Assembly: GCA_046269625.1 (NCBI GenBank)
Contig: JBJURY010222185.1
Coordinates: forward strand, 1-64,000
Length of the DNA: 64,000 bases
Direction of reading: 5' to 3'
DNA from: Hausera hauseri
Lineage: Eukaryota
Both the position numbers and the translations under genes were made by a program. This document shows, in pieces, positions 1 through 64,000 of the stretch. Positions within the stretch are counted from its first letter, which is position 1; each line of letters begins with the position of its first letter. The notes under the pieces are model-generated. The model was not told where the DNA came from. It saw nothing but the letters and a program-made list of their open reading frames with translations, and did not search any database.

Positions 1-165
1 AAAGGTGCCGCGCAAAGTTGCCACCATATCCGCCACCTCCGCATCTAGCGCGGGCTGCGGCGACAGGGGAAGGGCGCGGATGGCGTCATATGCCTCCGAA
101 ATCCGGTCGCACCCGGATAACGCGGTCAGGACCGCTTCCCGCATCTGTTTAGCTCTGTCGGTCAT
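1..165 (-). CDS. hypothetical early protein (partial, runs off window start)
   Basis: ATG at 165 (MTDRAKQMREAV...) preceded by AAGGAG; read manually. Confidence 0.5.
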   Translation of the reverse strand, partial: MTDRAKQMREAVLTALSGCDRISEAYDAIRALPLSPQPALDAEVADMVATLRGTF

Positions 166-317
166 TTCAATCTTCTCCTTGAACAAAACCAGATCGCCGC
201 CACTGTGGACCCCGCCGCGAAGCCAAGCGCCGCTACCAGCAAGACCGGCGGCGCGGACAAGAGGTAGGCGATGACAAGGGCCATCCAACCAATGGCAACG
301 ATTCCAGCGACGGTCAT
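162..317 (-). CDS. small hydrophobic (membrane) protein, 51 aa
   Basis: MTVAGIVAIGWMALVIAYLL...; ATGA overlaps with both neighbours; below the ORF-track cutoff. Confidence 0.5.
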   Translation of the reverse strand: MTVAGIVAIGWMALVIAYLLSAPPVLLVAALGFAAGSTVAAIWFCSRRRLK

Positions 318-499
318 TCCTCATCCCTTTCATAGAGTTTCCACGGGTCGCGAAAGAAGAACCGCGCGTTCAGGGTGTCAACCTCGTCTTGGTGTCCGTT
401 GACCTCCGCCAGCAGCGCCTCAATGCGGTCGGCGGCTCTTTCCATCATGGCGTTCCCGTAAGGTTTCCGCAGCCATTCGAGCAGTTCTGCGTCAGTCAT
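314..499 (-). CDS. hypothetical protein
   Basis: MTDAELLEWL...ERAADRIEAL; ATGA coupling with the upstream gene. Confidence 0.6.
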   Translation of the reverse strand: MTDAELLEWLRKPYGNAMMERAADRIEALLAEVNGHQDEVDTLNARFFFRDPWKLYERDEE

Positions 500-726
500 G
501 CTCGTGCCCTCTCCCATGCAAGCCGCCCGATGCGGTTGGCCAGTGCCTCGAGGTCTTCGGCGCTGAGGTCTTTCTTGTCGGCCAGCGCCGTGTAGACAGC
601 GTTGCAGGCAGGGCGCGAGGGCATTGAGCGCACCGCATCCATGAGGATAACCGCGGCGGACTGTGTGGAGTGTGTGTTGAGGTTAGGCAACGGCCTAACG
701 GGTTGATCGTTGTTCCAGAACGCCAT
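496..726 (-). CDS. hypothetical protein
   Basis: MAFWNND... with GGAG upstream; sits in an operon. Confidence 0.55.
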   Translation of the reverse strand: MAFWNNDQPVRPLPNLNTHSTQSAAVILMDAVRSMPSRPACNAVYTALADKKDLSAEDLEALANRIGRLAWERARA

Positions 727-1018
727 GTGTATTCTCCAAGATTGTTTTGACTTCATTCATGTTGTCTTCGTTGATGACGAGGGCGATGCCGCCCGCGCCG
801 TTGATCTTGTCGATGTTGAGCTGCTGCAGTGCCGTGGGCTTGTTGCCGTTGGCTTTGCACTCGAGCCCAAAGAACCGACCTTTGTAGCACACGATGATAT
901 CGGGCACGCCCGACGCACCGCCGAACCCACCCGCCACTGGGTAGAAGTAGTAGGCACCCAGCGCTTTCAGCTGGGCGACCACCTTGTCTTTCACTGCGCG
1001 TTCAGGAGTCTTTGCCAT
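695..1018 (-). CDS. VRR-NUC family nuclease / Holliday junction resolvase-like
   Basis: TPE..VK, GVPDII, LECKA, PTALQ motifs of phage VRR-NUC PD-(D/E)XK proteins. Confidence 0.85.
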   Translation of the reverse strand: MAKTPERAVKDKVVAQLKALGAYYFYPVAGGFGGASGVPDIIVCYKGRFFGLECKANGNKPTALQQLNIDKINGAGGIALVINEDNMNEVKTILENTHGVLEQRSTR

Positions 1019-1467
1019 TGCTTACCCTTTTCAAATGTCCCCCATGTCTTCCAACGCCACCATGCCAACTCCTTGGATATCCCCACATGAGCCGCGCACT
1101 CTACCAAAGTCCCAGTAAACAAGCCGTCGGTATAAACCTTGGTGGACGTTTTGTTTTTCTGTTGTTCACTCTTGGTGGCCCATCGACAGTTGCTCGGCGT
1201 GTAGTCCCCCGCAGAGTCTATACGGTCTAGGCTCGCCCAACTCCCCGGGCGTTTGCCCATGTCTGCTAAAAAGTCCTCAAAGTTTAGCCAGCGGTCGCAT
1301 ACGATAACCCCCTTTCCCCCGTAGTATCTGTACATCTTATGGTTTGGGTTGTTGCACCGGGCCAACATAGAGCGCCAAGTGTAGTGCTCCACGGACTCGA
1401 CGCCCCCACCATAAGCACCGTGCTTAGTGCGCGCGGCCATCCATCGCTCTCTCGTATTGCTATCCAT
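991..1467 (-). CDS. free-standing HNH-type homing endonuclease
   Basis: W.SM..RC.N.N...Y..YGG.G..VC.RW..F..F..DMG..P...SLDRID..G.Y.P.NCRWAT..EQ..N signature; lower GC than flanks. Confidence 0.85.
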   Translation of the reverse strand: MDSNTRERWMAARTKHGAYGGGVESVEHYTWRSMLARCNNPNHKMYRYYGGKGVIVCDRWLNFEDFLADMGKRPGSWASLDRIDSAGDYTPSNCRWATKSEQQKNKTSTKVYTDGLFTGTLVECAAHVGISKELAWWRWKTWGTFEKGKQWQRLLNAQ

Positions 1468-1491
1468 GTCATTCGCCCGATAATAAGTAAA

Positions 1492-1520
1492 ATTTAACCA
1501 TGTATCGGGAGTTCTGTCAA
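1492..1520 (-). promoter_or_regulatory. sigma70-like promoter for the HNH gene
   Basis: TTGACA-17 nt-TTAAAT with an extended TG, 25 nt upstream of ATG 1467. Confidence 0.65.
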
Positions 1521-1527
1521 GCGGCCA

Positions 1528-1812
1528 TTAGTGCCGCACCGCGTTCTTATGTTCTTCATCGTAGATGCCCACTGTGTGCCGCAGCCCAGCTGATATAGTC
1601 TCATAGCTAAACCCGACAGGCAGACCATAGGAGTAGATCGTGGCGATCAGTTGGGTGATGACCTCGCTCGGGCTGTCTATGTAGGCATCGTGGATGGTCA
1701 AGGGCAGGGCACAAAGCTCTGCCTCTTCCATGTTCTCCGGCAGCGTGGACATGATCTCGTCGAGTTTCTCCGGCGTCATGTTCGGTGAGAGGTCGTCGTT
1801 CAAAATGGGCAC
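1528..1812 (-). CDS. hypothetical protein (start may be 1779)
   Basis: acidic ORF within the early operon. Confidence 0.55.
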   Translation of the reverse strand: MPILNDDLSPNMTPEKLDEIMSTLPENMEEAELCALPLTIHDAYIDSPSEVITQLIATIYSYGLPVGFSYETISAGLRHTVGIYDEEHKNAVRH

Positions 1813-1934
1813 TCCTTTCCTTGTTTATACCATTCGTTGCTAGTCGGCTGCCTAACAGTCTCGACCTTTTCTGGCGGTGTAGGTTGCTTGGGTGTGAACC
1901 CAAGCTCTGCAAGATGCCTCTCGAAGTCCGTCAT
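1800..1934 (-). CDS. small hypothetical protein, 44 aa (MTDFERHLAELG...ECPF)
   Basis: ATGA overlap with the upstream gene; C-terminal PF; read manually. Confidence 0.5.
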   Translation of the reverse strand: MTDFERHLAELGFTPKQPTPPEKVETVRQPTSNEWYKQGKECPF

Positions 1935-2149
1935 TGCGGTATCTCCGTCAGCGTTCCGTCAGCCTCTTCGTGATAGACAGGCACGGGCTGCCACCCCCAA
2001 GGGCCAAGCTGCTCGACCCGCCAGTTGATGACAGGCGTCTCTGGGCCCTCGTTGCCAAAGATGTCCTTGGCCCGCTGTGTTCCATCGATGTAGTTGACCA
2101 CACGGATCGCGCCGTCAAAGGCTTGCTCTACCGTTTTCCACTTAGCCAT
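1931..2149 (-). CDS. hypothetical protein
   Basis: ORF with RBS, coupled to neighbours. Confidence 0.6.
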   Translation of the reverse strand: MAKWKTVEQAFDGAIRVVNYIDGTQRAKDIFGNEGPETPVINWRVEQLGPWGWQPVPVYHEEADGTLTEIPQ

Positions 2150-2540
2150 TGCCCTCTCCCTTGATTACCCAATACACGCTCTCGTCGACGCGCATGCCGA
2201 TGCCTTCGACCTTGGTCTGTGGCGGGTCCACCTTCATCATAGACAGCACAGCCACGCGCTCCTGCATCCACGCAGGGAGTTCGGACATATCAGCGTAGGT
2301 GCCTTCGGCTTCCTTGTCTACGCTGTCGATCCCCAGACACACGACCTCGATAGGATCACCGACGAGCACCCGGTAGACATTCTCGAGCCCGCCTGTCCAC
2401 TTGGCGTTCATCTCGGACACTTTCCTAGCGGCATTCTTCGCCTCCACGACTCTCGTGGGGTTGCTTCCTGTCGCCGCACGGCTGAGGTCAACGCGCTTAG
2501 TGCGCTCCAGCATAGCCAACTGTTCAAATCTGTTCCTCAT
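2142..2540 (-). CDS. hypothetical protein
   Basis: C-terminal ELPAWMQERVAVL...EGIGMRV...YW domain. Confidence 0.7.
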   Translation of the reverse strand: MRNRFEQLAMLERTKRVDLSRAATGSNPTRVVEAKNAARKVSEMNAKWTGGLENVYRVLVGDPIEVVCLGIDSVDKEAEGTYADMSELPAWMQERVAVLSMMKVDPPQTKVEGIGMRVDESVYWVIKGEGNG

Positions 2541-3439
2541 TCCTCGACGCCCTCCTTCGAGATATAGTAAACCTTGTCGTCCAACCGCAGGCCCACGCCC
2601 TGCACATAGGTCTCGGGCTCCACCAACTGCAGCACAGCGATGCGCCCCTGCACCTACTCTGGAAGCGCCTCGGCAGGGATGCGCGTGAAGTCCCCCGCTA
2701 TCAGGTAATTGATCCCATCGCCTACCGCCGTGTCCGCCGTGTCGGCCACCAGCTGCCCGTGGTTGTCCATGAACGCTACATACTGCAGCCCACGCTCCGC
2801 GACGGCCTTGCTCTCATTCCACTTGTCCACAGCGGCGAAGAAGCTGGTCGTGTTCTGGTTCACCTCTTGCGAGACAAAGGTGATGTTGCGAAGCTCTCGG
2901 AAGAACTCGGTGGTGAAGGCGTTGCCGTAGCTAGACTCCCCGGTGAGCATCCTGAAAAACTTTCTGGCCTCCGCGTTTGCGTCACTGATGCGCTCACTTA
3001 TCACCCGGCGCGCGACCTCCGCAGTTAGGGCGAAAGACTTGTGGGGCTCGATGGGTTTGAGGTGCTCCACGGCCAGCTTGACACCGCGCTTCATCGTCTT
3101 GGTCGGCAGGATACTGTGTTGCCAGATCGAGTTGCGGTAGTTGTCGTTTGCGATACCCACGGCCCGCACGAAGAACTTAGGGTCCGACGACCCGTCGCCT
3201 TTGACCCGCACGTCCTTGTAGCCCACGACACCCCGCGCATGGACCTCTCCGGGGTGGTAGATCACAGCGCTCGCGTAGTCGATGTTGTGGTAGGACGCAC
3301 CGCCTAGCGCCTCGCAGACAGCGGTGACAAACGCCTTACACGCCTCCTGCCGGTAGTAAGGCCGCTCATACTCGAGGTGATGGCTCCGGGGCGAGTTCGC
3401 ATAGAGCGACACAAGGTTTGGTTTGTAAGTGTGTCCCAT
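2537..3439 (-). pseudogene. hypothetical protein interrupted by an in-frame TAG at 2654-2656
   Basis: frame stays open for 38 codons after the TAG, to a TGA overlapping the next ATG; this tail resembles the C-terminus of the neighbouring gene. Confidence 0.6.
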
Positions 3440-3440
3440 T

Positions 3441-4544
3441 TTATTTCTCCTCACGGGTGGTCACGGTGAAGCCACCCAGCTTGCTGATCCATCTGTTGAA
3501 GCGGGCGCGAACCGCCTTGTTGCGCGCGGCGTCTCTCTCCTCGTTGGTGTAGTGGTCGTCGTTACGGAAATTCCCGAAGTCCGCCACGGCGTAGTGAATC
3601 TCGAACATGGCTGCGATGTTCAGGCCGTGCCGCATCGGGTGCTCCGGGCCTTTCAGGATAGCCTGCACGAGTTCGGGTTCGGTGTGCTCAAACAACTCGC
3701 CGTAGGACACGGTGTGGCCCACGATCTTGTGCTGCTCGGTGATCTCCTTGAGGTCGGCGTTAGTCTGTCCCTTCAAGCTCCAGTTCAACTGGCTCCGCAT
3801 CATCGGGTAGAAGGCCATGGCGCTCTCGAACAGGCCAGCGATGTCGGCCTTGAAGGACCCCTTCAACTCCTTGTTCATGCGGGTGCGGTTCACCATGACC
3901 TTGGGTGCCTCACCGACCAGCGTGAATGTGCCGTTATCCTCGCGCTTGAATGTCACGCTCAGCCCGTCATCGCCCGGGGTGAACGCCTTGGCCCACCGCA
4001 GAGCCCACTGCTGATTCCCGGCCTTCTTCATCTGCTCCTTGTAGTATTCGATCACATGGCGCGGTGCGCTGGTGGTCTTGGGCAGGTGGACAGTCTGCCC
4101 CTTGCTGCGGTTGTAGATGAACTGCTTGCCCACACGGGTCTGTCGGAACCACAGTTCACGCGGCAGCGCACGGTTCAGGAATGAGTAGACGTTGTTGTGG
4201 TTCCACTCACCGGCACCGTTGCGGATTTTAATGGTCTCGGTGCCATCCTCGTGCTTGCGCCAGACGATAGGCGAGAGCCTAACAATCTCTCCGGTCGTGA
4301 TAGGGTATTTGTTTCGGGTTGCCGTGTCGCCCGGCCCCCATGTGAATACAGGATCGACCCCATCCCCGCAGGACAAGACGTAACAGTTGTCGTCGATCTT
4401 GATGATCCGCTCCCACTTGCGGTTGCGAGCACCGAGCGGGCGCACGTCCTGTTCGCGGGTGTGGTTCTTGCTGACCACGGGTTTGGTGTTGTTGTAACGC
4501 GCCTCGGCGTCTGCGAAGCTGTCGATCTTGTTGATGTAAACCAT
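3441..4544 (-). CDS. hypothetical protein, 367 aa
   Basis: long ORF with AGAGGA RBS and typical codon bias. Confidence 0.75.
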   Translation of the reverse strand: MVYINKIDSFADAEARYNNTKPVVSKNHTREQDVRPLGARNRKWERIIKIDDNCYVLSCGDGVDPVFTWGPGDTATRNKYPITTGEIVRLSPIVWRKHEDGTETIKIRNGAGEWNHNNVYSFLNRALPRELWFRQTRVGKQFIYNRSKGQTVHLPKTTSAPRHVIEYYKEQMKKAGNQQWALRWAKAFTPGDDGLSVTFKREDNGTFTLVGEAPKVMVNRTRMNKELKGSFKADIAGLFESAMAFYPMMRSQLNWSLKGQTNADLKEITEQHKIVGHTVSYGELFEHTEPELVQAILKGPEHPMRHGLNIAAMFEIHYAVADFGNFRNDDHYTNEERDAARNKAVRARFNRWISKLGGFTVTTREEK

Positions 4545-4560
4545 TGGATTTGTTCCTCTT

Positions 4561-4968
4561 TTAGAAGTCGGTTCTGATTTCTCTAATCACGCCCAAGCGC
4601 TCGTAGAGTTCGTCGAGCAGTTCATAGCCCGGGTCGTTGTTGTCGGAGTCGTGCTCTATATCCTGATCCTCCTCCCCGATCCTGATCTTGCGGTAGGCGT
4701 AGAGGAACACATCGCGCTCCTCGACAAACTTCTGCACCACGTCGAACATGTGCTCGAAAGCCTGCACGTCCTCGTAGTTGTCATACCATTTGACGTGCTC
4801 GGCGGTGTAGGTGAGCCCCCACTTGCCGTTCCACTCATGCACCTTCCACTCTTTGGCGAGGTCATACTCCTGCACAAACTTGTGCATCTGGTAGATCGCC
4901 AGCACCTCGTCGACCTGTTCCTTGTGCTTGAACACATAGACTACGGCTACGTCGCTCTGGTATCCCAT
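4561..4968 (-). CDS. hypothetical protein (MGYxSDV...RIGEE-type phage protein)
   Basis: ORF with GGAG RBS. Confidence 0.7.
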   Translation of the reverse strand: MGYQSDVAVVYVFKHKEQVDEVLAIYQMHKFVQEYDLAKEWKVHEWNGKWGLTYTAEHVKWYDNYEDVQAFEHMFDVVQKFVEERDVFLYAYRKIRIGEEDQDIEHDSDNNDPGYELLDELYERLGVIREIRTDF

Positions 4969-4972
4969 TGGG

Positions 4973-5305
4973 TTACTCCGTCGTCATCTTGGTTAGCTTC
5001 ACCGCAGCCACGTTTTGGGCTTTGGTAAGCAGGCTCTCCGTCTCGTTGAAGATGTAGAGAAACCCCGTGGTAGCCATCTCCTTGGTTAGGTGCGCGCCTA
5101 ACGTCGGGGACGCACTAATCATCATGCCGACCATCTCGCCGTTGGTCGGCTGCACCTCTGCGAGGCTGTATTGCTTGACCGCGGCTCCGTGCCCCGTGGA
5201 TAGTTGGGTTGGCATGATTGACCCGCTCCTAATGGCCCCAATGTGTTGCTGCTGTCTCCGCAGGTGGTCGAGCATTCCCTTCCGGTATTCTTCATCCATT
5301 ATCAT
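4973..5305 (-). CDS. hypothetical protein
   Basis: ATGA overlap with the stop of the VWA gene. Confidence 0.55.
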   Translation of the reverse strand: MIMDEEYRKGMLDHLRRQQQHIGAIRSGSIMPTQLSTGHGAAVKQYSLAEVQPTNGEMVGMMISASPTLGAHLTKEMATTGFLYIFNETESLLTKAQNVAAVKLTKMTTE

Positions 5306-6507
5306 ATCTCCCGCTGCTTGATGTGCACGGCCTTGCCCACGCTGGGCACGGCGTTCTTGTTGTCGAGGATCACCCACATGAGCGGGTGGTGCCACTCGCC
5401 CCACGACCCACCCAGATAGCCATCGGTCAGCACGATGACGCACTGTGCCTTGATCTGCTTGTCCTGCAGGTATGCAGGGACGCACTCCACCGTGGTGCCA
5501 CCGCCACCCTTGGGCTTGGTGGACTTGGTCAGGTTAGCCACCTCGTCGCCCTTGTAGGTCTCGTCACCGCAGACCTCGGTGTCCCAGTAGAGCAAGCGGA
5601 TAGCCTCGGGGTGGACGGTTTCGGCGATGCTGCCCACCTCGGACAGGAAGGCGGATAGCTGCGGCCCACCGATGGAACCCGACGTGTCGATAGCCACCAC
5701 GATCTCGCCGATCTGCTCAGAGATACCGCTCGGCATATACATGCCAGCCCCGATGTAACGCCGGTTCGGCTTGCGCCACGTGGAGTAGTCGGACCCTGCA
5801 CAGGTGCTGGTGATGAAGTCACGCAGAGCCTCACGCCAGTCGATCTGCGGTTGGAGCAGTTCGACCATGTCCCGATCACCGCCGGAGCCCATCTTGCCAG
5901 CCATCAGCGCGCCCTGACGGATCGCCTCGTCAAGCTCGCGTGCCAGCTCGTCGCGTTCCTGTGCGGTCATCTCCTTGGCGTCATCCCAGCCGTGCTCATC
6001 GAAGCCAGTTCCCGACCCGCCGCCCTTACCACCACCCTCACCACCGCCCTTCTTAAGATCGTGGAACACCTGCGCGCTGTCCCAGCCCCGATACTTCTCG
6101 TCGAAGTGGCCGAGCTTGAGCGGGCCCGTCATGGTGGCGAAGCTGTCGGTGTTGGCGTCCACCAGCTTGACGTTAATCACGAAGTCGCAGGCTTGGTTGG
6201 CCAGCTGACGGTTCTCGTCATACATCCAGCGCCACGTGGTCAGGTGCCGATAGAGCTTGTGGTAGCACTCGTGCAGCACAAGGAAACGCAACTCGGCGTC
6301 GTTCAGCTGATCGACAAAGGCACGGCCATAGACCTCGTCCCGCCCGTTAGTGTAGGCGGTAGGGCAGCGCCTAACATCGTCCTCGACACTGCGATTACCG
6401 ATCATCAGGATGCCCGCAAGGGCGATGTATTTGGGGTTGGCCATGATGTCGATCACAGCCTTCTGCAGGCGCTGTTCTGCGCTCAGAGGTTTGCCAAAGT
6501 TAAGCAT
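5302..6507 (-). CDS. putative metallopeptidase + VWA domain protein (DUF2201-like)
   Basis: PTAYTNG, LHECYH (HExxH), MIDAS DTSGS, GGGT and LTDGY motifs. Confidence 0.85.
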   Translation of the reverse strand: MLNFGKPLSAEQRLQKAVIDIMANPKYIALAGILMIGNRSVEDDVRRCPTAYTNGRDEVYGRAFVDQLNDAELRFLVLHECYHKLYRHLTTWRWMYDENRQLANQACDFVINVKLVDANTDSFATMTGPLKLGHFDEKYRGWDSAQVFHDLKKGGGEGGGKGGGSGTGFDEHGWDDAKEMTAQERDELARELDEAIRQGALMAGKMGSGGDRDMVELLQPQIDWREALRDFITSTCAGSDYSTWRKPNRRYIGAGMYMPSGISEQIGEIVVAIDTSGSIGGPQLSAFLSEVGSIAETVHPEAIRLLYWDTEVCGDETYKGDEVANLTKSTKPKGGGGTTVECVPAYLQDKQIKAQCVIVLTDGYLGGSWGEWHHPLMWVILDNKNAVPSVGKAVHIKQREI

Positions 6508-6522
6508 AGAGTTCTCCTTGAT

Positions 6523-7170
6523 TTATTTTACTTTGGGTCCAAGCACCCGCTTACGAGGGGCAACCAACGCTGCCCCTCTAAGTCCTCTTCTCCACCGCGC
6601 ATCTAGCGTGGATGCGGGGAGTCCGTATTTCTCGGACATCTCTGACAGAGACAACTTTTCTCCCCCCACCATATCTGCTCGGGTGCTTCTGCGGTTATTG
6701 AGTTGCACCTTTGAAGAAGTCCACCGGACATTCCCCGGTATATACCCCAACGCGTTGTCTATACGGTCCAAGGACACATCCCTCCCTGTGCCGGGTGCCG
6801 CCCCTATGTGTGCGTAGAAAGCGGGAAAGCTTTTTACCCACTCCTCACACATAGTTATCCCCCTACCCCCATAGTGGTGATACTTTGGGTTGTTTGTGTT
6901 GAAGCATCGCTGCTTTGCAGAAGTCCAAGCCCTCCACTCTTTATGACGTGCTACTCCATGCCTTGCACGGTGCCGGTTACTCTCGGACACTCCGCACGGG
7001 ATAGAGCATGACTTTACGCCCTGTCGAAGGTTACCGCTGGACTTGGCGCAAAGAGTGCCGCAATCGCAGCGGCACTCCCACATTGCTTGCCCATCTGAAC
7101 GTCTGTCCATACGTCGAATAATCAACAACTTGCCTTGCCTAACACCGAGCCAGTCTCTGGGTGCGCCCAT
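6523..7170 (-). CDS. free-standing HNH-type homing endonuclease
   Basis: W.C.CDCG, YGGRGI.MC..W, SLDRIDN..GY.PGNVRW; inserted between the MoxR and VWA genes. Confidence 0.85.
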   Translation of the reverse strand: MGAPRDWLGVRQGKLLIIRRMDRRSDGQAMWECRCDCGTLCAKSSGNLRQGVKSCSIPCGVSESNRHRARHGVARHKEWRAWTSAKQRCFNTNNPKYHHYGGRGITMCEEWVKSFPAFYAHIGAAPGTGRDVSLDRIDNALGYIPGNVRWTSSKVQLNNRRSTRADMVGGEKLSLSEMSEKYGLPASTLDARWRRGLRGAALVAPRKRVLGPKVK

Positions 7171-7178
7171 GCTATGTC

Positions 7179-8273
7179 CTATCTTTTATCAGCTGCGAAG
7201 AGGTGACTGTTTGCCATTGCCCATGCCGTGAAGGCACGATTTGTCATCACAATGGCCTGCTTTCCGTATTTAGGAGCGCGCACACCGTTGGCGAACATGC
7301 CCTGCGCTTCCTTGTCCAACCTTTGGCAGTAAACCATCCAGTTGTCAACCCACTCTTTCTCGATGGTGGCCAGCGTGCGGTAGACCACCATGCACACGGC
7401 AGCGGCAGACGTTGGCACCTTGGCGTTCTCGGGGTCTTTCTTGATGCTCTCGAGCGAGGGCAGCTGATCTGCCAGCTTGACGAAGGCCATGAGGTCCATC
7501 GCACCGCGCTCACCGATAGTGCCCATGAGTGCAGCCGTGGTGGTCTGGTCGTCGAAGTGCATGCGCTCCTTCAAGATATCCGACGCCGCTTCCAGCGAGC
7601 GAGGCGTGACGAAGGCCGCACGCTGCTGCTTGGGGTGGTAGATATACGGGTTGTCGTCGGGGTTCTTGTAGTCGTCGAAGCTATGGAACAGCTGCGGGTT
7701 GTCCTTGCACCAGCCAAGCAGGGTGTGATCCACGCCAGCGTTGATGCCCCACTCGATCCACTCCATGTTAGACGGCTTCCTAGCAGTCACGACGGTGATG
7801 CGGTTCCGGGCATGGGGCGGCAGCAAGTCACCAACACCCTCGGCACCAAGGTTAGTGGTTGCGAACACGATGCTGTCAGGGTGCAGGCTGTAGCTACCGA
7901 TCTTACGCTCGAGCATGAGACGCAGCAGGGCGTTCTTCACCGACGGGTTAGCCTTGCCATACTCGTCGATCATCAGGATGATCGGACCACCATGATGCGC
8001 GCCCAATTCCTCGTTGGTAGCGTAGCTGACATAGGCAGCGTCTGCGCCCGCCTCGGCGATGCGCGGCAAGGTGATGTCGCCCAAGTCTTTAGTGGTGCAG
8101 TCGAAGTAGCACGGCGTGTGGTTGGGCAGTTCCGCAGACAAGGTGCGGAGCAACGAGGATTTACCCGTGCCCATGTGGCCCTGCACCAGCGTGGTGCGCT
8201 TGCGGCCCACGGCTTTAATCAGGGCCACACACTGGTCAATCGACAGGGCATACATGTTGGTTGCGCTAGACAT
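7179..8273 (-). CDS. MoxR-like AAA+ ATPase
   Basis: Walker A GHMGTGKS, Walker B ILMIDE, ATTN sensor, TPRS. Confidence 0.85.
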   Translation of the reverse strand: MSSATNMYALSIDQCVALIKAVGRKRTTLVQGHMGTGKSSLLRTLSAELPNHTPCYFDCTTKDLGDITLPRIAEAGADAAYVSYATNEELGAHHGGPIILMIDEYGKANPSVKNALLRLMLERKIGSYSLHPDSIVFATTNLGAEGVGDLLPPHARNRITVVTARKPSNMEWIEWGINAGVDHTLLGWCKDNPQLFHSFDDYKNPDDNPYIYHPKQQRAAFVTPRSLEAASDILKERMHFDDQTTTAALMGTIGERGAMDLMAFVKLADQLPSLESIKKDPENAKVPTSAAAVCMVVYRTLATIEKEWVDNWMVYCQRLDKEAQGMFANGVRAPKYGKQAIVMTNRAFTAWAMANSHLFAADKR

Positions 8274-8336
8274 TGGATAGTTCTCCAGTTGAGTTGTTCA
8301 GTTCAGTCGTTGTTAGGCCGTGGCCTAGCGGTTGAT

Positions 8337-9245
8337 TTAGAAATCCAAGCTGGGCAGCGATTTGATCGCAGCGTCGATGGCCTGCTTCGTGGCACGGCGC
8401 AGGTATGCGTCGTCCTTGACCGCCTCGGCGTTGACACCACGGAAGGCCACAGCCAGCTTGCGCTGCATCAGCTGCATCTGCATGTCCCCAGTCAGGTTGC
8501 ACGTCTCCATCAGCTCGATGATCTCGTGCATCCGGTCGAACACAGAGGTGAAGATTTTAGGCGTCTTGCCGTCCTCGGTCTTGTCGGACAGCTGACGCGA
8601 CAGCGTGCTGAGCGTCTCATAGAGGCGTTTCCAGATGTCATTCATGGCACCCGTCAGCTGGTTGGCGTAGTGGGTTTGGTATTGTTCCTTAAGGGAACTC
8701 AGGGCATCGTTCGCGATGTCCAAGCGCCAGTCGCCAGCATCGGGCAGCGGGATGTAGTTGAACTTGAACCAGAACTTCTGGCGCAGATCGGCAGCGTTAG
8801 GATACTCCCTAGCATCGAACAGGTCGCCCAGCTTGGCCTGTGCCGCAGCAACCTCGAGGTCGTATGCAGCGATGAAGGCGTCCACCATGCGATAGAACTC
8901 GGCCTGCAGGGCGCTGATGTTCTTGTGGTATCCGAAGTAGCGCGGCGTCGGCAACAGGCGTGGGCCCGAGTCCGCCCAAGGCAGGGTGCTGCCATAGTGG
9001 ATAGCCCGCACGTTGGCTGAGAATTTCACCAGTGCGTCGAGCTCGTCGCAGTTGCCCAGCAGGCTCTTGGTCACGCGTGCTACGCCCTTGTCGGCCTGCT
9101 TGGCCGTGGTCACTTCCTCGGATGCACGCTTGTCAAGTTTCCTACCGCTCCATACCCCAATGCCCAGTTCAACCAGCATGGACGACGAGGCTATGCTCGG
9201 GGCTGCAGGGGTGAAGTTCATTTCGAGTTGGGTCATGGTAGTCAT
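8337..9245 (-). CDS. conserved phage protein (DUF3150-like)
   Basis: TLPW...G.RLLP and F...EYP....R.KF pattern; typical partner upstream of phage MoxR/VWA genes. Confidence 0.6.
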   Translation of the reverse strand: MTTMTQLEMNFTPAAPSIASSSMLVELGIGVWSGRKLDKRASEEVTTAKQADKGVARVTKSLLGNCDELDALVKFSANVRAIHYGSTLPWADSGPRLLPTPRYFGYHKNISALQAEFYRMVDAFIAAYDLEVAAAQAKLGDLFDAREYPNAADLRQKFWFKFNYIPLPDAGDWRLDIANDALSSLKEQYQTHYANQLTGAMNDIWKRLYETLSTLSRQLSDKTEDGKTPKIFTSVFDRMHEIIELMETCNLTGDMQMQLMQRKLAVAFRGVNAEAVKDDAYLRRATKQAIDAAIKSLPSLDF

Positions 9246-9317
9246 TCTATTCTCTCCGTTGCGTTAGGCTCTGGCCTAACAGTTGGTTTGATCGAAGGAT
9301 GAGTGGGCGTAGCCCGG

Positions 9318-9671
9318 TCACCAAATAACATCACATACCACCATATTACACTCCAAGTCAATGTGTGTGGATATTTTACACCCAAGCATGTCCATATACA
9401 CGGCTACCGCATCGGCGTTGCGGGCGATGATCGTCGCGGTCCTGAACGCTTGCGGCGTAGTGATCCTAAGTCGATCCTCTGCTGCCATATCTACCTGCCG
9501 CATGAGCTTCCCCTTGGTGTCGAGCCACACGCCGACGCTATCGGCCACGTATACCCGCAGGGTGTCATGCGCCCACCATAGGCTGAGCTCGTCGTTGATG
9601 TTGCAGATGAACGTGGCCTCCCCGATCAACGACCGCCCCGGCTTGAACAGCGGCTTTTCTTCTGTGGTCAT
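9318..9671 (-). CDS. hypothetical protein
   Basis: GGAGG RBS; ATGA coupling. Confidence 0.55.
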   Translation of the reverse strand: MTTEEKPLFKPGRSLIGEATFICNINDELSLWWAHDTLRVYVADSVGVWLDTKGKLMRQVDMAAEDRLRITTPQAFRTATIIARNADAVAVYMDMLGCKISTHIDLECNMVVCDVIW

Positions 9672-10009
9672 GCTGTTACCTCCTCGTCCCACTCTGGCAG
9701 CCTGCCGCCCTGCGCGAAGCACCTGCACATTGCTAGGGCCAACTCTAACTGCTCGGCGGTGGGTGGTGACTTTCGGGTGGCGCTATGCCCTTTATTCCAT
9801 TTCGCGTTCTGCTCCCGCGCACGCAGCCACCAGCAGTCTCCGGTCTCGCTGCTGAACTTCACTATGACGCTTGTCGGGTTCTGCATCCAGAACACGTCCA
9901 TGTCCTCGATACTCCCGACGAACTCGGGCTTGCGAGACGGGGGTGCCCTTAGCACGTGGCGCTGCTGTGGGCGCAGTCTTTCAATATCCGTTACCCTATC
10001 TTCGATCAT
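9668..10009 (-). CDS. hypothetical protein
   Basis: ATGA coupling on both sides. Confidence 0.55.
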   Translation of the reverse strand: MIEDRVTDIERLRPQQRHVLRAPPSRKPEFVGSIEDMDVFWMQNPTSVIVKFSSETGDCWWLRAREQNAKWNKGHSATRKSPPTAEQLELALAMCRCFAQGGRLPEWDEEVTA

Positions 10010-10215
10010 GTCGGCGGAACCTTATTATTCAATCCCACAAGCTGGGTCTTGCTGGATATCAGGACGTAATTACTCTTATGCACTGGTGCCACGCCCCAAC
10101 CCGCCCGGACCTCGCGCGCCGCGCGCTCACCACACGTGAGACATAGGCGGTAGCCTAACAAGGCGCGGCGTTCAGAGAACGTCGCGCCGCAATCCTCGCA
10201 CTCAGGTGTTTTCAT
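10006..10215 (-). CDS. small Zn-finger protein
   Basis: CEDC...CLTC motifs and PVHKSNY. Confidence 0.65.
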   Translation of the reverse strand: MKTPECEDCGATFSERRALLGYRLCLTCGERAAREVRAGWGVAPVHKSNYVLISSKTQLVGLNNKVPPT

Positions 10216-10582
10216 TTTGTGTTAGTCCTTCTCCTAACACCCACGGCGCGAAGCACCGCAGGTATGTCTCGATCTCGTTGACCTGCGCACGTGACAGGTG
10301 GATGTCGCCCAAACGGCCTTGGAGTTTGCGCCCCTCGGGGTGCATGCTGAGGTTCGTTTCTATGTTCAGGTGCAGTAGTAGGCGGAACTCGCCCCAGTCC
10401 ATGCCCTCGCTTATCACCACCAGCCGCAGGTATGGCAGCACGTCAGGCTCGGGTATGTTTACCCCGCGCTTCTTTGCCTCTTGGTCGTCCCGATACCACA
10501 GGTCGAAATCGGCTATGCCACCCAAGAACCACAGGTTCGGACGGGTCTTGAGCCAATTCTTGTATTCCCTTGGTTCAAACAT
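10202..10582 (-). CDS. hypothetical protein
   Basis: AAGGAG RBS. Confidence 0.55.
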   Translation of the reverse strand: MFEPREYKNWLKTRPNLWFLGGIADFDLWYRDDQEAKKRGVNIPEPDVLPYLRLVVISEGMDWGEFRLLLHLNIETNLSMHPEGRKLQGRLGDIHLSRAQVNEIETYLRCFAPWVLGEGLTQNENT

Positions 10583-10597
10583 CTGTTAGGCTCCTTC

Positions 10598-10690
10598 CTA
10601 CCAGCCCAGCCCATAGCCAATGGCGAACGCCCCGTAGCCGATGGCGAACAGCATCACCGCGCCCAGCGCGTCCTCAATCCACTCACGCAT
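10598..10690 (-). CDS. small membrane peptide, 30 aa
   Basis: MREWIEDALGAVMLFAIGYG...; GGAGG upstream; read manually. Confidence 0.4.
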   Translation of the reverse strand: MREWIEDALGAVMLFAIGYGAFAIGYGLGW

Positions 10691-10691
10691 C

Positions 10692-11021
10692 TCATTCCTC
10701 CGGGTAGACAGGTAGGTCGGGGTTAGTGTCGGCGTTGATGTCAATCAGCAAGTATTCCGCACCGGCACGATTGGCGTAGGCGAAGAGGTGGTAGAGATCG
10801 GCAGGGATATTCTCGTCGTGGTCAATGTCGTGAGGCACCCACATGAACCAGCTGTAGTTGCCCCACATGCCAATGGTCAGCATGATAGTGTGGCTCGTGC
10901 CGTTGGCTTCGCTCTCCAACAGCTGGGCTGTCGAGGTGCAGATATGGTTGGTAGAGACGATGAGCAGGGCGCTCAGGTCGGCGTTAGGGAGCGGACTAAC
11001 AATCTTTGCGCGGCTTGCCAT
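10692..11021 (-). CDS. hypothetical protein
   Basis: VSTNHI...IPADL..LF.YA...GAEYL.ID...LPVY pattern resembling small phage/plasmid proteins. Confidence 0.6.
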   Translation of the reverse strand: MASRAKIVSPLPNADLSALLIVSTNHICTSTAQLLESEANGTSHTIMLTIGMWGNYSWFMWVPHDIDHDENIPADLYHLFAYANRAGAEYLLIDINADTNPDLPVYPEE

Positions 11022-11022
11022 A

Positions 11023-11235
11023 TCACATCCCCCGTGCAGGTAGGACGCACGGGCTCAGCTCGGCGTGCATCCAATTCTTGTTCGCCATCAGGAAGGCGTC
11101 GAGGGCGGTCTGCCCGCGCTTCACCACGGCACAGGTCCATGCCTTCGGGTGCCATCCCATCGTGCCGCAGCGGCCAGCGGGCCGGACGATCATGCAGTCA
11201 CGGAGTTGCACAGTCTCGAGTTCTATTGTCGTCAT
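11023..11235 (-). CDS. hypothetical protein
   Basis: AAGGAG RBS. Confidence 0.5.
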   Translation of the reverse strand: MTTIELETVQLRDCMIVRPAGRCGTMGWHPKAWTCAVVKRGQTALDAFLMANKNWMHAELSPCVLPARGM

Positions 11236-11250
11236 TTGATTTCTCCTTGG

Positions 11251-11481
11251 TTAGGTTTGCTGGAAGGTCTTGTAGGTGGGGATGTCGAACCCTGCGCCGT
11301 AGACGCCTTGGCGTGGGTAGATGCGGCGTGGGCGCGGAGCGCGCACATTCGGCGGAGCCTTGTCGTTAGGCACCTCCCTAACAGCCTTACCGGCGGGGCG
11401 GCGCACGACATAGGCACGCCCGTCTGCGATAGCAGCAGGCACGAGGTCGGCGAGTAGAGCGCGCATCTGGTCTTTGGTCAT
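11251..11481 (-). CDS. hypothetical early protein
   Basis: first ORF after the strong promoter; GAGG upstream of MTKDQ. Confidence 0.5.
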   Translation of the reverse strand: MTKDQMRALLADLVPAAIADGRAYVVRRPAGKAVREVPNDKAPPNVRAPRPRRIYPRQGVYGAGFDIPTYKTFQQT

Positions 11482-11595
11482 GGCGAGAGCCTCGGCATTG
11501 AATTGGATCGAACGAGTGGAGCAGGCAGGTGTTAGGCAGCGCCCTAACAGCCCCTGCGGGCCGGGTAATAAGGTAACCATTCAACAACTCCTTAC

Positions 11596-11624
11596 AGTAT
11601 AGGCCATCTGTGATCCTATGTCAA
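11596..11624 (-). promoter_or_regulatory. strong sigma70 early promoter
   Basis: TTGACA-17 nt-TATACT, flanked by palindromic boxes at 11531 and 11660. Confidence 0.8.
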
Positions 11625-11699
11625 ATGGTGTGAAATAAATAGTTTTGGTGGCATTGGCTGTTAGGGAGTGTCCTAACGTGGTATCCGGTGGCAGGCAGT

Positions 11700-12070
11700 G
11701 GAATGTCCTAATGTTATATATATTGTTACTAATAATAGATTAGATAAGCCCTTGAAAATACTGCAATGTTCTTAGTGTTACTAATGTTGGGGGAAAAACA
11801 ATGATGCGAGACCGTGGAGTTGGCGCGGTGGTTTCAGGGAGATGCCAAGCCCCCGAACCCGAAGGTCGGGTATCTCTGTTTTACGCGGAACATTAGGAAC
11901 ATTGTGTAAAATCAATGACTTACGAGGCACCAATCGGTAACATTACGAAAAATCAGGAACATTGTTAGATATCAATGACTTAGCGGGAGAACATTAGTAA
12001 CATTACATTAAATAACAGAACAATGTCTGTGTATAAACCAACGCGAAAGTTAGGCGACGCCCTAATGTAA
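11700..12070. repeat. AT-rich region with inverted AATGTT/AACATT repeat clusters and IHF-like boxes (origin candidate)
   Basis: ~9-nt periodic AATGTT repeats on the left and AACATT on the right; WATCAA-N4-TTA at 11910 and 11970. Confidence 0.55.
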
Positions 12071-12225
12071 CTTTTTCGCCGAAAATCGCCCAACCCCCTT
12101 GACGAAATAAAATTTCTTGGTAGACTCCTAGGCGTCGTCATGACGATCCCCAAAGGGATAGTCGCTGACTAGCAGAGGAGCCGCTGAAAGCAATAAAATT
12201 GCGCGGCCCCGAAAAGCCCCCCCGC

Positions 12226-12382
12226 ACGCGCAACGCTGCTAGAGAACTGGTCTCGGGCTGTTAGGGAGCTGCCTAACAGGTGTTTTGCGTTGGTCGTGGG
12301 GTGTTCAGCCTCGGTCCTTGGCCACGCCGAAAGCGGCTGGGTGCGGTGCATAACGCGCAACGCTGCTAGAGCACTGGTATCG
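12226..12382. repeat. 30-bp direct repeat, 2 copies (12226-12255, 12353-12382)
   Basis: ACGCGCAACGCTGCTAGAG(A/C)ACTGGT(C/A)TCG. Confidence 0.8.
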
Positions 12383-12411
12383 CGCGGCCTGCGCGCCGTG
12401 GTGCAGGCAAC

Positions 12412-12441
12412 AAAAAAGGGCCAGCCCCGAAGGGCTGGCCC
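12412..12441 (-). terminator. rho-independent terminator
   Basis: GGGCCAGCCC-TTCG-GGGCTGGCCC followed by T6, right after the gene at 12447-13103. Confidence 0.85.
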
Positions 12442-12446
12442 AAAGA

Positions 12447-13103
12447 TCACTTGACGTTTAGGTCAATCTTGAACGCGGCGCAGATATCCAGCAGCGCCTT
12501 GCCAAACTTAGGCGCGACGTCGACCGGAACCGAACCGTCAAACTTTTCCGCGTCGCGGCGCAGCCGACCGATAACCGCGTTGAGCCGATCCGCGATATAC
12601 TTAGCGTCGCTGGACTTGGTGCCAGCGCCGCGCTTGGTATCCTCGCCGCCCGCATCCCGGATTGAAATCATGCGCCCGACGAAATCCTTTTTGAAGTAGG
12701 ACGATCCCGAACCGTATGATTGCATGATTTGACGCTTGGCCTGATCCTTGTAAGGCAAGCCGGTGTCGGTCAGGAATTGCGAGATAGGGAGAACCGTATC
12801 GCCCGCCACATTGCGATCATGAATCTTTGTCGCAATGTCCTGCCCAAAGCGCCAAGTCCAATAGACTTGCATGGTGAAATCATGCGCCGCGGATTCCTCA
12901 TTAGACCGTTCAGCCGCCTTTTTCAGCAGACCATCTAATGACACGTCATGCGCGACGATCACGGTTTCATAGAACGATTTGAACGCTTTGGCCGCATCAT
13001 CGCCTTTCGCACGCGCCGCCACGGCGGCTTCTATTTCCGAAACGCCAACGGAAAAGCGCACCATATCCGAACGGGGGGAAGAAGTATTTTTACGGGGGGT
13101 CAT
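12447..13103 (-). CDS. hypothetical protein, monocistronic early gene
   Basis: AAAGGA RBS, own terminator, promoter-like TTGTCA...TGGTATCT upstream. Confidence 0.7.
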   Translation of the reverse strand: MTPRKNTSSPRSDMVRFSVGVSEIEAAVAARAKGDDAAKAFKSFYETVIVAHDVSLDGLLKKAAERSNEESAAHDFTMQVYWTWRFGQDIATKIHDRNVAGDTVLPISQFLTDTGLPYKDQAKRQIMQSYGSGSSYFKKDFVGRMISIRDAGGEDTKRGAGTKSSDAKYIADRLNAVIGRLRRDAEKFDGSVPVDVAPKFGKALLDICAAFKIDLNVK

Positions 13104-13559
13104 GATTTGATCCTTTCAAGATCGTTTGTCGGGCCGAACCATTCAGCGCCGATAGGCATTAGATACCACCAAATAACACCAAATGACAATAGATAGGCCC
13201 GTGGCTTGTTAGGGAAAGACCTAACATTCAGGCCGAAAGCAGGCAAATCAGCGCCGAAACGGCCCGCGCGCAGGCAAATCCGGCATATCCAGACCCCCAC
13301 CGGGGGGCACCCCCCTTGGACCGGGGCAGCGCCTGCCTCTCTATAGTATTACTATTCCACACAAACCCATCGCTATTTCAGTACATTACACCATTTATCA
13401 TCAAATTACATCAAAACACAGTACATTACACACCCCCTCCCCCTTCATTTTCGGCGCTGAGTCACAACTCTGCAAACCCGAGCCCCCTCTCCACATAAGG
13501 GACTCCCAAATCGTCACAACCCGGGCTATATTGTAGAAAATCTCCCAATCGGGTGCACC

Positions 13560-14138
13560 ATGCTGACAAATCTTCCTATCGACTCTGACATCCCCCTTGC
13601 CGCCAGCGACTCTAAAGATGGGTTCATGCCCACTGTGGAGGCCGCTGCGGGCACCGCTCGCCTCTTGGAAGCGGCTGGTTTAGACATCACAGTCACCGAC
13701 GCTGATCTGGATGACGCCGCGGCGACCGCCCGGCAGGCGGCACGTGCCCCGCACGTGCTACAACAAAGAAGCGCAATTAAGGCCATAACCAAGAAAACCC
13801 CTGCAGCCCTCCTGCTGACGGAGAAAATCCTCAATGACTACGGTCACAAGATCGTCGAGGAAGCCTCTCAGGTGCGTCATATGGTGGTCAACAAGCTCAT
13901 TCAGGAGACGGAGAACCCCGATGCACGCATCCGCGTGAAGGCCCTTGAGCTCTTGGGCAAGGTTTCCGACGTCGGGCTGTTCACCGAGAAGCAAGAGGTC
14001 ACGATCACCCACCAGACAAGCGACGACCTGCGGGCCCGGCTCAGGAAAAAGCTCGAGAAAATGATGGTCGACGTGACTCCCGACGTCGAAGACGCCGATT
14101 ACGTCGATGGAGAGGGTGCGGAGGGCGACGACGAATGA
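13560..14138 (+). CDS. putative terminase small subunit
   Basis: upstream of TerL; helical, with RIRVKALELLGK..DVGLFTEK. Confidence 0.6.
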   Translation: MLTNLPIDSDIPLAASDSKDGFMPTVEAAAGTARLLEAAGLDITVTDADLDDAAATARQAARAPHVLQQRSAIKAITKKTPAALLLTEKILNDYGHKIVEEASQVRHMVVNKLIQETENPDARIRVKALELLGKVSDVGLFTEKQEVTITHQTSDDLRARLRKKLEKMMVDVTPDVEDADYVDGEGAEGDDE

Positions 14139-14302
14139 AAGACGACTACCAGCCGTACCACGTCTACCCGCAGGGTGACCTGAAAGAACACGAAATTTCG
14201 CCCAAATGTTGGTGCGATCCAGAGCTCGTAGAGGGTGTCTGGGTGCATAATTCGGCTGACGGGAGGGAAGCGTATGAAAATGGCGACCGAAAGCCCCACT
14301 AA
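14135..14302 (+). CDS. small His/Cys protein, 55 aa (HVYP..DLKEH...CWCDP...VHNS.DGRE)
   Basis: ATGA overlap with TerS; fills the gap to TerL; read manually. Confidence 0.6.
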   Translation: MKDDYQPYHVYPQGDLKEHEISPKCWCDPELVEGVWVHNSADGREAYENGDRKPH

Positions 14303-16754
14303 CTTCAATCGAGCGGAGCTCGAGACGCTGCTTAAGAGCGTCGACATGCTGGACGAGCAGGAGTTGACCGAGATCGAGCGGATGCTCGAGGAATTGGACA
14401 AGCGTGCCACGCTGCAGGCTGCCAGAGACGACCTGATTGCCTTCTGCAAGTACATGGACCCCCACTATAAGGTGGGTCGGCACCATAGAATCCTCGCGGA
14501 TCAGCTCATGGCCATCGAGGCGGGGGACAAAGACAGGGTCTGCGTCAACATTCCACCCCGTCACGGCAAGTCTCAGCTCGTCTCCACATACTACCCGGCG
14601 TGGTTTATCGGCAGAAACCCGGGAAAAAAGGTCATGTTGGTGTCCCACACCACTGATCTGGCCGTGGATTTCGGTCGTAAGGTGCGAAACCACATCGACT
14701 CGGACCCATACCGGGATATTTTCCCGGCGACGGCCCTCTCAGCGGACTCAAAGTCGGCTGGGCGGTGGAATACGACCACGGGATGCGAGTTTTACGCCAC
14801 CGGCGTGGGTTCGGCCCTCGCGGGCCGCGGTGCAGACCTGCTCCTCATCGACGATCCGCACTCAGAACAGGACATTTTGAACGGAAACTTCACGGCTTTC
14901 GACAAAGCCTACGAGTGGTTCGCCTTCGGTGCCCGGACGCGTCTGATGCCGGGAGGGCGCGTAGCGGTGGTGCACTGTATGACCGGCGATACACCTGTTT
15001 TGATGGCTGATGGCAGCGAAAAGCCTCTGCAGGACGTACGTCCGGGAGACATGGTAGCCTCGTTTGAGGGCGGCGCACTGTTTGGGCGTAAGGTTATCAA
15101 CTACCAGTCAAACGGTATTGATAGCATCTTTACAATCAAGATGACCTCAGGTAGAGTTGTCCGGGCAAACGCGAGGCATCCGTTCCTTGTCGTTAGAGAG
15201 GGGGCGTTGGAATGGGTGCGCCTGAGCGGCTTGAAGACGGGCGATACCGTTGTGTCACTGACGGATGCCAACAACCTTCTCGATCCAGCACAAAACGCGG
15301 TAAGTGTCAGCGGTGTCAGTCTATCGACCACTACCACCGAAAGCACCCCGATGCCCCCTACCGGGGTGTCGGCCACCACGGGAAATGGAAAGGGATCGCC
15401 TGCTCCGTTGACGGGTGTGAAGAGCCCGCGGCGGCAACCGGCCTTTGCACCGGACACTACAACAAGCAGAAGTGGGAAAGCGGAAAATACCGCCGCAGTG
15501 CCGCTGCGAACCGTGACGCCCACCTCAAACATCGGTACGGCATCACGCTGGATGAGTATCACCGGCTTCTTGCGGAGCAGGGTGGCGTCTGCGCGGTCTG
15601 TAATGAGTCCCCTACTGAGAAAAACACTCGCGCGCATTGGAACAGCAAGCTCTGCGTGGACCATTGCCACGATTCGGGGCGGGTCAGGGCCCTACTGTGC
15701 AACGACTGCAATCTCGCTGTCGGCTATGCAAAGACCGAGCGAACCGCTCTGGCAGTTGCAGAGTATATACGCACTCACACTCGACCCGATTCTTGAGGTA
15801 ACGCCTTCTGGTGAGGCCGAGGTGTTCGATATTCAGGTCGAACGCAGTGAAAACTTCATAGCCAATGGTCTCGTGAGCCATAATACAAGATGGCATAAAA
15901 AAGACCTCACGGGGCGGCTGATCCAAGATATGGCCAACAACGAGGACTCCGACCAGTACGAGGTGGTGGAGTTCCCGGCGATTCTCGAGGTCGAGGACAA
16001 AAATACGGGTGAAATCGTCCAAAAAGCCCTCTGGCCGGAGTTTTTCGACCTTCCGGCGCTCATCCGCACCAAGGCGTCCATGCCTGTGTTCCAGTGGAAC
16101 GCGCAGTATCAGCAGAATCCGACGGGCGAAGAGGCGTCAATCATCAAGCGAGACTGGTGGAGACTGTGGCCGGACGAGGACCCGCCGCACGTAGAGTACA
16201 TAATCATGTCTCTCGACGCCGCTGCAGAGGCAAACAACCGTGCCGACTTCACGTCGCTGACCACGTGGGGTGTGTTCTTCAATGAGGAGGAGAACAACCA
16301 CCAGATCATCCTGCTCAACGCCATAAAGAAGCGCATGGAGTTCCCGGAGCTCAAGGCTCTGGCCATGGAGGAGTACCGCGAGTGGGAGCCTGATGCCTTC
16401 ATCGTCGAGAAAAAGAGCTCGGGGACGCCCCTCTATCAGGAGATGCGGCGGGCTGGGCTCATGGTGCAGGAGTACACACCGGTCAGGGGGTCTGTGAACA
16501 ACCCCAACAGCAAGATGGCCCGTCTGAACTCCGTATCCGACATTATCTCCTCCGGGATGGTCTGGGTGCCGCCTAAGCGCTGGGCGGAGGAGCTCGTGGA
16601 AGAAGTGGCTGGGTTTCCCTTCGCCGAAAACGACGACCATGTGGACACTATGATTATGGCGCTCCTGCGGTTCCGTCAGGGGGGGTTCATTCGTCTGGAC
16701 ACCGACGAGCCGGACGAGGAGCTGCCTTACCGGCGGCGAGTTGATTACTACTAA
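14274..16754 (+). CDS. terL: terminase large subunit, intein-containing
   Basis: PPRHGKS Walker A, LLLIDDP Walker B, H-TRWH coupling motif, C-terminal nuclease with DDHVD; GGGAGG RBS. Confidence 0.95.
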   Translation: MKMATESPTNFNRAELETLLKSVDMLDEQELTEIERMLEELDKRATLQAARDDLIAFCKYMDPHYKVGRHHRILADQLMAIEAGDKDRVCVNIPPRHGKSQLVSTYYPAWFIGRNPGKKVMLVSHTTDLAVDFGRKVRNHIDSDPYRDIFPATALSADSKSAGRWNTTTGCEFYATGVGSALAGRGADLLLIDDPHSEQDILNGNFTAFDKAYEWFAFGARTRLMPGGRVAVVHCMTGDTPVLMADGSEKPLQDVRPGDMVASFEGGALFGRKVINYQSNGIDSIFTIKMTSGRVVRANARHPFLVVREGALEWVRLSGLKTGDTVVSLTDANNLLDPAQNAVSVSGVSLSTTTTESTPMPPTGVSATTGNGKGSPAPLTGVKSPRRQPAFAPDTTTSRSGKAENTAAVPLRTVTPTSNIGTASRWMSITGFLRSRVASARSVMSPLLRKTLARIGTASSAWTIATIRGGSGPYCATTAISLSAMQRPSEPLWQLQSIYALTLDPILEVTPSGEAEVFDIQVERSENFIANGLVSHNTRWHKKDLTGRLIQDMANNEDSDQYEVVEFPAILEVEDKNTGEIVQKALWPEFFDLPALIRTKASMPVFQWNAQYQQNPTGEEASIIKRDWWRLWPDEDPPHVEYIIMSLDAAAEANNRADFTSLTTWGVFFNEEENNHQIILLNAIKKRMEFPELKALAMEEYREWEPDAFIVEKKSSGTPLYQEMRRAGLMVQEYTPVRGSVNNPNSKMARLNSVSDIISSGMVWVPPKRWAEELVEEVAGFPFAENDDHVDTMIMALLRFRQGGFIRLDTDEPDEELPYRRRVDYY
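14976..15884 (+). mobile_element. intein in TerL (303 aa)
   Basis: H|CMTGDTPV block A, NARHPF block B, VFDIQV..ENFIANGLVSHN|T blocks F/G; removal restores VVHTRWH. Confidence 0.93.
15212..15796 (+). CDS. Endonuclease VII-type endonuclease overprinted in an alternate frame of the TerL intein
   Basis: YGITL.EY..L...Q.G.CAVC...VDHCH..G.VRALLC..CN..VG; GAGGGGG SD 7 nt before the ATG. Confidence 0.85.
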   Translation: MGAPERLEDGRYRCVTDGCQQPSRSSTKRGKCQRCQSIDHYHRKHPDAPYRGVGHHGKWKGIACSVDGCEEPAAATGLCTGHYNKQKWESGKYRRSAAANRDAHLKHRYGITLDEYHRLLAEQGGVCAVCNESPTEKNTRAHWNSKLCVDHCHDSGRVRALLCNDCNLAVGYAKTERTALAVAEYIRTHTRPDS

Positions 16755-17083
16755 AAACTATGCTACAAAATTTTTAGCGACGTTTTCGGCTCCTTGGCGT
16801 CGCTGTTGGGCGTGTATCTAATGTGGCCCGGTGTTTCTCCCCACCGGGCCATTTCTTTTTCAAAAAGGTGTTGCAGGGGCTGATCTTACCCCCTAAAAAT
16901 GTCTCCGAGGGGCGTACCAACTCAGAGATCGTCACGGGTCGGTTTGGTAGTGGTCGAGGATCAGACTGCGCTACGGCTTATCATCAACCGCGCCCCTCAC
17001 GACTCCTCCCGCCCAATGACTCCCCTCTTCCTATGCGGCGCACTTTGCTGCTATAGTCGCACAAACCTTTCAGGGGATATGCC

Positions 17084-19564
17084 ATGGCAATCGAGAAGCC
17101 GATGACGCCGTTCGAGTTTGGGCCGGGTGACGAGCCCGAGATCGAGGTGGCCATTGCCACGGACGAAGAGCCGGAAATCGAGATAGACACCGAGACTGGC
17201 GAGGTCACAATTGACTTCGGGGAGGGTGAGGACGATGAGAGCGAGGATATGACCGCTCACGATGCCAACCTCGCCGAAAGCATCGAGGATGGGGAGCTCG
17301 AAAGTATTGCAAGCGACCTGATCGAGTCGTTTTTGTCTGATCGCGACAGCCGCCGGGACTGGGCAGCCGCATATATCAGCGGTTTGGACCTCTTGGGCAT
17401 GAAGATCGAGGATCGCTCGCAGCCTTGGGCTGGTGCCTCCGGTGTCTACCACCCGATGCTGACCGAAGCCGTGGTGCGGTTCCAAGCGCAGGCTATGAGC
17501 GAGCTGATGCCCGCATCGGGCCCTGTGCGCACTAAGATCATGGGTAAACTGACGCCCGAGAAGGCCGAGCAGGCCCAGCGCGTGCAGACCGAGATGAACT
17601 ACCTCATCACCGAGGAGATGCCGGACTACCGGGACGAGATGGAGCAGATGCTGTTCCGCCTGCCGCTGGCCGGGTCCTCATTCAAGAAGACATACTACGA
17701 CCCCATCAACGAGATTCCAGTCTCCGTCTTTGTGCCCGCTGAGGACTTCGTGGTCTCTTACGGCGCGTCTAACCTGCGTGTCTGCCCGCGGTTCACGCAT
17801 GTGATGAAGAAGACCGACAATGAGGTCCGGGAGCTGCAGGTCGTTGGGTTCTACCGCGACGTCGAGCTGCCCGCAGCCGAGAAAGACCTCACCGACATCG
17901 AGGAGAAGTACAACGAGCTCGCTGGCGACTCTCAGACTTACGAGGACGACCCGCGGCGCACTATCCTCGAGATGCACGTAGACATCGACCTGCCGGAGCC
18001 GTTCGCGGACGAGAAAGGTGTAGCACGTCCCTACGTCATCACCATCGACAAGACCTCTAAGATTGTCCTCGCCATCCGCCGTAACTGGAAGGAAGACGAC
18101 GCCAAGAAGCGCAAGCTGATGCACTTCACGCACTATCCCTACCTGCCGGGGATGGGGTTCTACGGCACGGGTCTGATCCACCTGATCGGTGGTCTGGCTA
18201 AGTCCGCCACATCTATCCTGCGCCAGCTCATCGACGCGGGCACGCTGTCTAACCTCCCGGCGGGTCTCAAGGCCCGCAGCCTGCGTATCAAGGGCGACAA
18301 CACCCCGCTGATGCCCGGCGAGTGGAGGGACGCTGACGTGACGGGCGGCACGCTCCGCGAGAGCCTGTTCCCGATGCCGTATAAGGAGCCGTCGAGCGTC
18401 CTGTACACCCTGCTGGGTAACGTGGTCGAGGAAGGCCGCCGCATCGGCTCCGTGGCCGATATCCAAGTGGGTGACATGAGCGCAAACGCCCCCGTGGGCA
18501 CCACGCTGGCCCTGCTGGAGCGTAGCCTCAAGGTCATGTCTGGGGTTCAGGCCCGCCTGCACGCCGCGATGAAACAGGAGCTGCGCATCCTCGCGCGGAT
18601 CATCCACGACCACATGCCCGAGCAGTACGCCTACGAGATGGACGGTGACTTCAACCGCATCGAGGACTTCGATGGGCGCGTGGACGTGATCCCGGTCTCC
18701 GACCCTAACGCCGCCACCATGGCGCAGCGGATCATGCAGTATCAGGCCGCCCTGCAGCTCTCGCAGCAGGCTCCGCAGCTCTACGACATGGGTAAACTGC
18801 ACCAGCAGATGCTCGAGGTGCTGGGTATCCAAGACGCCGCCGACATCATTAAGCTGCCCGAGGACATCAAACCGATGGACCCGGTGGCCGAGAACATGGC
18901 GCTGCTGCAGCAGACCCCGGTCAAAGCGTTCCTGTATCAGGACCACGAGGCACACATCGCGACCCACATGGCTGCGATGCAGGACCCGAAGATCGCCCAG
19001 ATGGTCGGCCAGTCACCGTTTGCACCGGCAATCCAAGCCGCTGCCATGTCCCACATCACCGAGCACCTCGCCTATCAGTACCGCAAGGAGATCGAGATGA
19101 CTCTGGGCGTTCCGCTGCCGCCCGAGGGCGAGCCGCTGCCTGAGGATGTCGAGGTCCAGCTGTCTCGCATGGTCGCGCAGGCTGCCGCCAAGCTGTTCAA
19201 CAAGAACGTGGCAGAGGCTCAGCAGGCTCAGGCCGAGCAGCAGGCTCAGGACCCGTTGACGATCATCCAGATGAAAGAGCTCGAGCTCAAAGAGAAAGAG
19301 CTGGATCACAAGATCGACATCGACAACAAGAAGCTGCAGGTCAACGCAGCGACCAGCACTGGGAACCTCTACATCCAGCAAGAGCGTGTCGAGAGCGAGA
19401 ACGAGCGGTCCGCGGCAAACACCATGGCAAAGATCGCCACGGACGCCGCTCGCGAGAACGTCAAGGCGCAGATGGACGGCACTCGCCTCGCCATCGAGGC
19501 TGCCCGGGTGCTCCAAGAGCGCAACAAGCCCCCGGCTCCCGCGCCCAAGGTTGAGGGTCAGTGA
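17084..19564 (+). CDS. portal protein
   Basis: 826 aa following TerL; PWAGASGVYHP and GFYG.GL motifs seen in podovirus portals. Confidence 0.85.
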   Translation: MAIEKPMTPFEFGPGDEPEIEVAIATDEEPEIEIDTETGEVTIDFGEGEDDESEDMTAHDANLAESIEDGELESIASDLIESFLSDRDSRRDWAAAYISGLDLLGMKIEDRSQPWAGASGVYHPMLTEAVVRFQAQAMSELMPASGPVRTKIMGKLTPEKAEQAQRVQTEMNYLITEEMPDYRDEMEQMLFRLPLAGSSFKKTYYDPINEIPVSVFVPAEDFVVSYGASNLRVCPRFTHVMKKTDNEVRELQVVGFYRDVELPAAEKDLTDIEEKYNELAGDSQTYEDDPRRTILEMHVDIDLPEPFADEKGVARPYVITIDKTSKIVLAIRRNWKEDDAKKRKLMHFTHYPYLPGMGFYGTGLIHLIGGLAKSATSILRQLIDAGTLSNLPAGLKARSLRIKGDNTPLMPGEWRDADVTGGTLRESLFPMPYKEPSSVLYTLLGNVVEEGRRIGSVADIQVGDMSANAPVGTTLALLERSLKVMSGVQARLHAAMKQELRILARIIHDHMPEQYAYEMDGDFNRIEDFDGRVDVIPVSDPNAATMAQRIMQYQAALQLSQQAPQLYDMGKLHQQMLEVLGIQDAADIIKLPEDIKPMDPVAENMALLQQTPVKAFLYQDHEAHIATHMAAMQDPKIAQMVGQSPFAPAIQAAAMSHITEHLAYQYRKEIEMTLGVPLPPEGEPLPEDVEVQLSRMVAQAAAKLFNKNVAEAQQAQAEQQAQDPLTIIQMKELELKEKELDHKIDIDNKKLQVNAATSTGNLYIQQERVESENERSAANTMAKIATDAARENVKAQMDGTRLAIEAARVLQERNKPPAPAPKVEGQ

Positions 19565-19752
19565 TGGAGGATACCATTTTCGCCTTTCTGCTCCGCAACA
19601 TCGCGGAGCAGAAAACAGCTCTCGAGCTGCACCTCGCAACGGGCGGTGCCAAGACCTACGAGGACTACTGCCGTAGCACCGGTGAGTATGCTGCGCTACA
19701 GCGCATGTATGATGACATTAAAGACCTAGAGAAAAGATTTATTGCGGATTGA
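19564..19752 (+). CDS. small conserved protein
   Basis: coupled to the portal stop; L.TGGAK.YEDY....G. Confidence 0.6.
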   Translation: MEDTIFAFLLRNIAEQKTALELHLATGGAKTYEDYCRSTGEYAALQRMYDDIKDLEKRFIAD

Positions 19753-19831
19753 TACCATCCGCTATACTTCTTTGAGCTACGCGGATGTCCCGCGCAAGGC
19801 GCTGTGAGCCTCAATCACTGCAGGAGGAACT

Positions 19832-20200
19832 ATGTATACGGCTAACAAAGTCGACGACGAGCAGCTAAAGGCTAAGCTGCCGGAACCCTCGGGATACAGG
19901 CTCTTGATCGCCGTCCCAGAGGTCAGCGAGAAAACCGAAGGTGGAGTCTACATGCCGGACCAGCTGAAAAAGGCTGAGGAAACGGCGTCCATCATTGGTT
20001 TCGTGGTCAAGTCTGGCCCTGATGCCTACGCTGACCTGAACAAGTTCCCCAACGGGGCTTGGTGCAAAGAAGGCGATTTCGTCATTTTCCGCTCCTACTC
20101 CGGCACCCGCTTCAAGGTAATGGGGAAGGAGTTCCGTCTCATCAATGACGACACCGTCGAGGCTGTTGTCGAAGACCCACGGGGGTATAGCCGCGCATGA
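19832..20200 (+). CDS. GroES-like co-chaperonin
   Basis: P.GYRLLI, KTEGGVY.PD, G.VVK.GPDAY, GDFVIF..YSGT, RLINDD.VEAVV. Confidence 0.85.
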   Translation: MYTANKVDDEQLKAKLPEPSGYRLLIAVPEVSEKTEGGVYMPDQLKKAEETASIIGFVVKSGPDAYADLNKFPNGAWCKEGDFVIFRSYSGTRFKVMGKEFRLINDDTVEAVVEDPRGYSRA

Positions 20201-21123
20201 CCGACAAGAACGATGACATCGAAGTCGACGTCGAAGGCGACGACGAGCTCGAGATCGAGGTTCAGGACGATACCCCTGAACCCGACAAAGGTAAGCCGAA
20301 AGCTGCTGAGGTAGAGACTGAGACGAAGGGCGCGGATGACGACGACTTGGAGGGCTACTCCGACAGCGTCAAGAAGCGCATCAACAAGCTCAAGTTCGAC
20401 CAGCACGCTGAGCGCCGGGCCAAAGAAGAGGCAATTCGTCTCCGTGAGGAGGCCATTTCCTACGCGGAGAAAGTCCGTAAGGAGAACGAAGAGCTTCGCA
20501 AGGCTTACGCCGAAGGCGAGACTGTCCTCGTAGGGCAGACCAAGGCCCGTCTCGAGAGCGAACTTACCGCGGCGCGCACCGCGTACAAGCAGGCTTACGA
20601 GAGTGGTGACGCCGATGCTGTGCTCGCCGCGCAGGAGAAGCTGCTCAAGCTGCAGGTCGAGAATGACCGGGTGCAGAACTACAGGCCGCGCGCCGCGCAG
20701 GCCACCGCACCGGCTCCCGCTGCACAGCAGCAAGCCGCTCCGCAAGTCCAAAAGCCCGATGATCGGGCTATGAAATGGGCCGAGAAAAACGCTTGGTTCA
20801 TGAAGGACAAGGCCATGACGGGCTTTGCTATGGGCTTCCACGAAGACCTAGTATCGCAGGGCGTTGATCCGCAGAGCGATTTGTACTATTCTAAGATAGA
20901 CGAAGCGGTTCGCCGCACGTTCCCAGACAGGTTTGACGACGGGCATATTGAGGAAAAAGCACCCCGACGTCAGACTGGTACCGTGGTCGCCCCGGCTGCT
21001 CGCAGCACGAAAGCACCGCGCAAGATTGTGCTAACCTCCTCCGAGGCCGCTCTCGCCAAGCGCCTTGGTGTGCCTCTCAAGGTATTCGCGGCGCAGAAGC
21101 TAAAGGATATGCAAAATGGCTGA
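20197..21123 (+). CDS. putative capsid scaffolding protein
   Basis: acidic N-terminus, coiled coil, C-terminal LT.SE..LAKRLGV; lies between portal and capsid. Confidence 0.65.
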   Translation: MTDKNDDIEVDVEGDDELEIEVQDDTPEPDKGKPKAAEVETETKGADDDDLEGYSDSVKKRINKLKFDQHAERRAKEEAIRLREEAISYAEKVRKENEELRKAYAEGETVLVGQTKARLESELTAARTAYKQAYESGDADAVLAAQEKLLKLQVENDRVQNYRPRAAQATAPAPAAQQQAAPQVQKPDDRAMKWAEKNAWFMKDKAMTGFAMGFHEDLVSQGVDPQSDLYYSKIDEAVRRTFPDRFDDGHIEEKAPRRQTGTVVAPAARSTKAPRKIVLTSSEAALAKRLGVPLKVFAAQKLKDMQNG

Positions 21124-21562
21124 CCGGACCCCACGTACTCTCGAAACTCGTGAACACACGAGTCCGCGCAAAAAGACGTGGAAGCGGCAATCCATGCTGC
21201 CTACCCCCGAGCCCCGGGACGGCTTGAAGTTCCGGTGGATTCGCACCTCCACTCTGGGTAACGCAGACATGACGAATGTCTCCGCACGGTTCCGTGAAGG
21301 TTATACGCCAGTGATGGCGGCTGACTATCCTGAGCTGCAAATTATGTCCGACGTCGACTCGCGCTTCAAAGGCAACGTCGAAGTCGGGGGCCTCCTGCTC
21401 TGTGCCGCACCCTCTGAGGATGTGCAGGCACGTGTGGAAGGCCAACTCGAGATCGCGCAGAATCAGATCGACGCTGTTGATCGTAACTTCATGCGTGAGA
21501 ACGACCCGCGGATGCCGGTGCTTCGGCCCGAGCGTTCAACCAAGACCTCGTTCGGCAAGTAA
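21116..21562 (+). CDS. conserved head-region protein
   Basis: RWIR...G..D..N...R.REGY pattern. Confidence 0.65.
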   Translation: MADRTPRTLETREHTSPRKKTWKRQSMLPTPEPRDGLKFRWIRTSTLGNADMTNVSARFREGYTPVMAADYPELQIMSDVDSRFKGNVEVGGLLLCAAPSEDVQARVEGQLEIAQNQIDAVDRNFMRENDPRMPVLRPERSTKTSFGK

Positions 21563-21600
21563 TTGCCGTGAACTGAAACTGTAGATGAAGGAGAGAACCT

Positions 21601-22200
21601 ATGGGTTCCCTTAATGCTCCCTTCGGTCTGCGGGTGACTGGCCGTCTCGACGCCGGGTCGCTGGAGGTTTTCCGCCAGTACCCCATCGCCTCGGGCTACG
21701 CTGCCAACATCGCGGCTGGTGACGTCGTCATGCTGACCGACAACGGCACCTCGACCACGATCACCAAGCAGACCGCTACCGGTGATACTTCGGCTGACAT
21801 CGCCATGCTCGGCGTGTTCATGGGCTGCTCGTACACCGATCCGTCGACCGGCCAAATCACGTTTTCGAACATGTGGCCGACCGGCACCGTCGCTTCGGAC
21901 GCTCTGGCGTTTGTCTGTGACGACCCGCAAGCGCTCTATGTGGTTATGGCCGACGAAGCCATCACCAACACCCTCGACATCTACGGCAAGAACGCCGCGA
22001 TTGTTCAGGGCGCGGTGAACACCACGTTCAAAGCCTCGCGCGTTGCGCTCGATGCGTCCACCATCGGTACGGACGCCAACCTCCCGCTGCGAATCATCGA
22101 CTACGTCGGTGGCCCTCGTGGCGACGAGGTAGGCACTACCTACCCGCTGTTGGTCGTGAAACTGAACTACACGCAGCTGACCGCTGCTGTTGGCGTGTAA
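21601..22200 (+). CDS. putative capsid decoration/minor structural protein
   Basis: AAGGAG RBS; directly upstream of the MCP; beta-rich. Confidence 0.6.
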   Translation: MGSLNAPFGLRVTGRLDAGSLEVFRQYPIASGYAANIAAGDVVMLTDNGTSTTITKQTATGDTSADIAMLGVFMGCSYTDPSTGQITFSNMWPTGTVASDALAFVCDDPQALYVVMADEAITNTLDIYGKNAAIVQGAVNTTFKASRVALDASTIGTDANLPLRIIDYVGGPRGDEVGTTYPLLVVKLNYTQLTAAVGV

Positions 22201-22212
22201 GGAGGGCTGACA

Positions 22213-23118
22213 ATGGCTATTTCGCGCGCACAGGCCCTCAAAGAACTGTTTCCGGGCCTTAACGCCCTGTTCGGTCTTGAGTACGCCAAGTACGAAAACG
22301 AGCATGCTGAGATTTATGAGACCGAATCCTCGGAGCGTAGCTTCGAAGAAGAAGTCAAGTTGTCCGGCTTTGGTGCAGCTCCGGTGAAACCGGAAGGCTC
22401 CGCCATCTCGTACGACAACGCACAGGAATCGTTCACCGCTCGTTACAACCACGAGACGGTGGCCATGGGCTTCTCGATCACCGAAGAAGCTATGGAAGAC
22501 AACCTGTACGACTCGCTCTCGGCTCGCTACACCAAGGCGCTCGCTCGTGCCATGGCGTACACCAAGCAGGTCAAGGCGGCTTCGCTGCTGAATACGGGCT
22601 TCACCACCTTCACCTCGGGTGACGGCGTGACTCTGTTCAACTCGGCGCACCCCACCGTTGCTGGCGGCACCAACGCCAACCGTCCTTCGGTTGACGCCGA
22701 CCTCAACGAGACCTCGCTGGAACAAGCGGTCATCGACATCGCTGCTTACAAAGACGAACGCGGTCTGCTGATCGCTGCTCGTCCGCGCAAGCTGATTGTT
22801 CCGCCGAGCCTGATGTTCGTTGCGACTCGTCTGCTGCAGACCGAGCTGCGTGTCGGCACCGCCGATAACGACATCAACGCGCTGAACACCAACGGGTCGA
22901 TCCCCGAAGGCTATCGCGTGAACCACTACCTGACGGACAATGACGCGTGGTACCTCACCACCGACATCCCGAACGGTATGAAGCACTTCGTCCGTGTCGC
23001 TATGTCGACTTCTATGGACGGGGATTTTGACACCGGCAACGTTCGCTATAAGGCACGGGAGCGCTACAGTTTCGGCGTTAGCGACCCGCTGGCAATGTAC
23101 GCATCGCCGGGCGCGTAA
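22213..23118 (+). CDS. major capsid protein
   Basis: MAISRAQ..KEL.PGLNALFG.EY...GDFDTGNVRYKARERYSFG; strong codon bias; followed by a terminator. Confidence 0.85.
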   Translation: MAISRAQALKELFPGLNALFGLEYAKYENEHAEIYETESSERSFEEEVKLSGFGAAPVKPEGSAISYDNAQESFTARYNHETVAMGFSITEEAMEDNLYDSLSARYTKALARAMAYTKQVKAASLLNTGFTTFTSGDGVTLFNSAHPTVAGGTNANRPSVDADLNETSLEQAVIDIAAYKDERGLLIAARPRKLIVPPSLMFVATRLLQTELRVGTADNDINALNTNGSIPEGYRVNHYLTDNDAWYLTTDIPNGMKHFVRVAMSTSMDGDFDTGNVRYKARERYSFGVSDPLAMYASPGA

Positions 23119-23142
23119 GCGCTAAGTACCTGAAAACACTGG

Positions 23143-23171
23143 AAAAGCCCGCTTCGGCGGGCTTTTTCTTT
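23143..23171 (+). terminator. rho-independent terminator
   Basis: AAAAGCCCGC-TTCG-GCGGGCTTTT followed by TCTTT. Confidence 0.85.
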
Positions 23172-23256
23172 ACCATAAGCGATATAAAGCTAGAGTATTA
23201 TGTTGACCCCACGTCTTTTGTTTTATATCTATACTTTACCAACACAGGAGCTCGCT

Positions 23257-24192
23257 ATGTCCGTCATTTATCAGATCACCAATATGCTTACCGGGGACTT
23301 CTATATCGGTAGCGCGCAGTCATTTGCCCGCCGGGAGTGGCAGCACCGTTACGCTCTCAAGCGCAACGAGCATAAGAACCCCCACATGCAGTCCTCGTGG
23401 AACAAGTATGGGGAGGAGGTATTTGTCTTCGAGGTACTCGAGGAGGTGCCAGATGAAGAAGACGTCCTCGCGGCGGAGAACAAGTACCTCCATAAGCATG
23501 TTGGGCAGCACAACTGCTTCAATGTGAACAAGGACGCTCTTGCCCCGAGGCTCGGGCAGGTCATGACCGCCGAGTCCAAGGCCAAGCTTAGCGAGAGCAG
23601 GAAGGGCAAGGGCGCGGGCGAAGAGCATTACCGGTACGGCCAAGAAGTATCCGCAGAGGTACGTGCCAAGATCAGTGAGACACAAAAAGGCCGCCAGAGC
23701 CCGATGAAGGGCAAGAAGATGTCCGAGCAGGGGCGAGCCAACGTCGCAGCCGCCGTGACGCGCGGCGCAGATTCGCACTTCTATGGGAAGCGCCCAGCGA
23801 GCGCTGACGAATTGCAGAAGGCAATCACGGCGCAGTATTCGGACGGGCGGCAAGAAACTTACCCTAGCTTGACACACATCCGCGATACATTTGGTGTGTC
23901 GCTTATGACGACTATCCGGGCATGCAAGAGCGGAAACCGTGTGGAGCGCGGGGCTTTTGCGGGGGCACTCATGTGGTATGCAGATTCTGAAAAACCCGCT
24001 TTGGCAGATGAACAAGTCCCCGCAGAGTACGCCGATCTTCCGCGCACGCGAACTGAGGCTAAACGTCTTGGGGCTAAGAAGTACTTTACTGGGGAACCGT
24101 GCACGCATGGCCACGTAGCGCCCAGATACACTAAGGGTATGTGCGTAGCCTGCGCGGCAGAGGGGCAAAGAGCTAGGGCTCGTAAGCTCTAG
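23257..24192 (+). CDS. GIY-YIG homing endonuclease with NUMOD3-like repeats
   Basis: VIYQITN....FYIGSA; R...H...L....H.N...Q..WNKYG; ESKAKLSES/EVRAKISE repeats. Confidence 0.85.
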   Translation: MSVIYQITNMLTGDFYIGSAQSFARREWQHRYALKRNEHKNPHMQSSWNKYGEEVFVFEVLEEVPDEEDVLAAENKYLHKHVGQHNCFNVNKDALAPRLGQVMTAESKAKLSESRKGKGAGEEHYRYGQEVSAEVRAKISETQKGRQSPMKGKKMSEQGRANVAAAVTRGADSHFYGKRPASADELQKAITAQYSDGRQETYPSLTHIRDTFGVSLMTTIRACKSGNRVERGAFAGALMWYADSEKPALADEQVPAEYADLPRTRTEAKRLGAKKYFTGEPCTHGHVAPRYTKGMCVACAAEGQRARARKL

Positions 24193-24308
24193 CGCGATTA
24201 GCGATAGTGGTGTACACTCCCTGCAGGGTAACATCAGCCGCACAGACAGGACGCCCGACCTGACGATGCACAGACTGCGCGGCGAATCCTTGTGCAAGGG
24301 GTACTACC

Positions 24309-24542
24309 ATGGCTAATACGACCTTCTCTGGTCCCGTAACCTCGCAGAACGGCTTCGTCGTTGGCGCTGACAGCTTCATCGCCCTCACCGCCCAGACCAC
24401 GGCTTCTCTGCCCACGGCAGCTGCAGCCAATGCTGGCCACGTTCGCCTCATCAACGACAACGGTGCTGGCAACAACGAGTACTGCCTCGTGATCTCGACC
24501 GGCTCCGCTTGGGTCACTGCTGTTGGCGCAGCCCTCAGCTAA
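24309..24542 (+). CDS. small structural protein
   Basis: MANTTFSGPV N-terminus. Confidence 0.65.
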   Translation: MANTTFSGPVTSQNGFVVGADSFIALTAQTTASLPTAAAANAGHVRLINDNGAGNNEYCLVISTGSAWVTAVGAALS

Positions 24543-24554
24543 TAGGAGGCCCGT

Positions 24555-24830
24555 ATGGCCGACGAACTTGACGTAAGCTCTAAGCGAGTAACCGGCACCG
24601 GTGCCTTGAGCATCGGTCGTGCCCGTATCCGCATGGCGGTAGTTACGCTTAGCGGGGCGGGTCGTGTTACCATGACCAGCGGCAGTGGTGGGACAACGAA
24701 GATTGACATGGATTTTGGCGCAGCCGGAACCTACGATATCTTCATCCCGGGCACTGGGGTTCTGTTTGATGCAGACCCCTATGTGTCCACGGCCACCAAC
24801 GTCACCGCGATGACGATATTCTGGTCGTAA
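24555..24830 (+). CDS. small structural protein
   Basis: AGGAGG RBS; beta-rich. Confidence 0.65.
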   Translation: MADELDVSSKRVTGTGALSIGRARIRMAVVTLSGAGRVTMTSGSGGTTKIDMDFGAAGTYDIFIPGTGVLFDADPYVSTATNVTAMTIFWS

Positions 24831-24840
24831 GGAGAATAGA

Positions 24841-25578
24841 ATGGCTCGGGAGCTATCTTCCATCTCTCGGTTCGGTCTTACCGAGCCATTCGAGCTTCAA
24901 GTGGCCCGTGGCCAGATCACAGGCCACAAACGCCTTCTGAAGTTTGGCTTCAACGCCCTCATTAATGAGGTCGAGGAGACCGTGTGGGAGGCTGGAGGAA
25001 TCTATGCCTACCCGGCATCAGCTATCACGCTGACCGCTACGAGTTCCGCAGGGGCAACAGATAGCGCTGTAGTTATGACCGTGCAGGGCTTGGATGCTGA
25101 CTACAACGAGATTGGCGAAAGCATCACGTTATCTGGCGCCGGAACCGCGACGACCACCCAGCAGTTTCTTAGGGTCAACCGTGCGTTTGTGACTGGCTCG
25201 AAAGGGCTTACTGGGACGGTGTCGTTTACCAATAACGGCACCACATACGCCACGGTCAACAGCGACAATCAGACCCTCATGGCGCTGTGGACAGTACCTG
25301 CGGGCTACACGGCTTACGTCATCCAAACCGACGTGACGGTGCTGACGGAGACTAACAACAAGTTTGGCACGATACGGTTTGTGACGCGTCTCCCGGGTAG
25401 CGTGTTCAGGACGCAGGACATGTTCTCGGCGCAAAACAGCAATGTCACCCGGACGTACAGCATCCCCCTCCCCGTGCCGGAGAAAACTGACATTGAGTTT
25501 CGGGCCATTGGCAGCAGTGCCAACGCAGCCCTCCATGTGTCGGCGACCTTCGAGATCATCTACATCTGGAACGGATAA
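24841..25578 (+). CDS. putative structural protein
   Basis: AAGGAG RBS; FELQVARGQI.GH. Confidence 0.65.
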   Translation: MARELSSISRFGLTEPFELQVARGQITGHKRLLKFGFNALINEVEETVWEAGGIYAYPASAITLTATSSAGATDSAVVMTVQGLDADYNEIGESITLSGAGTATTTQQFLRVNRAFVTGSKGLTGTVSFTNNGTTYATVNSDNQTLMALWTVPAGYTAYVIQTDVTVLTETNNKFGTIRFVTRLPGSVFRTQDMFSAQNSNVTRTYSIPLPVPEKTDIEFRAIGSSANAALHVSATFEIIYIWNG

Positions 25579-25580
25579 TC

Positions 25581-25835
25581 ATGGCCAAAACACCAGCATG
25601 GACTCGCAAAGAGGGGAAGGACCCGAAAGGGGGCCTCAATGCAAAAGGGCGGGCGTCCGCCAAGGCTCAGGGTATGAACCTTAAGCCTCCGGCACCGAAC
25701 CCTAAGACCAAGAAGGACGCAGCGCGGCGCAAGTCGTTCTGCGCCCGGAGCGCAGGACAGATGAAGATGTGGCCTGACGCTGCTAAGGACCCCGATAGCC
25801 GCCTGAGAAAAGCGAGGAAAGCATGGAACTGCTAG
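25581..25835 (+). CDS. small basic protein
   Basis: AWTRKEGK.PKGGLNAKGR...RRKSFCAR...W.C. Confidence 0.7.
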   Translation: MAKTPAWTRKEGKDPKGGLNAKGRASAKAQGMNLKPPAPNPKTKKDAARRKSFCARSAGQMKMWPDAAKDPDSRLRKARKAWNC

Positions 25836-26320
25836 GAGAGCGTTGGGTCGATATCCACGGCTACGAGGGTCGCTACGCAGTTAGCGACCACGGGCGCGTC
25901 AAATCTTTGTCGCGGTTCCGTCGCGGTAAGTCTGGCGGCATGGTGCCTGTTCCGGAAAAAATTATGCGACTGACCGCCAAGAAGCGTTCCGCAAACGGCA
26001 GAACACTACCATACCTTGAGGTAAAACTGCGCGACGGCTCCCCTCGAGATGTTCGGTGTACGTCCTTTTTGGTGCATCGACTGGTGGCACAGGCGTTCAT
26101 TGGAGAGCTTTTCGACGGCGCGCAGGTTGACCACATAGACGGGGACCACTCAAACAACCACTGGGGAAACCTTCGCATTTTATCCGCAAGGGATCACGGC
26201 CTGCTCCACCCATGCATTGCGGATCGAGCAAAAAACTCTCAGATGCAGGCGGCGGCTCAGGCAAAAATCATCGAGCTTCGCGCCTCCGGTGCCATTGTGG
26301 GAAAGCGGAGAGTGTGCTGA
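25823..26320 (+). CDS. NUMOD4/HNH homing endonuclease
   Basis: W.DI.GYEGRYAVSD.GRVKS; VHRLVA.AF...VDHIDGD..NN...NL. Confidence 0.85.
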   Translation: MELLGERWVDIHGYEGRYAVSDHGRVKSLSRFRRGKSGGMVPVPEKIMRLTAKKRSANGRTLPYLEVKLRDGSPRDVRCTSFLVHRLVAQAFIGELFDGAQVDHIDGDHSNNHWGNLRILSARDHGLLHPCIADRAKNSQMQAAAQAKIIELRASGAIVGKRRVC

Positions 26321-26321
26321 C

Positions 26322-26462
26322 ATGCCACTGACCGCCAAAGGCAAGAAGATTAAGGCCGCGATGGCCAAGCAGTACGGCAAAGAGAAGGGCGAACGCGTCT
26401 TCTATGCCGCTGAGAACAAAGGCTCTATCAAGGGCGTAGCCAAGAAGAGGAAGACGAAATGA
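26322..26462 (+). CDS. small basic protein
   Basis: MPLTAKGKKI...YGKEKGERVFYA. Confidence 0.6.
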   Translation: MPLTAKGKKIKAAMAKQYGKEKGERVFYAAENKGSIKGVAKKRKTK

Positions 26463-26650
26463 TGAGTCGCGCAAACATGGGTCGCCAGATCGCGACCGCT
26501 CCCGCCTCTCGCGCCGCTGGCATGCCCGGTGCAGAGCGCCGTATGGCAATGCAGGCCATGGCTAAGCCCATGCGTATGGCCAAAGGTGGCAAAGCCAAGA
26601 AGATGGATGGCTGCTGCATGAAGGGTCACACCAAGGGGATGATGAAGTAA
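26459..26650 (+). CDS. small basic protein with MAKGG motif
   Basis: ATGA coupling; DGC..KGHTKG. Confidence 0.6.
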   Translation: MMSRANMGRQIATAPASRAAGMPGAERRMAMQAMAKPMRMAKGGKAKKMDGCCMKGHTKGMMK

Positions 26651-26793
26651 TGGCCAAGAAAACCACGCCGAAAGTAGAGACGCAGGTGAACACCGTTGCG
26701 GTCGAACAGGCCGCGGAGTTCACCCCGTGCAATCAGTGCGGCAACCCGGGTGACTGCGCCCGCGCCTCGACGTGCCGGAAGGGCTTCAAGTAA
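26650..26793 (+). CDS. small Cys-rich protein, 47 aa
   Basis: TAATG overlap; CNQC...C....C; read manually. Confidence 0.5.
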   Translation: MAKKTTPKVETQVNTVAVEQAAEFTPCNQCGNPGDCARASTCRKGFK

Positions 26794-26795
26794 CC

Positions 26796-27170
26796 ATGGG
26801 CCGCACCAACGAGAAGCTATGGGAACAGGCCAAGGCGCAAGCCAAGGCCAAGATGGGCGGGAAACACTCCGCCCGGGCCATGCAGCTCGCTGGTAAAATC
26901 TACAAGGAGAAGGGCGGAGGGTACACGGGTGAGAAGACCGCGGCCCAGAAGTCCCTCTCCAAGTGGACCAAGGAAGACTGGGGCACTAAGAGCGGCAAGC
27001 CGTCGGGTAAGACCGGGGAGCGCTACCTGCCTAAAAAGGCTCGTGACGCCCTGACCCCTGCGGAGTATGCTGCAACCACCCGCGCCAAGCGCGAGGGCAC
27101 CGCCAAGGGCAAGCAGTTCGTGGCACAGCCGAAACGTATCGCGAAGAAGACCGCGAAATTCAGGGACTAA
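26796..27170 (+). CDS. small basic conserved phage protein
   Basis: SARA.Q...K.YK..GGGY; SLSKWTKEDW.TKSGK...ERYLP. Confidence 0.7.
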   Translation: MGRTNEKLWEQAKAQAKAKMGGKHSARAMQLAGKIYKEKGGGYTGEKTAAQKSLSKWTKEDWGTKSGKPSGKTGERYLPKKARDALTPAEYAATTRAKREGTAKGKQFVAQPKRIAKKTAKFRD

Positions 27171-27173
27171 ACC

Positions 27174-27860
27174 ATGGCCGTCATCGTACCTGATCTGCCG
27201 GAACTCTTTGAGGAAGCCTTTGAGCGGGCTGGCCTCGAGATGCGCTCTGGGTACGATCTCAAGACGGCTCGTCGGTCCCTGAATCTGCTCACGCTCGAGT
27301 GGGCTAACCGCGGACTTAACTTGTTCACCATCGAGTCTGGCACGCTGGCGCTGACGGCGGGGGTCAAGACATATACGCTTCCGGCTGGGACTATCGACAT
27401 CATCGAGCACCAGCTACGTACGGGTACGGGCACTGCACAGGTAGATACCGCCCTCGAGCGCGTCTCTGTTTCGACCTACGCACAACAGACCAACAAGGAG
27501 ATCACCGGTCGCCCGACCCAAGTGTTCGTGCAGCGCCTTCCGACGAGCACGACGGTGACGTTCTGGCCCAAGCCGGACAACTCGCAGAGTTACACCCTGT
27601 TCTACTACCGCCTGAAAGGCATCGACGGGTTGGCCTCGGGCATCGGCGCAGACACCACCAACATCCCTCCGCGCTTCGTACCCGCCCTTGTGGCTGGTTT
27701 GGCCTACTACATCGCCATGAAGAAGCCGCAGGTCATGGACCGAGTGACGCCGCTGAAAGCGGTGTACGACGAGCAGTTTGATCTCGCCGCTGGCGAAGAC
27801 CGTGACCGCTCGTCTGTCATGTTCGTCCCGTTCAACACGATGATGATCGGGGGTGTCTGA
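27174..27860 (+). CDS. putative head-tail adaptor/connector
   Basis: EEAFERAG...GYDLKTARRSLNLL..EWANRG; position after the capsid genes. Confidence 0.6.
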   Translation: MAVIVPDLPELFEEAFERAGLEMRSGYDLKTARRSLNLLTLEWANRGLNLFTIESGTLALTAGVKTYTLPAGTIDIIEHQLRTGTGTAQVDTALERVSVSTYAQQTNKEITGRPTQVFVQRLPTSTTVTFWPKPDNSQSYTLFYYRLKGIDGLASGIGADTTNIPPRFVPALVAGLAYYIAMKKPQVMDRVTPLKAVYDEQFDLAAGEDRDRSSVMFVPFNTMMIGGV

Positions 27861-28180
27861 TGCCCGCATACGCACGGGGAAGTAAGGCCCTCGGCATCTG
27901 TGATCGCAGCGGCTTTAGCTACAAGCTCTCGGACCTCGTATGGGAGTACCAGAACGGGGTTAAGACTGGGTTCCGTGTAGGGCGGGACATCGCAGACCCG
28001 GACCAGCCCCAGAACTTCTTGGGCCGCTTGAAGATCAACGACCCACAAGCCCTGCAGAATCCTCGCCCTGACTATGCGCCGGGCAACGGGCTCTTCGGAT
28101 GGAATCCTGTTTGGAACCCTATTCAGGATATGGTAGGGTCTGTTGGAACCGTGACCGTGGTCACAGTTGATGGAGATTGA
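27860..28180 (+). CDS. hypothetical structural-region protein
   Basis: ICDRSGF.YK...D.DQPQ...DPQAL.NPRPD. Confidence 0.65.
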   Translation: MPAYARGSKALGICDRSGFSYKLSDLVWEYQNGVKTGFRVGRDIADPDQPQNFLGRLKINDPQALQNPRPDYAPGNGLFGWNPVWNPIQDMVGSVGTVTVVTVDGD

Positions 28181-28529
28181 GATGGAAACTTCGCCCCGCC
28201 CCAAGGCCAACCCGATGCGCGGTATGACCACCTCGCCCCGCCCCAAGGCCAACCCGATGCGCGGTATGACCACCTCGCTCCGCCCCAAGGCTAACCCGTT
28301 GAACGACCGCATGAGCCCGCTATCTATCGAGCGTCGTTCTACCCGCGAGATGGCCAAAGGTGGCAAACTCTCTGAATACGGCGGCAAAGAGACTTACAAG
28401 TCCAAGGCTGCTATGATGAAGCACGAGAAAGCCGAATCTCCCGCGAAAGAACGCGCAGAGAAAATGGCCTCTGGCGGTATGTGCCGGGGTATGGGCGCTG
28501 CCACTAAGGGTGGCAACTATAAGGGCTAA
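28170..28529 (+). CDS. basic protein with repeats and AxGG motifs
   Basis: TSPRPKANPMRGMT repeats; MAKGG and MASGG. Confidence 0.6.
   Translation: MEIEMETSPRPKANPMRGMTTSPRPKANPMRGMTTSLRPKANPLNDRMSPLSIERRSTREMAKGGKLSEYGGKETYKSKAAMMKHEKAESPAKERAEKMASGGMCRGMGAATKGGNYKG
28188..28298 (+). repeat. 42-bp coding tandem repeat (~2.6 copies)
   Basis: TCGCCCCGCCCCAAGGCCAACCCGATGCGCGGTATGACCACC. Confidence 0.85.
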
Positions 28530-28534
28530 GGCGA

Positions 28535-29185
28535 ATGAACTACACGCAGCTCACTCAGGCCCTGCAGGATTACTTGGAGACTTCGGAAACGAGCTTTGTC
28601 TCCAACATTCCTACATTTGTTCGGCAGGCCGAGGAGCGCATTTATCGCGCGGTGCAGCTTCCCGAGCTGCGTAAGAACGCCACAGCCTCCACGACGGCGG
28701 GCAATCAGTACCTTGCCCGTCCGTCAGATTTCCTTTCCGTGTTCTCTCTGGCCGTTGTCGACGGATCGGGGAACTACAGCTACCTCTACGACAAGGATGT
28801 CAACTTCATCCGCGAGGCCTACCCGGGCCCGTCAACGCAGGGGCTGCCGAAATACTACGCACAGTTTGACGGCGACCAGACAGGTACAGAAGGTAACTTT
28901 ATTCTCGGGCCGACCCCCAACTCGGCGTACACCGTAGAGCTGCACTACTACTATGACCCGCCGTCCATCGTAGATACCGGCACTTCGTGGCTTGGCACCA
29001 ACGCCGAGACCGCCCTCTTGTATGGCTCGCTTGTCGAGGCGTATACCTACCTCAAGGGGGACGCCGATATGCTGCAGCTCTACACAAACCGCTACATGGA
29101 CGCCATGGCGCAGCTCTTTGGTATCGATATTCGGTCCAAGCGCGACGACTACCGCGACGGCGTCAAGAGCGGCTCGGGGGTCTGA
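28535..29185 (+). CDS. putative tail tubular/adaptor protein
   Basis: MNY..L...LQDY.E...GPTP...Y.VELHY...LLYGSL.EAY.YLK. Confidence 0.65.
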   Translation: MNYTQLTQALQDYLETSETSFVSNIPTFVRQAEERIYRAVQLPELRKNATASTTAGNQYLARPSDFLSVFSLAVVDGSGNYSYLYDKDVNFIREAYPGPSTQGLPKYYAQFDGDQTGTEGNFILGPTPNSAYTVELHYYYDPPSIVDTGTSWLGTNAETALLYGSLVEAYTYLKGDADMLQLYTNRYMDAMAQLFGIDIRSKRDDYRDGVKSGSGV

Positions 29186-29187
29186 CT

Positions 29188-29466
29188 ATGCTCTCCTCAG
29201 CGGTAGGTTCTCCCTTCGTCGTAACCTCTACCAACGGCGGGCATAGCCCCGAACAGGTTGCAGCGCTCTGTGTTAACCGCTTGATTCAGGTGTCCGACAC
29301 GGCTCCGCCTGAGATTGCCATGCAGGCTAGGGCCTTCCGCGAGCAAATGTTGGCTGTCGTCCTGCACTATGTTAAGATGGCCGCAAGGGAAGACCGGGAG
29401 TCGGTCATAGCAAAACTCGAGCTGGCCGGTGCGGCTGACGTAGCTCAACAGATCAGGAGACTTTGA
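29188..29466 (+). CDS. hypothetical protein
   Basis: TS.NGGHSPEQVA...I.VSD.APP.I..QA.AF. Confidence 0.6.
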   Translation: MLSSAVGSPFVVTSTNGGHSPEQVAALCVNRLIQVSDTAPPEIAMQARAFREQMLAVVLHYVKMAAREDRESVIAKLELAGAADVAQQIRRL

Positions 29467-29467
29467 G

Positions 29468-29914
29468 ATGGCTTTCACTGGCAACGCTATGTGCACTTCG
29501 TTCAAGGGCCAGCTCCTTGAGGCCGTGCATGATTTCCGCGCTTCGGGCGGAGATACTTTCAAGTTGGCGCTCTACACCAACTCCGCCAGCTTTACCGCGG
29601 CCACCACTGCCTATACGGCCACCAACGAAGTCCCCAACTCGGGCACTTACGTTGCCGGTGGCGGTGCCCTGACTAATGTCGATCCGACAACGTCCGGCAC
29701 CCAGGCATTCACGGACTTCGCGGATTTGTCATTCACCTCGGCGACCATCACGGCTCGCGGTGCGTTGATCTACAACTCGACTCCGACGCACACATACACA
29801 GACCCGACCGTGGCAGTGCTCGATTTCGGGGCAGACAAGACCTCGACGACCGGTACGTTTACCATCCAGTTCCCTACCGCTGACGCAACAAACGCGATTA
29901 TTCGTATAAGTTAG
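29468..29914 (+). CDS. putative tail/structural protein
   Basis: CTSFK..LL...HDF...FKLALYT...ITARGALIYN...LDFG.DK. Confidence 0.7.
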   Translation: MAFTGNAMCTSFKGQLLEAVHDFRASGGDTFKLALYTNSASFTAATTAYTATNEVPNSGTYVAGGGALTNVDPTTSGTQAFTDFADLSFTSATITARGALIYNSTPTHTYTDPTVAVLDFGADKTSTTGTFTIQFPTADATNAIIRIS

Positions 29915-30006
29915 CGATACGGGGAATTGCGCCTGAAGTGTGGTATGGGTGTTGTTGAGGCTCTTACAACGCCAAAGGCGGCGAGGTTTTTGTAGGGAGG
30001 AGTGCC

Positions 30007-30975
30007 ATGGCTAACACGACCCTTACGGGATGGGGCCGTGGCACTTGGTCCTCTGGTCCTTGGGGCGAGGCTATTCCGGTTGAGGCTACCGGCGTAGCGG
30101 CCTCTGGGCAGGTAGGCTCTGTAACTGTCACCGGCACCGCCCTAGTACAGCCCGCCGGGGTATTTGCTACCGGTGCGGTTGGGAGTGTCATTGTAGCCGC
30201 CAACGCTAACGTCCCCGCCACAGGGGTATCGGCGACTGTTAGTGCGGGTTCCGTCGCTGTTACCGGATCAGCCGTTTTTGATGTCTCGGGTGTCTCTGGA
30301 ACATCGGCTCTCGGGGATGTCTCTGTCGATGCTGGGGCCATAGCCGCTGTCACAGGTCTGTCTGCCGCCACCGAACTCGGCACAGTCATCGCAGAGGCGG
30401 AAACAATTGTTCCTGTGGGCGGTGTCCAAGGTGACTCGCAGGTCGGAGAGGTATACGCGGCGGGCGTCACAATTGCTGAAGTCGCAGGCGTAGAGGCAGC
30501 CGCTGACGTTGGCTCCGTTATCGCAATCGGCTCCGCCAATGTGGGGGTTATCGGCTCCGCGGCCAACGGCGCAATCGGCTCTCCGGTAGTCACGGGCTCA
30601 GCGGTATTTTCTGTATCTGGGGTAAGTGCGACCGCCGCCGTCGGAACGGCTATAGCCTTCACCTCGGTGGTCGCCGCCGTATCTGGAGTATCCGCCACCG
30701 GCGCGATTGACTCCGTCACTGTTACGGGCTCTGCTGTTGTGGTTCCTATTGGCATCAGCGCCGTTGGGGCTGTCGGGCAGGCCGTCGTCTGGGGAGACAT
30801 TGTCCCGGTTCCCGGAACGGTTTGGGGGCCGTTTTCCCCTACTCCATCGACCTCTTGGTCTGGTTTTACCCCGACATCCAGTTCGGCATGGACGGAGGTC
30901 GATCCAGATGCTATAAATTCGTGGACCGGAGTGGACCCGTCCCCCGATACCACGTGGACAAACATCGCGGCGTGA
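30007..30975 (+). CDS. G/V/S/A-rich repetitive structural protein
   Basis: GWGRGTW N-terminus; repeated GVSAT..VG.V. Confidence 0.65.
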   Translation: MANTTLTGWGRGTWSSGPWGEAIPVEATGVAASGQVGSVTVTGTALVQPAGVFATGAVGSVIVAANANVPATGVSATVSAGSVAVTGSAVFDVSGVSGTSALGDVSVDAGAIAAVTGLSAATELGTVIAEAETIVPVGGVQGDSQVGEVYAAGVTIAEVAGVEAAADVGSVIAIGSANVGVIGSAANGAIGSPVVTGSAVFSVSGVSATAAVGTAIAFTSVVAAVSGVSATGAIDSVTVTGSAVVVPIGISAVGAVGQAVVWGDIVPVPGTVWGPFSPTPSTSWSGFTPTSSSAWTEVDPDAINSWTGVDPSPDTTWTNIAA

Positions 30976-30984
30976 GGATGACCT

Positions 30985-32577
30985 ATGCCTAGCACATACA
31001 CTTCGAACCTTGGTATCGAGCTTCCCGCCGACGGTGAACTCGACGGTGTTTGGGGCGATGTCGTCAACGATAATATGAGCATCATTGACCGTGCGGTTAA
31101 TGGCTCGCTGTCACTTTCCCTCAGTGGCACGTCCTCCACGCTCACCACCACGGATGGGGCCCTCTCGAACGGCCAGTACAAGCTTCTTGTGCTTGCTGGC
31201 TCCCCCAGCGGGACGCACACCATCACCATCGCGCCCAACGACGCCCAGAAGATTTACTTCGTCCGCAACACCACCGCCCAGAGCGTAGTGTTCACGCAGG
31301 GGTCCGGGGGCAACGTGACTATTGCCACCGGAGACACGGCCATCATCTACGCCGACGGCGGCGGATCGGGCGCAGGGGTTGTGAATCTGACCGATAACTT
31401 CGCCATGAACTCGGTGAAGATCACCGGGGGTACGATTACCGGCATTACCGATCTTGCCGTGGCTGACGGTGGTACCGGCGCGTCGGATGCCGCAACGGCC
31501 CGAACTAACCTCGGTCTCGGGACAATTTCAACTCAGAGCGCCGCTTCTGTTGCTATTACCGGCGGCACTATCTCCGGCATTACCGATCTTGCCGTGGCTG
31601 ATGGTGGCACTGGGGCATCTACCGCTGCGAACGCGAGAACAAACCTTGGACTGGTTATCGGCACAGATGTGCAGCCCTATGACGCAGAACTCACGGCGAT
31701 TGCCGCCCTTGCTGTCACTGATGGCAACTTCGTTGTTGGTAATGGTACGACTTGGGTGGCCGAAAGCGGGGCCACGGCGCGTACCTCACTCGGCCTTGGA
31801 AGCATTGCCACGCAGGCGTCCTCGTCTGTGTCCATCACTGGCGGCTCTATCACAGGCATCACTGATCTTGCTGTAGCTGACGGAGGTACTGGCGCTTCTG
31901 ATGCGGCGGGGGCAAGAACCAATCTCGGTCTCGGGACGATGGCAACACAGGGCTCCTCGTCTGTGACCATCACCGGAGGCTCAATCACAGGCATTACCGA
32001 TCTTGCCGTAGCCGACGGGGGTACCGGTGCGTCCGATGCAGCGACTGCGCGCACCAATCTTGGGGCACAGGCTACGATCACTGGCGGCGCAACCACCATC
32101 ACATCTTCTGACCTCACCGCGTCCCGCGCCCTTGTGTCTGACGCCTCCGGTAAGGTAGCCGTGAGTGTTGTGACCTCTACGGAAGTCGGCTATTTGGACG
32201 GCGTGACATCTTCGATCCAGACGCAGCTCGACAACCGGGTTACGGCCAATGCTGACGATGCGCTGACGGGGGGCTACACCACCACGGCAGACAACGATGG
32301 CACTATCTCCTCAGGTACTTACACCCCGACCCCTTCCGGCGGAAACATGAAGCGCATCGTCAACGGCGGCGCGTTCACGCTGGCCGACCCTACGGCAGCG
32401 GGTGATTACACGCTGGTCATTCAGATCACCAACAGTGCAAGTGCCGGGGCCATCACCATGTCAGGCTTCAGCAAGGTCATAGGAAAAGCGTTCACGACGA
32501 CCAGCGGGCATGATTTCTTCGTGTACATCACGAAGTGTAATGGCTTCATTCTTGCTAATGTGGTGGCTCTGCAATGA
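30985..32577 (+). CDS. tail fiber protein
   Basis: MPSTYT.NLGIEL...GE..G.WG head; four GITDLAVADGGTGAS.A..ARTNLG repeats. Confidence 0.8.
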   Translation: MPSTYTSNLGIELPADGELDGVWGDVVNDNMSIIDRAVNGSLSLSLSGTSSTLTTTDGALSNGQYKLLVLAGSPSGTHTITIAPNDAQKIYFVRNTTAQSVVFTQGSGGNVTIATGDTAIIYADGGGSGAGVVNLTDNFAMNSVKITGGTITGITDLAVADGGTGASDAATARTNLGLGTISTQSAASVAITGGTISGITDLAVADGGTGASTAANARTNLGLVIGTDVQPYDAELTAIAALAVTDGNFVVGNGTTWVAESGATARTSLGLGSIATQASSSVSITGGSITGITDLAVADGGTGASDAAGARTNLGLGTMATQGSSSVTITGGSITGITDLAVADGGTGASDAATARTNLGAQATITGGATTITSSDLTASRALVSDASGKVAVSVVTSTEVGYLDGVTSSIQTQLDNRVTANADDALTGGYTTTADNDGTISSGTYTPTPSGGNMKRIVNGGAFTLADPTAAGDYTLVIQITNSASAGAITMSGFSKVIGKAFTTTSGHDFFVYITKCNGFILANVVALQ

Positions 32578-33248
32578 GCTTTCCACTGATGCCAAACTCT
32601 GGGGACTACTCCATTTATGCCACCCCCACGGTGACATATGTGGCCCAGTACCGGAGCTCGTCTAACACCTATACGTACACCTTCTCCGCATCCGCGATTG
32701 GGACTGCGGCGGCTGATAGGCTCGTCGTTGTGTGTGCCATGATAAACGCTTCGGACAGCGGCTCTAGCTACGGCATCAGTTCGATAACAATCGGCGGCGT
32801 GGCTGCAACAATAGCCGTGGAAGCCGCTGGCGGGAAAAACAGCACAATCGGATACCGTCTTGTTACTACGGGTACAACGGCGGATATAGTCGTCACGCTC
32901 ACCGGCACCGGAACCCCCGGTCGCTGTGTCGTAAACATCTTCAACGTGAATGGATGGAGCAGTCAGACACCTGCGGCTACGAGCTCGAACACCAGCTCTG
33001 GGGCTGTGTCTTCTCTGTCAACATCAGCCCCAGCTTCCACGGGGGCCTGTGCGATTTCCTGCTGCTTCACATATGCAGAGATTACGCACACGTGGGGCTC
33101 ACCGTTTACTGAAGTTGCCGATCAGATCACGGAGGACAGCTCCACGACGGCGGCATACGCTCAGGGGCTGTCGGTTGGAACCCTCACGGCGACGGTAACA
33201 AATTCTGCCGCAGCAGAGTCCAATATGTCTCTGGCGGTGTGGGAGTGA
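32574..33248 (+). CDS. putative fiber tip/receptor-binding protein
   Basis: S/T/A-rich beta protein, ATGA-coupled to the fiber gene. Confidence 0.55.
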   Translation: MSFPLMPNSGDYSIYATPTVTYVAQYRSSSNTYTYTFSASAIGTAAADRLVVVCAMINASDSGSSYGISSITIGGVAATIAVEAAGGKNSTIGYRLVTTGTTADIVVTLTGTGTPGRCVVNIFNVNGWSSQTPAATSSNTSSGAVSSLSTSAPASTGACAISCCFTYAEITHTWGSPFTEVADQITEDSSTTAAYAQGLSVGTLTATVTNSAAAESNMSLAVWE

Positions 33249-33270
33249 TACTTAACATGGGGCGAGAAGT

Positions 33271-33588
33271 ATGCTGAACCTTAAGGATGGAGACCAAGTG
33301 CTTCGGTCTGTCGCGGAGGGATCGCGGTTTTCCCTGCCGAACGGAGATGTTGTATCCCCAGCTTACGCCGGGTGGGCAAGCGGGAGCTATTCTTTGGTCG
33401 AAGCCCCGGACACACCGGACATCGCGATAAGTCCGACAAAAGACGCGCAGGAGTTGAGCCGGAGGAACGCCTACATACATGAGTCGGACCCCCTGTTCTT
33501 CATGTCGCAGCGCGGAGAAGCAACTATTGAAGAATGGCAGGCCAAGGTCGCAGAGATCAAGGCCCGCTACCCATACCCTGCGGAGTAA
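33271..33588 (+). CDS. tail fiber-associated protein
   Basis: RR.AY..ESDPLFF..QRGEAT..EW.AKVAEIK.RYPY C-terminus. Confidence 0.6.
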   Translation: MLNLKDGDQVLRSVAEGSRFSLPNGDVVSPAYAGWASGSYSLVEAPDTPDIAISPTKDAQELSRRNAYIHESDPLFFMSQRGEATIEEWQAKVAEIKARYPYPAE

Positions 33589-33592
33589 CCCA

Positions 33593-33835
33593 ATGACCCC
33601 GGAAATGCTCTGGAGCCTTGGTCTATCAGCAGCACTCGGCCTGATCGGCTGGGTGCTGAAGAACCATGTCGAAGAAGTGAAGCGGCTGCAAATCCTGCTG
33701 AACAGAACGCGGGAAGAAGTCGCCAAGGACTACGTCACGCGGGCCGACATGCACACAGACATGAACCGGGTGATCTCGCGGCTGGATAACCTCGACAACA
33801 AGATCGACAGCATCCTACAGAGGTTGGCCAAGTGA
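33593..33835 (+). CDS. putative holin-like membrane protein
   Basis: one N-terminal TM segment plus coiled coil (REEVAKDYV..D). Confidence 0.5.
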   Translation: MTPEMLWSLGLSAALGLIGWVLKNHVEEVKRLQILLNRTREEVAKDYVTRADMHTDMNRVISRLDNLDNKIDSILQRLAK

Positions 33836-34047
33836 GACTAGTACTCGTCCTCTTGGTCGCTGGCTGCGGCCCTGTTAGTGTGTCGTCGGTGGCCTACACG
33901 ACGGCCTGCCCGAAAGGTGACCGCGAGTGCGAGATCAGACAGAACGCAGAAACGCTCTATTACATGAGCCACGTGGAAGCCGCCAACGCGCTGATGTGCA
34001 GTGGCGAGGCGCGGGATACTATGGGGGCGCTCTGCTCTGTCTACTGA
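33832..34047 (+). CDS. putative lipoprotein
   Basis: MRLVLVLLVAGC lipobox. Confidence 0.55.
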   Translation: MRLVLVLLVAGCGPVSVSSVAYTTACPKGDRECEIRQNAETLYYMSHVEAANALMCSGEARDTMGALCSVY

Positions 34048-34706
34048 TGACCCTGCCTGCCGCAGCCCAAGTAAATGGCGATCTGAATACCAACAGCGGC
34101 AACAACGACAGCACCATCGGGTCGAACAACACCGAAAACACCACTAACTACAATGGTGCCGGGTCTGCGCCGTTCTCTACGCCAGTGCCGACAGCCGCTG
34201 CGCCGACAGTCATGGGCGGCGGTGGCAACGATAGCTGCCTCATTCCCTACCAGCAGGCCTTCCAGATCAGCATCTTTGGCAGGGCCGAGGGCAAAATGGA
34301 GCAAGACCCTGAGTGCAATCGCCGCAAGGATGCGCGGTTGCTTGGCACCCCTCAGGAGGCCGGAGGCCTTGGACTGCAGGTAAGTGGCATCTCGGTCATG
34401 TGTGGGAGCCCGGCGATCTTCAAGGCGATGGCGTTGGCCAGCACTCCCTGCCCGATCTATTCCATAGAGACAGGCAAGCTGTTGGTGGGCCGCGAAGGCT
34501 ATCTCGCAATGCGTGACGAACCCTATATTTATGTGGTAGGATACTCCGGCGACCGGGCTTTCTGGGACGCCTTCCTGCGCATGAACGAGGAGCTACCTGA
34601 TGTCCTACCTCAAGAAAACACTGGCCCTCTTCTGTCTGAGCGCTTCCGCCGCTCACGCCGACCCGACGATAACGAACCTGCAGGGGTCAGCCCAAGCAAT
34701 CCTTGA
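33996..34706 (+). CDS. putative secreted Cys-containing protein (start uncertain)
   Basis: signal peptide ending LPAAA|Q; N-rich stretch followed by a Cys-containing domain. Confidence 0.55.
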   Translation: MQWRGAGYYGGALLCLLMTLPAAAQVNGDLNTNSGNNDSTIGSNNTENTTNYNGAGSAPFSTPVPTAAAPTVMGGGGNDSCLIPYQQAFQISIFGRAEGKMEQDPECNRRKDARLLGTPQEAGGLGLQVSGISVMCGSPAIFKAMALASTPCPIYSIETGKLLVGREGYLAMRDEPYIYVVGYSGDRAFWDAFLRMNEELPDVLPQENTGPLLSERFRRSRRPDDNEPAGVSPSNP

Positions 34707-35349
34707 CCAGCTGAACGCGGCCCAGAGTCTGACGGCGGGTGCGATTTACAGTGCGGACCAAGGCGATATCCTCGCACCGGGCGTCATGCAGGACGCCGCC
34801 ATCGCCGAACAGATGCGGCTGGATTACAACTCTGACATTCAGGGGGTGATCGACGCGACCTATTATAACGCGGAAATTCTGTTTCAGGATCAGCACGAAG
34901 CAGCAATGGCAAATCTCGATACGGCTGTCGATAACCTCGTTGCCGCAACTGCAGTTCTGATGGAGGTGCAGGTCATCGCCAACATGGCTGCCAACGCCGA
35001 CACCGTCCAAGAGCAGCTGGCCTTCCAGACTGTCCTGACCAGCAATGACATGACCATCAGCGCGGCTGACGTGAGCAACTATAACACCGCTCTCGGCGCG
35101 GTGCAGACCTATGCCCGCGATGCTGGTGCCTTCTTGGCAGCGTCTCGCAATGCCAGCATGACCAGCACGGTAGACGCCTATGCCGCCAACAGTGGAGCCA
35201 GCCTCTACGGGGCAACAGTGGCCTACAGCGCAACTGCCGACATTCTGAACGTCACCGCTGCTGGGGCCTTTGGCATCGGCTTCCAAGGCTTCTTGTCTAG
35301 CAACACCGTGACGCTCGAGGAAGTCTATGCCGCAGGGTATGGCTCGTGA
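34600..35349 (+). CDS. putative secreted protein
   Basis: GAGGAG RBS; signal peptide LALFCLSASAAHA|D; acidic and helical. Confidence 0.65.
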   Translation: MSYLKKTLALFCLSASAAHADPTITNLQGSAQAILDQLNAAQSLTAGAIYSADQGDILAPGVMQDAAIAEQMRLDYNSDIQGVIDATYYNAEILFQDQHEAAMANLDTAVDNLVAATAVLMEVQVIANMAANADTVQEQLAFQTVLTSNDMTISAADVSNYNTALGAVQTYARDAGAFLAASRNASMTSTVDAYAANSGASLYGATVAYSATADILNVTAAGAFGIGFQGFLSSNTVTLEEVYAAGYGS

Positions 35350-35777
35350 GCGAAGAGGCTGAAACCAATGGCCTGCGGATCGCAGGCTTTGACGTAAAGG
35401 GCTGGTGGCTTGCTGCCGCCCTGCCTGTCTTGTCCGGTATCAGCGGCACGATCTATTATGCCTACGACGTGGTGAACCGTTTCTGGGCTGTCGAGGAGAG
35501 CGTGGATGGCGTCTTGGGTGTCGAGAGCAGAGTGCAAACTCTGGAGCAGGCGATCCAAGATAACGACGTGCGGGGGCTCGCACCGAAGCTTAGCGCAATC
35601 TCGACCCAGATGGGGACGATCCTTGAGCAACAGAAAGACCTGATGAACCTTCGTTCCGTGGTCGAGAAGTCGGATAGCGTGACCAGCGGGCTGCAAGGCA
35701 AGCTGGAGAAATACGACGCCGAAATCGAAGACCTATGGAAGGCCATGGACGACCTAGTGAGGAACCCGATCCGATGA
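35346..35777 (+). CDS. membrane-anchored coiled-coil protein
   Basis: N-terminal TM segment followed by a coiled coil. Confidence 0.6.
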   Translation: MSEEAETNGLRIAGFDVKGWWLAAALPVLSGISGTIYYAYDVVNRFWAVEESVDGVLGVESRVQTLEQAIQDNDVRGLAPKLSAISTQMGTILEQQKDLMNLRSVVEKSDSVTSGLQGKLEKYDAEIEDLWKAMDDLVRNPIR

Positions 35778-35956
35778 TTGAGAAACTGATCTGGCTGGGC
35801 TTTGCCGCTGCAATTGGCGTAATCTTCTACCTGTCTGGCGACGGGTTCTACCGCTATACCTGCCAAGACCCGGCCAACTGGTCGAACTTGGAGTGCACCC
35901 CACCCATTTGCCTTCGCACCGGGATGTGTGCGGACGACCTGACAGGAGGTAACTGA
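35774..35956 (+). CDS. small Cys-rich membrane protein
   Basis: TM segment plus YRY.CQDP.NW...EC.PP.C...G.C. Confidence 0.6.
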   Translation: MIEKLIWLGFAAAIGVIFYLSGDGFYRYTCQDPANWSNLECTPPICLRTGMCADDLTGGN

Positions 35957-36240
35957 TGTCCCGTAAAGACGATCCAGAAGTGATGGAAGCCAAGCTGCGC
36001 TACTTCATCGGCGTGGCCCTGACCGTGATCCTCGGGGGCACGATCTTCGTGATCCTCTACTCGCTAGTCTTCGTGACCCAGCCGCTCGGCGAGAGCTCCG
36101 AGAATGACCGAAAGTTCTTCGAGCTGCTGACCCCCATCGCCTCGTTCATCGTTGGCGCGCTTGGGGGTGTGATGGCGGCGGGCAACAACCGCAACAAGGG
36201 TGGCAACGACGAGCCGCCGACGCAGGAGTACACCGAATGA
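35956..36240 (+). CDS. two-TM membrane protein
   Basis: LVFVTQP...SEND..FFELL.PIA.FIVG.LGG. Confidence 0.65.
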   Translation: MSRKDDPEVMEAKLRYFIGVALTVILGGTIFVILYSLVFVTQPLGESSENDRKFFELLTPIASFIVGALGGVMAAGNNRNKGGNDEPPTQEYTE

Positions 36241-36452
36241 TCGGACGCATCGTCGGGATGCTTGTTGGCCGCAAGCTGAAAGAAAAGGCCGTTGACGCAG
36301 TGCTGGACAAAGTGAACCTGCCTGACCCGGTGGAGGGCGCTATCAAGGTCGCGGTCACTGGAAACGTCGGTGACCTGCTGGGCAACATGGGCAAAGACAT
36401 GGCCAAGGACGCTGTCCTCGGTGCCGTCACCAAGAAGAAGCCAAAAAAGTGA
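36237..36452 (+). CDS. hypothetical protein
   Basis: coupled to both neighbours. Confidence 0.55.
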   Translation: MIGRIVGMLVGRKLKEKAVDAVLDKVNLPDPVEGAIKVAVTGNVGDLLGNMGKDMAKDAVLGAVTKKKPKK

Positions 36453-36856
36453 AGTGGCTCGTTGCCTTGCTCCTGTCGGCCAGCCCCGCGCTGGCCGCGC
36501 CATATGAGATCACCCGGGTGATAGATGGCGATACGGTAGAGATTGCGGTGGACTTTCTGCCCGAGCCTCTGCCGCCAAGACTTTCGATTCGGGTGATGGG
36601 CATCGACACCCCTGAGAAAGCACCGCGCGCCCAGTGCGATGCCGAGGCTGCCTTGGCCAAGAAGGCCAGCGCCTTCACGAAGAACGCTGTCGCCAACGCC
36701 CTTGAGGTCGATGTCGTGATCCTCAAATGGGACAAATACGGTGGCCGGGTGCTGGGTGAGGTCTATCTGGACCACCAGAGCCTTGCCGAAAGCCTCGTCT
36801 CCGCCGGGTTGGCCCGGCACTACAAAGGTGACGCCAAGCAGTCTTGGTGCGAATAG
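36449..36856 (+). CDS. thermonuclease (SNase-like) with signal peptide
   Basis: RVIDGDTV, IRVMGIDTPE and DKYGGRVLG motifs. Confidence 0.85.
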   Translation: MKWLVALLLSASPALAAPYEITRVIDGDTVEIAVDFLPEPLPPRLSIRVMGIDTPEKAPRAQCDAEAALAKKASAFTKNAVANALEVDVVILKWDKYGGRVLGEVYLDHQSLAESLVSAGLARHYKGDAKQSWCE

Positions 36857-36866
36857 GAGAACATAG

Positions 36867-37721
36867 ATGACCCTGCTGACTGTAGACCAACTGCGTGTCA
36901 TGATCCCGACCAACAAAGAGGTCGAGGCTTGGTGCGAGGAACTGAACAAGGCACTCCCGAAGTACGACATCACCACGCCGCAGCGCATTGCCGGGTTCAT
37001 CTCGCAGTGCGCTCACGAGTCGATGGACTTCAACGCCCTGTCCGAGAACCTGAATTACCGCGAAGAGACGCTGAACAAAATCTTCTCGCGCTACTTTGGC
37101 CCCGGCAAGCGCAACGCCGCCGAATATGCCCGCAACCCGGAGAAGATCGCCAACTACGTCTATATGGACGAGTTCCGCACTTCGAAGCTGGGCAATACGC
37201 AACCGGGCGATGGCTGGCGCTTCCGTGGCCGTGGCCTCAAGCAGTTGACTGGCCGGGACAACTACACCCGCTTTGCCAAGGACTACGACATGACGGCTGA
37301 GCAGGCCGCCGAGTGGCTGGAGACGAAGGAAGGTGCGCTAGCCTCGGCCCTCTGGTTCTGGAACACTAAGAACCTGAACGCAGTTGCCGACACCGGCGAC
37401 GTGGTGCGCCTGACCAAGATCATCAACGGCGGCGACATCGGTCTCGCAGACCGTCAGGCCCGCTACACCCGTGCCATGGCTGCACTCGGTGGGAAGATCA
37501 CGGCCCCCGCACCGGCTGCCGCCTCTACGGCCACCTCTGGCTCTATGCGTCGTGGCTCCAAGGGTGAGGGTGTCAAGAAACTGCAGGCAAAGCTTGGTCT
37601 TGTGGCTGACGGTGACTTTGGTCCCGGCACCGAGGCGGCGCTCAAGAAGTGGCAGGCTGCAAACGGTCTGACCGCTGACGGCGTAGCTGGTCCGAAGACA
37701 TTGGCTAAGCTGCTCGGGTGA
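36867..37721 (+). CDS. endolysin: GH19-family with C-terminal peptidoglycan-binding domain
   Basis: Q.AHES, ENLNY, GDGWRFRGRGLKQLTGRDNY, INGG; GSKGE.VK.LQ..LG...DG.FGP.T. Confidence 0.9.
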   Translation: MTLLTVDQLRVMIPTNKEVEAWCEELNKALPKYDITTPQRIAGFISQCAHESMDFNALSENLNYREETLNKIFSRYFGPGKRNAAEYARNPEKIANYVYMDEFRTSKLGNTQPGDGWRFRGRGLKQLTGRDNYTRFAKDYDMTAEQAAEWLETKEGALASALWFWNTKNLNAVADTGDVVRLTKIINGGDIGLADRQARYTRAMAALGGKITAPAPAAASTATSGSMRRGSKGEGVKKLQAKLGLVADGDFGPGTEAALKKWQAANGLTADGVAGPKTLAKLLG

Positions 37722-37750
37722 TGTAGTATCTCCGACAACAGGAGACCGTC

Positions 37751-39613
37751 ATGGCACTTACGAAGCTTGTATTCCGGCCCGGTATCAACCGCGAGACCAC
37801 CGCCTACGCCAACGAGGGCGGCTGGTGGGATGGAAACCTTGTGCGTTTCCGGGCCGGAAAGCCCGAGAGCATCGGTGGCTGGACCCGTTACACGAAAACC
37901 CAGATGCTTGGCACCGCCCGGTCTCTACTGACGTGGGCTGCGTTGGATGGCACCATCTACACCGGTATGGGCACCAACCTGAAATACTACATCGTCCGCG
38001 GTAGCGGGCTTAGCGATATAACTCCGATCCGTGAGACGACCGTTGCCGGTGCGGTTACCTTTGCTGCGACCAACGGGTCGTCGGTAGTCACTGTTTCAGA
38101 TACCGCCAACGGGTGTGTGCTTAATGACTTCGTAACCTACTCTGGCGCGGTCTCTCTTGGCGGCAACGTCACGGCAGCTATCCTTAACGCCGAGCACCAG
38201 ATCACCCATATTGTGGATAGCAATACTTACGAGATCACCCTCAGCGTTACGGCAAACTCTTCTGATGTCGGGAACGGTGGCGCGTCCGTTGTTGGTGCCT
38301 ACCAGATCAACACGGGCCTCGATACCTCCGTGTACGGGACTGGGTGGGGCACCGGTGTGTGGTCGCGGGGGACTTGGGGCTCCGGGTCATCCATTTCTGC
38401 GGCTGGCGCGCAGCTTAGAACATGGTCAGAGGACAACTTTGGCGAGGACCTGATTATCTCTGTTCACGACGGGGGTATTTACTACTGGGATACTAGTTCG
38501 GGACTCACGACCAGAGCTGTAGCGCTTGAGGACTTGGCGGGGGCACAGGCTGCCCCGACGGTCGCAAAGTGCATCATCGTGTCTGAGACCGACCGGCACA
38601 TTATCGCCTTCGGCTGTGATCCAGAGGCAAACCCCGGGGTTCAGGACCCCCTAACTATTCGCTTCTCGGATCAAGAAAGCGCGACGGAGTGGAGAACGCT
38701 CCCCACGACCACGGCAGGCGAGCTTCGGATTGGCACTGGGTCAGAGATCATAACAGCCGTGCAGACCAAACAGCAGGTCGTTGTCTTTACGGACGTGTCT
38801 ATCCACGCGATGCAATACATCGGGCCGCCCTTTACTTTCGGGCTGCAGGAGGTCTCCTCTTCGGTGTCCATCAGCGGGCCAAACGCCGCGGCGGCTGTGG
38901 GCGACTCCGTGTACTGGATGGGTAAAAACGAGTTCTATGTCTACGACGGTGCCGTCGTTCAGATTCCGTGCGACGTCAAGGAGTACGTTTTTTCTGGCAT
39001 GAACACCGCGCAGCAGCTTAAGGTTTACGCCGGGCACTGCAGCTCGTTCTCCGAGGTCTGGTGGTTTTACCCGAGCTCAGATTCGGAGGAGAACGACAGC
39101 TATGTGGTGTATAACTACGAGCAGCGTATTTGGTACTACGGCACCATGGCGCGCACTGTGTGGCAGGACAGAAATGTCCTCTCTTACCCCGCGGCGGCAT
39201 CTCCCGACGGCTACGTCTACTACCATGAGAACGGCCTTGACGACGGCAGCGTGAACCCGCCGGTCGCTTTGACCCCCTATATTGAGTCCAGCGTCATTGA
39301 CATGGGTGACGGCGATCAGTTCATGTTTGCCACGAGGATCATTCCCGACCTTACGTTCCGCAACTCGACCAACGCCGCACCGATAGCCACGCTGACGCTT
39401 AAAGCCCGAAACTTCCCCGGCGGTGCCTACTTCGCGTCGGACGCTGACCCAGTGACTAAGACCTCGTCGCTCCCCGTCGAGCAGTTCACCAATGAGGTTT
39501 ATGTCCGCCTTCGCGGGAGGTCTATGTCCTTGCGGGTGGAATCTGACCAGACCGGAACCTCTTGGCGTCTTGGAGACCCTCGCCTTGATCTGCGTACTGA
39601 CGGCAGACGTTGA
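37751..39613 (+). CDS. tail nozzle/stabilization protein (P22 gp10-like)
   Basis: 620-aa beta-rich protein; IRFSDQE, EVWWFYPS; lies before the ejection proteins. Confidence 0.7.
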   Translation: MALTKLVFRPGINRETTAYANEGGWWDGNLVRFRAGKPESIGGWTRYTKTQMLGTARSLLTWAALDGTIYTGMGTNLKYYIVRGSGLSDITPIRETTVAGAVTFAATNGSSVVTVSDTANGCVLNDFVTYSGAVSLGGNVTAAILNAEHQITHIVDSNTYEITLSVTANSSDVGNGGASVVGAYQINTGLDTSVYGTGWGTGVWSRGTWGSGSSISAAGAQLRTWSEDNFGEDLIISVHDGGIYYWDTSSGLTTRAVALEDLAGAQAAPTVAKCIIVSETDRHIIAFGCDPEANPGVQDPLTIRFSDQESATEWRTLPTTTAGELRIGTGSEIITAVQTKQQVVVFTDVSIHAMQYIGPPFTFGLQEVSSSVSISGPNAAAAVGDSVYWMGKNEFYVYDGAVVQIPCDVKEYVFSGMNTAQQLKVYAGHCSSFSEVWWFYPSSDSEENDSYVVYNYEQRIWYYGTMARTVWQDRNVLSYPAAASPDGYVYYHENGLDDGSVNPPVALTPYIESSVIDMGDGDQFMFATRIIPDLTFRNSTNAAPIATLTLKARNFPGGAYFASDADPVTKTSSLPVEQFTNEVYVRLRGRSMSLRVESDQTGTSWRLGDPRLDLRTDGRR

Positions 39614-39663
39614 CTTATGCTAGGATTAAGGCAATACTACGCTCTCGGTAAGGGGGGACGGCT

Positions 39664-40281
39664 ATGCCTACGTTTGTTGACCGTACAGGGGTTCGGTACG
39701 GGAGGCTCACAGCGCTCACAATCGCTGGGAAAACTGCGGCTAAGAAAACCCTGTGGCGCTGCGCCTGCGATTGCGGGAAAGAGGTGCTCGTAGACGCCTG
39801 TAGGCTACAGACAGGGAATACGACCTCGTGCGGGTGCTATCTGAAAGACCGGATAACCAAGCACGGAGGTACAGGGAAAGGCTCATATAACACGTGGCGT
39901 GCAGTGGTGCGCCGGTGCACAAACCCGAACGATAAAGACTACTACCGTTACGGCGGTATGGGGATCACCGTGTGCGCGGAATGGTTGGACTATCCGCGGT
40001 TTAGGGCGGACATGGGGGAGCCCCCGACCGATGGGCATAGTCTTGACCGCATAGACCCTTGCGACGGGTACAGCAAAGCTAACTGCCGCTGGGCAACCGC
40101 CCTTGAGCAGAATCGGAACATACGTAGCTTTGGAAAAGCTCGCGGGGTATCCCTCCGAGGTAATAAATGGTATGCAATTATTGGGGTGAACAACCGACAG
40201 ATATATTCGCGGGGGTTCGACACTAAAGAGGAAGCTATGGCTGAACGGCAGCGGCAAGAACAGCTATATTGGAGCTCGTAA
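39664..40281 (+). CDS. HNH homing endonuclease with C-terminal AP2-like domain
   Basis: WRC.CDCG, YGG.GI.VC.EW, SLDRID...GY...NCRWAT; RGVS....KW.A.I......Y..GFDTKEEA. Confidence 0.85.
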   Translation: MPTFVDRTGVRYGRLTALTIAGKTAAKKTLWRCACDCGKEVLVDACRLQTGNTTSCGCYLKDRITKHGGTGKGSYNTWRAVVRRCTNPNDKDYYRYGGMGITVCAEWLDYPRFRADMGEPPTDGHSLDRIDPCDGYSKANCRWATALEQNRNIRSFGKARGVSLRGNKWYAIIGVNNRQIYSRGFDTKEEAMAERQRQEQLYWSS

Positions 40282-40284
40282 TAT

Positions 40285-40536
40285 ATGGCCACTAACGCAC
40301 CCGCACCGTTCTTCCCGACACCGCCCGGGGAATACAACCGTCAATACATGGCGCAGCTTGTCCGCGCCTTCTCGGTCTTCGTGCAGCAGACCAACAACCC
40401 GGGTGATGCGATCTTTACCACGCTCAGGCTGACCGCACTGCCAATTTACGCCAACAACGCCGCAGCTGTCGCTGGAGGGCTCATCGCCGGGGATGTCTAT
40501 AAAACGTCGACAGGAGAGCTTCGGATTGTCGTGTAG
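40285..40536 (+). CDS. small tail-associated protein
   Basis: P.PP.EY...Y..QL.R; LP.YANNAAA..GGL..GDVY. Confidence 0.6.
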   Translation: MATNAPAPFFPTPPGEYNRQYMAQLVRAFSVFVQQTNNPGDAIFTTLRLTALPIYANNAAAVAGGLIAGDVYKTSTGELRIVV

Positions 40537-40580
40537 CGCGGCATCTGCTAAGTTGTGTCAAACTCGCTAGAGGAACTGCC

Positions 40581-41651
40581 ATGCTTCCGATGATCTTGGG
40601 CTTTCTCGGGTCCGTCTTCGCCCCGGCCATCGCCGGCGCCACCGGCATCGCCGCCCTCGCTAGTCCGCTCCTCGCAGGTGCAATCGGGCAGGGTGTAGGC
40701 ACCGCAATCGAGCAGCGGGACCTTGGTGCAGGACTTCGTGCCGGGCTCGGCTCTTTCGTCGGCGGCAAGGTTCTCGGCGGGCTCATGGGCAGCACGGCTG
40801 GTGCGGCTGGTGCGGCTGGCGCTGGCGCAGCGGGTGGGACACTTCCTCCCGGCGTTTCTCCTACAACGTCTATTCGTCCGATGCCTAACCCGGCGAATGT
40901 AGCACCCAAAGGTCTCCCCGGTCTATTCGGGCAAGGCACCCTCGGCCAAGGGCTGCGTAGCGGTATGGACTTTATGGGTTCGGCCCAAGGTATCGGCTCC
41001 GCGCTTGGTACCGCGCTGACTACCCCTCCGCCGAAGGTAGAGACGGGCACTAAGGGGACTAAGCCCACCGAGGCTGACAAAGAGATGAAGCCCATCCCAC
41101 GCCAGCAGATTACTCCTCCGCCGGGCTACCGCCCCGGCGTCGACCCGGAGTTTAACTACGACCTCAGTACGCCATACTCCTATGAGGATATTCTCGCCTA
41201 CCGTGATAAGGGGATTATCCCGTACGCTAAGGGCGGTAAAGCTGAAAAAGCTAACCCCAAGACCGAGATTGTAGAGGCAATCGCAGCCATCAAGGGCCAG
41301 CATCCGCAGCCCGAGGTCGCGCTCGGTAAGTTCTTGGCCAAGTACGGCGAGGAAGCCCTGCGTGATCTGGTAAACTCCGTGCAGTCTGGTGAGTTTGACG
41401 ACACTCGCGAGCGCTTCGCCAACGGTGAAAACGGCATGGTCCGTGGCCCCGGCGATGGCTCCGGCGTAGATGACAAGGTGCCTGCCACAATTGATGGCGA
41501 GCAAGATGTGCTCCTCGCCGACGGCGAGTTCGTGCTCCGCAAGGACGCCACCGATGCACTCGAGAAGAAGTTTGGTGGGGGCTTCCTCTCCGCGGTCAAC
41601 TCCGCAGGCGACAAGGCACCCGAGGTGCTCAAGAAGAAAGCCGCTGCATGA
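40581..41651 (+). CDS. putative internal virion (ejection) protein
   Basis: G/A-rich N-terminus; GPGDGSGVDD.VPA..DG....LLADGEFV. Confidence 0.6.
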   Translation: MLPMILGFLGSVFAPAIAGATGIAALASPLLAGAIGQGVGTAIEQRDLGAGLRAGLGSFVGGKVLGGLMGSTAGAAGAAGAGAAGGTLPPGVSPTTSIRPMPNPANVAPKGLPGLFGQGTLGQGLRSGMDFMGSAQGIGSALGTALTTPPPKVETGTKGTKPTEADKEMKPIPRQQITPPPGYRPGVDPEFNYDLSTPYSYEDILAYRDKGIIPYAKGGKAEKANPKTEIVEAIAAIKGQHPQPEVALGKFLAKYGEEALRDLVNSVQSGEFDDTRERFANGENGMVRGPGDGSGVDDKVPATIDGEQDVLLADGEFVLRKDATDALEKKFGGGFLSAVNSAGDKAPEVLKKKAAA

Positions 41652-42091
41652 AGGACGTAACCACCCGTCTGGTCTACACTCCGGTACCAAAGGCGTTTGT
41701 CGACGCCGTCTGGGCTGACGTGGTGCGCGGGCTTAAACGATCTGTCGATACTGCCCGTGGCAAATTCGACATGCAGGACATCTACAACGGTATAAAAGAG
41801 GACGTCTACGTCCTCTGGATCGTACTGGACGATGACACGGTGATTGCGGCAGTGACCAGCCGGATCGTGGACTACCCGGGCCCGCACCGCGGTATGGCGC
41901 TCGATTGGATCGGCGGAACCCGCATGGCAGAGTGGCTTCCCATGGTGCAACGTGCTATGAGTAAGTATGCACGGGACAACGGGTGCACGCACCTCGAGGG
42001 TTTTGGCCGTAAGGCTTGGGGACGATGGTTGGCTAAGTACGGGTGGGAACCTGAATACATAGCCTACAGGATGGAGTTGAGCGATGGGTAA
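41648..42091 (+). CDS. GNAT-fold-like virion assembly protein
   Basis: LW.V......AA.T.RI..YP...GG....W...A...GC..LEG.GR..W. Confidence 0.55.
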   Translation: MKDVTTRLVYTPVPKAFVDAVWADVVRGLKRSVDTARGKFDMQDIYNGIKEDVYVLWIVLDDDTVIAAVTSRIVDYPGPHRGMALDWIGGTRMAEWLPMVQRAMSKYARDNGCTHLEGFGRKAWGRWLAKYGWEPEYIAYRMELSDG

Positions 42092-43517
42092 GGGCAGCAA
42101 GGCTCCGACAGAGCAGACCGTAACGCAGACGAACATCCCCAAGGAGTTCATGCCCTATTTCGAGCGCCTCATGGGGCGCGTCGAAGAGCAGTCCTTGCAG
42201 GGGTATCAACCCTACGGCGGGCAACGTCTGGCTACCGCCGATCAGTTTGGCGACATTGCGGCTTCGCAGGAGGCGACTCGGGCGCTGGCAGCTGCCGGTA
42301 CCCCGCTGCTTACCGAAGCGCAGGGCATGGCGCGGAACGTCGCGCAGGGCGCAGCCGGGCTTGCCTCCATGCAAAGGCCCTATCAGTTCTCGCAGTATGG
42401 TGGTTTCCAAGCCGGGCAGGCTACGCCTTACGCAGGCTTTTCCGCAGTGTCTCCGACGGAGTACACTGATTTTCGGGCTGGTACGGCCACACCCTTTGCT
42501 GACTTCGGTGAAGCGGGCTTCCGCGAGTTCCAGTTCGGCCCCGCTGGTCAGTTCACTGGGGAAGCCGTAGGCCAATACATGGACCCGTACATGCAAAATG
42601 TACTGGATATCCAAAAACAGCAGGCACAAGAAGATTACGATATCGCCCGGGCGGGGCGCAGTGCTCGCGCTGTGGCTGCTGGAGCGTTTGGCGGGTCTCG
42701 CGCCGCAGTGCAGGAAGGACTTGCTGAACGCGACTTGCTGCGTCGGCAGGCCGATATCCAAGCTCAGGGGCTGTCTTCCGCCTATAGCGATGCCCAGCGT
42801 ATGTTCGAAGCTGATCGTGCTGCGCGTATGGCTACGGAGCAGGCGCAGGCCGGGGAAGGTGCCCGCGTACAGACCGGTGTGGCCGGGGAAATGGCTCGCG
42901 TGCAGGCCGCACGGGCTGCAGAACTCGCTCGCACGCAGGGTATCGGTATCGACGAGGCTGCACGTGTTCAGGCAGCCAAAGCCGCGGAACGTGCCCGGGT
43001 GCAGGGTATGACGCAGCAAGAAGCTGCACGTGTTCAAGCGGCGCAGGCCGCAGAGCTTGCCAGAACTCAAGGTATTGGCATCGACGAGGCCGCACGCGTC
43101 CAAGCAGGGCAGGCTGCAGAACTCGCACGGGTGCAGGGTGCACAGGCCGCCGAAAACCTTGCCTCTAGCCAGTTTGGCCTTGACGCTCTGCGACTGCAGG
43201 GGCAGCAGGCTGGGCAGTTGGCTGGGCTTAGCGAACAGGAGCGCGCAGCGCGGATTCAAAACGCTCAGATGCTCGAGGCCATTGGCCGTGCGCAGCAAGG
43301 TGAGGCACAGGCCGGGCTCGATATCGGCTACCAAGACTTCCTGCGCCAGCGGGGGTACCCCATGGAGCAGCTCGGTTTCTACTCGGATATTCTCCGGGGC
43401 CTGCCGGTGGCAAACGCAGGTACGACCACCGAGACCGCGTCGGTCTACACTAACCCGCTCCAGCAAGCGCTCGGTGCCGGGCTCTCCGGTCTGTCTCTCT
43501 ATAGGGCCTTCCAGTGA
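42084..43517 (+). CDS. putative DNA ejection (pilot) protein
   Basis: MGKG.K.P; YMDPY...V; AGAFGGSR; Q/A-rich ELARVQ repeats. Confidence 0.7.
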   Translation: MGKGSKAPTEQTVTQTNIPKEFMPYFERLMGRVEEQSLQGYQPYGGQRLATADQFGDIAASQEATRALAAAGTPLLTEAQGMARNVAQGAAGLASMQRPYQFSQYGGFQAGQATPYAGFSAVSPTEYTDFRAGTATPFADFGEAGFREFQFGPAGQFTGEAVGQYMDPYMQNVLDIQKQQAQEDYDIARAGRSARAVAAGAFGGSRAAVQEGLAERDLLRRQADIQAQGLSSAYSDAQRMFEADRAARMATEQAQAGEGARVQTGVAGEMARVQAARAAELARTQGIGIDEAARVQAAKAAERARVQGMTQQEAARVQAAQAAELARTQGIGIDEAARVQAGQAAELARVQGAQAAENLASSQFGLDALRLQGQQAGQLAGLSEQERAARIQNAQMLEAIGRAQQGEAQAGLDIGYQDFLRQRGYPMEQLGFYSDILRGLPVANAGTTTETASVYTNPLQQALGAGLSGLSLYRAFQ

Positions 43518-45280
43518 TGAACATCGTCCAACTCCAAGACCAGCTGAAAAACTTCTCGCAGGACCAGCTCGTGCGGGAGATGCAGATGCCCTCGGGTAAC
43601 GCCCCGCAGTTTCTCGTTCTTGGAGAAATCATGCGCCGCAAGCGCATGCAGGATGACTTCACGGCACAGCAAACCAAGGGCGATCAGGGCACGGTGGCTC
43701 AAGAGGCTGTCGCAGCTGCAGGCGTCCCGCGGGGCGGCATCGCCGATATGGCCCGGGCTTTGGCCCCGAGCACTGACATGGCGCAGAACACGGGCGTGCA
43801 GGCTATGTATGCTGGTGGCCCGGTGAAGAAGATGAAGAGGGGCGGCAAAGCCGAGACCGACCCGGCGGTCATCGCTATGGCGAACCGTGCGGGCATGTCG
43901 GTCTCTGAGTACCTCGACGCGCTCGGCGAGGAAGAAGCTGCGCGTATTGAAGCCGGTGCAGCACAGCGTGCCGCCCGCAACCGTATGATGGCTATGGAGC
44001 CTGTCGGCGATAGCATCACGATGCCGACGCAGTCGGACCTCGACCGCCGGTTCCAAGAAGAGCAGTTCGCCTTCGGTGCTTCGCGCCCGATGGTGGCCCC
44101 CGCCGCTATTGATATGCCGGTTGTTCCCTCAGTTCCGGGACGGGTTATTGGCGCTCCGGCAGCTGGGCTTGCGTCTATCGCCCCGGCTCTGCCTGCTGCA
44201 CCTGCTGCCGATATGGCTCCCACTGCGTCGATGGAAGTGCCCGCGCCTGTACGTACCCCTGCCCCGGTGTTCGAGGAGCTCGGTCGTGAGGTTGGTGGTG
44301 CGTCTATTCTCGACATGGCAAACACTGCCGCTGCTCTCGCCCCTCCAGAGGCGGCTCCGCCGGGTGCCCCGGTCGCCCCGGCCCGTGTAACTCGCACGGC
44401 ACCGCGCGCAGCCGGTATCGGTAGTGCAGCCGTAGTGCCCGGTTCGGTTGATGGTGGCATCCTGTCGGATATCGTTGATCCGGCTTTGTCGTGGCTTGGA
44501 GAATTTGGCCGCGCTCTAGGCGGCGAAACTGCGGAAGAGCGTGACGCCCGGAGAGCAGCGGAAGCCGCTGCAGAAGCCGCACCGGGCAGGGCTGACCGCG
44601 ACCAGCAAGGTGCCGCAGCTGTGCCTACTCCCGCTGAGATCAAAGAAGCCGAAACCGCCGGCGGAGCTGGTGGGGGCGGAGGCGGTATCGCTGGCGTAGG
44701 CGGCATGTCGTCCTACGAGCAAGAGCTCATGGATACCCTCGCACGGCGTGAGAAGGCTGCTGAGCAGGACAAGTGGCTGGCGCTGGCCCAAGTTGGCTTG
44801 AACCTCATGTCGTCCACGCAGCCGACACTTGGCGGTGCTCTCGGCGAAGCCGGGCTCAAGGGCGTCGAAGCTGTGCGCAGTGCACGTGACCAGTACGACA
44901 AAGACCGCCTCGAACTCCTCGGTGCCTTGGATAAATCGCGCATGGCACGGGCCGCAGCCGCTTCTCGTGGCGGGTCGGGCGGTATCAAGCCGTTGACTGC
45001 CAGTGGGATTATGACCCAGCAGAAGTATATGCTGGACCTCGCTGAATCGCGCTTGGCCTCGCTGACCGGCGGGCAAGACCCTGCTACGTATGCTGCAATG
45101 CTTACCGAAGCAGCGCAGGGCGGAGACACCATGGCGGCAAGCCAGCTAATGGCCCTCGACAACGCTAAGCGGGACTATGACTCTGCGTACAATAACTACA
45201 TGTCCGCGGCGAACCAGCTTGGTGCATTGACCATGACCGAGACCGGTGGCGGCAGCGACGTGCCAGACCTGTCAGACTAG
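43514..45280 (+). CDS. putative internal virion protein
   Basis: P.FLVLGE..RRKRM N-terminus; P/A-rich; AGG motifs. Confidence 0.6.
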   Translation: MMNIVQLQDQLKNFSQDQLVREMQMPSGNAPQFLVLGEIMRRKRMQDDFTAQQTKGDQGTVAQEAVAAAGVPRGGIADMARALAPSTDMAQNTGVQAMYAGGPVKKMKRGGKAETDPAVIAMANRAGMSVSEYLDALGEEEAARIEAGAAQRAARNRMMAMEPVGDSITMPTQSDLDRRFQEEQFAFGASRPMVAPAAIDMPVVPSVPGRVIGAPAAGLASIAPALPAAPAADMAPTASMEVPAPVRTPAPVFEELGREVGGASILDMANTAAALAPPEAAPPGAPVAPARVTRTAPRAAGIGSAAVVPGSVDGGILSDIVDPALSWLGEFGRALGGETAEERDARRAAEAAAEAAPGRADRDQQGAAAVPTPAEIKEAETAGGAGGGGGGIAGVGGMSSYEQELMDTLARREKAAEQDKWLALAQVGLNLMSSTQPTLGGALGEAGLKGVEAVRSARDQYDKDRLELLGALDKSRMARAAAASRGGSGGIKPLTASGIMTQQKYMLDLAESRLASLTGGQDPATYAAMLTEAAQGGDTMAASQLMALDNAKRDYDSAYNNYMSAANQLGALTMTETGGGSDVPDLSD

Positions 45281-45345
45281 TAATAACCGGACTAGCCTAG
45301 AGCGGCACCTTTACGTATACTCCGGCCAAGCAGAGGAGTCTTCGC

Positions 45346-48300
45346 ATGGGTGTCATTCAGGTTCCGGGCCGTCTGAGCGGGAAGACCTACAGCGTCAAGA
45401 TCAAGGGCGACACTCCGTCCGAGACTGAGCAGGCACGCATCCGTGCGTATCTGGACGAGCAGGAAGGCGCTTTTGTACAGGACTTCTCGCAGCGCTTTGG
45501 TTTTACGCCCCCCACTCCCGACGACGGCACGGCTCTCGGTCGCGGCTTTGAGCGCGGCAAGGCCGGTGCAAAGTCCCTTCTCGGCACCACTGTGGAAACT
45601 ATCGGCCAGCAGGTCGGCCTGCCCAGCATCGCCGAATATGGCCGGGGTATGGAGGAAGCCGCTGCACAGCGGCAGTTCGAGCTGAGCCTCCTGCAGCCTG
45701 CACCGACGACGCGCCAAGATGTTGCTGCAGCCGAGGGCTTCTTCCCGACTATCGGCGCGGGGCTTACCTATGCTGGTGAACTTGCGGGTGAACAGATTCC
45801 GCAGTTGGGTGTTGGTTTGGCGGGTGGCGCTGCTGGTGCTGTCGTTGGCGGCCTTACGTCGGGACCCGCCGGGGCTCTGGCTGGTTTCGGTATCGGCTCC
45901 GGTCTTACCGAGGCACCTCTGCTGTTCGGTTCCAACGTCCAGCGCCAAGAGGAAGAAGTCGCAGCCGGGCGCAAAGCCTCTGTCGATCTCACTGATGCCC
46001 TCAGCGCTACCGTCGGGCAGGCGGGGCTCACTGCTGTTACCAATGCGCTGGCCGGTGCAGGCGTGTTCGTCCGCCCCGGTGCCAAGCTCTTTACCCGCGC
46101 CCTGTCAGGCGCAGCTGTCGGCGGCACAACGGAATCTTTGAACGAAGTCGGCCAGCAGATGCTGGAGCGCTATCAGGCCGGTCTGCCGATTGATAGCCCC
46201 GAGGCCATCCAAGAATACATCGACGCTGGTGTGGCTGGCGGCGTTCTCGGGTTCGGTGCTGGCGGTCTTGGCGGCGCTATCGGTGGACCGCGTCCTGCAG
46301 AGGCACCCGAGGCACCCGAGGGTGCCGAAGTCCCTGCCCCTGCTCCGGCGGCGGAACCCACTACCACCGCACCGGTGGCCACCCCCGAAGAAGTTGCTGC
46401 AGCTGCACAAGAAGTGACGGCGGAACCTGTTGTCGCCCCGGAACCTGTTGTCGCCCCGGAACCTGTCGTTGCCCCGGAGCCTGTTGCCGCGGCTCCAAAA
46501 CCTGCTGCCCCGGAACCTGTCGCAGCGACGGAGCCTGTTGTCGCCCCGAAGCCTGTCGTTGTCCCGGAGCCTATTGCCCCCGCCCCCGCCCCGACAGTCG
46601 CGGCTGATGATTACTATACTCCTATGGAGACCGAGGAGGAGGCGTTCGAACGGGCGGCGCAAATCTATGCGCCGAAACCTGAGTATCGCGAAGAGGCCGA
46701 GGCTGTCACAGCAAAGCAAGAACAGCTGGCGCTGGAGCTCGCTCCCGAGACGCGCACTGCTGTGCCAGCGGTCAAGCAGGGGCAGCCTGAACAGGTCTTG
46801 ACCGACGACCTCGTGACTCAGCTTGGCGTTCGCCCGGCGAAATCGGCGTCGTTGCGTAAACTGGTAGGGAAACCCCTAACGGACACCAAGGTGATCCGTG
46901 CACTGGACAGTTGGGCCCAGAATGATCGTGCGACTCCTGAAAACAAGGCTATGGCGCGCAGTCTTATCACTGGGCAACCTATGCCGGAGGCCCCGGCTAT
47001 CGCCCCCACGCAGGAGGTCGCAGATGTCCCCGAGATTGCAGCGCCTCAGTCAGAAGAAGTGGGAGCTGGCGCTCCGAGTGGTGGACAAGGCGTGGAAGGA
47101 GGCGGACGGCCCGCTGACGACACTGGAGGCCCCGCCGGGGTTGAAGCACCTACAAGCGGAGGACTGGGAGGAGGTTTGCCGCTGTCTGTGGGTCCTGCAG
47201 CTGCAGAGGGAGAACAACCAGCTGCACTGATTGAAGCACCTAACCTCAGCACACCGGTCGTCCAGCAGCCGACACTCCGGCGTGAACAGGGCATGAATAT
47301 TGTGCAGGCGGGGCAAGTCATTCCTGCCCCCGTGCGGGTGCCGCAGGCACAAACCATGTCGCCCGTGCAGCGTGTCACAGCGCAGCAGTTGGATCAGGCT
47401 CTTGCCACTCGGTACGAGACCTTGACTCCGCCGGACGTCAAGCGCGGTGCGAAGTTCTTGAACGAGCGGGGCGTGCAGGGCACTGTCCCCGATAAGCTGA
47501 CCATTGCCGATAAGCAGGTCGTCATCAATCTGCTGGCTACGCGGGATGATCTCCTGTCGCCGCAGGCCAAGTCCGCGAAACTTTATTTCTCCAAGGTGGC
47601 TCGCCCCATGGAGGCCGTGCTGATGGTCGTTGATGACCTGACCGCACCTTACGGCAAGTATCGCGCTGAACCCGGCACCGACCCCTACACCCGTGCGTTC
47701 CTGTCCCAGACCGGTACCGTAGCAGCCAAGCAGGCGCTCGAGTTCATCAAGACCCGTATGTCCAAGGAATTGAACAGCGAGGTTACGTTCCGGCAGGACC
47801 TGAGCGCGCAGCAAAACGCGAATATCGAGACATGGGTCAGTGATCTCGACCGGGTCGAACTCAAGCGGGCCGAACGGCTCCGCGAGAGGGAAGCACGCTT
47901 CGAGGCCGCAAAAGAATCTGGCTATGTCGACGAGACGCAGATCAACTCCATGACTGCGAAGAACCCGCTGGCGGCGCTCGACAAGCCCATGCACTACGCG
48001 GTGAAGGCTGCACTCGACGCGGGCGATCTGCGCGGGGCACTCCGTGCCGTGGCTACGACGACGAACAACGCGGAACTTGCGGCGCTTGCAAACAAGTTCG
48101 CCGACCTCGCCGGAACCACCCGGGTGCGGACGCTCTACGAGGGCGACTCCGCTAAATACATTGGCCGAGACCGTGCCGTGTTCGTGCAGCAGGCGGAAGG
48201 CGTTGATCCTGAGTATGAGAACATCATTCTCATCAACGGCTATACCGGGATGACCACCCACGTGTTTATGCACGAGATGGCGCATGTGGTGACGAGCCGA

Positions 48301-51300
48301 CTCCTCAACACGCAGCCTAACCACCCGGTGACTAAGCAGCTGGCACAGCTCCTCTCGAGCCTGCGGGACGCTGCACCGCCGAATATCACCTACAAGGAAG
48401 GCGACTTCTACGGGCTCTCCAGCGTCAGTGAGATGGTGGCGGAGGCTTTCGGGCGTCTCACTCTTGGCGAAAACGACAATGGCCTGCGTGACCTGATGAA
48501 GCGCACGGCTTATACCAAGTACACCCCTGTCACGAAAGAGCTGCCCCTGACCAACTGGGAGCGGTTCAAGGAGGTTGTCGGCAATTTCATGCGTGGGCTG
48601 ATCGGTCTCCCGGCGAAGCCGTACCCGCGCCGCACAGTGAAGTCGACTATCGAGTCGCAAGAGAGCGGGCTGGACCGGTTCCACCGACTGATCGACGGCC
48701 TGCTGTCCGAGGCACCGCAGGTGCTTCCCGACTACGTGTTCGACAAAACGCTAATTAGCCCCATGACGGCTAGGACGGTGCTTAACAACGCCATCCAGAA
48801 CGCCCCTACGTGGGACAAAGCGGGTATGAACCGCCTCTCTAATCAGATGCAGGCGTCCATTCCTAATCCGCTGCGCCGCACGTTGTTGGGCTTGCTGCAC
48901 CTCGACTGGTTCAACGACCTCGCTGGGAAATATTTCCCGCAGATTGCGGAACTCAAGCGCCTCGACGACGAGCGCCGTGGCGAAATCATTCGCATGGCGG
49001 ACAAAGCGAAGCCAGTTCTCGAAGACCTGCAGACGTATTCGGAAAAGCAGCCCGCGCTGTTCTCGCAGCTGATGGCCATCATGGGCCGTGCGACCATCGA
49101 AGAAGTCGATCCGACCAAACCTGTGTCCGCATATGGTGCAGACCAAGACAAGGTGAAGATTTGGCACGATCTTAACCGCGAAATGACCTCGGCGGACTCG
49201 ACGGGGGAACTGCGCACCCTGTTTAAGAAGGTCCGCAACATGTATCAGGGCTACCGCGACGAGATCGCGAACGTCCTGCGTGAGCGGGTCAAGGAGATTT
49301 CAGAAGACGTTGCAACGCAGAACCAACTGTTTGCACGCCTGATGGCAAAGATGGATGAAGAGGGCGTTATTGACCCCTACTTCGCCCTGATGCGTAAAGG
49401 GGACTTCTGGCTGTCTTACACCGCCGAGGATACCACTGCAGACCCTGTGTCGCTCGACCCCGAAACCGGGCTTTCCCAGCGCCCCGTCACCAAATTCGTG
49501 CAGACCTTCGAGTCCGCATGGGAGCGGCAGCAGTTCCTTGACAAGCTGCGTGCGACTAAGGACGCGCAGGGTAACGACGTGGCATGGGACTACGAGGAAT
49601 ACATGCGCCCCCTCGCGTTCAACGCGGGGCAAATGGTGCCTAGCTCCTTCGTGCAGGGCGCGATCAACATCATCAACACCACGGTGCCGGAGACCAAGGA
49701 CGCTGCAGCGAAAGAGCGCGCGGATGCGGCTATCAGCGCCATCCAAGACATGTTCGTGCGGTTCACCCCCGAGCACTCGCTGATGAAGTCCTTCACCAAA
49801 CGTAAGGGCACCCGGGGTTTTGTCGGCGATATCACGCCGCTCGGTGTCGTAGACCGTCCGGTAGACATGGTGCAGTTGCTGGCGGAGAAGTCGTCCGGGC
49901 TTGCCTACCAGCTCTCGAACATGAAGTACGGGGCTAAAATTCAGAAGCTCCGTAACGATGCACAGACCCAGTACAAGACGCTCAATGCTTCTCCCGCACT
50001 CACCGCCGGGGAAAAAGTAGCGGTGCTGGCCTACCTCGAAGAGTTCGACGACCGCGCCAAGTTTGCTCAGAGCCCGCATGTTAGCCAAGCCGCGCAGCTG
50101 ACGCGCGGGGTTACGTTCGGTATGACGCTCGGGTTTAGCATCGCCGGTACGGCTAACAACCTCATGCAAATCCCCATGATCGGTACGACCGAACTCGGCG
50201 GGCGCTATGGTATGGCTGGGGCCATTCGGGAACTCGGGTCAGCTGCACGGCTCCTGATGAACGCGGGCAAGACCCACAAGGTCCGTTCTTACGGTGCCGA
50301 CGGCATGGAGACCCGCGAGCTGTCCGGGGTCGACAACTTCGGCTCGATGGCCAACTACTTTGAGGTAGACGACGCCGGTAGATACACGCTGCGCACGGAC
50401 AAAAAGATTCCGGCTAAGTTGCGGAGCAAAATCGGCGATCTGGATGCGCTCGTTGAAGTGATGTCCGCTAATGGCATGCTCGCCAACTCTATGGCGCAGG
50501 AGATGCTCGAGGCAGACGCAGGGTGGCTGCAGAAGATTAACCGCTGGTCCGGTTTCCTGATGCACCACGCCGAACGCTTTAACCGGCAGGTTATGGCCAT
50601 CGCTGCCTACAACCTCGAACTCGGCAAGGCCAAGGCCGGTGGAGGCTCGCTCGACTACGAGACGAAACTCGCCGCCGCAAAGAAGGCCGTCGAGATCACT
50701 GAACGTGTGAACGGCAGCATCGGTGCCTCCACTGCACCGCGCTGGGCTCAAGGTCCCATCGGCTCTATCGTGTTCATGTTTAAGCGGTTCGGTCTGCATA
50801 TGGCCCGCTACATCATCGGCACGGCCGATCAAACCATCCGCGGTATGTCGAAAGAAGATCGGGCGGTCGCGCGCTATCAGATCATCGGCATGCTGGGCAC
50901 CACAGCGCTCTTTGCGGGCGTGCAGGGTCTCCCGTTCTTCGGGGAACTCATGTCGATCTTCAACCTGCTCTTTACCGAGGACGACGAGGAACCGGCAGAA
51001 GTCGTCATCCAGAAGTTCCTTGGCGAACCCTACTACAACGGTGCGATCAACTACCTGACCGGTGCCGAAGTCGCCTCGCGTATCTCGATGAGCGGTCTGA
51101 TCTTCCGTGAGAACCGCATCGAGAAGGACCAGAGCATCGCCTACGACATCTTCGAGTCGCTCGGTGGTCCGGCTGTTGGCGTGTTCATGAACGTGGAGCG
51201 TGGTATGGAGCTGCTCTCGCAGGGCGAACTGTATCGCGGCGTCGAAGCCATGATGCCCTCGGCGGTCAAGAGCGTGATGAAGTCCGTCCGGTTCGGCACC

Positions 51301-51723
51301 GAGGGTGCCACCACCCTGCGGGGCAACGAGATCGTGCCGGTGTCTAACTGGGACCTTGCCCTGCAGGCGGTCGGCTACACGCCCGGTGCCTATGCACGGC
51401 AGCAAGAGCGCGTCTCTGGAGAGAAGCGTATCGACAAGGCTATCGTGTCGGAGCGTCGGTCGCTGCTTCTCAAGTACAACATGGCTTTCGCCGAAGGCGA
51501 CTTCGAGACGGTGCGTGAAGTGCTCAAGGATATGTTCGAGTTCAGCAAGAAGCACCCGGAGGCGGCTATCACCGCGGACACTCTGGAGCGGTCTGGGCGG
51601 AGCTTCTCGCAGCGGACGTCGGAGATGATTGGGGGTGTGACCTTCACGCCGTCCTACCTACCCCGTGCACAGAAGTCGATCAGCGAGTACGACCAAGACA
51701 TCTCGTTCTGGGGGTCGGAATAA
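45346..51723 (+). CDS. large (2125 aa) internal virion / polyvalent-type protein with zincin-like HExxH
   Basis: last late gene; G-rich hydrophobic N-terminus, EPVVAP repeats, FMHEMAH...EMVAE, helical C-terminus. Confidence 0.75.
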   Translation: MGVIQVPGRLSGKTYSVKIKGDTPSETEQARIRAYLDEQEGAFVQDFSQRFGFTPPTPDDGTALGRGFERGKAGAKSLLGTTVETIGQQVGLPSIAEYGRGMEEAAAQRQFELSLLQPAPTTRQDVAAAEGFFPTIGAGLTYAGELAGEQIPQLGVGLAGGAAGAVVGGLTSGPAGALAGFGIGSGLTEAPLLFGSNVQRQEEEVAAGRKASVDLTDALSATVGQAGLTAVTNALAGAGVFVRPGAKLFTRALSGAAVGGTTESLNEVGQQMLERYQAGLPIDSPEAIQEYIDAGVAGGVLGFGAGGLGGAIGGPRPAEAPEAPEGAEVPAPAPAAEPTTTAPVATPEEVAAAAQEVTAEPVVAPEPVVAPEPVVAPEPVAAAPKPAAPEPVAATEPVVAPKPVVVPEPIAPAPAPTVAADDYYTPMETEEEAFERAAQIYAPKPEYREEAEAVTAKQEQLALELAPETRTAVPAVKQGQPEQVLTDDLVTQLGVRPAKSASLRKLVGKPLTDTKVIRALDSWAQNDRATPENKAMARSLITGQPMPEAPAIAPTQEVADVPEIAAPQSEEVGAGAPSGGQGVEGGGRPADDTGGPAGVEAPTSGGLGGGLPLSVGPAAAEGEQPAALIEAPNLSTPVVQQPTLRREQGMNIVQAGQVIPAPVRVPQAQTMSPVQRVTAQQLDQALATRYETLTPPDVKRGAKFLNERGVQGTVPDKLTIADKQVVINLLATRDDLLSPQAKSAKLYFSKVARPMEAVLMVVDDLTAPYGKYRAEPGTDPYTRAFLSQTGTVAAKQALEFIKTRMSKELNSEVTFRQDLSAQQNANIETWVSDLDRVELKRAERLREREARFEAAKESGYVDETQINSMTAKNPLAALDKPMHYAVKAALDAGDLRGALRAVATTTNNAELAALANKFADLAGTTRVRTLYEGDSAKYIGRDRAVFVQQAEGVDPEYENIILINGYTGMTTHVFMHEMAHVVTSRLLNTQPNHPVTKQLAQLLSSLRDAAPPNITYKEGDFYGLSSVSEMVAEAFGRLTLGENDNGLRDLMKRTAYTKYTPVTKELPLTNWERFKEVVGNFMRGLIGLPAKPYPRRTVKSTIESQESGLDRFHRLIDGLLSEAPQVLPDYVFDKTLISPMTARTVLNNAIQNAPTWDKAGMNRLSNQMQASIPNPLRRTLLGLLHLDWFNDLAGKYFPQIAELKRLDDERRGEIIRMADKAKPVLEDLQTYSEKQPALFSQLMAIMGRATIEEVDPTKPVSAYGADQDKVKIWHDLNREMTSADSTGELRTLFKKVRNMYQGYRDEIANVLRERVKEISEDVATQNQLFARLMAKMDEEGVIDPYFALMRKGDFWLSYTAEDTTADPVSLDPETGLSQRPVTKFVQTFESAWERQQFLDKLRATKDAQGNDVAWDYEEYMRPLAFNAGQMVPSSFVQGAINIINTTVPETKDAAAKERADAAISAIQDMFVRFTPEHSLMKSFTKRKGTRGFVGDITPLGVVDRPVDMVQLLAEKSSGLAYQLSNMKYGAKIQKLRNDAQTQYKTLNASPALTAGEKVAVLAYLEEFDDRAKFAQSPHVSQAAQLTRGVTFGMTLGFSIAGTANNLMQIPMIGTTELGGRYGMAGAIRELGSAARLLMNAGKTHKVRSYGADGMETRELSGVDNFGSMANYFEVDDAGRYTLRTDKKIPAKLRSKIGDLDALVEVMSANGMLANSMAQEMLEADAGWLQKINRWSGFLMHHAERFNRQVMAIAAYNLELGKAKAGGGSLDYETKLAAAKKAVEITERVNGSIGASTAPRWAQGPIGSIVFMFKRFGLHMARYIIGTADQTIRGMSKEDRAVARYQIIGMLGTTALFAGVQGLPFFGELMSIFNLLFTEDDEEPAEVVIQKFLGEPYYNGAINYLTGAEVASRISMSGLIFRENRIEKDQSIAYDIFESLGGPAVGVFMNVERGMELLSQGELYRGVEAMMPSAVKSVMKSVRFGTEGATTLRGNEIVPVSNWDLALQAVGYTPGAYARQQERVSGEKRIDKAIVSERRSLLLKYNMAFAEGDFETVREVLKDMFEFSKKHPEAAITADTLERSGRSFSQRTSEMIGGVTFTPSYLPRAQKSISEYDQDISFWGSE
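46423..46580 (+). repeat. 18-bp coding repeats (EPVVAP)
   Basis: GAACCTGTTGTCGCCCCG units. Confidence 0.75.
47024..47230 (+). CDS. small gene overprinted (+1 frame) inside the large virion protein
   Basis: AGGAGG 6 nt before the ATG; 68-aa helical product; host frame there is a G/P/A/E linker. Confidence 0.5.
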   Translation: MSPRLQRLSQKKWELALRVVDKAWKEADGPLTTLEAPPGLKHLQAEDWEEVCRCLWVLQLQRENNQLH

Positions 51724-51748
51724 AAAAGCCCCGGCGCGAAGCCGGGGC
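51722..51748 (-). terminator. terminator between the convergent arms
   Basis: GCCCCGGC stem with A6 on the + strand (T6 on the - strand). Confidence 0.75.
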
Positions 51749-51807
51749 AAGTCTGGAGAACAACAGGAGGCGAGCTGGCGGCAGGCTCTTCTGTCAGGCA
51801 CACAATA

Positions 51808-52026
51808 TCATGTGGTTCTCCAAATACGCAACCCCAACCGCTGGGTCTCGATTCGCTGCCTGCACGTTAGGCCGATTCCTAACCTTTGTGCCACACCTTG
51901 AACCTGCTTCTCGCAAGCCTCGGTGTTGATGCAGGGGACGAAGATCGAGCCCCCCACATGCAGTTCACGCCACGGCACGATGATGCGCACGCCGTCGGGG
52001 TCTAGGTCATTTACCTTCTTCGCCAT
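51808..52026 (-). CDS. hypothetical protein
   Basis: W..L.VG.SIFVPC...GLRIWR. Confidence 0.65.
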   Translation of the reverse strand: MAKKVNDLDPDGVRIIVPWRELHVGGSIFVPCINTEACEKQVQGVAQRLGIGLTCRQRIETQRLGLRIWRTT

Positions 52027-54874
52027 TAACTTCGCTCAGCACAATCGGGAGCTCGATGGTGTCGGCGACGGGCATTTGCAGTTTGGTGCCTTTGGTCAGC
52101 CGAACCTTCGACCGCTTGGCATTATACTTGGCTTTGAGCTCAGCGAGAACCGAGTTGTAGTTGACCTGCTGCTCAGCCAGCCAGACCTTGAACGGTGTCG
52201 GCAGGAGGTAGAGGATGTGCAGGTCGGTCTCATAACGGCCAACGATATCGGCGGTGCGGGGCTGCTGATCGGGCACCACGAGGTCGTCGATGCCGTTGCC
52301 GTTCTCCTTGCTACGCCGGTCAATGGTGGACTTGATCTGCAGGATGCGGCCCAAGTTCTGGTAGGTGTAAGCCGTCACGAGGTCCATCGGGTCGAGAGAC
52401 ATATCGGCACTGACCGACTTGTTGGCCTTGAGGATGTTCTTGATGATGTAGTCCCGCAGCGTGGGGATGTCGTAGTCCAAGAGCTCGAGGTGTTTGCAGA
52501 TCACCGCAGCGGCGAGGGAGGTTGCCACGGCTGCCGACCAGAAGCGGTTCTCAGGGCCAAGGTCAGCGGCCTCGTCGATCTTGCGCTGCAGGGTCTCAAC
52601 GAGGAGCTTCGTCTCTGCAAGGTTGGACATCACGTACTGTACGAACAGGATGCCTGCGTGGCCGTAGTTGTTCTGGATTTTGGCGCTGAACTCGTCGGTG
52701 TGGCGCTTGTCGGCCTTCTCGGTGAAGAGCTTGCTCGTCTCGATCTCCAGCACCCGCTGTGCTTCTGCTTTCGGCATAGCCTTGGCCATGGCCACCTTGT
52801 CGATCAGGCTGCAGTTTGCCGAGGAGATAAACAGCAGGTTCCACGGGTCGCCACGATAACGCTCTGTGTTGCCTGTCGATGACAGCCGGTTGCGCTGCTG
52901 GCCCCCGGTGATCTGGTAGATCATGTCTGAGGCGTCGTGTGGCTTGACGTTGGTGATCTCGTCCATACAGACCGGCAGGCTGTGCATCACGTCGGCGCGG
53001 TTCATACGGGAGTTGTGGGTGTCGCGTTCCTGCAGGATCAGTTTACCCGGATTGCCCCACGGCGAGAGCGCTGCGAACTGGGCGTGCGTCTTACCGAAGC
53101 CGGAGTCCTTGGACCAGATGTGCAGGAGCGCCGCGTTGATGGGCAGGAACTTCATCAGCACCGAGCCGAAACCGACGCAGGTGATGAACTGGTGCAGCTC
53201 GAAGCCGGGCCGATTGTAGAAGTTGACCGCCTCGCGCCACCCGTCGAGCGTGCCCGCAGGCTCAAAGAACTCGATCATCCCCCGGGTCGCCGAAGAAGGT
53301 GCGTTGAACTCGATACGGTCGCCATACACAACCTTGTCGCCGATGACAAAACCCTTGAAGTCAGGGAGCCAGCCGAACTGGCGGTGTGCGTTGTCTGCCT
53401 GCGTGGTGATCTGCAGGTCTTTAACCATGCTCTGCGTAAAGCTCATGATCGCATCCACTTCCTTGTTGATCGCTATGACGCCGTTGGTGGCGAGGACTTT
53501 CCGAAACTCTTCTTTCGACGTGACGACGTAGAGAGGCACCACAAACGACCGCACCCCGTCACGTGGGAGATGGTGCCGCATCTCGATGATTTCACCCTGC
53601 TCTGGGTCTGTCAGTCGCCGCACGACGTAGAGATCGTGGTGCCAGATGATCCGCTCGCTGACCTCTCCTTCGTCGTCAACCACTCGCATGAACACGCCGC
53701 CGTCCTTGCCGCGGAAATACGGGTTCGGATAGGTCGGGATTTCATAGACCCTCGGCGGTGCCTCGGGCATAGCCGGGTCCGCCACAACAACGGTGTTGTC
53801 CTCGGGCGTAGCCTCAGTGAACTGCTGGCCGAGCACGATGGGGGACTTGATCTTGTTCCAGTTGGGGCAGCCTTGGCACCCACCCGGGTTATACTCTTCG
53901 AAGCGCGTGCAGAGGTACGGGCCCTTGATCCGCTCTGCCTTCCACATGGCTTCGTCTTCGTCGTATTCAGCATGACCCATGGACACAGCCTTCACGGCCT
54001 TGACCATATCGGTGCAGTGCTTGGCGATAGAGAGCGCCGCGCGCCACATGGGTTCAGGCAGCTCTGCCCGGTGCTCGATACAGTAAGCCAGCTGGGCGCA
54101 GCCCTTGCCAGCCATAGTCTTCTGCATGATGGTTTTGAACGAGGCTTCGCGCTTGCCGATCAGGGCGTCCATCATCGCGCTGTTTGTCACGGCAGGGGAG
54201 TAACGCCGGGAGGGCATGCTAGTCGGCAGACTACCGGCCACGCTCTCAACCCGTGCAGCGAAGTCAAAGAACTCCACCGGCTCGGGCGGCGCTAGGCCGA
54301 AAAAGCTGACCGGCTTGGGATCATCGCCCTTGTGGTTATGGGTGCCCGGCACTCGCAGCACGCGGGCGGCGTCGGCGGTGACGTTCTCGTCGGCCTTGAA
54401 CCCCTTGGCCTTGGCCAGCGCCTTGAGCTTCTCAGCCACCGGGAGCCAAGTCATAAAGTCCACGGGTGCGGTCAGGGGCCAGTAGACGTGCACCCCGTAG
54501 CCAGAGTTGACCAAGAACGGCTTAGGCAGCCCGGTCGACTTGACGAAGTCCTTGAGCGCCAAGATGGCGGTGTGCTGGTCAGGGAAGTCCTTGGGCTTGC
54601 CCGTCTTGAGATTGACGCCGCAGTCGAGGTCCATAAAGAACGCCCGCAGCTGCTTGACGTTTTCGGCTTCGCGAGAGCCCGGCTCCTCGAACGTGCCGAG
54701 GGCGTAGTAGGCATCGTAGCCGTTCTCGTCGAAGTTCAACGCAGCGTGCTCAAGCTGCTCGATAGTGTCGTAGAACTTCTGAATCCGTCTGTTCTCACCG
54801 AGTGCGAGAACGCAGTATGAGCCTGCAGTTCCAAGAACGGACTGCAAAAACGTCGTTGTATCCATTGCCGCCAC
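52007..54874 (-). CDS. primase-helicase (RepB/AEP-like primase + Cys-rich domain + DUF927 ATPase)
   Basis: F.DLDC, VNSG.GVHVYW, RVLRVPGTHN; QFGW; SGFGKT; DEITN. Confidence 0.85.
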   Translation of the reverse strand: MAAMDTTTFLQSVLGTAGSYCVLALGENRRIQKFYDTIEQLEHAALNFDENGYDAYYALGTFEEPGSREAENVKQLRAFFMDLDCGVNLKTGKPKDFPDQHTAILALKDFVKSTGLPKPFLVNSGYGVHVYWPLTAPVDFMTWLPVAEKLKALAKAKGFKADENVTADAARVLRVPGTHNHKGDDPKPVSFFGLAPPEPVEFFDFAARVESVAGSLPTSMPSRRYSPAVTNSAMMDALIGKREASFKTIMQKTMAGKGCAQLAYCIEHRAELPEPMWRAALSIAKHCTDMVKAVKAVSMGHAEYDEDEAMWKAERIKGPYLCTRFEEYNPGGCQGCPNWNKIKSPIVLGQQFTEATPEDNTVVVADPAMPEAPPRVYEIPTYPNPYFRGKDGGVFMRVVDDEGEVSERIIWHHDLYVVRRLTDPEQGEIIEMRHHLPRDGVRSFVVPLYVVTSKEEFRKVLATNGVIAINKEVDAIMSFTQSMVKDLQITTQADNAHRQFGWLPDFKGFVIGDKVVYGDRIEFNAPSSATRGMIEFFEPAGTLDGWREAVNFYNRPGFELHQFITCVGFGSVLMKFLPINAALLHIWSKDSGFGKTHAQFAALSPWGNPGKLILQERDTHNSRMNRADVMHSLPVCMDEITNVKPHDASDMIYQITGGQQRNRLSSTGNTERYRGDPWNLLFISSANCSLIDKVAMAKAMPKAEAQRVLEIETSKLFTEKADKRHTDEFSAKIQNNYGHAGILFVQYVMSNLAETKLLVETLQRKIDEAADLGPENRFWSAAVATSLAAAVICKHLELLDYDIPTLRDYIIKNILKANKSVSADMSLDPMDLVTAYTYQNLGRILQIKSTIDRRSKENGNGIDDLVVPDQQPRTADIVGRYETDLHILYLLPTPFKVWLAEQQVNYNSVLAELKAKYNAKRSKVRLTKGTKLQMPVADTIELPIVLSEVNGEEGK

Positions 54875-54943
54875 TCTACCTGTTGGGATGCCGCGACGAG
54901 GTGAGATTGTTTTTATCCCCCGTCGCGGCGAGCCTATCTAGGA

Positions 54944-55858
54944 TTACTCGTCGTCCCATTCCGTGACAATAGCCGAGAGGTCAGGCTTAGAACCTGCGCC
55001 AGCCATTGCCGTCTTCTTGGCCTCGACCTTTTTGGGCTCTTCGACCACGTCATCGTCCTCGTCATCGACGACGATCTTCTCCTTGGCCGGGTTGTAGTTC
55101 TTGGTCCCGGCTGCGGAGTCCTTCTTCTTGACGTTATCGGTCTGTGCGACGGTCAGGGTGATGGCCTTGATGGCTTCCTCGCTATCCTTGGCGGCAACAG
55201 CCTCGTGCAGTTCTTCCTCGGTCAGAGGACGCACCGGCTTGAAGAACAGCTTCGGGGTCTCCGAGTTTTCGTCGAACCGCATCTCAGTCATCACCGCGAT
55301 GATCGGCGTGTTGTGAGCATCGAGGAACTTGGCGTATGCCTGCATCCCCATGTTGCCGTTCTTCGACTCGCCGAAAATGGACGTAGCCGGGAGCTGCAGC
55401 TGATAGACCTCGTCAGGCTTACCCTCGAGCGTGATGGCCAGACGCTGGTTGAAGCGGCAAGCACGCCCATTGTTGGCGCCGGAGCCCTTGACGTTCATCG
55501 GGCAGTCCGCGCAGCGCGAGGCTTTCTTCTGCTCTGCAGGGACGTCAGGCGACGGAACTTTGGAGTCCGCAGACCAGCAGGTCGGTGCAGCCGTGTTGTT
55601 CGGGTCGTAGTCGCCCTCGTAGTAGGTCCGCGAGATGGATGCGGCGTTCACCACAACGATGTTCATGGTGTCGGACTTGGACACGGAGACCTGCTCGCCA
55701 TCGACGAAGAGACGGAACTTGCCGCCCTTGATCGAGAGGCGCTTGCCGCCGCCACCGCCGCCACCGGCGAGGGTCTTGTTCATATCACGCAGCGACTTGA
55801 ACAGGTCGCTATTGACGAGAGCGTTGCTGCCTCCGAAGAGGGTCATTTCACCAGCCAT
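54944..55858 (-). CDS. putative ssDNA-binding/annealing protein
   Basis: RLSIKGG.F, P.CWS.D, C..CP.N.KGS...GRACR; acidic tail ending WDDE. Confidence 0.65.
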   Translation of the reverse strand: MAGEMTLFGGSNALVNSDLFKSLRDMNKTLAGGGGGGGKRLSIKGGKFRLFVDGEQVSVSKSDTMNIVVVNAASISRTYYEGDYDPNNTAAPTCWSADSKVPSPDVPAEQKKASRCADCPMNVKGSGANNGRACRFNQRLAITLEGKPDEVYQLQLPATSIFGESKNGNMGMQAYAKFLDAHNTPIIAVMTEMRFDENSETPKLFFKPVRPLTEEELHEAVAAKDSEEAIKAITLTVAQTDNVKKKDSAAGTKNYNPAKEKIVVDDEDDDVVEEPKKVEAKKTAMAGAGSKPDLSAIVTEWDDE

Positions 55859-55869
55859 GTGGGTTCTCC

Positions 55870-56091
55870 TTAGTTACCGTTGTCGAAGTTCATTTCCAGC
55901 TGCACGGGCGCTTTCGGCGCGTTCAGCAGGGCGGTTTCCAGTTCGCGCAGGCTGAACCGGTAGGTGTTGCCAACCTTGATGTAGGTGTGCTTCGGGATCG
56001 TGCCGTTACGCAGCCACTTGCGGAGCGTAGCAACCGACACGGCGAAGTGCTTGGACGCTTCCTCGATGTTGGCGAAGGGTGTATCGGACAT
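55870..56091 (-). CDS. excisionase/MerR-like HTH DNA-binding protein
   Basis: IEEA..HF.VS..TLRKWLRNG.IP...IKVG..YRF. Confidence 0.8.
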   Translation of the reverse strand: MSDTPFANIEEASKHFAVSVATLRKWLRNGTIPKHTYIKVGNTYRFSLRELETALLNAPKAPVQLEMNFDNGN

Positions 56092-56516
56092 TACTTCTTC
56101 CTCACAGTAATGACGTATTCGCTGTCCGAGTTGAGCCCCGGGGGCAGCACGTCAGGGTTCTCTTCAAGGAACTGCTTCACCACAGTCTGATTGAGGCGCT
56201 TCTCGTAGAACTGCGGGACCCCGTTTTCCAAGATGAACTTGTTCATCGAGTCCCAGTCGTTGGTCCAGTAGCGCGTCTTCATAGTGCGGTAGAACGTCCC
56301 GGCGGGGGTGCGGACGCTGTCGATGCCCTGCGTCTTGCAGTAGTCGAGCAGCTCCGACTTGAGGGCATTGAGCTGCATCTCCAAGACTTCATCCCGCTGC
56401 TCGAACTCTGCTTTGAGCTCGGCCCGCTTGTCGCGGATTTTGATGTAGGTCTTGGTCAGCTGCTCAGGGGTGAGAGCGGAGCCGCTCTCGGTGTCAGTGT
56501 CGGTGTCGGTAGGCAT
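56091..56516 (-). CDS. conserved replication-region protein
   Basis: YIKIRD coiled coil; SVRT.AGT; DW....FI. Confidence 0.7.
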   Translation of the reverse strand: MPTDTDTDTESGSALTPEQLTKTYIKIRDKRAELKAEFEQRDEVLEMQLNALKSELLDYCKTQGIDSVRTPAGTFYRTMKTRYWTNDWDSMNKFILENGVPQFYEKRLNQTVVKQFLEENPDVLPPGLNSDSEYVITVRKK

Positions 56517-56566
56517 AGTGGTTCTCCTTCACTATCAGAATTTGATATTTAGTGATATCCGTTACA

Positions 56567-58981
56567 CTAGTCAAGCAATTCCTTATACAGGTCGACGACC
56601 TTGGTATGCACGTCGATCTTCTCGTCGAGCAGCTTGTAGACCCGGCGCTCCACGCCAGAGCCCTGCAGCTGGACCACGGTGCACTTATTGACCTGCCCCT
56701 TGCGGTGCACCCGGGCGTTAGCCTGTGCGTAGGTCTCGAGCGAGGATGTCGGTGCCCACCAGACCACCGTGTTGGCCGCCGTTAGGGTCACGCCGTGCGC
56801 CGCAGCCTGCGGCTGGATGACCAGCACCCGAGGATCGGGCTGCTCTTGGAACTGCTTGAAGATCGAGGTCCTCGCTCCGGCGCTCACCTCGCCGCTGATG
56901 ACGGCGTTAGTAATACCGTCCTTGGCCAGCTGCTCCGACAGCATATTGATGACGTGCTTGAACGGTACGAACACCAGCACCTTGTGGGTGCTTTCGGCGA
57001 TGACCTCTTTGAGAACGCTGTAGCGGTTGCCGATGTCGAACTGCACCGTGTCGCCGGATTCGGTATAGCTTGCGCCCGCTGAGATTTGCAGGAGCTTGCC
57101 CATCATCACAGCCGCGTTGACCGCGGTGATCTGCTCACCGGCCACTTCCATGACCATCTGGTTCTTGAGGCGCTTGTAGTAGAGCTCTTGCTGCTTCGTC
57201 AGCGCGACGTCCCGCTTGACGTAGACCATGTCCGGCAGGTCGAGGCACTCGTCCTTGGTGTAGCGGATGGCAGGCTGCAGGGCGCTATGCACGGTGCGCT
57301 CGGAGTTCTCCTTGGGCTTCCAGCGATACTGGGAGACCTTATACATCACCATGTCTTTCCAAGCGTTGAAGAACTTGGGCACGCCCGCCGGGTTGACCAG
57401 CTTTGCCAAGCCGTAGGCGTCCTCGGGCCCTTGAGCCGCAGGGGTGCCGGTCATCATCCAGAGCCACATGTCGGGCTTCACCAACGAGTTCAGCACCTTC
57501 CAGCGCTTGCTCTGGGCGTTCTTGTAGTGGCTGCAGTTGTGCACTAGGTGGGCGTTTTCCCCAACAAAATAGTTAGGCGTTCCACTAACTTCGAGGTTAT
57601 AGACGTATTCGTCACATCTCGGTTCGCGATACGTAACACTGTCCACCCGAGCTCCGAAAGTTTTTCCATTTTCCGCCGATCCCGCTCCTGACCTTTCGTC
57701 GTGCGGTGGCTGTTTCCATCCACTTCCAACCCAAGTTTCTTCTCCGGCCACGCGAAGTCGAGCTTGTAGTTCGTAGGATAGCCGGGCTGCCTCTTTCCCA
57801 ACGCTACTGGGAAGTTCCATATCCAACCAACCGGAAGCTGCGACGACACCAATACCTCCGCCGCTGTTAGGCCCGTACCGTTCCCACCCCGAACCACTGG
57901 ACGAATCCCCTTCGCTTTCGCCACATCCGATAGATGCGCACGCTGCTCCGACGTCCGGTGAAACCCAGCGCGAACCCCTTTCGCCCTCTGCTCTTGCGTC
58001 AAGGATTTCAGTGCTGACTGACCCGGATGCAGGAGGTGCCATCTCTTCCGAGCGCAGGATCGAGAGCAAGACGTCCCCGTGCTCGACTGATGTTTCCGAT
58101 GAAACCGCCACTTCCGCATTATCACGGTGTACTGCGTTCCGCATATCGGACAAGCCAGCAAAACTGACAAGTCGTCTACCCGCAATAGCTCTGGCGGGAA
58201 CCCAACCCCAGTCAGTGAAGAAAGGATGTTCTGGAGTGCAGGTGATAATTTCTCCGGTTTCAAGTTTCACCTCCACCAGCCTGTTAGGCTTCCGCTTGGA
58301 CACCGTTTTTATATTACGTACCCCGTCACTTGCAAACACAGTGTCTCCGAGGGCCAAAGTTTCTATGGCCACCGGCCCGTTGGGGGTGTGCACGGGGGTG
58401 CCTGCGACAAAGCACTCGTCAACGATGATGAGGTCGTAGCCCGCAGCGGCGATATCATCCCGTACGATCTCTACACCGTCGTAGTTGATAATGAGGAACT
58501 CGGGCTTCCCGGCGATGATCTTCCGGCGCTTGTCGGCGGTGCCGTGAGCGATACCCACCGTGCGGTGCATGGCGAAGGTGAACAGGTCTGCATGCCACGC
58601 ACTGTCCATGATCGAGAGCGGGCAGATGACCATGGCACGCTTGATGATGCCCTGCTTCATGAGGAAGTCCGCAGCCCAGATCGCGCTGGCCGTCTTGCCG
58701 GTCCCGGCTTCGTTGAAGCAGAACGCCTTCTGGTTCATGGTCAGGAAGGACGCCGTCGTGCGCTGATGCGCCATCGGAGCGAACTTACCCGTCCAGTTGT
58801 AGCGGCCCTCGATGGGCGACGGCACCTTGATATTCAGCCCCCGCAGGGTGTGCGTCTCGGGCACGCCCCAGTTCACGATGACCTCGTGCTCGCTGATCGC
58901 CTTGCTCTTCGGGATGACCGTAGTGACTTGTTTTGGATTGCGTAGCTTGAGAAGCAACGCTTTACCGTCGATGATCTGCAT
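56567..58981 (-). CDS. SNF2-family helicase, intein-containing
   Basis: GTGKT, INYDG, IVDE|CSH, MTGTP, HGVTLT, QANARVHR.GQ. Confidence 0.92.
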   Translation of the reverse strand: MQIIDGKALLLKLRNPKQVTTVIPKSKAISEHEVIVNWGVPETHTLRGLNIKVPSPIEGRYNWTGKFAPMAHQRTTASFLTMNQKAFCFNEAGTGKTASAIWAADFLMKQGIIKRAMVICPLSIMDSAWHADLFTFAMHRTVGIAHGTADKRRKIIAGKPEFLIINYDGVEIVRDDIAAAGYDLIIVDECFVAGTPVHTPNGPVAIETLALGDTVFASDGVRNIKTVSKRKPNRLVEVKLETGEIITCTPEHPFFTDWGWVPARAIAGRRLVSFAGLSDMRNAVHRDNAEVAVSSETSVEHGDVLLSILRSEEMAPPASGSVSTEILDARAEGERGSRWVSPDVGAACASIGCGESEGDSSSGSGWERYGPNSGGGIGVVAASGWLDMELPSSVGKEAARLSYELQARLRVAGEETWVGSGWKQPPHDERSGAGSAENGKTFGARVDSVTYREPRCDEYVYNLEVSGTPNYFVGENAHLVHNCSHYKNAQSKRWKVLNSLVKPDMWLWMMTGTPAAQGPEDAYGLAKLVNPAGVPKFFNAWKDMVMYKVSQYRWKPKENSERTVHSALQPAIRYTKDECLDLPDMVYVKRDVALTKQQELYYKRLKNQMVMEVAGEQITAVNAAVMMGKLLQISAGASYTESGDTVQFDIGNRYSVLKEVIAESTHKVLVFVPFKHVINMLSEQLAKDGITNAVISGEVSAGARTSIFKQFQEQPDPRVLVIQPQAAAHGVTLTAANTVVWWAPTSSLETYAQANARVHRKGQVNKCTVVQLQGSGVERRVYKLLDEKIDVHTKVVDLYKELLD
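57536..58414 (-). mobile_element. intein in helicase motif II (293 aa)
   Basis: DE|CFVAGTPV block A, TPEHPF block B, VYNLEV..TPNYFV...LVHN|C. Confidence 0.93.
57544..58263 (-). CDS. Vsr/DUF559-like PD-(D/E)XK endonuclease overprinted in the helicase intein
   Basis: CPIC...CSRSC, then YKLDFAW...KLGLEVDG.SH...D..K...L...GWTVLRI; GGAGG 6 nt before the TTG. Confidence 0.8.
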   Translation of the reverse strand: MKPEKLSPALQNILSSLTGVGFPPELLRVDDLSVLLACPICGTQYTVIMRKWRFHRKHQSSTGTSCSRSCARKRWHLLHPGQSALKSLTQEQRAKGVRAGFHRTSEQRAHLSDVAKAKGIRPVVRGGNGTGLTAAEVLVSSQLPVGWIWNFPVALGKRQPGYPTNYKLDFAWPEKKLGLEVDGNSHRTTKGQERDRRKMEKLSELGWTVLRIANRDVTNTSITSKLVERLTILLGKTPT

Positions 58982-59010
58982 GTCGTTCTCCGTAGGTGTT
59001 AGGGTTTACC

Positions 59011-59268
59011 CTAACCTTTGTTCTTGCCGGGCTTGTGACCGTTCCGGCTGCGGTTCTTCGAGGGGCTCTCCAGCTTGTAGCCGTCGGCGTTGCTGCCGCC
59101 CTTGGAGAGCATCTTCTTGTGGCTCACATCCTTGCCGGTGCGGTCCACACCTTTCTTGTCCAGTGCGCGCCGTGCACGCTGCCGCTCCATGCGGTCCTCG
59201 TGCTCACCACGTTTCTTCTGCATCTGGTATTCGTGACGATAGGGGCGCGGCGACTTGGTGTACGGCAT
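59011..59268 (-). CDS. small basic HNH-like protein
   Basis: KDVSHKK.LSKGGSN......S.NRSRN. Confidence 0.6.
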   Translation of the reverse strand: MPYTKSPRPYRHEYQMQKKRGEHEDRMERQRARRALDKKGVDRTGKDVSHKKMLSKGGSNADGYKLESPSKNRSRNGHKPGKNKG

Positions 59269-59270
59269 GG

Positions 59271-59621
59271 CTAACCCGTGCGGTTGGAGGTATAGGTATT
59301 GTGTATAATACCACGAGCAAACTCCTCGCGCACCATCCGTCGTAGCTCTGTCATCTCTTCCCGTATCACATTCTTGACGAGGTAGTTCAGGTTGTTCTGA
59401 AACGCTGAGGAGTGCATGATCTGCAGAGCCAGCTCTTCCCGGGCCGTGTGCGCCGCGAAAGCTAAGTTGTCGCCCTCGATAGCTGTGTCGAGCACCCGGT
59501 GCGAGCCTATGGTGTCCGAGAACAAGAAGTCCTTGACAGCATGTGCCATCTTTTTCTGGATGTGCTGCTCCAGCAGAAGGGCGGTGTTAGCCGCCTCGTC
59601 CATGGATACCTCGTCGCTCAT
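59271..59621 (-). CDS. hypothetical protein
   Basis: ATGA coupling to the upstream nuclease gene. Confidence 0.55.
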   Translation of the reverse strand: MSDEVSMDEAANTALLLEQHIQKKMAHAVKDFLFSDTIGSHRVLDTAIEGDNLAFAAHTAREELALQIMHSSAFQNNLNYLVKNVIREEMTELRRMVREEFARGIIHNTYTSNRTG

Positions 59622-60289
59622 TTCCCACCCCCATGGTGTGCGCATTGCGTAACCGGACAGTGCTTTCGGCACAGTCCTGACGGTCGCGGGTTCCATACGT
59701 TGGTCTCGTGTGCCTTTTCCAAGGCGGCGTATTTCATCACCCACGGCTTCCACAGCACACCCTCGTCAGTCACCGAGTAGTCCTGCTTCACGATGTCGTT
59801 GGCGATGGTGAAGAGCAACGCGCCCTTCACCTTCTTGACCTGCGGGAAGTGCTTGAAGATGGCCAGCGCCATAACCTGCAGCTGCCCAACGTCGGCATAC
59901 TTCGCGCTCTTGCCAGTCTTGTAGTCCACGTAGCGGGCGGTGTCTCCGTTCACGATGACGAGGTCGCCGATGCCGCGGAACCACACGTCCTTATCGAAGA
60001 AGCCACACGGCTCCAGATCAGCGGTGAGGCCCATCTTGAGTTCGCAGTGCTTCTCCCCCGGCATAGCCGCAAGCCGTTCCATAGTGGCCTGCATGAACGA
60101 GAACTGCGGGGGCATGGGTTTGCCGTCGCGGATGAACTCCTCGCACGCCGTATGAAAGGACTTCCCGTATAGGGTTGCCTCGGTGTCCTTAAAGGGAAAC
60201 TCATTCAGCACGGTGACGTGGTAGAACTGCTTCGGACACTTTTCGAAGTTACTGATCTTGCTGAACGACCATGCACCGGCTCCACTCAT
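59618..60289 (-). CDS. Cas4/RecB-like PD-(D/E)XK exonuclease
   Basis: WSFS....FEKCP, G..FH, D.....DYKTGK, QL, C..HCP...C. Confidence 0.85.
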   Translation of the reverse strand: MSGAGAWSFSKISNFEKCPKQFYHVTVLNEFPFKDTEATLYGKSFHTACEEFIRDGKPMPPQFSFMQATMERLAAMPGEKHCELKMGLTADLEPCGFFDKDVWFRGIGDLVIVNGDTARYVDYKTGKSAKYADVGQLQVMALAIFKHFPQVKKVKGALLFTIANDIVKQDYSVTDEGVLWKPWVMKYAALEKAHETNVWNPRPSGLCRKHCPVTQCAHHGGGK

Positions 60290-62952
60290 TACGTCTCTCC
60301 ATAGTTCTTGCCGATTCCGGCTTCACAGTCGACGGGAAGGCCCTCGGCCCACGCGGGGACCCAGCGCATACACTCTTCGACGTAGGACTTGCACGCTTCG
60401 GCGTCGTTGTCAGGAACACAGCATACGATGCTGTCATGCACAGTCAACACAACTCTGTATTTTTTACTAATTCGCAGCATTTGCTCGCCGATGATAAGTC
60501 TCGCCAGCGCCTGCGTTACGTTCTCGACCACCTTCCCGCCGTAGATACGGGTGCGTCCTATGCGGGTTTTGTAGGAATACTCGATGCCGCCCTTCTCGTT
60601 CTCGGCCTCTTCCAGCTCGTCGTAGCGGATCAGCAGGCCGTTGGGCAGCACGATGCCGGGAGCGCGGGTATCCACGCTGAGAACACCGTCCTTACCGAAG
60701 GGCATAGCGTCACCCCGCACCATGTATCGCAGCATGATACCGGCCTGCTTCCACATGCCCGAGATCATGTCGTTGGTCTCACGGTAGATGCCGATGATCT
60801 TGGCCGCCTCGTTCTTGGAGATGTCCACGCCGGAGTTCTTGAGGGCCAGCTGGAACTTCTCACCGCCCATGCCATAGCCGCAATTATGAACGATAAGCGG
60901 CCCCGCAGCAGTCGCAACTGTGTATCTGTTCCTCGGCCCGGCGAAGGCGATGTCGTAGGTCATCAATCTCTGCCTGTAGGTCTGCGACGCGGCGCTTGTT
61001 TCTCGCGTTCTCAGACTTTGTGGCGAAGCGGAGGTTCCCCGGCGCATACCCTTTTTCGTTGTCGATTCGGTCAAGGTCCCGCGCGGGGTCGTCCCAGCCC
61101 TCCAACGTGAGCAAATATCGAAGAAACGCTGCGCGGTCCGCACGCCATACCGCGTATACTTGGATGCCACGCCCCCCGTAGTGTGAGTATATTGCACAGG
61201 TTGGGGTATGGCAGCGCGATATACAGGACCCAATGCGGTTGAGCAGGCGCTTTCGATGAGCGTCGTCGGGTAACACACTGCGGTACTTGAGCCATCGCTT
61301 ACTGTTACTAGCTTGCTTGGCGCAAGCATTGCAGCGTGTTGTGCGCCCAGCCTTGAGGTTAGCGCGGTCCACCATGCCCTCCCACCCGCAAGAGCAGCGG
61401 ACGACAGGGTGCCAGCCGGAACCAGATTTTTGTTGCCAATCCCGGACCTCGAGCTCGCCGAACGTAGCGCCGACTGGAAAAGGGAAGGGCTTGTAATTAC
61501 CTCGAACCACCCCCGCCACCCACGTTCCGTTAGAATTTCGTGGTCCGGTGTTGCGGCGACCCCCGAGAACCGGACCGTCTCCTTCACCCCTTGCGGCACT
61601 ACACCCTTGTGCGTTACCCATTCCTCACCATCCCATACCATATCCGTAACTGTAATATTTACGATAGGAACCCAACCACGTGGCGTCAACACTTTTGTAT
61701 CCGCAGCGAAGCAACCGAGTACCGTGGTCTTACCCACGAACCGCTGGTCCTTGGTCACGTCGCTCTCGGCTACACCATAGATCGCTGAGGCCATCTTCTT
61801 GTAGACGTCGCCCTTGGACGCAAAGGTCTGCACCACGTCGTCCTGCCCAGCCAGCCACGCAAGCATGCGTGCTTCGATCTGTGACGAGTCGGACTCGACG
61901 ATGCTGTAGCCCTCGGGCGCGATGATGCACTTCTTGAGCGCCTTGGCGTTAGGCCCCCGACTAGGGAGGTTCTGCAGGTTGATCTTGTCGTCACCGCCCC
62001 AGCGGCCTGTGTGAGCCGCGTAGTAGCGCACCGGGACAGGCAGCTTGCCCCGCCCAGCGATGTCGATGAACCGCTGTGTGCGGGTCTCCTCGAGCGTAGA
62101 CTTCACCCCGAGCCGTGCGGCAGCCAGCGCCTGCACCTGCGGGTCGTCATCTTCCAGCAGGTCCTTCATGCCCTGATCGCTCTTAGCCAGTGCGTAGGTC
62201 ATGTTGCCCGTGGTGGGGCTGATCTTCATGGGGCAGGGCACCCCGAACTTACCGAGCAGTGCGGCAAACTTCGGGTTCGACATGAGGTCGGCCTTGTCCT
62301 CGACGCCAGCAGACTTGAGCAGGTCTTCCTTCATCATCTGCGTCTTACTGAGGTGCTCCTCGAGCCGCTCCCGGTCCAGCTCCAACGTAGGCTCAGTGAA
62401 CATACGCAGGGTCAGGTCGATCAGCTTGAGCTCCGACTTCGGGAACCCCCGAGACAGCATGATGTTGAAGATGTCGTAGGTCAGGTCTACGTCATTGACA
62501 CAGTAGCGCCCGTAGGCCGACAGCTCTTCCGGCGTGAAGTCGTTGCGGCGTTTCCCCTTGGCGTCCAGCACCTCGGTGCCTTTCTCCCCTACCCCGTAGT
62601 TTTCGGCGAGAGCCTTGAGGCTGGCACTCTTCTCGACGCCGTGGATCGCACGAGCCATGCAGAGCGTATCGAACAGCACCTTCGGACGGATGCCGAACCG
62701 CCAAGACATGATCGCACCATCGAACATCATGTTGTGCGCCAGCACCGCAGAGTTGGCCCAGTCGTATGATGCCAGTGCTTGCTTGATCGCACCGTGCGTC
62801 CCGGTGATCCACGCAGTCTCGCCGTCGTTGACCTTCACCCCCACCCCAATGACTTGGAAGCGAGGGTCACGGATATATTCTTCCGTGGTGATCTTAGACA
62901 GCGAGTAGTCTTTGTCGTAGTAGGTCTCCGTGTCTATAGTAATTACGTCCAT
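60289..62952 (-). CDS. polA: family A DNA polymerase, intein-containing
   Basis: DTET exonuclease, HN..FD, HTGRW, NLQN, DSSQIEAR, GK..VLG|CGYG, TVHDS. Confidence 0.95.
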   Translation of the reverse strand: MDVITIDTETYYDKDYSLSKITTEEYIRDPRFQVIGVGVKVNDGETAWITGTHGAIKQALASYDWANSAVLAHNMMFDGAIMSWRFGIRPKVLFDTLCMARAIHGVEKSASLKALAENYGVGEKGTEVLDAKGKRRNDFTPEELSAYGRYCVNDVDLTYDIFNIMLSRGFPKSELKLIDLTLRMFTEPTLELDRERLEEHLSKTQMMKEDLLKSAGVEDKADLMSNPKFAALLGKFGVPCPMKISPTTGNMTYALAKSDQGMKDLLEDDDPQVQALAAARLGVKSTLEETRTQRFIDIAGRGKLPVPVRYYAAHTGRWGGDDKINLQNLPSRGPNAKALKKCIIAPEGYSIVESDSSQIEARMLAWLAGQDDVVQTFASKGDVYKKMASAIYGVAESDVTKDQRFVGKTTVLGCFAADTKVLTPRGWVPIVNITVTDMVWDGEEWVTHKGVVPQGVKETVRFSGVAATPDHEILTERGWRGWFEVITSPSLFQSALRSASSRSGIGNKNLVPAGTLSSAALAGGRAWWTALTSRLGAQHAAMLAPSKLVTVSDGSSTAVCYPTTLIESACSTALGPVYRAAIPQPVQYTHTTGGVASKYTRYGVRTAQRFFDICSRWRAGTTPRGTLTESTTKKGMRRGTSASPQSLRTRETSAASQTYRQRLMTYDIAFAGPRNRYTVATAAGPLIVHNCGYGMGGEKFQLALKNSGVDISKNEAAKIIGIYRETNDMISGMWKQAGIMLRYMVRGDAMPFGKDGVLSVDTRAPGIVLPNGLLIRYDELEEAENEKGGIEYSYKTRIGRTRIYGGKVVENVTQALARLIIGEQMLRISKKYRVVLTVHDSIVCCVPDNDAEACKSYVEECMRWVPAWAEGLPVDCEAGIGKNYGET
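60883..61713 (-). mobile_element. intein in PolA motif B (277 aa)
   Basis: LG|CFAADTKV block A, TPDHEI block B, TYDI...NRYTV.....IVHN|C. Confidence 0.92.
60884..61621 (-). CDS. HNH-type endonuclease overprinted in the PolA intein (start uncertain)
   Basis: CSCG...C..C, RC.......YGGRGI, LDRIDN.KGY.PGNLRFAT.SEN..N. Confidence 0.82.
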   Translation of the reverse strand: MGNAQGCSAARGEGDGPVLGGRRNTGPRNSNGTWVAGVVRGNYKPFPFPVGATFGELEVRDWQQKSGSGWHPVVRCSCGWEGMVDRANLKAGRTTRCNACAKQASNSKRWLKYRSVLPDDAHRKRLLNRIGSCISRCHTPTCAIYSHYGGRGIQVYAVWRADRAAFLRYLLTLEGWDDPARDLDRIDNEKGYAPGNLRFATKSENARNKRRVADLQAEIDDLRHRLRRAEEQIHSCDCCGAAYRS

Positions 62953-63500
62953 CAGAGAAAATTCCTACCCTTGTTGATTTCAAGCAGGTGCTTAGCCTGA
63001 GAGATTGCATCGTCGAGGGCGTTGTGGTGCGTACCGCTACGTTCCATAGGAACGTCAGGATACATGGATTTCACGGTGCGGTAGCACCGATCCTTCCAGA
63101 AGGGCCACGGTGGCGTCATACCCACACGCTTGTAGGTTTCGGCGAGGATCGTGTTATCGAAGCTCGCACCGTTGCCCCATACACCGTCCAGCATCAAATC
63201 CACGGCGTCCGAACCGCCGCTTACCTCGCTAAACCATGCGTCGAGTTTGAGCAGTGCGGTCACCACTTCTACACCTTTGGTATCAAAGGCGGCACGTGCT
63301 TCGCTGCTTTGCTTCATCCACCACAGAACCGTGCTCGGGTCGATCTTTGCGCCGGTGGTAACCGCGCTCTGCAGGTCCACGTTCAGATAAAAGTGTTGCC
63401 ACTTCCAGTCCGGGTCCACGTCAAAAGACACAGCCCCGATGGCGATAATCGGTGCGTCCGGGCGGGTTCCCATAGTCTCAAGGTCGATCATGATGTGCAT
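62952..63500 (-). CDS. DEDDh 3'-5' exonuclease (Rv2179c/DUF5051-like)
   Basis: MIDLETMG, WGNGASFD, RCYRT, HNALDDA. Confidence 0.85.
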   Translation of the reverse strand: MHIMIDLETMGTRPDAPIIAIGAVSFDVDPDWKWQHFYLNVDLQSAVTTGAKIDPSTVLWWMKQSSEARAAFDTKGVEVVTALLKLDAWFSEVSGGSDAVDLMLDGVWGNGASFDNTILAETYKRVGMTPPWPFWKDRCYRTVKSMYPDVPMERSGTHHNALDDAISQAKHLLEINKGRNFL

Positions 63501-63511
63501 GATGGTTCTCC

Positions 63512-64000
63512 TTACTCCCCGTCAGCCAGCGGTGTGTCGAGGTGGTCGTAGAGCACGTCCACGTTCTTGGCGTAGTAGACTGCGCTGGCGTTCTGCTGGT
63601 CACCCCGGGCATAGACCTTGACGCAGGCTACGTCGCCGCTCTTGTGCAGGGTGTGCAGGCGACCACCCACCTTCTGGATCAGGTCGGGCATACCCGACAG
63701 CGGCAGGCTGGCCTTGGCGATGGCATGGGTCAGCTCATTGACCGACCACGGGCGCGGCTCCTTCATCAGGGTATCCATCACCCCAACGAAATCGGTGATG
63801 TGGGGTTTGGGCGGGGCAGCCGGTGCAGCAGGGGCCGGTGCGGTGTTAGTCGTGTCCCTAACAATGTCGTCCACCCGGGTAGCGACCTCGACGCGCACAG
63901 CCCGCCAGCGGGAGGCGTAGTGCGCCGTGTGCGGCGAAGCAAAGTTGTCTGTGGCCCAGACACGGATCATGTCGCCGACGATAAGGTTAAGGCGCTCTAC
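63512..64000 (-). CDS. hypothetical protein (probably begins beyond the window end)
   Basis: frame remains open to the window edge. Confidence 0.55.
   Translation of the reverse strand, partial: VERLNLIVGDMIRVWATDNFASPHTAHYASRWRAVRVEVATRVDDIVRDTTNTAPAPAAPAAPPKPHITDFVGVMDTLMKEPRPWSVNELTHAIAKASLPLSGMPDLIQKVGGRLHTLHKSGDVACVKVYARGDQQNASAVYYAKNVDVLYDHLDTPLADGE

Follow-up and report, generated by a model that had tools for sequence, protein, structure and literature searches.

How a bacterial virus makes use of short palindromes that are scattered through its genes as well as between them is the question raised by this locus. The window, that is, the whole stretch of 64,000 nucleotides analysed here, represents most of the genome of a podovirus of the HTVC023P/Pag-Yong1 type and truncates genes at both ends, so that this genome is covered only in part. 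In the initial annotation, the dyad GTTAGG-N6-CCTAAC was read as a dimeric protein site belonging either to an operator or roadblock system that shuts off early transcription or to a set of parS-like loading sites on the first-injected DNA. Similar dyads, dispersed in phages that appear to be lytic, were a puzzle in the report on Cluster O mycobacteriophages, where no function was found for them (PMC4351075).

Copies of the palindrome

Scanning of the window revealed 26 copies of the motif (10 perfect, 11 with one mismatch and 5 with two), the corresponding chance counts being 0, 0.03 and 1.4 (Table 1). The consensus is a symmetric dyad of 18 bp, (Y)GTTAGG-N6-CCTAAC. A perfect match appeared in 0 of 100 shuffles, and the presence of more than 20 dispersed copies beyond chance, as claimed initially, holds with 21 copies at up to one mismatch (chance mean 0.03) and 26 at up to two (chance mean 1.40, maximum 5). 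All ten perfect copies had been placed correctly; the mismatched copies listed along with them are real as well, but those at 57572 (one mismatch), 7767 and 48769 (two mismatches each) had been overlooked.

The length of the spacer is equally specific. When spacers of 0-15 were compared, perfect matches were found at spacer 6 only, the remaining 15 yielding no perfect and, in total, a single one-mismatch copy; 29 instances of the minimal core TAG-N8-CTA were counted, versus 0-6 at other spacers between 4 and 12. In a de novo palindrome scan the motif ranked first (p 1e-32; best unrelated motif, 3e-5). The spacer sequences themselves are all different (21/21).

Table 1. Copies of the palindrome and associated features of the window. 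Mismatches are counted against GTTAGG-N6-CCTAAC.
Feature	Position	Strand	Remarks
Perfect site	682..699		In CDS 496-756 (codes VRPLPN), overlapping stop of 695-1018
2-mismatch site	1839..1856		Inside small CDS 1800-1934
1-mismatch site	4266..4283		Inside CDS 3441-4544
Perfect site	5085..5102		Inside CDS 4973-5305; rare TTA and CTA codons used
1-mismatch site	6358..6375		Inside vWA/metallopeptidase (DUF2201) CDS
2-mismatch site	7767..7784		Inside AAA ATPase CDS
1-mismatch site	8312..8329		Intergenic; 38 bp ahead of AAA start
1-mismatch site	8796..8813		Middle of DUF3150-like CDS
Perfect site	9263..9280		Intergenic; 17 bp ahead of 8337-9245 start
2-mismatch site	9732..9749		Inside CDS 9668-10009
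2-mismatch site	10142..10159		Inside DksA-like Zn-finger CDS 10006-10215
1-mismatch site	10221..10238		3' end of CDS 10202-10582; next start 5 bp on
1-mismatch site	10585..10602		Covers ribosome-binding region of 10202-10582
1-mismatch site	10983..11000		Inside DUF5983 CDS 10692-11021
Perfect site	11365..11382		Inside first gene past main promoter
Perfect site	11531..11548		Centre ~+50 from inferred start of main leftward promoter
Main early sigma-70-type promoter, TTGACA-17-TATACT	11596..11624	-	11/12 consensus match only
Perfect site	11660..11677		Centre ~-80 from main promoter start
AT-rich origin-like stretch	11700..12030		Inverted AACATT repeat sets; five unpaired YATTAGK half-sites
1-mismatch site	12049..12066		In non-coding DNA, with a weak rightward promoter match (12099-12126) 32 bp downstream
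Perfect site	12260..12277		Non-coding
Strong intrinsic terminator	12418..12441	-	After first gene
First gene, monocistronic, 218-aa mostly helical protein	12447..13103	-	Candidate binder
Perfect site	13208..13225		First gene 104 bp downstream; putative end motif ~70 bp away
Putative genome end/terminal repeat	13293..13360		C-run/G-run and ACTATTCCAC motif; inferred
1-mismatch site	46863..46880		Inside plus-strand virion polyvalent protein gene
2-mismatch site	48769..48786		TAG core broken; may be a chance match
Perfect site	51866..51883		End of leftward unit, in small ORF 51808-52026
HTH_17/excisionase-like protein	55870..56091	-	Candidate binder of the initial annotation
1-mismatch site	57572..57589		Helicase intein region
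Perfect site	58998..59015		Overlaps stop of 59011-59268; helicase start 16 bp on
OB-wHTH gene, truncated by window end	63512..64000	-	~203 aa in homologues; candidate binder
1-mismatch site	63845..63862		Linker start of OB-wHTH gene; peptide fingerprint kept in homologues

Recognition of the sites and selection in coding sequence

In each of 42 half-sites the TAG triplet is unchanged, and variation is confined almost entirely to half-site positions 2 and 6, with one case at position 1, both arms varying alike. In agreement with the initial remark that many copies are coding, 17 of the 26 lie entirely within called CDSs, where the motif appears to be maintained at some expense: the sites make up 96 of 20,076 codons, yet contain 5 of the 12 TTA codons of the gene set (p 2e-9), and at site 8796 the R and N residues depart from the family consensus (6/150 and 3/150, respectively). 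Site 7767 is the weakest case, since the peptide encoded there matches the commonest form in its family.

Further indications come from homologues of the gene at 63512, in which the site was followed through protein sequences alone. The fingerprint [VAGD][RS]xx[PT][NSTI] is found at the site in 104 of 117 homologues (107 by alignment columns), and the site is apparently kept down to ~50% identity. R-to-S makes up 74% of the changes at the site, a share that does not exceed 16% in any of 11 other Arg columns; for P-to-T the share is 80%, against no more than 33% in 15 other Pro columns. The tree shows at least 8 R/S and at least 5 P/T switches. The N-to-S/T/I share is 82%, and other Asn columns reach 91%. 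A deficit of double mismatches in the homologues proved not to be robust, as it disappeared on distinct peptides (5 vs 5.6). A DNA motif can thus be tracked in relatives using protein sequence alone.

Judging by these sequence patterns, the palindromes are very probably under selection as sites at which a sequence-specific protein of two-fold symmetry binds double-stranded DNA. The dimeric protein site proposed initially is supported accordingly, being under selection and present in relatives.

An RNA-level or recombinational origin was considered as well. Integron core sites have the form GTTRRRY/RYYYAAC, which the arms of the palindrome resemble, and in attC sites RYYYAAC precedes GTTRRRY around a long, extragenic hairpin. 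Hairpins acting in RNase III or translation control, or recombination sites for gene shuffling, would also be in line with the six of 26 sites that adjoin start codons (≤50 bp) and, as regards recombination, with the deletions between copies described for the Cluster O repeats in the available part of that report (PMC4351075). Nevertheless, none of the 11 one-mismatch sites is G·U-compatible on the mRNA strand, compensatory changes are absent, only 4 of the 10 mismatches in the two-mismatch sites are wobble-compatible, and the Rfam search returned 0 matches. The diversity of the spacers and the preponderance of coding copies speak against both variants, the arm order is opposite to that of attC, the spacer measures just 6 bp, and a Pfam search of 75 ORFs, from a window that truncates genes at both ends, detected no integrase or recombinase. 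This reading is largely refuted and seems very improbable.

Distribution along the genome

The sites are distributed in a strikingly one-sided way. Twenty-four of them fall in the leftward part of the genome and 20 within positions 1-13,300 (binomial p 1e-9), so that a uniform distribution does not describe the full scan. The density peak placed initially at 8-13 kb is borne out by 15 sites within 7.7-13.3 kb, as is the empty stretch from 13.3 to 46.8 kb: between 13,226 and 46,862 there is neither a copy with up to two mismatches nor a core. Within CDSs, successive regions running from early to late contain 18, 7, 2.5, 3 and 0 sites per 10 kb.

The farther sites lie from a putative end of the genome (~13,293), the longer are the gaps between them (rho 0.83; 0.71 on bases 1-13,293 alone, stable with 0-2 kb missing). 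The same gradient was obtained for phages Pag-Yong1 (rho 0.71) and QDWS535 (rho 0.83), and in all three genomes the start of the nearest site lies 85-180 bp from the end motif. The C-run/G-run with ACTATTCCAC recurs in Pag-Yong1 (41133), and the putative end of QDWS535 lies at ~48,270. This recurrence, together with the analogy to the terminal repeat annotated in LUZ24, is the basis for placing the putative genome end, and anchor of the gradient, at 13293..13360 and for the presumed direction of entry. Spacing is more regular than Poisson in the window (adjacent-gap ratio 0.57, p=0.003 at up to two mismatches; borderline, p=0.05, at up to one) and in Pag-Yong1 (0.65, p<1e-4), long genes being filled by mid-gene sites at ~470-550 bp. 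QDWS535 displays no regularity beyond Poisson (p=0.23), and no helical phasing was detected among 13 close neighbours (p about 0.8).

Such a layout might be expected if an end-anchored ladder of sites loaded a virion, first-gene or host protein onto the first-entering, last-packaged DNA end, aiding entry, organising the DNA or slowing end-loading nucleases, with density set by distance from the end. The gradient, the common position of the nearest site, the regular spacing, the occurrence of sites ahead of promoters and within plus-strand genes, and the 2125-aa virion polyvalent protein encoded in the window all agree with this reading, and the initial notion of first-injected DNA gains from the end-anchored gradient, although both this end and the direction of entry are putative. 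On the other hand, the regularity is borderline at up to one mismatch and absent in QDWS535, one site per gene junction could mimic it, a pulling ratchet should by our reasoning need most sites late in entry rather than early, and a fixed distance of 21-22 bp between eight Pag-Yong1 sites and start codons points to gene-level control. We regard the ladder as a possible but rather unlikely explanation.

As regards promoters, the main one (11596-11624) is flanked by sites but not overlapped, and no site in the window overlaps a predicted sigma-70 promoter. Sites 11660, 12049 and 12260 lie between the terminator of the first gene and the main promoter; hence, no leftward transcript is expected over them.

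The adjoining AT-rich stretch raises the prospect of a role in replication, in which an initiator encoded by the phage, perhaps the OB-wHTH protein, would act on single half-sites at this origin-like stretch, and dimer sites elsewhere would serve titration or autoregulation. Six of the nine YATTAGK half-sites of the window are located in 11707-12061 among inverted AACATT repeats and two matches (11910, 11970) to the IHF consensus, and the protein encoded at 63512, whose own gene carries a conserved site, models as OB plus winged helix. Still, the sites are one-sided about the putative origin, with nothing for 33 kb rightward, the half-site cluster may be incidental in an AT-rich, internally repeated stretch, and the fold matches of the 63512 protein are generic (Z below 8), which leaves this proposal quite improbable.

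Palindromes in other phages

A graded palindrome of their own was found in two of 13 other phage genomes scanned: GGTTCAG-N-CTGAACC in Pag-Yong1/MinM2 and TCCTAA-YR-TTAGGA in Alcaligenes phage QDWS535 (50.0 of 50.1 kb scanned). Both phages share with the window a related podovirus capsid module, a dispersed dyad and a gradient from the early end, but differ in the geometry of the dyad. The 33 sites of Pag-Yong1, unlike those of the window, are spread over its entire length with no gap above 4.3 kb, and most are start-associated, 16 of them being no more than 30 bp from a start codon; 10 of the 33 are in plus-strand late genes (42518-61982, 779, 4811). QDWS535 uses the same half-site as the window (YRTTAGG), though head-to-head, and all of its 15 sites lie downstream of a leftward promoter matching the consensus at 12/12 positions. 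In addition, the MAG contig L008 carries a variant of the motif at a position syntenic to site 8312, 36 bp downstream of an 11/12 promoter; the site sequence diverges between relatives (L008, Pag-Yong1).

No comparable dispersed palindrome was detected in the other 11 of the 13 genomes, namely DSL-LC04, HTVC023P, phiEco32, Vibrio 1.208.B, VP41s3, MW202697, LUZ24, CRP-901 (50 of 53 kb), Rollin (50 of 61 kb), MW202675 (50 of 61 kb) and RW (50 of 62 kb), the last having only five intergenic copies of TGCAA-N8-TTGCA. The exact motif of the window is missing from all 17 other loci scanned, the scan of the genome collection yielding one locus of 3.4 kb, and a plasmid search gave distant AAA matches only. 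No paper on this motif was found among the best-ranked literature matches listed, nor did literature searches turn up one describing the Pag-Yong1 or QDWS535 palindrome.

The half-site common to the window and QDWS535 could also mean that a host transcription factor or nucleoid protein, exploited by the phage, binds the sites. Such a binder would be consistent with the lack of a motif-linked phage protein common to the positive genomes and with the apparent conservation of the site in homologues to ~50% identity, but the geometry and sequence of the sites differ among relatives, and we know of no host regulator with a GTTAGG-N6-CCTAAC dyad. We consider a host binder improbable.

Candidate binders

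Neither protein put forward initially could be tied to the sites. The product of 55870-56091 is Xis/MerR-like, while that of 12447-13103 belongs to an unnamed viral family of only 17 homologues, has no Pfam or PHROG family and falls in unnamed viral clusters only in the Atlas; its model (pLDDT 79) gave no clear fold match (best VIA Z 4.5; BFVD, no match at E≤0.001). Hhalign detected no homology between this protein and the first genes of QDWS535 and Pag-Yong1 (probability 0.4% and 0.1%), and the profiles of the 12447 and OB-wHTH proteins found nothing significant among Pag-Yong1 ORFs or 25 QDWS535 proteins tested. The modelled OB/cold-shock-like domain and winged helix of the 63512 protein, with Foldseek matches including CST/RPA, make it a new candidate.

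Two further candidates were dismissed. Structural proteins aside, the small HNH-like protein 59011-59268 is the only one whose presence was detected in each of the three motif-bearing genomes, but as a sufficient binder it fails, since none of four further carriers (phiEco32, Vibrio 1.208.B, VP41s3, MW202697) has a dispersed palindrome. The AAA-vWA-DUF3150 module is common to the window and Pag-Yong1, but it is not specific: 474 phage records contain AAA and 700 contain vWA, and neither was found in QDWS535. As for parS-like loading, no support was obtained: searches of 75 ORFs with Pfam and of 30 with PHROGs, all from this part of the genome, revealed neither ParA nor ParB. The 2125-aa virion protein has LPD39 and a DarB-like C-terminus; it lacks a DxDGD motif, and virion RNA-polymerase hairpin promoters were rejected on that ground.

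Comparison with known systems

Many dispersed protein sites in one replicon are familiar from P1 C1, the phiC31 CIRs and parS/matS, where the binders are known and linked to promoters or partition genes; in the window no such binder or link was seen.

The closest precedent is the 17-bp dyad of Cluster O mycobacteriophages, TGTTCGG-N3-CCGAACA (PMC4351075). According to the available portion of that report, it likewise comprises dozens of dispersed copies with fixed arms and a short variable spacer, both intergenic and coding, mostly off promoters and denser toward the end with leftward genes (an end that is putative in the window); the phages have no integrase, no binder or function is assigned, and a role in transcription initiation is judged unlikely. 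The palindrome of the window differs in sequence, in its length of 18-20 bp with N6, and in host group and morphotype, and adds to that account a smooth gradient, regular spacing, codon cost and a fingerprint in homologues.

The repressor-stoperator phages of Clusters A/CA (L5, Bxb1, Rasputin) possess, as far as the consulted sections describe, 24-34 dispersed sites per genome with a proposed role as elongation roadblocks (PMC3029335, PMC13313380), and site sequence differs between relatives with heteroimmune repressors (PMC3029335). The 20 or more dispersed copies and the divergence between relatives are shared by the window, but stoperators are asymmetric sites of 13-14 bp whose orientation follows transcription; most lie between genes, and they go together with a known HTH repressor and lysogeny (PMC3029335, PMC13313380). 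The sites of the window, in contrast, are symmetric 18-bp dyads and largely coding, with no integrase detected among the 75 ORFs searched and no repressor identified. The ESAS of Cluster K, as presented in the sections consulted (PMC3203893), are also inverted repeats in the non-structural arm upstream of translation starts, with a subcluster-specific consensus, and their authors saw little support for mRNA hairpins; they have 17-bp arms with a variable spacer of 4-13 bp and are nearly always start-associated, unlike the sites of the window (6/26 within 50 bp) or Pag-Yong1 (16/33 within 30 bp).

Function of the sites

Our leading reading, with a probability of roughly 0.45, is that a phage-encoded protein made early acts as a distributed dimeric roadblock repressor damping early transcription. 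Such a repressor would bind on both sides of the early promoter (~-80 and +50), possibly with looping, and would then occupy sites every 0.1-0.55 kb in the early genes and every 1-5 kb in the replication genes; with these roadblocks in place, the host RNA polymerase would transcribe the leftward arm less or not at all, while the first 33 kb of the late operon would stay unobstructed. The action would resemble that of a symmetric stoperator system and would serve an early-to-late switch or a carrier state; no integrase is visible in this phage. We count in its favour the divergence of site sequence between relatives, reminiscent of heteroimmune repressors, and the leftward-arm layout together with start- or promoter-linked sites in the window, Pag-Yong1, L008 and QDWS535. 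Against it we count the lack of promoter overlap and the sites upstream of the promoter, the symmetry of sites whose stoperator counterparts are asymmetric and oriented, the sites in plus-strand genes (10/33 in Pag-Yong1; 46863 in the window), the failure to find a binder, including profiles without significant matches in Pag-Yong1 and QDWS535, the indirect nature of the peptide fingerprint, and the opinion of the Cluster O authors that their similar repeats are unlikely to act in transcription initiation (PMC4351075).

It is also conceivable, though we rather doubt it, that several podoviruses independently evolved a graded, even ladder of sites at the first-entering end despite the codon and amino-acid cost, the sites forming a scaffold and not operators. 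If true, this scaffold would draw in, compact or shield the incoming genome from end-loading host nucleases, and the same principle would also account for the Cluster O mycobacteriophage repeats.

The phenomenon of dispersed dyads is thereby extended to a large clade of uncultured podoviruses and two cultured phages and acquires measurable properties, i.e. a one-end gradient, regular spacing and codon cost. The question can now be addressed in the cultured phages Pag-Yong1/MinM2 and QDWS535, and the outcome would be either a new, symmetric stoperator-type switch of early genes or a new way of handling incoming phage DNA.

Sequence and coding context of the palindrome

The window comprises most of a podovirus genome, the capsid protein of which shares 73% identity with those of Pag-Yong1, MinM2 and Pra-JY27, 66% with that of DSL-LC04 and 65% with that of HTVC023P. 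A de novo palindrome scan made without a prior motif ranked GTTAGG-N6-CCTAAC first, and the palindrome set is a real feature of this DNA. The more than 20 dispersed copies described in the initial annotation were recovered: 10 are perfect, 21 carry at most one mismatch (chance mean 0.03) and 26 at most two (chance mean 1.40); three sites (57572, 7767, 48769) had been overlooked. Among spacers of 0-15, enrichment was seen at 6 only. The core TAG-N8-CTA occurs 29 times, other spacers giving 0-6, and is missing between 13.2 and 46.8 kb, in agreement with the empty stretch reported at 13.3-46.8 kb.

In the 42 half-sites of the 21 best copies, TAG (positions 3-5) never varies; of the changes elsewhere, six fall at position 2, four at position 6 and one at position 1, and a pyrimidine lies 5' of the arm in 35. 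All 21 spacers differ, in line with the variable spacer described earlier. None of the 11 single mismatches gives G·U on the transcribed strand (a depletion not significant in itself) and none is compensatory; hence there is no sign of hairpin selection. The palindromes look like double-stranded DNA sites for a protein, maintained by selection, and the chance that they are RNA or recombination elements appears very slight.

As had also been noted, many sites (17 of 26) lie inside coding sequences, where they read V-R-x-x-P-N or L-G-x-x-L-T; 5 of the 12 TTA codons in the called gene set fall in sites (p 2e-9). Site 8796 encodes an Arg and an Asn that recur at these positions in 6 and 3, respectively, of 150 distant DUF3150 homologues among the matches listed, and because these residues are so rare the site was probably gained in the lineage of the window, at an amino-acid cost.

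Genome context and layout of the sites

The leftward early unit, which starts at the predicted sigma-70-type promoter, contains small early genes together with DUF3150-like, AAA and vWA genes. Both window edges cut genes, so part of the phage genome lies beyond them. No integrase, ParA or ParB was detected among 75 ORFs searched with Pfam.

Coordinates of features in the window
Feature	Position	Direction	Remark
Early promoter, sigma-70-type	11624-11596	leftward	predicted
Terminase and structural genes	13.5-51.7 kb	rightward	
Replication genes	64-52 kb	leftward	
C-run/G-run motif	13,293-13,360		putative genome end
Origin-like AT-rich stretch	11700-12030		
33-bp direct repeat, 91% identical	12226-12258 / 12353-12385		brackets site 12260
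Large terminase	14235-16754		intein (Pfam)
SNF2 helicase	56567-58981		intein (Pfam)
DNA polymerase A	60289-62952		intein-like insert (by eye)
Free-standing homing-endonuclease-like genes	23200-24192, 25823-26320		GIY-YIG and HNH/NUMOD4 (Pfam)
Free-standing homing-endonuclease-like genes	991-1467, 6523-7170, 39664-40281		by eye
Virion polyvalent protein, 2125 aa	45346-51723		LPD39; DarB-like C-terminal PHROG match

A C-run/G-run plus ACTATTCCAC motif, with the first early gene on one side and the small terminase on the other, recurs at 41133-41200 of Pag-Yong1 and is absent from five other genomes checked. Since Pag-Yong1 shares it and LUZ24 has an annotated 184-bp terminal repeat with similar runs at the equivalent place, we infer by analogy that the motif marks a putative genome end or terminal repeat in both phages.

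Leftward from 13,293, the gaps between sites rise from 0.1-0.55 kb to 1-6 kb, gap length following distance with rho 0.83 (p 3e-7); the gradient holds on bases 1-13,293 alone (rho 0.71) and persists if 0-2 kb of sequence is assumed to be missing. The density of sites within coding sequences falls from 18 per 10 kb to 7, 2.5-3 and finally 0, so the gradient is not caused by intergenic space. Adjacent gaps are more alike than under a Poisson model at up to two mismatches (0.57 vs 0.39, p 0.003), the regularity being borderline at up to one (p 0.05). Such graded and regular spacing, together with sites that lie ahead of promoters or within genes on the plus strand, speaks for an end-anchored scaffold for DNA entry, organisation or nuclease shielding, an explanation that we regard as possible, if rather unlikely. 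No helical phasing was found, and no predicted promoter in the window is overlapped by a site. Two sites flank the main promoter (at about -80 and +50), and a start codon lies within 50 bp of 6 of the 26.

The origin-like stretch holds 9 of the window's 14 AACATT repeats, arranged in inverted sets, a 60-bp tandem pair, each copy of which contains a match to the IHF consensus, and unpaired YATTAGK half-sites resembling the dyad of Alcaligenes phage QDWS535. The 33-bp repeat and site 12260 occupy a non-coding gap beyond the terminator of the first gene.

Palindrome systems in other phages

Thirteen phage genomes were scanned de novo, four of them over the first 50 kb only, and two harbour a dispersed palindrome system. 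In Pag-Yong1, GGTTCAG-N-CTGAACC (33 sites at up to one mismatch) spans the genome with a largest gap of 4.3 kb (p 0.0008) and strongly regular spacing, and is graded from the end motif (rho 0.71-0.74); a start is found no more than 30 bp from 16 of the sites, and 11 sites fall in coding sequence. In QDWS535, 15 copies of TCCTAA-YR-TTAGGA (0.09 expected by chance) are restricted to the leftward arm, with a gradient of rho 0.83-0.85 and no significant regularity. Its half-site YRTTAGG is that of the window, but the geometry is head-to-head. As all 15 sites lie downstream of a perfect leftward promoter predicted at 48604, this gradient could be promoter-anchored.

The other 11 genomes lack such a system, except that the early arm of Caulobacter phage RW contains five TGCAA-N8-TTGCA dyads between genes (2774, 3132, 5681, 9176, 10390); some adjoin -35-like hexamers, and the five are probably ordinary operators. 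Vibrio phage 1.208.B carries an asymmetric 10-mer, AATACTATCA, at 10 dispersed places. Three records of 65,014 nt each (OL906435, OQ594354, PP438419) encode an identical DUF3150 protein and are credited to different cyanobacterial hosts; their host assignment may deserve checking.

Probable conservation in relatives

The one MAG contig found (3.4 kb), with an AAA protein 72% identical to that of the window, carries TGTTATA-N6-TATAACA in the DUF3150-AAA gap, the counterpart of site 8312, the frame being alike and the inner bases different. A second palindrome (916-937, 8-bp arms) overlaps the -10 box of its AAA promoter.

Site 63845 encodes the start of a variable linker in the product of gene 63512, which allows an indirect, protein-level test of site conservation. 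Of 133 homologues, 120 were listed and 117 compared, three without an anchor being removed. The fingerprint [VAGD][RS]xx[PT][NSTI], whose residue sets are those permitted by the DNA matrix, is kept in 104 of the 117 compared (107 by alignment columns), with free variation at both middle positions and in the linker that follows. At the Arg, 74% of changes are R-to-S, compared with 0-16% in 11 further Arg columns; at the Pro, 80% are P-to-T, compared with 0-33% in 15 further Pro columns, the comparison columns coming from two families. On a FastTree tree built without site and linker columns, these swaps recur at least eight and at least five times, respectively. The Asn column is not exceptional among Asn columns, and a deficit of double mismatches in these homologues is not robust. 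The set is probably clade-wide; the conserved residues may instead have a protein-level reason. Some AAA homologues (P0018-P0137) switch between VSYATN and VSYAPN where the window codons form no site, a possible trace of site gain outside the lineage of the window.

Candidate binders and possible function

The 55870 protein is Xis/MerR-like, and such proteins usually bind direct repeats. The 12447 protein, fast-diverging and mostly helical, has 17 homologues and matches no family or fold; the first genes of Pag-Yong1 and QDWS535 are site-flanked and of similar size, with no detectable homology to it. Gene 63512, truncated at the window edge and containing conserved site 63845, models as an OB/cold-shock domain plus winged helix (pLDDT 84) with generic fold matches (Rho, CST, Fur, histone H5; Z <8); searches of Pag-Yong1 and of 25 QDWS535 proteins gave no homologue of it. 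An HNH-like protein common to motif-bearing phages does not suffice as binder, a dispersed palindrome being found in none of four further carriers in a prospective test.

Binding by a host factor is improbable, and titration of a replication initiator by the sites even more so. The reading we tentatively prefer, at a probability of about 0.45, is that a phage-encoded dimeric repressor would bind the palindromes, forming a distributed roadblock across the leftward arm, with the promoter-flanking sites as its operator pair. It rests on the stoperator precedent, the lineage-specific site sequence, the start- or promoter-proximal sites in three genomes and the site-free late operon. What the analysis demonstrates is that the palindromes exist, depend on one spacer length, carry a codon cost and follow a gradient; the protein binder, the clade-wide conservation, the genome end and the function are deduced from these and related observations.

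The nearest known match, as far as the available text of PMC4351075 goes, is the 17-bp dyad of Cluster O mycobacteriophages, present in 34 genic and intergenic copies of unknown function, the density of which increases toward the right end; its authors were sceptical of a role in transcription initiation. Judged by the accessible parts of the respective reports, the window sites differ from stoperators in symmetry and location (PMC3029335, PMC13313380), and from Cluster K ESAS in their weak start linkage (PMC3203893); they may work in the stoperator manner. No publication on the window, Pag-Yong1 or QDWS535 motif was found in the literature searched. The graded layout rule recurs in cultured phages and is directly testable.

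Follow-up and report, generated by a model that had tools for sequence, protein, structure and literature searches.

The 64,000-nucleotide stretch of DNA analysed here (the window) comes from an aquatic phage and has three inteins, each of which hides a nuclease gene in a shifted reading frame. We think it likely that every element is a homing intein that divides its work, splicing and cutting, between two proteins encoded by the same DNA. The host gene would be translated through the intein, and the HINT halves would fold round a disordered passenger linker of ~150 aa and then splice out. A separate nuclease would be translated in the shifted frame, using an SD and a start codon within the intein, probably on an mRNA from its own sigma70-type promoter within splicing-domain codons, as the conservation of these signals suggests. 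When a phage with an intein-free allele infects the same cell, this nuclease would cut that allele, and repair of the break by recombination would copy the intein in, along with, for the helicase and PolA elements, the +1 Cys codon needed for splicing.

Three inteins and the genes nested in them

The host genes, inteins and nested open reading frames are as follows.

14235..16754, + strand: terminase large subunit (TerL) gene with intein, 839 aa precursor (Terminase_6N, Terminase_6C, Intein_splicing)
14976..15884, + strand: TerL intein, 303 aa, C1...SHN, +1 Thr, inserted just 5' of the TRW motif
15212..15796, + strand: nested Endo VII-type nuclease ORF, 194 aa, +2 frame (Endonuclease_7, E 2.6e-18)
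56567..58981, - strand: SNF2-type helicase gene with intein, 804 aa precursor
57536..58414, - strand: SNF2 intein, 293 aa, C1...VHN/C, site in Walker B (DE/C)
57533..57535, - strand: helicase C-extein +1 Cys codon
57544..58263, - strand: nested Vsr/EDxHD-like (DUF559) nuclease ORF, 239 aa, +1 frame (DUF559, E 7e-9)
60289..62952, - strand: DNA polymerase A (PolA) gene with intein, 887 aa precursor
60883..61713, - strand: PolA intein, 277 aa, C1...VHN/C
60880..60882, - strand: PolA C-extein +1 Cys codon
60884..61621, - strand: nested His-less HNH-type nuclease ORF, 245 aa, +2 frame (PHROG HNH phrog_374, E 9e-28)

The intein coordinates given in an initial annotation proved exact, and the splicing blocks it described are intact in all three: C1, a block B His (NxRH in TerL, TPEH in SNF2, TPDH in PolA), terminal His-Asn and a +1 Thr or Cys. 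Each intein is an in-frame insertion at a conserved site, missing from homologs, as in class 1 inteins, and each reads through without a stop and keeps the catalytic residues conserved in inteins. Pfam Intein_splicing scores above cut-off in the TerL and SNF2 inteins; for PolA the Pfam intein profiles gave zero matches and TIGR01445 only a weak one (E 0.017), and a low-confidence predicted model resembles solved inteins (Foldseek best E 4e-4). The HINT fold is thus assigned by HMM for TerL and SNF2 and by a low-confidence model for PolA. Protein splicing is expected by analogy with the homolog Chandler gp6, in which it has been demonstrated (PMC5050341); the flanking motif of the TerL intein is identical to that of Chandler gp6 TerL6-f, and Chandler gp6 also has a +2 ORF.

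No homing endonuclease lies in frame with the splicing domains, as it would in a canonical bifunctional intein, and a LAGLIDADG-like motif sought in the in-frame intein middles was absent, as the initial annotation had said. Its description of these middles as low complexity was too strong: they have a biased composition that is not strictly low complexity, with an S/T/A/G/R fraction of 0.50-0.59 (exteins, 0.31-0.34) and an entropy of 3.75-3.84 against 4.13-4.18 bits. The PolA middle is predicted to be disordered (pLDDT <50, residues 73-251).

The central observation of nested nucleases was confirmed, a profile search of the shifted frames finding a same-strand nuclease ORF inside each intein. 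These ORFs are not confined to the intein middles: they start within or just past the N-terminal splicing region, and those of SNF2 and PolA end within blocks F/G, with the SNF2 stop in block G. Antisense ORFs at 15101-15670, 60271-61110, 57086-57547 and 58127-58945 had no Pfam match.

Two of the three proposed nuclease families stood, and the third did not stand as a canonical HNH. The TerL nuclease has the CxxC...DH...CxxCN core of the Endo VII family (PF02945; 66.2 bits against a cut-off of 23.6), with weak PDB alignments. The SNF2 nuclease matches PDB 3R3P (I-Bth0305I; E 0.003) and has a DUF559/Vsr core, with E136, D169, E180, D182, H186 and D195 invariant; on our own reading, these residues appear to map onto the EDxHD letters. 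Pfam gave nothing for the PolA ORF, whose motif is D-R-x-D-N...Y...N, with D184, R185, Y192 and N205 invariant and Arg replacing the general-base His in 9/9, a departure from canonical HNH enzymes of the I-HmuI type. Its residue spacing presumably matches that of PacI. In PacI, a loop Tyr is used in catalysis in place of His (PMC5714182). Alignments of the PolA protein against PDB sequences gave nothing relevant, and a fold search gave nothing significant, with PacI only at Foldseek rank 26 (E 1.1). The VIA fold list for this protein was filled by its C-terminal helix. We read it as a putative nuclease lacking the catalytic His, with a chemistry that solved sequences do not support.

Distribution, probable homing and origin

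Precise intein-free alleles occur in ~98%-identical relatives and are base-precise in three other sequencing runs. Inteins are present in just 10/236 extein relatives (4/77 for TerL, 3/79 for SNF2, 3/80 for PolA), all with the nested gene. Together, the precise empty alleles and the rarity of carriers fit homing, and we infer from sequence that the nested proteins cut their cognate intein-free alleles. Run X22, guessed to be RNA, has an intein-free allele. Carriers are scattered on the extein trees, the patchy distribution that Gosselin, Arsenault and Gogarten (2025; 10.1101/2025.01.02.630785) associate with non-canonical inteins; the starred branches require just 2 changes apiece, and the trees are compatible with both gain and loss.

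The residue after the insertion site also differs with intein status: intein-free helicase alleles have Ala at +1 in 76/76 cases and intein-free PolA alleles in 76/77, against Cys in the window for both. This pattern suggests that a +1 Ala-to-Cys change is obligatory with the helicase and PolA inteins. The three elements had been counted as independent cases in one genome. They are old, widespread families, common to distant phages, that met in one genome and do not represent three local origins; a nuclease-rich genome would have gathered them separately. The PolA intein matches 143 Salmonella phage records, in one of which the frame was checked.

These elements probably originated when a free-standing nuclease gene entered a mini-intein, in line with the published model, and the inserted gene would have survived owing to the lack of stops in the intein frame. 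The same mechanism could have another origin, in which ordinary in-frame inteins or split-intein 'fractured genes' changed frame through indels or stop loss. In-frame Vsr-type relatives do exist and keep descent from an in-frame form by a shift of frame under consideration: the same RGGNG-type DUF559 nuclease is in frame at DE/C of UvrD helicase inteins (P0001, P0002). Within the PolA-intein family, the related APSE-1 nuclease occupies +1 rather than +2, and the nuclease ORFs of fractured genes overlap IntC (PMC2677866). Yet among the matches listed, close relatives include no in-frame or split form, the best 150 Vsr-type profile matches are all stand-alone proteins of 117-342 aa, and free-standing Endo VII- and HNH-type relatives occur in this and related genomes; a longer, fused form of the PolA nuclease was sought and not found, which is weak evidence. 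We regard such an ancestry as rather unlikely.

Domestication of the nested nucleases for the phage itself (packaging junction resolution, repair or marker exclusion), in place of intein homing, seems improbable. The Endo VII of T4 acts as a resolvase (PMC5714182), and the brucellaphage authors proposed a terminase-linked role (PMC4422536), but ~95% of extein relatives do without the elements, including the 98%-identical sister allele, and ten near-complete relatives chosen by extein had zero matches to any of the three.

Predicted expression signals and reading frames

A separately expressed nuclease, as the initial annotation envisaged, is consistent with the predicted signals: each nested gene has its own start, SD and probable promoter.

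15129..15157, + strand: candidate sigma70-type promoter, TerL intein, TTTACA-17-TAGAGT
15169..15190, + strand: conserved 9-bp hairpin over TerL block B codons (7/9 pairs in the window)
15198-15204, + strand: SD-like run, TerL nested ORF
58308..58336, - strand: candidate promoter, SNF2 intein, TTTGCA-17-TATAAA
58274-58268, - strand: SD GGAGGTG, SNF2 nested ORF, TTG start
61661..61689, - strand: candidate promoter, PolA intein block A codons, TTGACG-17-TATCGT

Each nested nuclease probably has its own promoter inside intein codons. The promoter-like site is top-ranked in each family, scoring 10.3/10.6/11.2 against <=9.7 in control regions; its positions were chosen post hoc and the sequences are related, so that shuffle P-values overstate the significance. 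The TerL family consensus is mostly an extended -10, TGnTAnAAT. The SNF2 candidate, whose -35 is TTTACA in close relatives, lies below the stock scan threshold and was missed by that scan, and the PolA candidate is weak in some inteins, the best (weak) score falling elsewhere in 2/12.

Start codons are drawn from splicing-domain residues. The TerL nested ATG is built from intein Glu-Trp codons, and ATG or GTG is present at the same xW in 72/72 inteins (67 ATG), with A-ending E/K/Q codons in 53/56 against a background of 658/1041. Helicase inteins of the window's clade combine TTG with an SD of -7 to -10.6 kcal/mol in 9/9. In PolA, the ATG comes from the Glu-Trp codons of WDGxEW, where a start is present in 13/14 inteins, and the stop TAA is made from the terminal His-Asn codons; ATG enrichment was sought at the PolA starts and was absent (8 vs 4, p=1).

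The TerL hairpin lies where the nested mRNA is predicted to begin and is the better supported of two candidate structures. The other, a T4-type hairpin hiding the start, is unsupported, since folding energies around the starts were no better than under synonymous recoding in any of the three families (mean z +0.5, +0.9 and -0.2); the window's TerL region can adopt such a fold (z -1.3), and RNAalifold gave a weak 5-bp version (-1.0 kcal/mol).

Phages do use programmed frameshifts, and the frames here overlap on the same strand, so the nuclease might be made from the host and intein frame as an extein-IntN-nuclease fusion. We consider this very unlikely and dropped it: slippery heptamers do not recur at any fixed position (at best 8/72 TerL, 3/14 SNF2 and 4/14 PolA inteins), a nested-frame stop directly precedes the ATG in several TerL relatives, and the SD and start codon are conserved.

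The nested geometry recurs in 12/12 GenBank phage loci checked and is kept in 80/83 TerL loci with a delimitable intein, 15/15 helicase loci and 11/11 PolA loci. Left out before counting, here and in the extein comparison, were 11 distant DUF559 loci in no long open host frame (L024, L026-L035), L023 and L025 (other host), 3 TerL loci without an identified intein start, and 3 TerL and 1 SNF2 extein loci without a flank. If the nested genes are recoded synonymously, the window's intein frames would be expected to acquire 3-5 stops (P(none) <=0.03); 0 occur across 96 unique inteins, so the open intein frame is not due to chance. Leaders overlapping the splicing blocks likewise have 0 stops against 23.6 expected in PolA and 15.3 in SNF2. 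Nested ORFs are intact in 99/100 unique sequences; the relative L041 has a stop inside its nested gene, so decay does occur.

The claims that the intein frame is stop-free and the nested frames conserved were upheld. Per-frame pN/pS indicates that, in the core, it is the nested frame that is under purifying selection. Core values are 0.25/0.27/0.18 (TerL/SNF2/PolA) in the nested frame against 1.39/1.11/1.57 in the intein frame (non-sharing pairs, n=21, 3 and 2), and the variable codon position follows the nested-frame pattern in the core and reverts in the splicing blocks. The idea of a nuclease overprinted on the intein must therefore be reversed for the core, where selection holds the nuclease frame and the intein linker rides along as a passenger; by these sequence patterns, overprinting on splicing blocks is limited to the nuclease leader and tail. 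The result is a clean natural case of dual coding over about 600-720 nt, with one frame maintained merely stop-free.

Sequencing or assembly indels, named at the outset as a way in which in-frame nucleases could have been displaced, can be set aside as refuted by homologs: although the comparison with the probable source run was of contigs (identical, 0 differences) and not of raw reads, two compensating indels per intein would be required, repeated in isolated phages and ~100 environmental inteins, and these cannot yield frame-specific selection.

For this widespread aquatic phage group as a whole, we see an even chance that homing inteins normally have their nuclease out of frame (10/10 insertions at three sites), each nuclease being a complete nested transcription unit that takes its promoter, its leader hairpin, its SD and start, and in some cases its stop, from conserved splicing-domain codons (Trp giving the start, His-Asn the stop). 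If true, the timing of nuclease production could be independent of the host gene, for instance early in infection although the surrounding packaging gene is a late one, and the element could enter sites flanked by Ala, since it supplies the +1 Cys itself. Many 'nuclease-less' phage inteins, including Salmonella phage PolA inteins (Ent1), probably hide a nuclease as well.

Relation to known systems

The proposal of a new class of dual-coding inteins does not hold, as out-of-frame intein nucleases and the model of a free homing endonuclease (HEN) invading an intein are already in print. The available text of Gosselin et al. (2025) describes actinobacteriophage inteins whose frame 3 encodes an Endo VII-like HEN, and the window's TerL element shares their family, frame, TRW-flanked site and proposed origin, as well as the nuclease ORF in another frame over an open intein frame by which they are recognized. 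The phages named there (Angelicage, Affeca, Keitabear, Sedona) are the top matches of the window's TerL nuclease, which is 46-53% identical to those of Angelicage, Affeca, Keitabear and Phlyer. In contrast, the Vsr-like HENs in that text are antisense and the HNH in frame, whereas the window has both types on the same strand in a shifted frame; and the text as available is without promoter, start or per-frame selection analysis.

What seems fresh is the threading of the nested genes' promoter and start signals through intein codons. A literature search, with most subscription journals outside its coverage, found no sense-strand +1 Vsr-type helicase intein, no fixed-position sigma70-like promoters, SD sites and starts in splicing-domain codons, and no obligatory +1 Ala-to-Cys change. 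The 2025-26 papers treat out-of-frame intein nucleases as rare and do not settle if, or by what route, these are expressed. With conserved expression signals in three families of the window genome and its relatives, and with harmless, culturable models (Chandler/M. smegmatis, phi673/C. glutamicum), this question becomes directly testable.

A cyanobacterial dnaX intein with an out-of-frame LAGLIDADG was reportedly described by Gorbalenya in 1998. It has since been studied by Phillips et al. (10.64898/2026.09.14.751524) and resembles the window's elements in its overlapping +2 ORF, putative SD motifs, frame-dependent dN/dS and coexisting empty alleles; unlike them, it is a single element of the LAGLIDADG family in a cellular gene.

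Closer in setting are phage inteins with an out-of-frame, same-strand HNH: a brucellaphage TerL intein from 2015 (PMC4422536) and the PolA inteins of SO-1 and APSE-1, none of which is analysed as a class in the parts of these sources available. Sodalis phage SO-1 gp39 is a 40%-identical homolog of the PolA nuclease, nested in a PolA intein in the same +2 frame and labelled 'type I self-splicing intron' in GenBank; APSE-1 P46 is nested in +1. The expectation that standard annotation misses such ORFs was borne out in 12 GenBank records (one of them unannotated), but SO-1 gp39 and APSE-1 P46 are annotated.

Two further arrangements are related. The ShiLan domain has a nuclease in frame 3 of a stop-free insertion and is apparently homing (Arsenault et al. 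2025, PMC11855218), without a splicing domain or detected RBS; the window's inteins, by contrast, would excise the linker, and their SD is conserved. Fractured genes have split inteins round a free Vsr-like/EDxHD nuclease (I-Bth0305I; Dassa et al. 2009, PMC2677866) and share with the window a separate Vsr-like ORF between IntN and IntC, overlapping IntC, and upstream hairpins. In fractured genes the intein is split over two genes, whereas in the window the intein frame reads through.

Three inteins and the nuclease genes nested within them

The window spans positions 1-64000 of a contig 66,073 nt long, has 59% G+C and belongs to a tailed phage; its genes include those for terminase, portal, major head, tail-fibre, endolysin, primase/helicase, SNF2 helicase and PolA. 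Other datasets holding it are mostly labelled freshwater or aquatic metagenome. A GroES-like co-chaperonin gene lies downstream of the portal gene (19832-20200, +). The initial annotation had proposed three inteins, each with an endonuclease encoded in another frame. Its intein positions are exact, the claimed splicing residues (C1, block B His, terminal His-Asn, +1 Thr or Cys) are found in all three, and each encloses a single long ORF on its own strand but in a different frame:

14976-15884 (+), TerL intein
15212-15796 (+), nested ORF, +2 frame, Endo VII (E 2.6e-18)
57536-58414 (-), SNF2 helicase intein
57544-58263 (-), nested ORF, +1 frame, Vsr-type DUF559 (E 7e-9), with a match to I-Bth0305I (E 0.003)
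60883-61713 (-), PolA intein
60884-61621 (-), nested ORF, +2 frame, PHROG HNH family (E 9e-28)

The TerL and SNF2 inteins pass the Pfam intein cut-off and the PolA intein falls below it; the predicted model of the latter resembles solved inteins, with a middle that is disordered by prediction. As to the three nuclease families proposed, Endo VII and DUF559 hold, and the third belongs to a PHROG HNH family but has Arg where HNH enzymes have their catalytic His, with Tyr and Asn invariant (here D-R-type). PacI is a known variant with Tyr in place of His (PMC5714182); the third nuclease may resemble it, with no significant match in sequence or fold searches. The nested stop in PolA is a TAA within the terminal His-Asn codons (60884-60886, -), a pattern shared with the ShiLan insertion, which reportedly ends in TAAC with its frame-3 stop (PMC11855218) and, speculatively, may hint at an intein past.

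Conservation and selection by frame

The nested proteins matched 935 (Endo VII), 40 (Vsr-type) and 736 (HNH type) phage records, and all 40 Vsr-type matches listed fall under a single annotated feature each, usually named helicase. Host type and relative frame were identical in 12/12 phage records examined, and none of these 12 annotates the nested ORF. The claim that standard annotation misses such genes stands for these records, but GenBank does annotate SO-1 gp39 and APSE-1 P46, which lie in PolA inteins. With IMG/VR and GenBank combined, 80/83 TerL, 15/15 helicase and 11/11 PolA loci yielded a delimited, intact intein; with the window's included, the nested ORF is intact in 99 of 100 unique inteins and an intein-frame stop occurs in 0/100. 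Sequencing or indel error is ruled out as the source of the shifted frames, since relatives keep the same frame relation in 12/12 records and about 100 unique inteins. Two exceptional forms were seen: one PolA locus (G005:43192-44763) has a premature TGA in its nested nuclease, and about 800 nt upstream, at an apparent break in the PolA frame, it has another D-R-type HNH ORF; two TerL-family inteins (L129, L139) lack the penultimate His and end in Ser-Asn.

In the splicing regions variation is greatest at third codon positions of the intein frame; in the core it moves to third positions of the nested gene. Core pN/pS (21, 3 and 2 pairs for TerL, SNF2 and PolA) comes to 0.25, 0.27 and 0.18 for the nested frame and to 1.39, 1.11 and 1.57 for the intein frame; the pattern is inverted in the splicing regions (intein frame 0.10-0.32). 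Synonymous recoding of the nested genes would give 3.5-7.4 intein-frame stops per sequence, and none is seen, which agrees with the earlier proposal of a frame kept stop-free. Taken together, these three observations identify the nuclease as the frame under purifying selection in the core, with the intein linker kept only stop-free. Conservation of SNF2 intein codons 201-220 (57755-57814, -) is unusually high in both frames (0.89 in each; 8 relatives); the choice of search peptide or a signal in the nucleotide sequence may account for it.

Candidate expression signals

TerL nested genes have a predicted start, ATG or GTG, at an xW pair 11-12 codons past the block B His in 72/72 unique inteins (ATG in 67), preceded by a conserved GG-rich SD. 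For PolA nested genes the predicted start, again ATG or GTG, falls at WDGxEW (13 of 14 inteins), and for those of the helicase clade it is TTG with a strong SD (9/9); in the distant helicase inteins of Vibrio, MR14 and phi673 the start is apparently later. Leaders overlapping the splicing blocks contain 0 stops against 23.6 (PolA) and 15.3 (SNF2) expected. In TerL inteins synonymous choice is further restricted over codons 41-80 (top-codon share 0.72 versus 0.37-0.44), and CCG encodes the Pro that follows the block B His in 56/56.

A sigma70-like candidate site precedes each nested start at a fixed distance (-10 box at 60, 45 and 50 nt in the three families). It ranks top in each family, scoring 10.3, 10.6 and 11.2 against at most 9.7 in control regions, for positions picked post hoc in related sequences; a stock promoter scan recovered the TerL and PolA sites and missed that of SNF2. 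At the point where the TerL nested mRNA is predicted to begin, a 9-bp hairpin is 93% paired over 53 sequences, with three pairs changed on both sides, versus 41-60% in slid controls, one of which had a similar covariation score. Folding energy around the nested starts is not unusual. Expression by frameshifting is rejected, as no slippery site is conserved; the signals instead suggest separate expression of the nested nucleases. Just 5' of the candidate -35 box, TerL inteins carry a conserved TCAA-N6-TTGA-like inverted repeat (15109-15122, +; Ser TCA in 96%, Asp GAT in 98%) that could be an operator.

Origin, mobility and published systems

Some contigs ~98% identical lack an intein with base precision, that of SNF2 in runs X2 and X3 and that of PolA in X2 and X22; the comparison covered these two of the three loci. 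Among extein-found relatives, 4/77 (TerL), 3/79 (SNF2) and 3/80 (PolA) carry the intein, and in every one the nested gene keeps its frame; no mini-inteins or in-frame forms were found. Intein-free alleles have Ala at +1 (76/76 helicases, 76/77 polymerases) where carriers have Cys and, once, Ser, so the element must bring its own nucleophile. In quick extein trees carriers require 3, 3 and 4 changes, of which strong branch support forces 2 in each tree, and the window helicase is sister to a 98% identical intein-free allele. These patterns are consistent with intein homing. Among 20 near-complete relatives (10 chosen for one element, 10 by extein) one has two elements and none has three, and phage MR14 has two; a genome with all three is thus uncommon, though this is the very feature for which the window had been flagged.

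Free-standing relatives of the HNH type (31-37% identity) lie in the window genome itself, and those of the Endo VII type (34-43%) in related genomes. The Vsr-type family is large, with 1,093 clusters at an E-value of at most 1e-10; the top 150 are all stand-alone in length. Five free-standing nuclease genes lie in the window: three D-R-type HNH relatives of the PolA nested gene, one NUMOD4-HNH_3 and one GIY-YIG-NUMOD3, the last directly 3' of the major head gene:

991-1467 (-)
6523-7170 (-), 39664-40281 (+), 25823-26320 (+) and 23200-24192 (+)

A DUF559 nuclease of the same RGGNG type as the one nested in the SNF2 intein lies in frame within inteins at DE|C of two UvrD helicases (P0001, P0002), and the APSE-1 P45 polymerase intein nests a related D-R-type HNH in +1, not +2 (L366:1931-2353). 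The simplest reading would be invasion of an intein by a free nuclease gene. Two loci (L023, L025; ~2001-2219) hold another intein, apparently in PolA and followed by S-S/A-DPVNL, with a far longer +1 Vsr-type nested ORF (~430-470 aa open frame). In genome G007, an Endo VII ORF is nested +2 in a dATP/dGTP diphosphohydrolase gene (PF18909) that remains open in its own frame (L371:1007-1828 and 1156-1629); no intein motifs were seen in this insertion, which is of the intein-less ShiLan type.

Our literature search, thin for subscription journals, returned no sense-strand +1 Vsr-type intein nuclease, no promoters inside such inteins and no genome with three. The EDxHD definition comes from PMC3384342. 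The accessible text of a Jerseyvirus paper mentions inteins, not with the nested-nuclease layout. Chandler gp6, which splices (Kelley et al. 2016, PMC5050341), has the nested +2 ORF. Intein-less and split versions of the layout were described by Arsenault et al. 2025 (PMC11855218) and Dassa et al. 2009 (PMC2677866), an out-of-frame intein HNH in brucellaphage TerL in 2015 (PMC4422536), and a dnaX intein with frame-dependent dN/dS and SD motifs by Phillips et al. 2026 (10.64898/2026.09.14.751524), with an earlier dnaX report known by citation (Gorbalenya 1998). Gosselin et al. (10.1101/2025.01.02.630785) reported Endo VII-like homing endonucleases in frame 3, antisense Vsr-like and LAGLIDADG ones, and an invasion model. 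The TerL element belongs to that published family, and the idea of a new class falls. All three elements are real and selected, and very probably functional homing inteins, with nucleases predicted to be separately expressed, and those of PolA and the helicase are further variants of the known out-of-frame layout.

Follow-up and report, generated by a model that had tools for sequence, protein, structure and literature searches.

Inteins whose endonuclease is encoded out of frame have already been published, with antisense Vsr-like enzymes as well as EndoVII and LAGLIDADG enzymes on the same strand. Gosselin, Arsenault and Gogarten (bioRxiv 10.1101/2025.01.02.630785) described actinobacteriophage inteins with non-canonical endonucleases, and the available part of their report presents contiguous inteins with separate-frame nucleases (Vsr-like/EDxHD, or EndoVII out of frame on the same strand) and continued spread. 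Phillips, DeSimone and Gogarten (bioRxiv 10.64898/2026.09.14.751524), who credit Gorbalenya 1998, described a cyanobacterial dnaX intein with a +2-frame LAGLIDADG nuclease; according to the accessible portion of a further report, its site lies directly after Walker B (PMC4760082). In the fractured genes reported in 2009 (PMC2677866), again as far as the available text goes, a Vsr-like nuclease gene lies on the same strand between the two halves of a trans-splicing split intein, its 3' end overlapping the C-terminal half.

The locus described here, on the minus strand of a 64,000-nucleotide stretch of DNA (the window), resembles each of these systems in part. It shares a contiguous intein, a separate-frame Vsr-like/EDxHD nuclease and apparent continued spread with the inteins of Gosselin et al., but within the available part of that report the Vsr-like nucleases are antisense, the hosts are polymerase, capsid, terminase and thymidylate synthase genes, the layouts are called rare, and the splicing domain is typically not overlapped by the second ORF. 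In the present case, the nuclease is on the same strand at +1, the intein is inserted at Walker B in helicases and further NTPases, and a nuclease ORF overlapping both splicing regions is the usual state of the family. The dnaX intein likewise has a same-strand overlapping nuclease ORF with its own Shine-Dalgarno (SD) sequence, frame-dependent selection and a patchy distribution, yet involves a LAGLIDADG enzyme at +2 and one cellular host gene, as opposed to a Vsr-like enzyme at +1 and several phage host genes, including DnaX-like ones. Because the intein frame is open through the whole nuclease gene, the locus is the unbroken counterpart of the fractured-gene arrangement. No same-strand Vsr-like nuclease in a contiguous intein was found in the literature searched, which covered few subscription papers and, for bioRxiv preprints, the main text. 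The two-frame coding is genuine and widespread among phages, and its general layout is already described. The locus very likely represents an intein that is actively homing by means of an endonuclease encoded in a gene of its own that overlaps it, with two products made from one mRNA.

A nuclease gene nested in the +1 frame of a helicase intein

The window encodes a phage SNF2 helicase interrupted at its Walker B motif by an intein (precursor residues 190-482, nt 58414-57536) with the junctions DE/CFVAGT...LVHN/CSH. The nuclease ORF lies wholly inside the intein, offset by +1 relative to the 804-aa helicase ORF:

56567..58981, minus strand: SNF2-type (SF2) helicase precursor gene, 804 aa, comprising a 511 aa extein and a 293 aa intein (Pfam SNF2-rel_dom, Helicase_C, Intein_splicing)
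57536..58414, minus strand: class 1 intein at the Walker B motif (DE/C), with Cys1, block B TPEH and terminal His-Asn (Pfam, TIGR01445)
57533..57535, minus strand: +1 Cys codon of the C-extein; its first and second bases move together with the intein, in place of those of the empty-allele Ala codon
57544..58263, minus strand: gene nested at +1, encoding a putative homing endonuclease of 239 aa and Vsr-like/EDxHD type
58270..58274, minus strand: Shine-Dalgarno-like GGAGG, 6 nt before the TTG (within GGAGGTG, read as V-E-V in the intein frame)
57544..57546, minus strand: nuclease stop TAG, formed by the CTA-GTG codons of the intein-end LVHN

The intein displays the class 1 features C1, T60-P-E-H63, HN and +1 Cys and scores above the cut-off for both Pfam Intein_splicing and TIGR01445. 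From these intact motifs, and from selection keeping its frame open, we infer that it splices. Its middle, some 170 residues at the usual place of a nuclease, is held open but is otherwise without constraint in this frame. A fractured-gene layout, in which the N-intein ends at a stop codon and the C-intein has a start of its own, was ruled out, since the helicase frame is open over 804 codons.

The original prediction placed a Vsr/DUF559-like nuclease with a Zn-ribbon in the +1 frame of this intein, and the sequence bears this out: read from 58263 to 57544, the minus strand contains an open 239-codon frame encoding CPIC...CSRSC and DFAW...LEVDGNSH...GWTVLRI, with a Pfam DUF559 match (E 7e-9) over the curated cut-off. 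The plus strand contains many stops across 57544-58263. The predicted TTG start with GGAGG 6 nt upstream and the TAG hidden in the CTA-GTG codons of LVHN were both confirmed; a TGA lies in the nuclease frame two codons upstream of the TTG, at 58267-58269. TTG is a weak start codon.

Both signals recur in related inteins. Of 33 close relatives, 32 have a start codon at intein nt 151-160, alternating between TTG, ATG and GTG, and the predicted Met start of relatives falls at the same place as the TTG; an SD-like 4-mer precedes the first start codon in 27 of the 33 and is absent in 6. A stop is present at the CTA-GTG site in 43 of the 56 inteins whose nuclease frame extends that far, compared with 9 of the 33 in which this frame had already terminated (Fisher p 6e-6, for sequences that are related to one another), which indicates that this TAG position is favoured by selection. 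The overlaps with the two splicing regions mainly supply the start and stop signals.

Zinc finger and Vsr-like nuclease domain

The nested gene encodes two recognizable modules:

58054..58152, minus strand: C-x2-C...C-x3-C zinc finger, residues 38-70, putative DNA-binding module
57589..57885, minus strand: nuclease domain, residues about 127-225, with E136, D169, E180, H186 and D195

Each of the four finger cysteines is conserved at 90% or more, and the finger is weakly similar to that of ribosomal eL24 (E 0.001). In the predicted structure, residues 21-80 have pLDDT > 90 and the first 20 residues are low-confidence. Within the nuclease domain, D169, E180, H186 and D195 are invariant in 50 sequences and E136 is conserved at 90% or more; the catalytic motif is intact in 102 of 106 inteins.

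The best structural match of the predicted model was 3r3p (I-Bth0305I; Z 11.4, rmsd 2.9, 92 aligned residues), tied with 9g6k_L9, 3hrl and 1cw0. RAP-domain proteins and a DUF559 protein score level with it (Z 11.3, 11.2), so that the fold alone gives no function. Foldseek also placed 3r3p first (E 2.6e-3), with nothing at E 0.001 or better, and NCBIfam assigned the nuclease to no family. The D-H-D spacing of 17 and 9 is that of I-Bth0305I D196/H213/D222, residue equivalence being set by spacing and fold. On this model the fold is Vsr-like, with a predicted catalytic set (E, D, acidic, H, D) of EDxHD type. Marks of Vsr itself are absent: a Glu occupies the Phe62 position, and no Phe-Trp precedes the His (EVDGNSH; E. 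coli Vsr Phe67/Trp68). Of the earlier assignment to PD-(D/E)XK Vsr-like enzymes, the Vsr-like fold is retained, but the site is a His-containing Vsr/EDxHD one and not canonical PD-(D/E)xK. As far as the available text on I-Bth0305I goes (Taylor et al. 2011, PMC3239194), the two enzymes share the catalytic fold, the D-H-D spacing and an N-terminal DNA-binding region followed by a C-terminal nuclease, but I-Bth0305I is group I intron-encoded, targets recA and carries NUMOD repeats, whereas here no NUMOD was matched in the whole nuclease (Pfam, E 0.01) and a four-Cys finger is present instead.

Selection and upkeep of two overlapping frames

Frame-specific selection was estimated from 33 clustered close inteins (67 pairs above 75% nucleotide identity), with uncorrected pN/pS ratios pooled over non-independent pairs. 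On this measure, the intein frame is constrained at the N-terminal splicing region (0.19 and 0.11), while in the intein middle it reaches 0.99-1.11 against 0.38 and 0.26 for the +1 frame. The most variable codon position shifts along the intein in step with these ratios. Midway through the intein, selection switches from the intein's own frame to +1. The nuclease frame has little constraint of its own in its leader (2.85) and tail (1.07), again as uncorrected ratios pooled over non-independent pairs. Both splicing regions, of which the C-terminal one had been described as dual-coding, are genuinely overlapped by an open nuclease frame, but one that is hardly constrained there. Relative to the related intein L001, the central region carries 13 synonymous and 8 non-synonymous codon changes. 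In one near-identical strain (X2), 8 of the 11 changes listed in the nuclease ORF are non-synonymous in the nuclease frame, none of them at a catalytic residue.

The open host frame above the nuclease is not a chance product, since synonymous reshuffling of 88 related nuclease genes left the intein frame open in a mean of 0.4% of shuffles, and a long open host ORF lies at +1 over 158 of 165 strong nuclease matches (157 of 164 fetched, duplicates included, plus this locus). An intein-frame stop requires a nuclease codon ending in T before an AA, AG or GA codon, and a synonymous choice can always avoid it. Third-position T was found in 0 of 2739 such contexts, compared to 27-33% in others; because the parse was confined to open inteins, this zero is partly built in, and 158/165 is the unbiased figure. 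As these stops can always be escaped by synonymous codons, the +1 frame is cheap to keep. The third frame contains 802 stops, near the shuffle figure of 774. Three nuclease-bearing inteins (L126, L154, L156) have an intein-frame stop or frameshift. The family offers many naturally occurring examples of long gene overlaps whose upkeep follows a simple rule.

Intein mobility and conversion of the +1 codon

The intein is 95.2% identical to that of L001, while the two exteins are only 75-81% identical, with identity peaking at 88-92% beside the junction. In the intein tree the two are paired at 100/100, a pairing rejected by the extein data (p-AU 1.7e-79). The empty helicase allele L178 is 97-98% identical to this one, with mismatches clustered at the junction. 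A quick extein tree requires 7 changes of intein state, 5 of them forced by strong branches, contains at least three separate occupied tips among Ala alleles, and nests this extein among those alleles as sister to L178 (99% support). Occupancy is low: of 79 close helicase loci whose junction could be read, 3 carry the intein. Homing looks recent in these sequences, and phylogenetic incongruence supports a mobility role for the nuclease, with incongruence and flank conversion pointing indirectly to cleavage near the insertion site. The empty site of L178 has no inverted symmetry reaching 6 of 7 bases in its surroundings, and so gives no sign of a palindromic target like that of I-Bth0305I.

The 76 empty alleles uniformly have DE/A, with Ala at +1, and none DE/C, while the 106 distinct occupied sites carry Cys (78) or Ser (28). 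The intein must thus bring its own +1 Cys. The assay junction first proposed, DE/CSH, corresponds to the occupied allele after splicing and not to the natural target, which has DE/ASH in empty alleles. Three 98%-identical strains, from sequencing runs with about 36% of the words, carry the exteins without the intein: 881 nt are missing, two different bases stand in their place, and their site differs only by the intein and two bases. A pattern scan for empty Cys alleles returned 5 matches, all out of frame in unrelated DNA and none in a helicase, against at least 120 for Ala. Ala-to-Cys conversion seems to be the only route into this helicase clade. The locus clearly exemplifies an intein that provides the +1 Cys itself. 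In the accessible text on the haloarchaeal MCM-d intein (Turgeman-Grott et al. 2023, PMC10643990), empty alleles also lack a +1 nucleophile and Pro-to-Ser co-conversion is needed, but some empty alleles carry Ser and conversion is rare, whereas here every sampled empty allele is Ala.

Proposed mechanism and alternative explanations

In the mechanism we propose, ribosomes starting at the helicase AUG would read the entire 804-codon frame, and the intein, given its intact class 1 motifs, would splice out to join the 511-aa helicase. Other ribosomes would start at the SD-TTG inside the intein, one base out of step, and yield the 239-aa zinc-finger and EDxHD nuclease, as the conserved signals and selection suggest. 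In mixed infections, the nuclease would presumably cut helicase genes that lack the intein, in or close to their Walker B codons, and repair off the occupied allele would copy the intein plus the two bases by which +1 Ala becomes Cys, as needed for splicing. The outcome of this conversion (the intein plus two bases) is seen in the sequences.

Alternatively, ribosomes could shift out of the helicase/intein frame and produce the nuclease fused to the N-extein and N-terminal splicing region, instead of initiating at a start codon of its own. The shared strand, +1 offset, weak TTG, 6 of 33 relatives lacking an SD-like 4-mer, and unconstrained, low-confidence first 20 residues would all fit, but a start codon kept in one ten-nucleotide interval while switching between TTG, ATG and GTG, usually behind an SD-like 4-mer, and the coinciding Met start of relatives make frameshifting very improbable. 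A domesticated phage nuclease (acting in repair, recombination or exclusion of competing phages) that sits in the intein by happenstance, without homing here, would be in line with a fold common to the Vsr repair enzyme and with four free-standing copies; we regard it as highly implausible, as most close relatives lack any copy, the nuclease travels with the intein across divergent exteins, and Glu in place of Vsr Phe62 is a mark of Vsr-like homing enzymes. That the ORF is a dead relic or chance frame is almost certainly wrong: the non-synonymous excess among the few differences listed for strain X2 stands against purifying selection in the +1 frame, the synonymous majority among central changes to L001 and the largely intact catalytic motif.

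Another possibility accepts the nuclease as real but holds that Ala alleles are resistant, the intein spreading among Cys alleles only, now saturated, with Ala alleles as the remainder and without routine Ala-to-Cys conversion. The strict split between occupied Cys or Ser and empty Ala sites and the low occupancy are compatible with this; in the available text, Gosselin et al. regard +1 Ala as a barrier, and Turgeman-Grott et al. saw Pro alleles invaded rarely. We nonetheless consider resistance very improbable, given an extein placed among Ala alleles, strains that differ at the site just by the intein and two bases, at least three separate occupied tips among Ala alleles, and a scan that returned no empty Cys helicase. 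A milder version, in which +1 Ala reduces the invasion rate, may apply alongside an actively homing intein.

Distribution across phage host genes

The +1 nuclease was present in 70 of 80 loci retrieved by the DE/CFVAGT junction pattern, independently of any nuclease query, in 80 of 80 retrieved by splicing-domain profile, with no nuclease in any other frame in either set, and in 38 of 38 matches from prokaryote genome contigs. The two points on which the original prediction could have failed, the fold and conservation of the frame among related inteins, therefore both came out in its favour. Its description of such enzymes as uncommon intein partners fits the literature we found, but not phage sequence collections, where they are frequent. 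All three inteins found in the phage genome have out-of-frame nucleases, of three families.

Hosts of the family include other helicases and DnaX-like and terminase-like genes, "terminase-like" (L066, L068, L074, L083, L089, L090) being based on one extein-region PHROG match (L074, E 1.7e-7) and junction similarity. In-frame nuclease copies occur in UvrD inteins, and four copies are free-standing (L092, L143, L161, L165). Distant DUF559 matches (L012, L014-L023) lie in a different context, with no long host ORF above them, and were set aside. As nested, in-frame and free-standing forms all exist, the family is large enough to test the model in which nucleases enter separately and then slip into frame; a nuclease tree of 70 rows and 103 columns, with 6 of its 67 branches starred, gives no order among these forms.

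We tentatively propose, without quite calling it probable, that these inteins form one old and widespread Walker B-specialised lineage that moved among SF2/SF1 helicases, DnaX-like clamp loaders and terminase-like genes with its nuclease kept in +1. Dual coding would be its stable state rather than a transitional one, from which both the in-frame copies of UvrD inteins and the free-standing ones would have arisen, and out-of-frame nucleases would perhaps be the norm in some phage groups. The lineage would also routinely rewrite the +1 codon, in which case intein target choice would not be bound by the C/S/T rule.

Annotation misses nested genes of this kind, so that such inteins seem nuclease-decayed and counts of active versus dead inteins are distorted: in five cultured phage records, only the helicase is annotated over the nested ORF. 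Phage phi673 of the harmless host Corynebacterium glutamicum carries a member of the family, which makes these claims directly testable in a cultured phage.

A putative homing endonuclease nested within the helicase intein

The nested ORF spans nucleotides 152–871 of the 879-nt helicase intein, whose N-terminal end (CFVAGT) directly follows Walker B residues DE and whose C-terminal end (LVHN) precedes CSH.

58263 to 57544, minus strand: nested nuclease ORF, 239 aa, offset +1 from the helicase frame

The Shine–Dalgarno sequence, TTG start, and TAG stop hidden in the intein end, all part of the original prediction, were confirmed in the sequence, and a TGA two codons 5′ of the TTG closes the +1 frame upstream. 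The proposed Vsr/DUF559-like nuclease was likewise recovered, both as a Pfam DUF559 match (residues 164–220) and as a Vsr-like fold in the predicted structure, whose mean pLDDT of 85.5 and pTM of 0.52 indicate individually confident domains. For modelled residues 127–239, the structural matches to I-Bth0305I (Z 11.4), a RAP-domain mitoribosomal protein (11.3), NGO0050 (11.2), and Vsr (10.8) are tied. Across 50 sequences drawn from 81 homologues, D169, E180, H186, and D195 were invariant, while E136, an RGGNG motif, and four Cys were conserved, the Cys region being weakly similar to the eL24 zinc finger. The D-H-D spacing (17, 9) is that of D196/H213/D222 in I-Bth0305I (PMC3239194), and the position of Vsr Phe62 is occupied by Glu, the mark of the homing family according to Dassa et al. 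(PMC2677866) and Taylor et al. (PMC3239194). Taken together, fold, spacing, and this Glu point to a putative EDxHD-type homing enzyme, which would work like other members of that class. A Vsr repair enzyme was rejected based on the same Glu and on agreement with EDxHD homing enzymes in both the sequence and structure criteria tested.

Conservation of the +1 nesting

Within 178 loci matching the nuclease profile (177 retrieved, including duplicates between collections, plus the window), the ORF overlying the nuclease was on the same strand at +1 in 162 and at +2 in one, antisense only in four, and absent in 11. Most strong matches (158 of 165) were covered by a long host ORF that includes an intein C-terminus, the others being four free-standing genes (L092, L143, L161, L165) and three inteins broken in their own frame (L126, L154, L156). 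Because these loci had been found by their nuclease, a second search started from the intein instead. The intein junction pattern matched 116 stretches, and the 80 examined included 70 with a Vsr-like nuclease at +1, four mini-inteins, four inteins at another site with an HNH gene at +2, and two incomplete loci. A splicing-domain profile, which favours kin of nuclease-bearing inteins because it was built from them, yielded a +1 nuclease in 80/80 loci and none in another frame, as did prokaryote genome contigs for +1 nesting (38/38). The expectation that related inteins keep the frame thus held in all three sets. Mini-inteins of 128–151 aa without a nested gene were observed at Walker B of other helicase-like genes (L265, L268, L290, L291).

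Nested +1 relatives follow DE in SNF2, ResIII-type, DinG-like, and strawberry-notch helicases, in DnaX-like clamp loaders, and, by weak assignment, in putative terminase-like genes. Another, with its intein start off the contig, lies in a UvrD-like gene (L152), and PolA inteins harbour nested distant relatives (L011, L013). Family members L076, L434, and L455 have junctions other than DE/C. A search of longer proteins returned 14 matches, seven of which were UvrD proteins carrying a same-subfamily nuclease in frame within a DE/C intein (P0085–P0088, P0091–P0093). P0089 terminates after the N-intein and nuclease, and in P0090 the nuclease frame continues into the intein end and C-extein; both reflect either a frame transition or an assembly error. 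A nuclease tree, too weak to give direction, intermixed nested, in-frame, and free forms. The free-standing L161 and L165 genes sit directly 5′ of a helicase-like gene, and L092 clusters with the terminase-like nested clade. Matches also included 43 cultured-phage records, and the five phages examined (phi673, CP-T1, MR14, 104E43.1, 1.088.O) encode an intact +1 ORF in a helicase intein, absent from the annotation.

Frame-specific selection

Among 33 clustered close inteins, variation in the N-terminal splicing region fell on third positions of intein codons, shifting mid-intein to third positions of nuclease codons. Along five regions, pN/pS from 67 pairs with >75% identity was 0.19, 0.11, 0.99, 1.11, and 0.45 in the intein frame and 1.77, 2.85, 0.38, 0.26, and 1.07 in the +1 frame. 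By this regional pattern, the leader and tail of the nuclease, both overlapping splicing blocks, are largely passengers. Labour is divided, with intein function at the ends and nuclease function in the middle, where the intein frame is only held open. The C-terminal splicing region, originally described as dual-coding, is so in its overlapping open frames but shows little constraint on the nuclease tail (+1 pN/pS 1.07).

Third-position T preceded AA/AG/GA codons in 0/2739 cases, versus 27–33% in other contexts, a count that is partly by construction, the unbiased measure being the proportion of strong matches under a long host ORF. Synonymous codon shuffling of 88 sequences would create ~539 intein-frame stops. 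Among related sequences, a stop occupied the window's nuclease-stop position in 43 of 56 inteins whose nuclease frame reaches it, versus 9 of 33 in which it ended earlier; the position is favoured. As counter-evidence, 8 of the 11 listed differences inside the ORF in a near-identical strain (X2) alter nuclease amino acids, although catalytic residues are untouched among those listed.

Mobility and target site

Of 80 loci retrieved by C-extein, 76 were empty, three occupied, and one without junction. The window exteins are 97–98% identical to those of an empty allele (L178), with differences concentrated within ~100 nt of the junction. Between the window and L001, identity is 95% for the intein but 75–81% for the exteins, rising to 88–92% beside the junction. 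This pair, chosen beforehand from identities, was joined in the intein tree (support 100/100) and rejected by extein data (24-row subset, p-AU 1.7e-79). On a 77-row extein tree omitting 99 nt on each side of the site, intein presence needed seven changes, five of them forced by starred branches; deep clades appear fully occupied because the sampled empty alleles all lie near the window. Distribution and flank identities are those of recent homing accompanied by conversion of short flanks.

The residue after DE was Ala in 76/76 empty alleles, and Cys (78) or Ser (28) in 106 distinct occupied sites, with Cys in 43/43 close ones. Contigs from three independent runs, ~98% identical to the window, lack 881 nt, in place of which stand two different letters that give an Ala codon; the mobile unit is therefore the intein plus two bases. 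A viral-contig scan revealed at least 120 sites with Ala (79 of 80 retrieved matching the window's helicase), and a search of viral contigs for empty Cys alleles gave five Cys-pattern matches, none a helicase. The haloarchaeal MCM-d intein offers a precedent for co-converting the +1 residue (Turgeman-Grott et al. 2023, PMC10643990). In Gosselin et al. (bioRxiv 10.1101/2025.01.02.630785), Ala at +1 is argued to block invasion; judging from these alleles, it is evidently no block in the window's helicase, and may slow invasion.

Proposed mechanism and novelty

At the sequence level, the comparisons document two open frames, frame-specific selection, and conserved start and stop signals, along with a predicted nuclease fold and residues, a patchy and incongruent distribution, and the Ala-to-Cys difference. 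From established intein and homing biology, the intein would splice out of the helicase, and the nuclease would be translated by internal initiation. The nuclease would then cleave the empty allele, into which the intein would be copied by double-strand-break repair. In our reading, +1 nesting may persist since it demands no amino-acid changes of the nuclease and uncouples its level from that of the helicase; the frame shift is not obligatory, because in-frame forms exist.

Out-of-frame intein nucleases in general are already known, including antisense Vsr-like and same-strand EndoVII forms (Gosselin 2025, bioRxiv 10.1101/2025.01.02.630785) and a same-strand LAGLIDADG form (Phillips 2026, bioRxiv 10.64898/2026.09.14.751524, crediting Gorbalenya 1998). 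Vsr-like genes between split intein halves are described in Dassa 2009 (PMC2677866). The nested +1 nuclease is well supported as a real finding. Our literature search found neither a same-strand Vsr-like gene in an unbroken intein nor an intein-nuclease family of comparable breadth, although supplements or subscription papers could contain either.

Other inteins and genomic context

Three of three inteins found in this phage (helicase, terminase, and polymerase A) carry an out-of-frame gene, from different nuclease families.

14976–15884, plus strand: terminase large subunit intein, 303 aa, +1 Thr
15212–15796, plus strand: endonuclease VII ORF in the terminase intein, +2 frame, Pfam E 2.6e-18
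60883–61713, minus strand: DNA polymerase A intein, 277 aa
60884–61621, minus strand: HNH-type ORF in the polymerase A intein, +2 frame, PHROG E 9e-28

The terminase layout is as described by Gosselin et al., and the TAA stop of the HNH-type ORF is hidden in terminal His-Asn codons. Inteins starting DE/CFVAGT and carrying HNH_3 genes at +2 occur at a different site, near the end of apparent terminase genes (L279, L280, L337, L341).

The window is a complete or mostly complete tailed-phage genome.

Plus strand: terminase, portal, and major capsid genes
Minus strand: DNA polymerase A, PD-(D/E)xK nuclease, SNF2 helicase, and DUF927 genes

Metagenome runs from freshwater, sediment, and aquatic samples contain helicase genes near-identical to the window's. 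A GIY-YIG/NUMOD3 endonuclease gene (23200–24192, plus strand) directly 3′ of the major capsid ORF (22213–23118, 301 aa) may be free-standing, or within an intron or split of the capsid gene. At the end of the structural region, 45346–51723 (plus strand) encodes a 2125-aa protein containing an LPD39 domain. Near the start of a Gam-like gene (56091–56516), a 12-nt repeat-like stretch (56488–56508) is 12 nt shorter than in the window in 4/4 sequencing runs.
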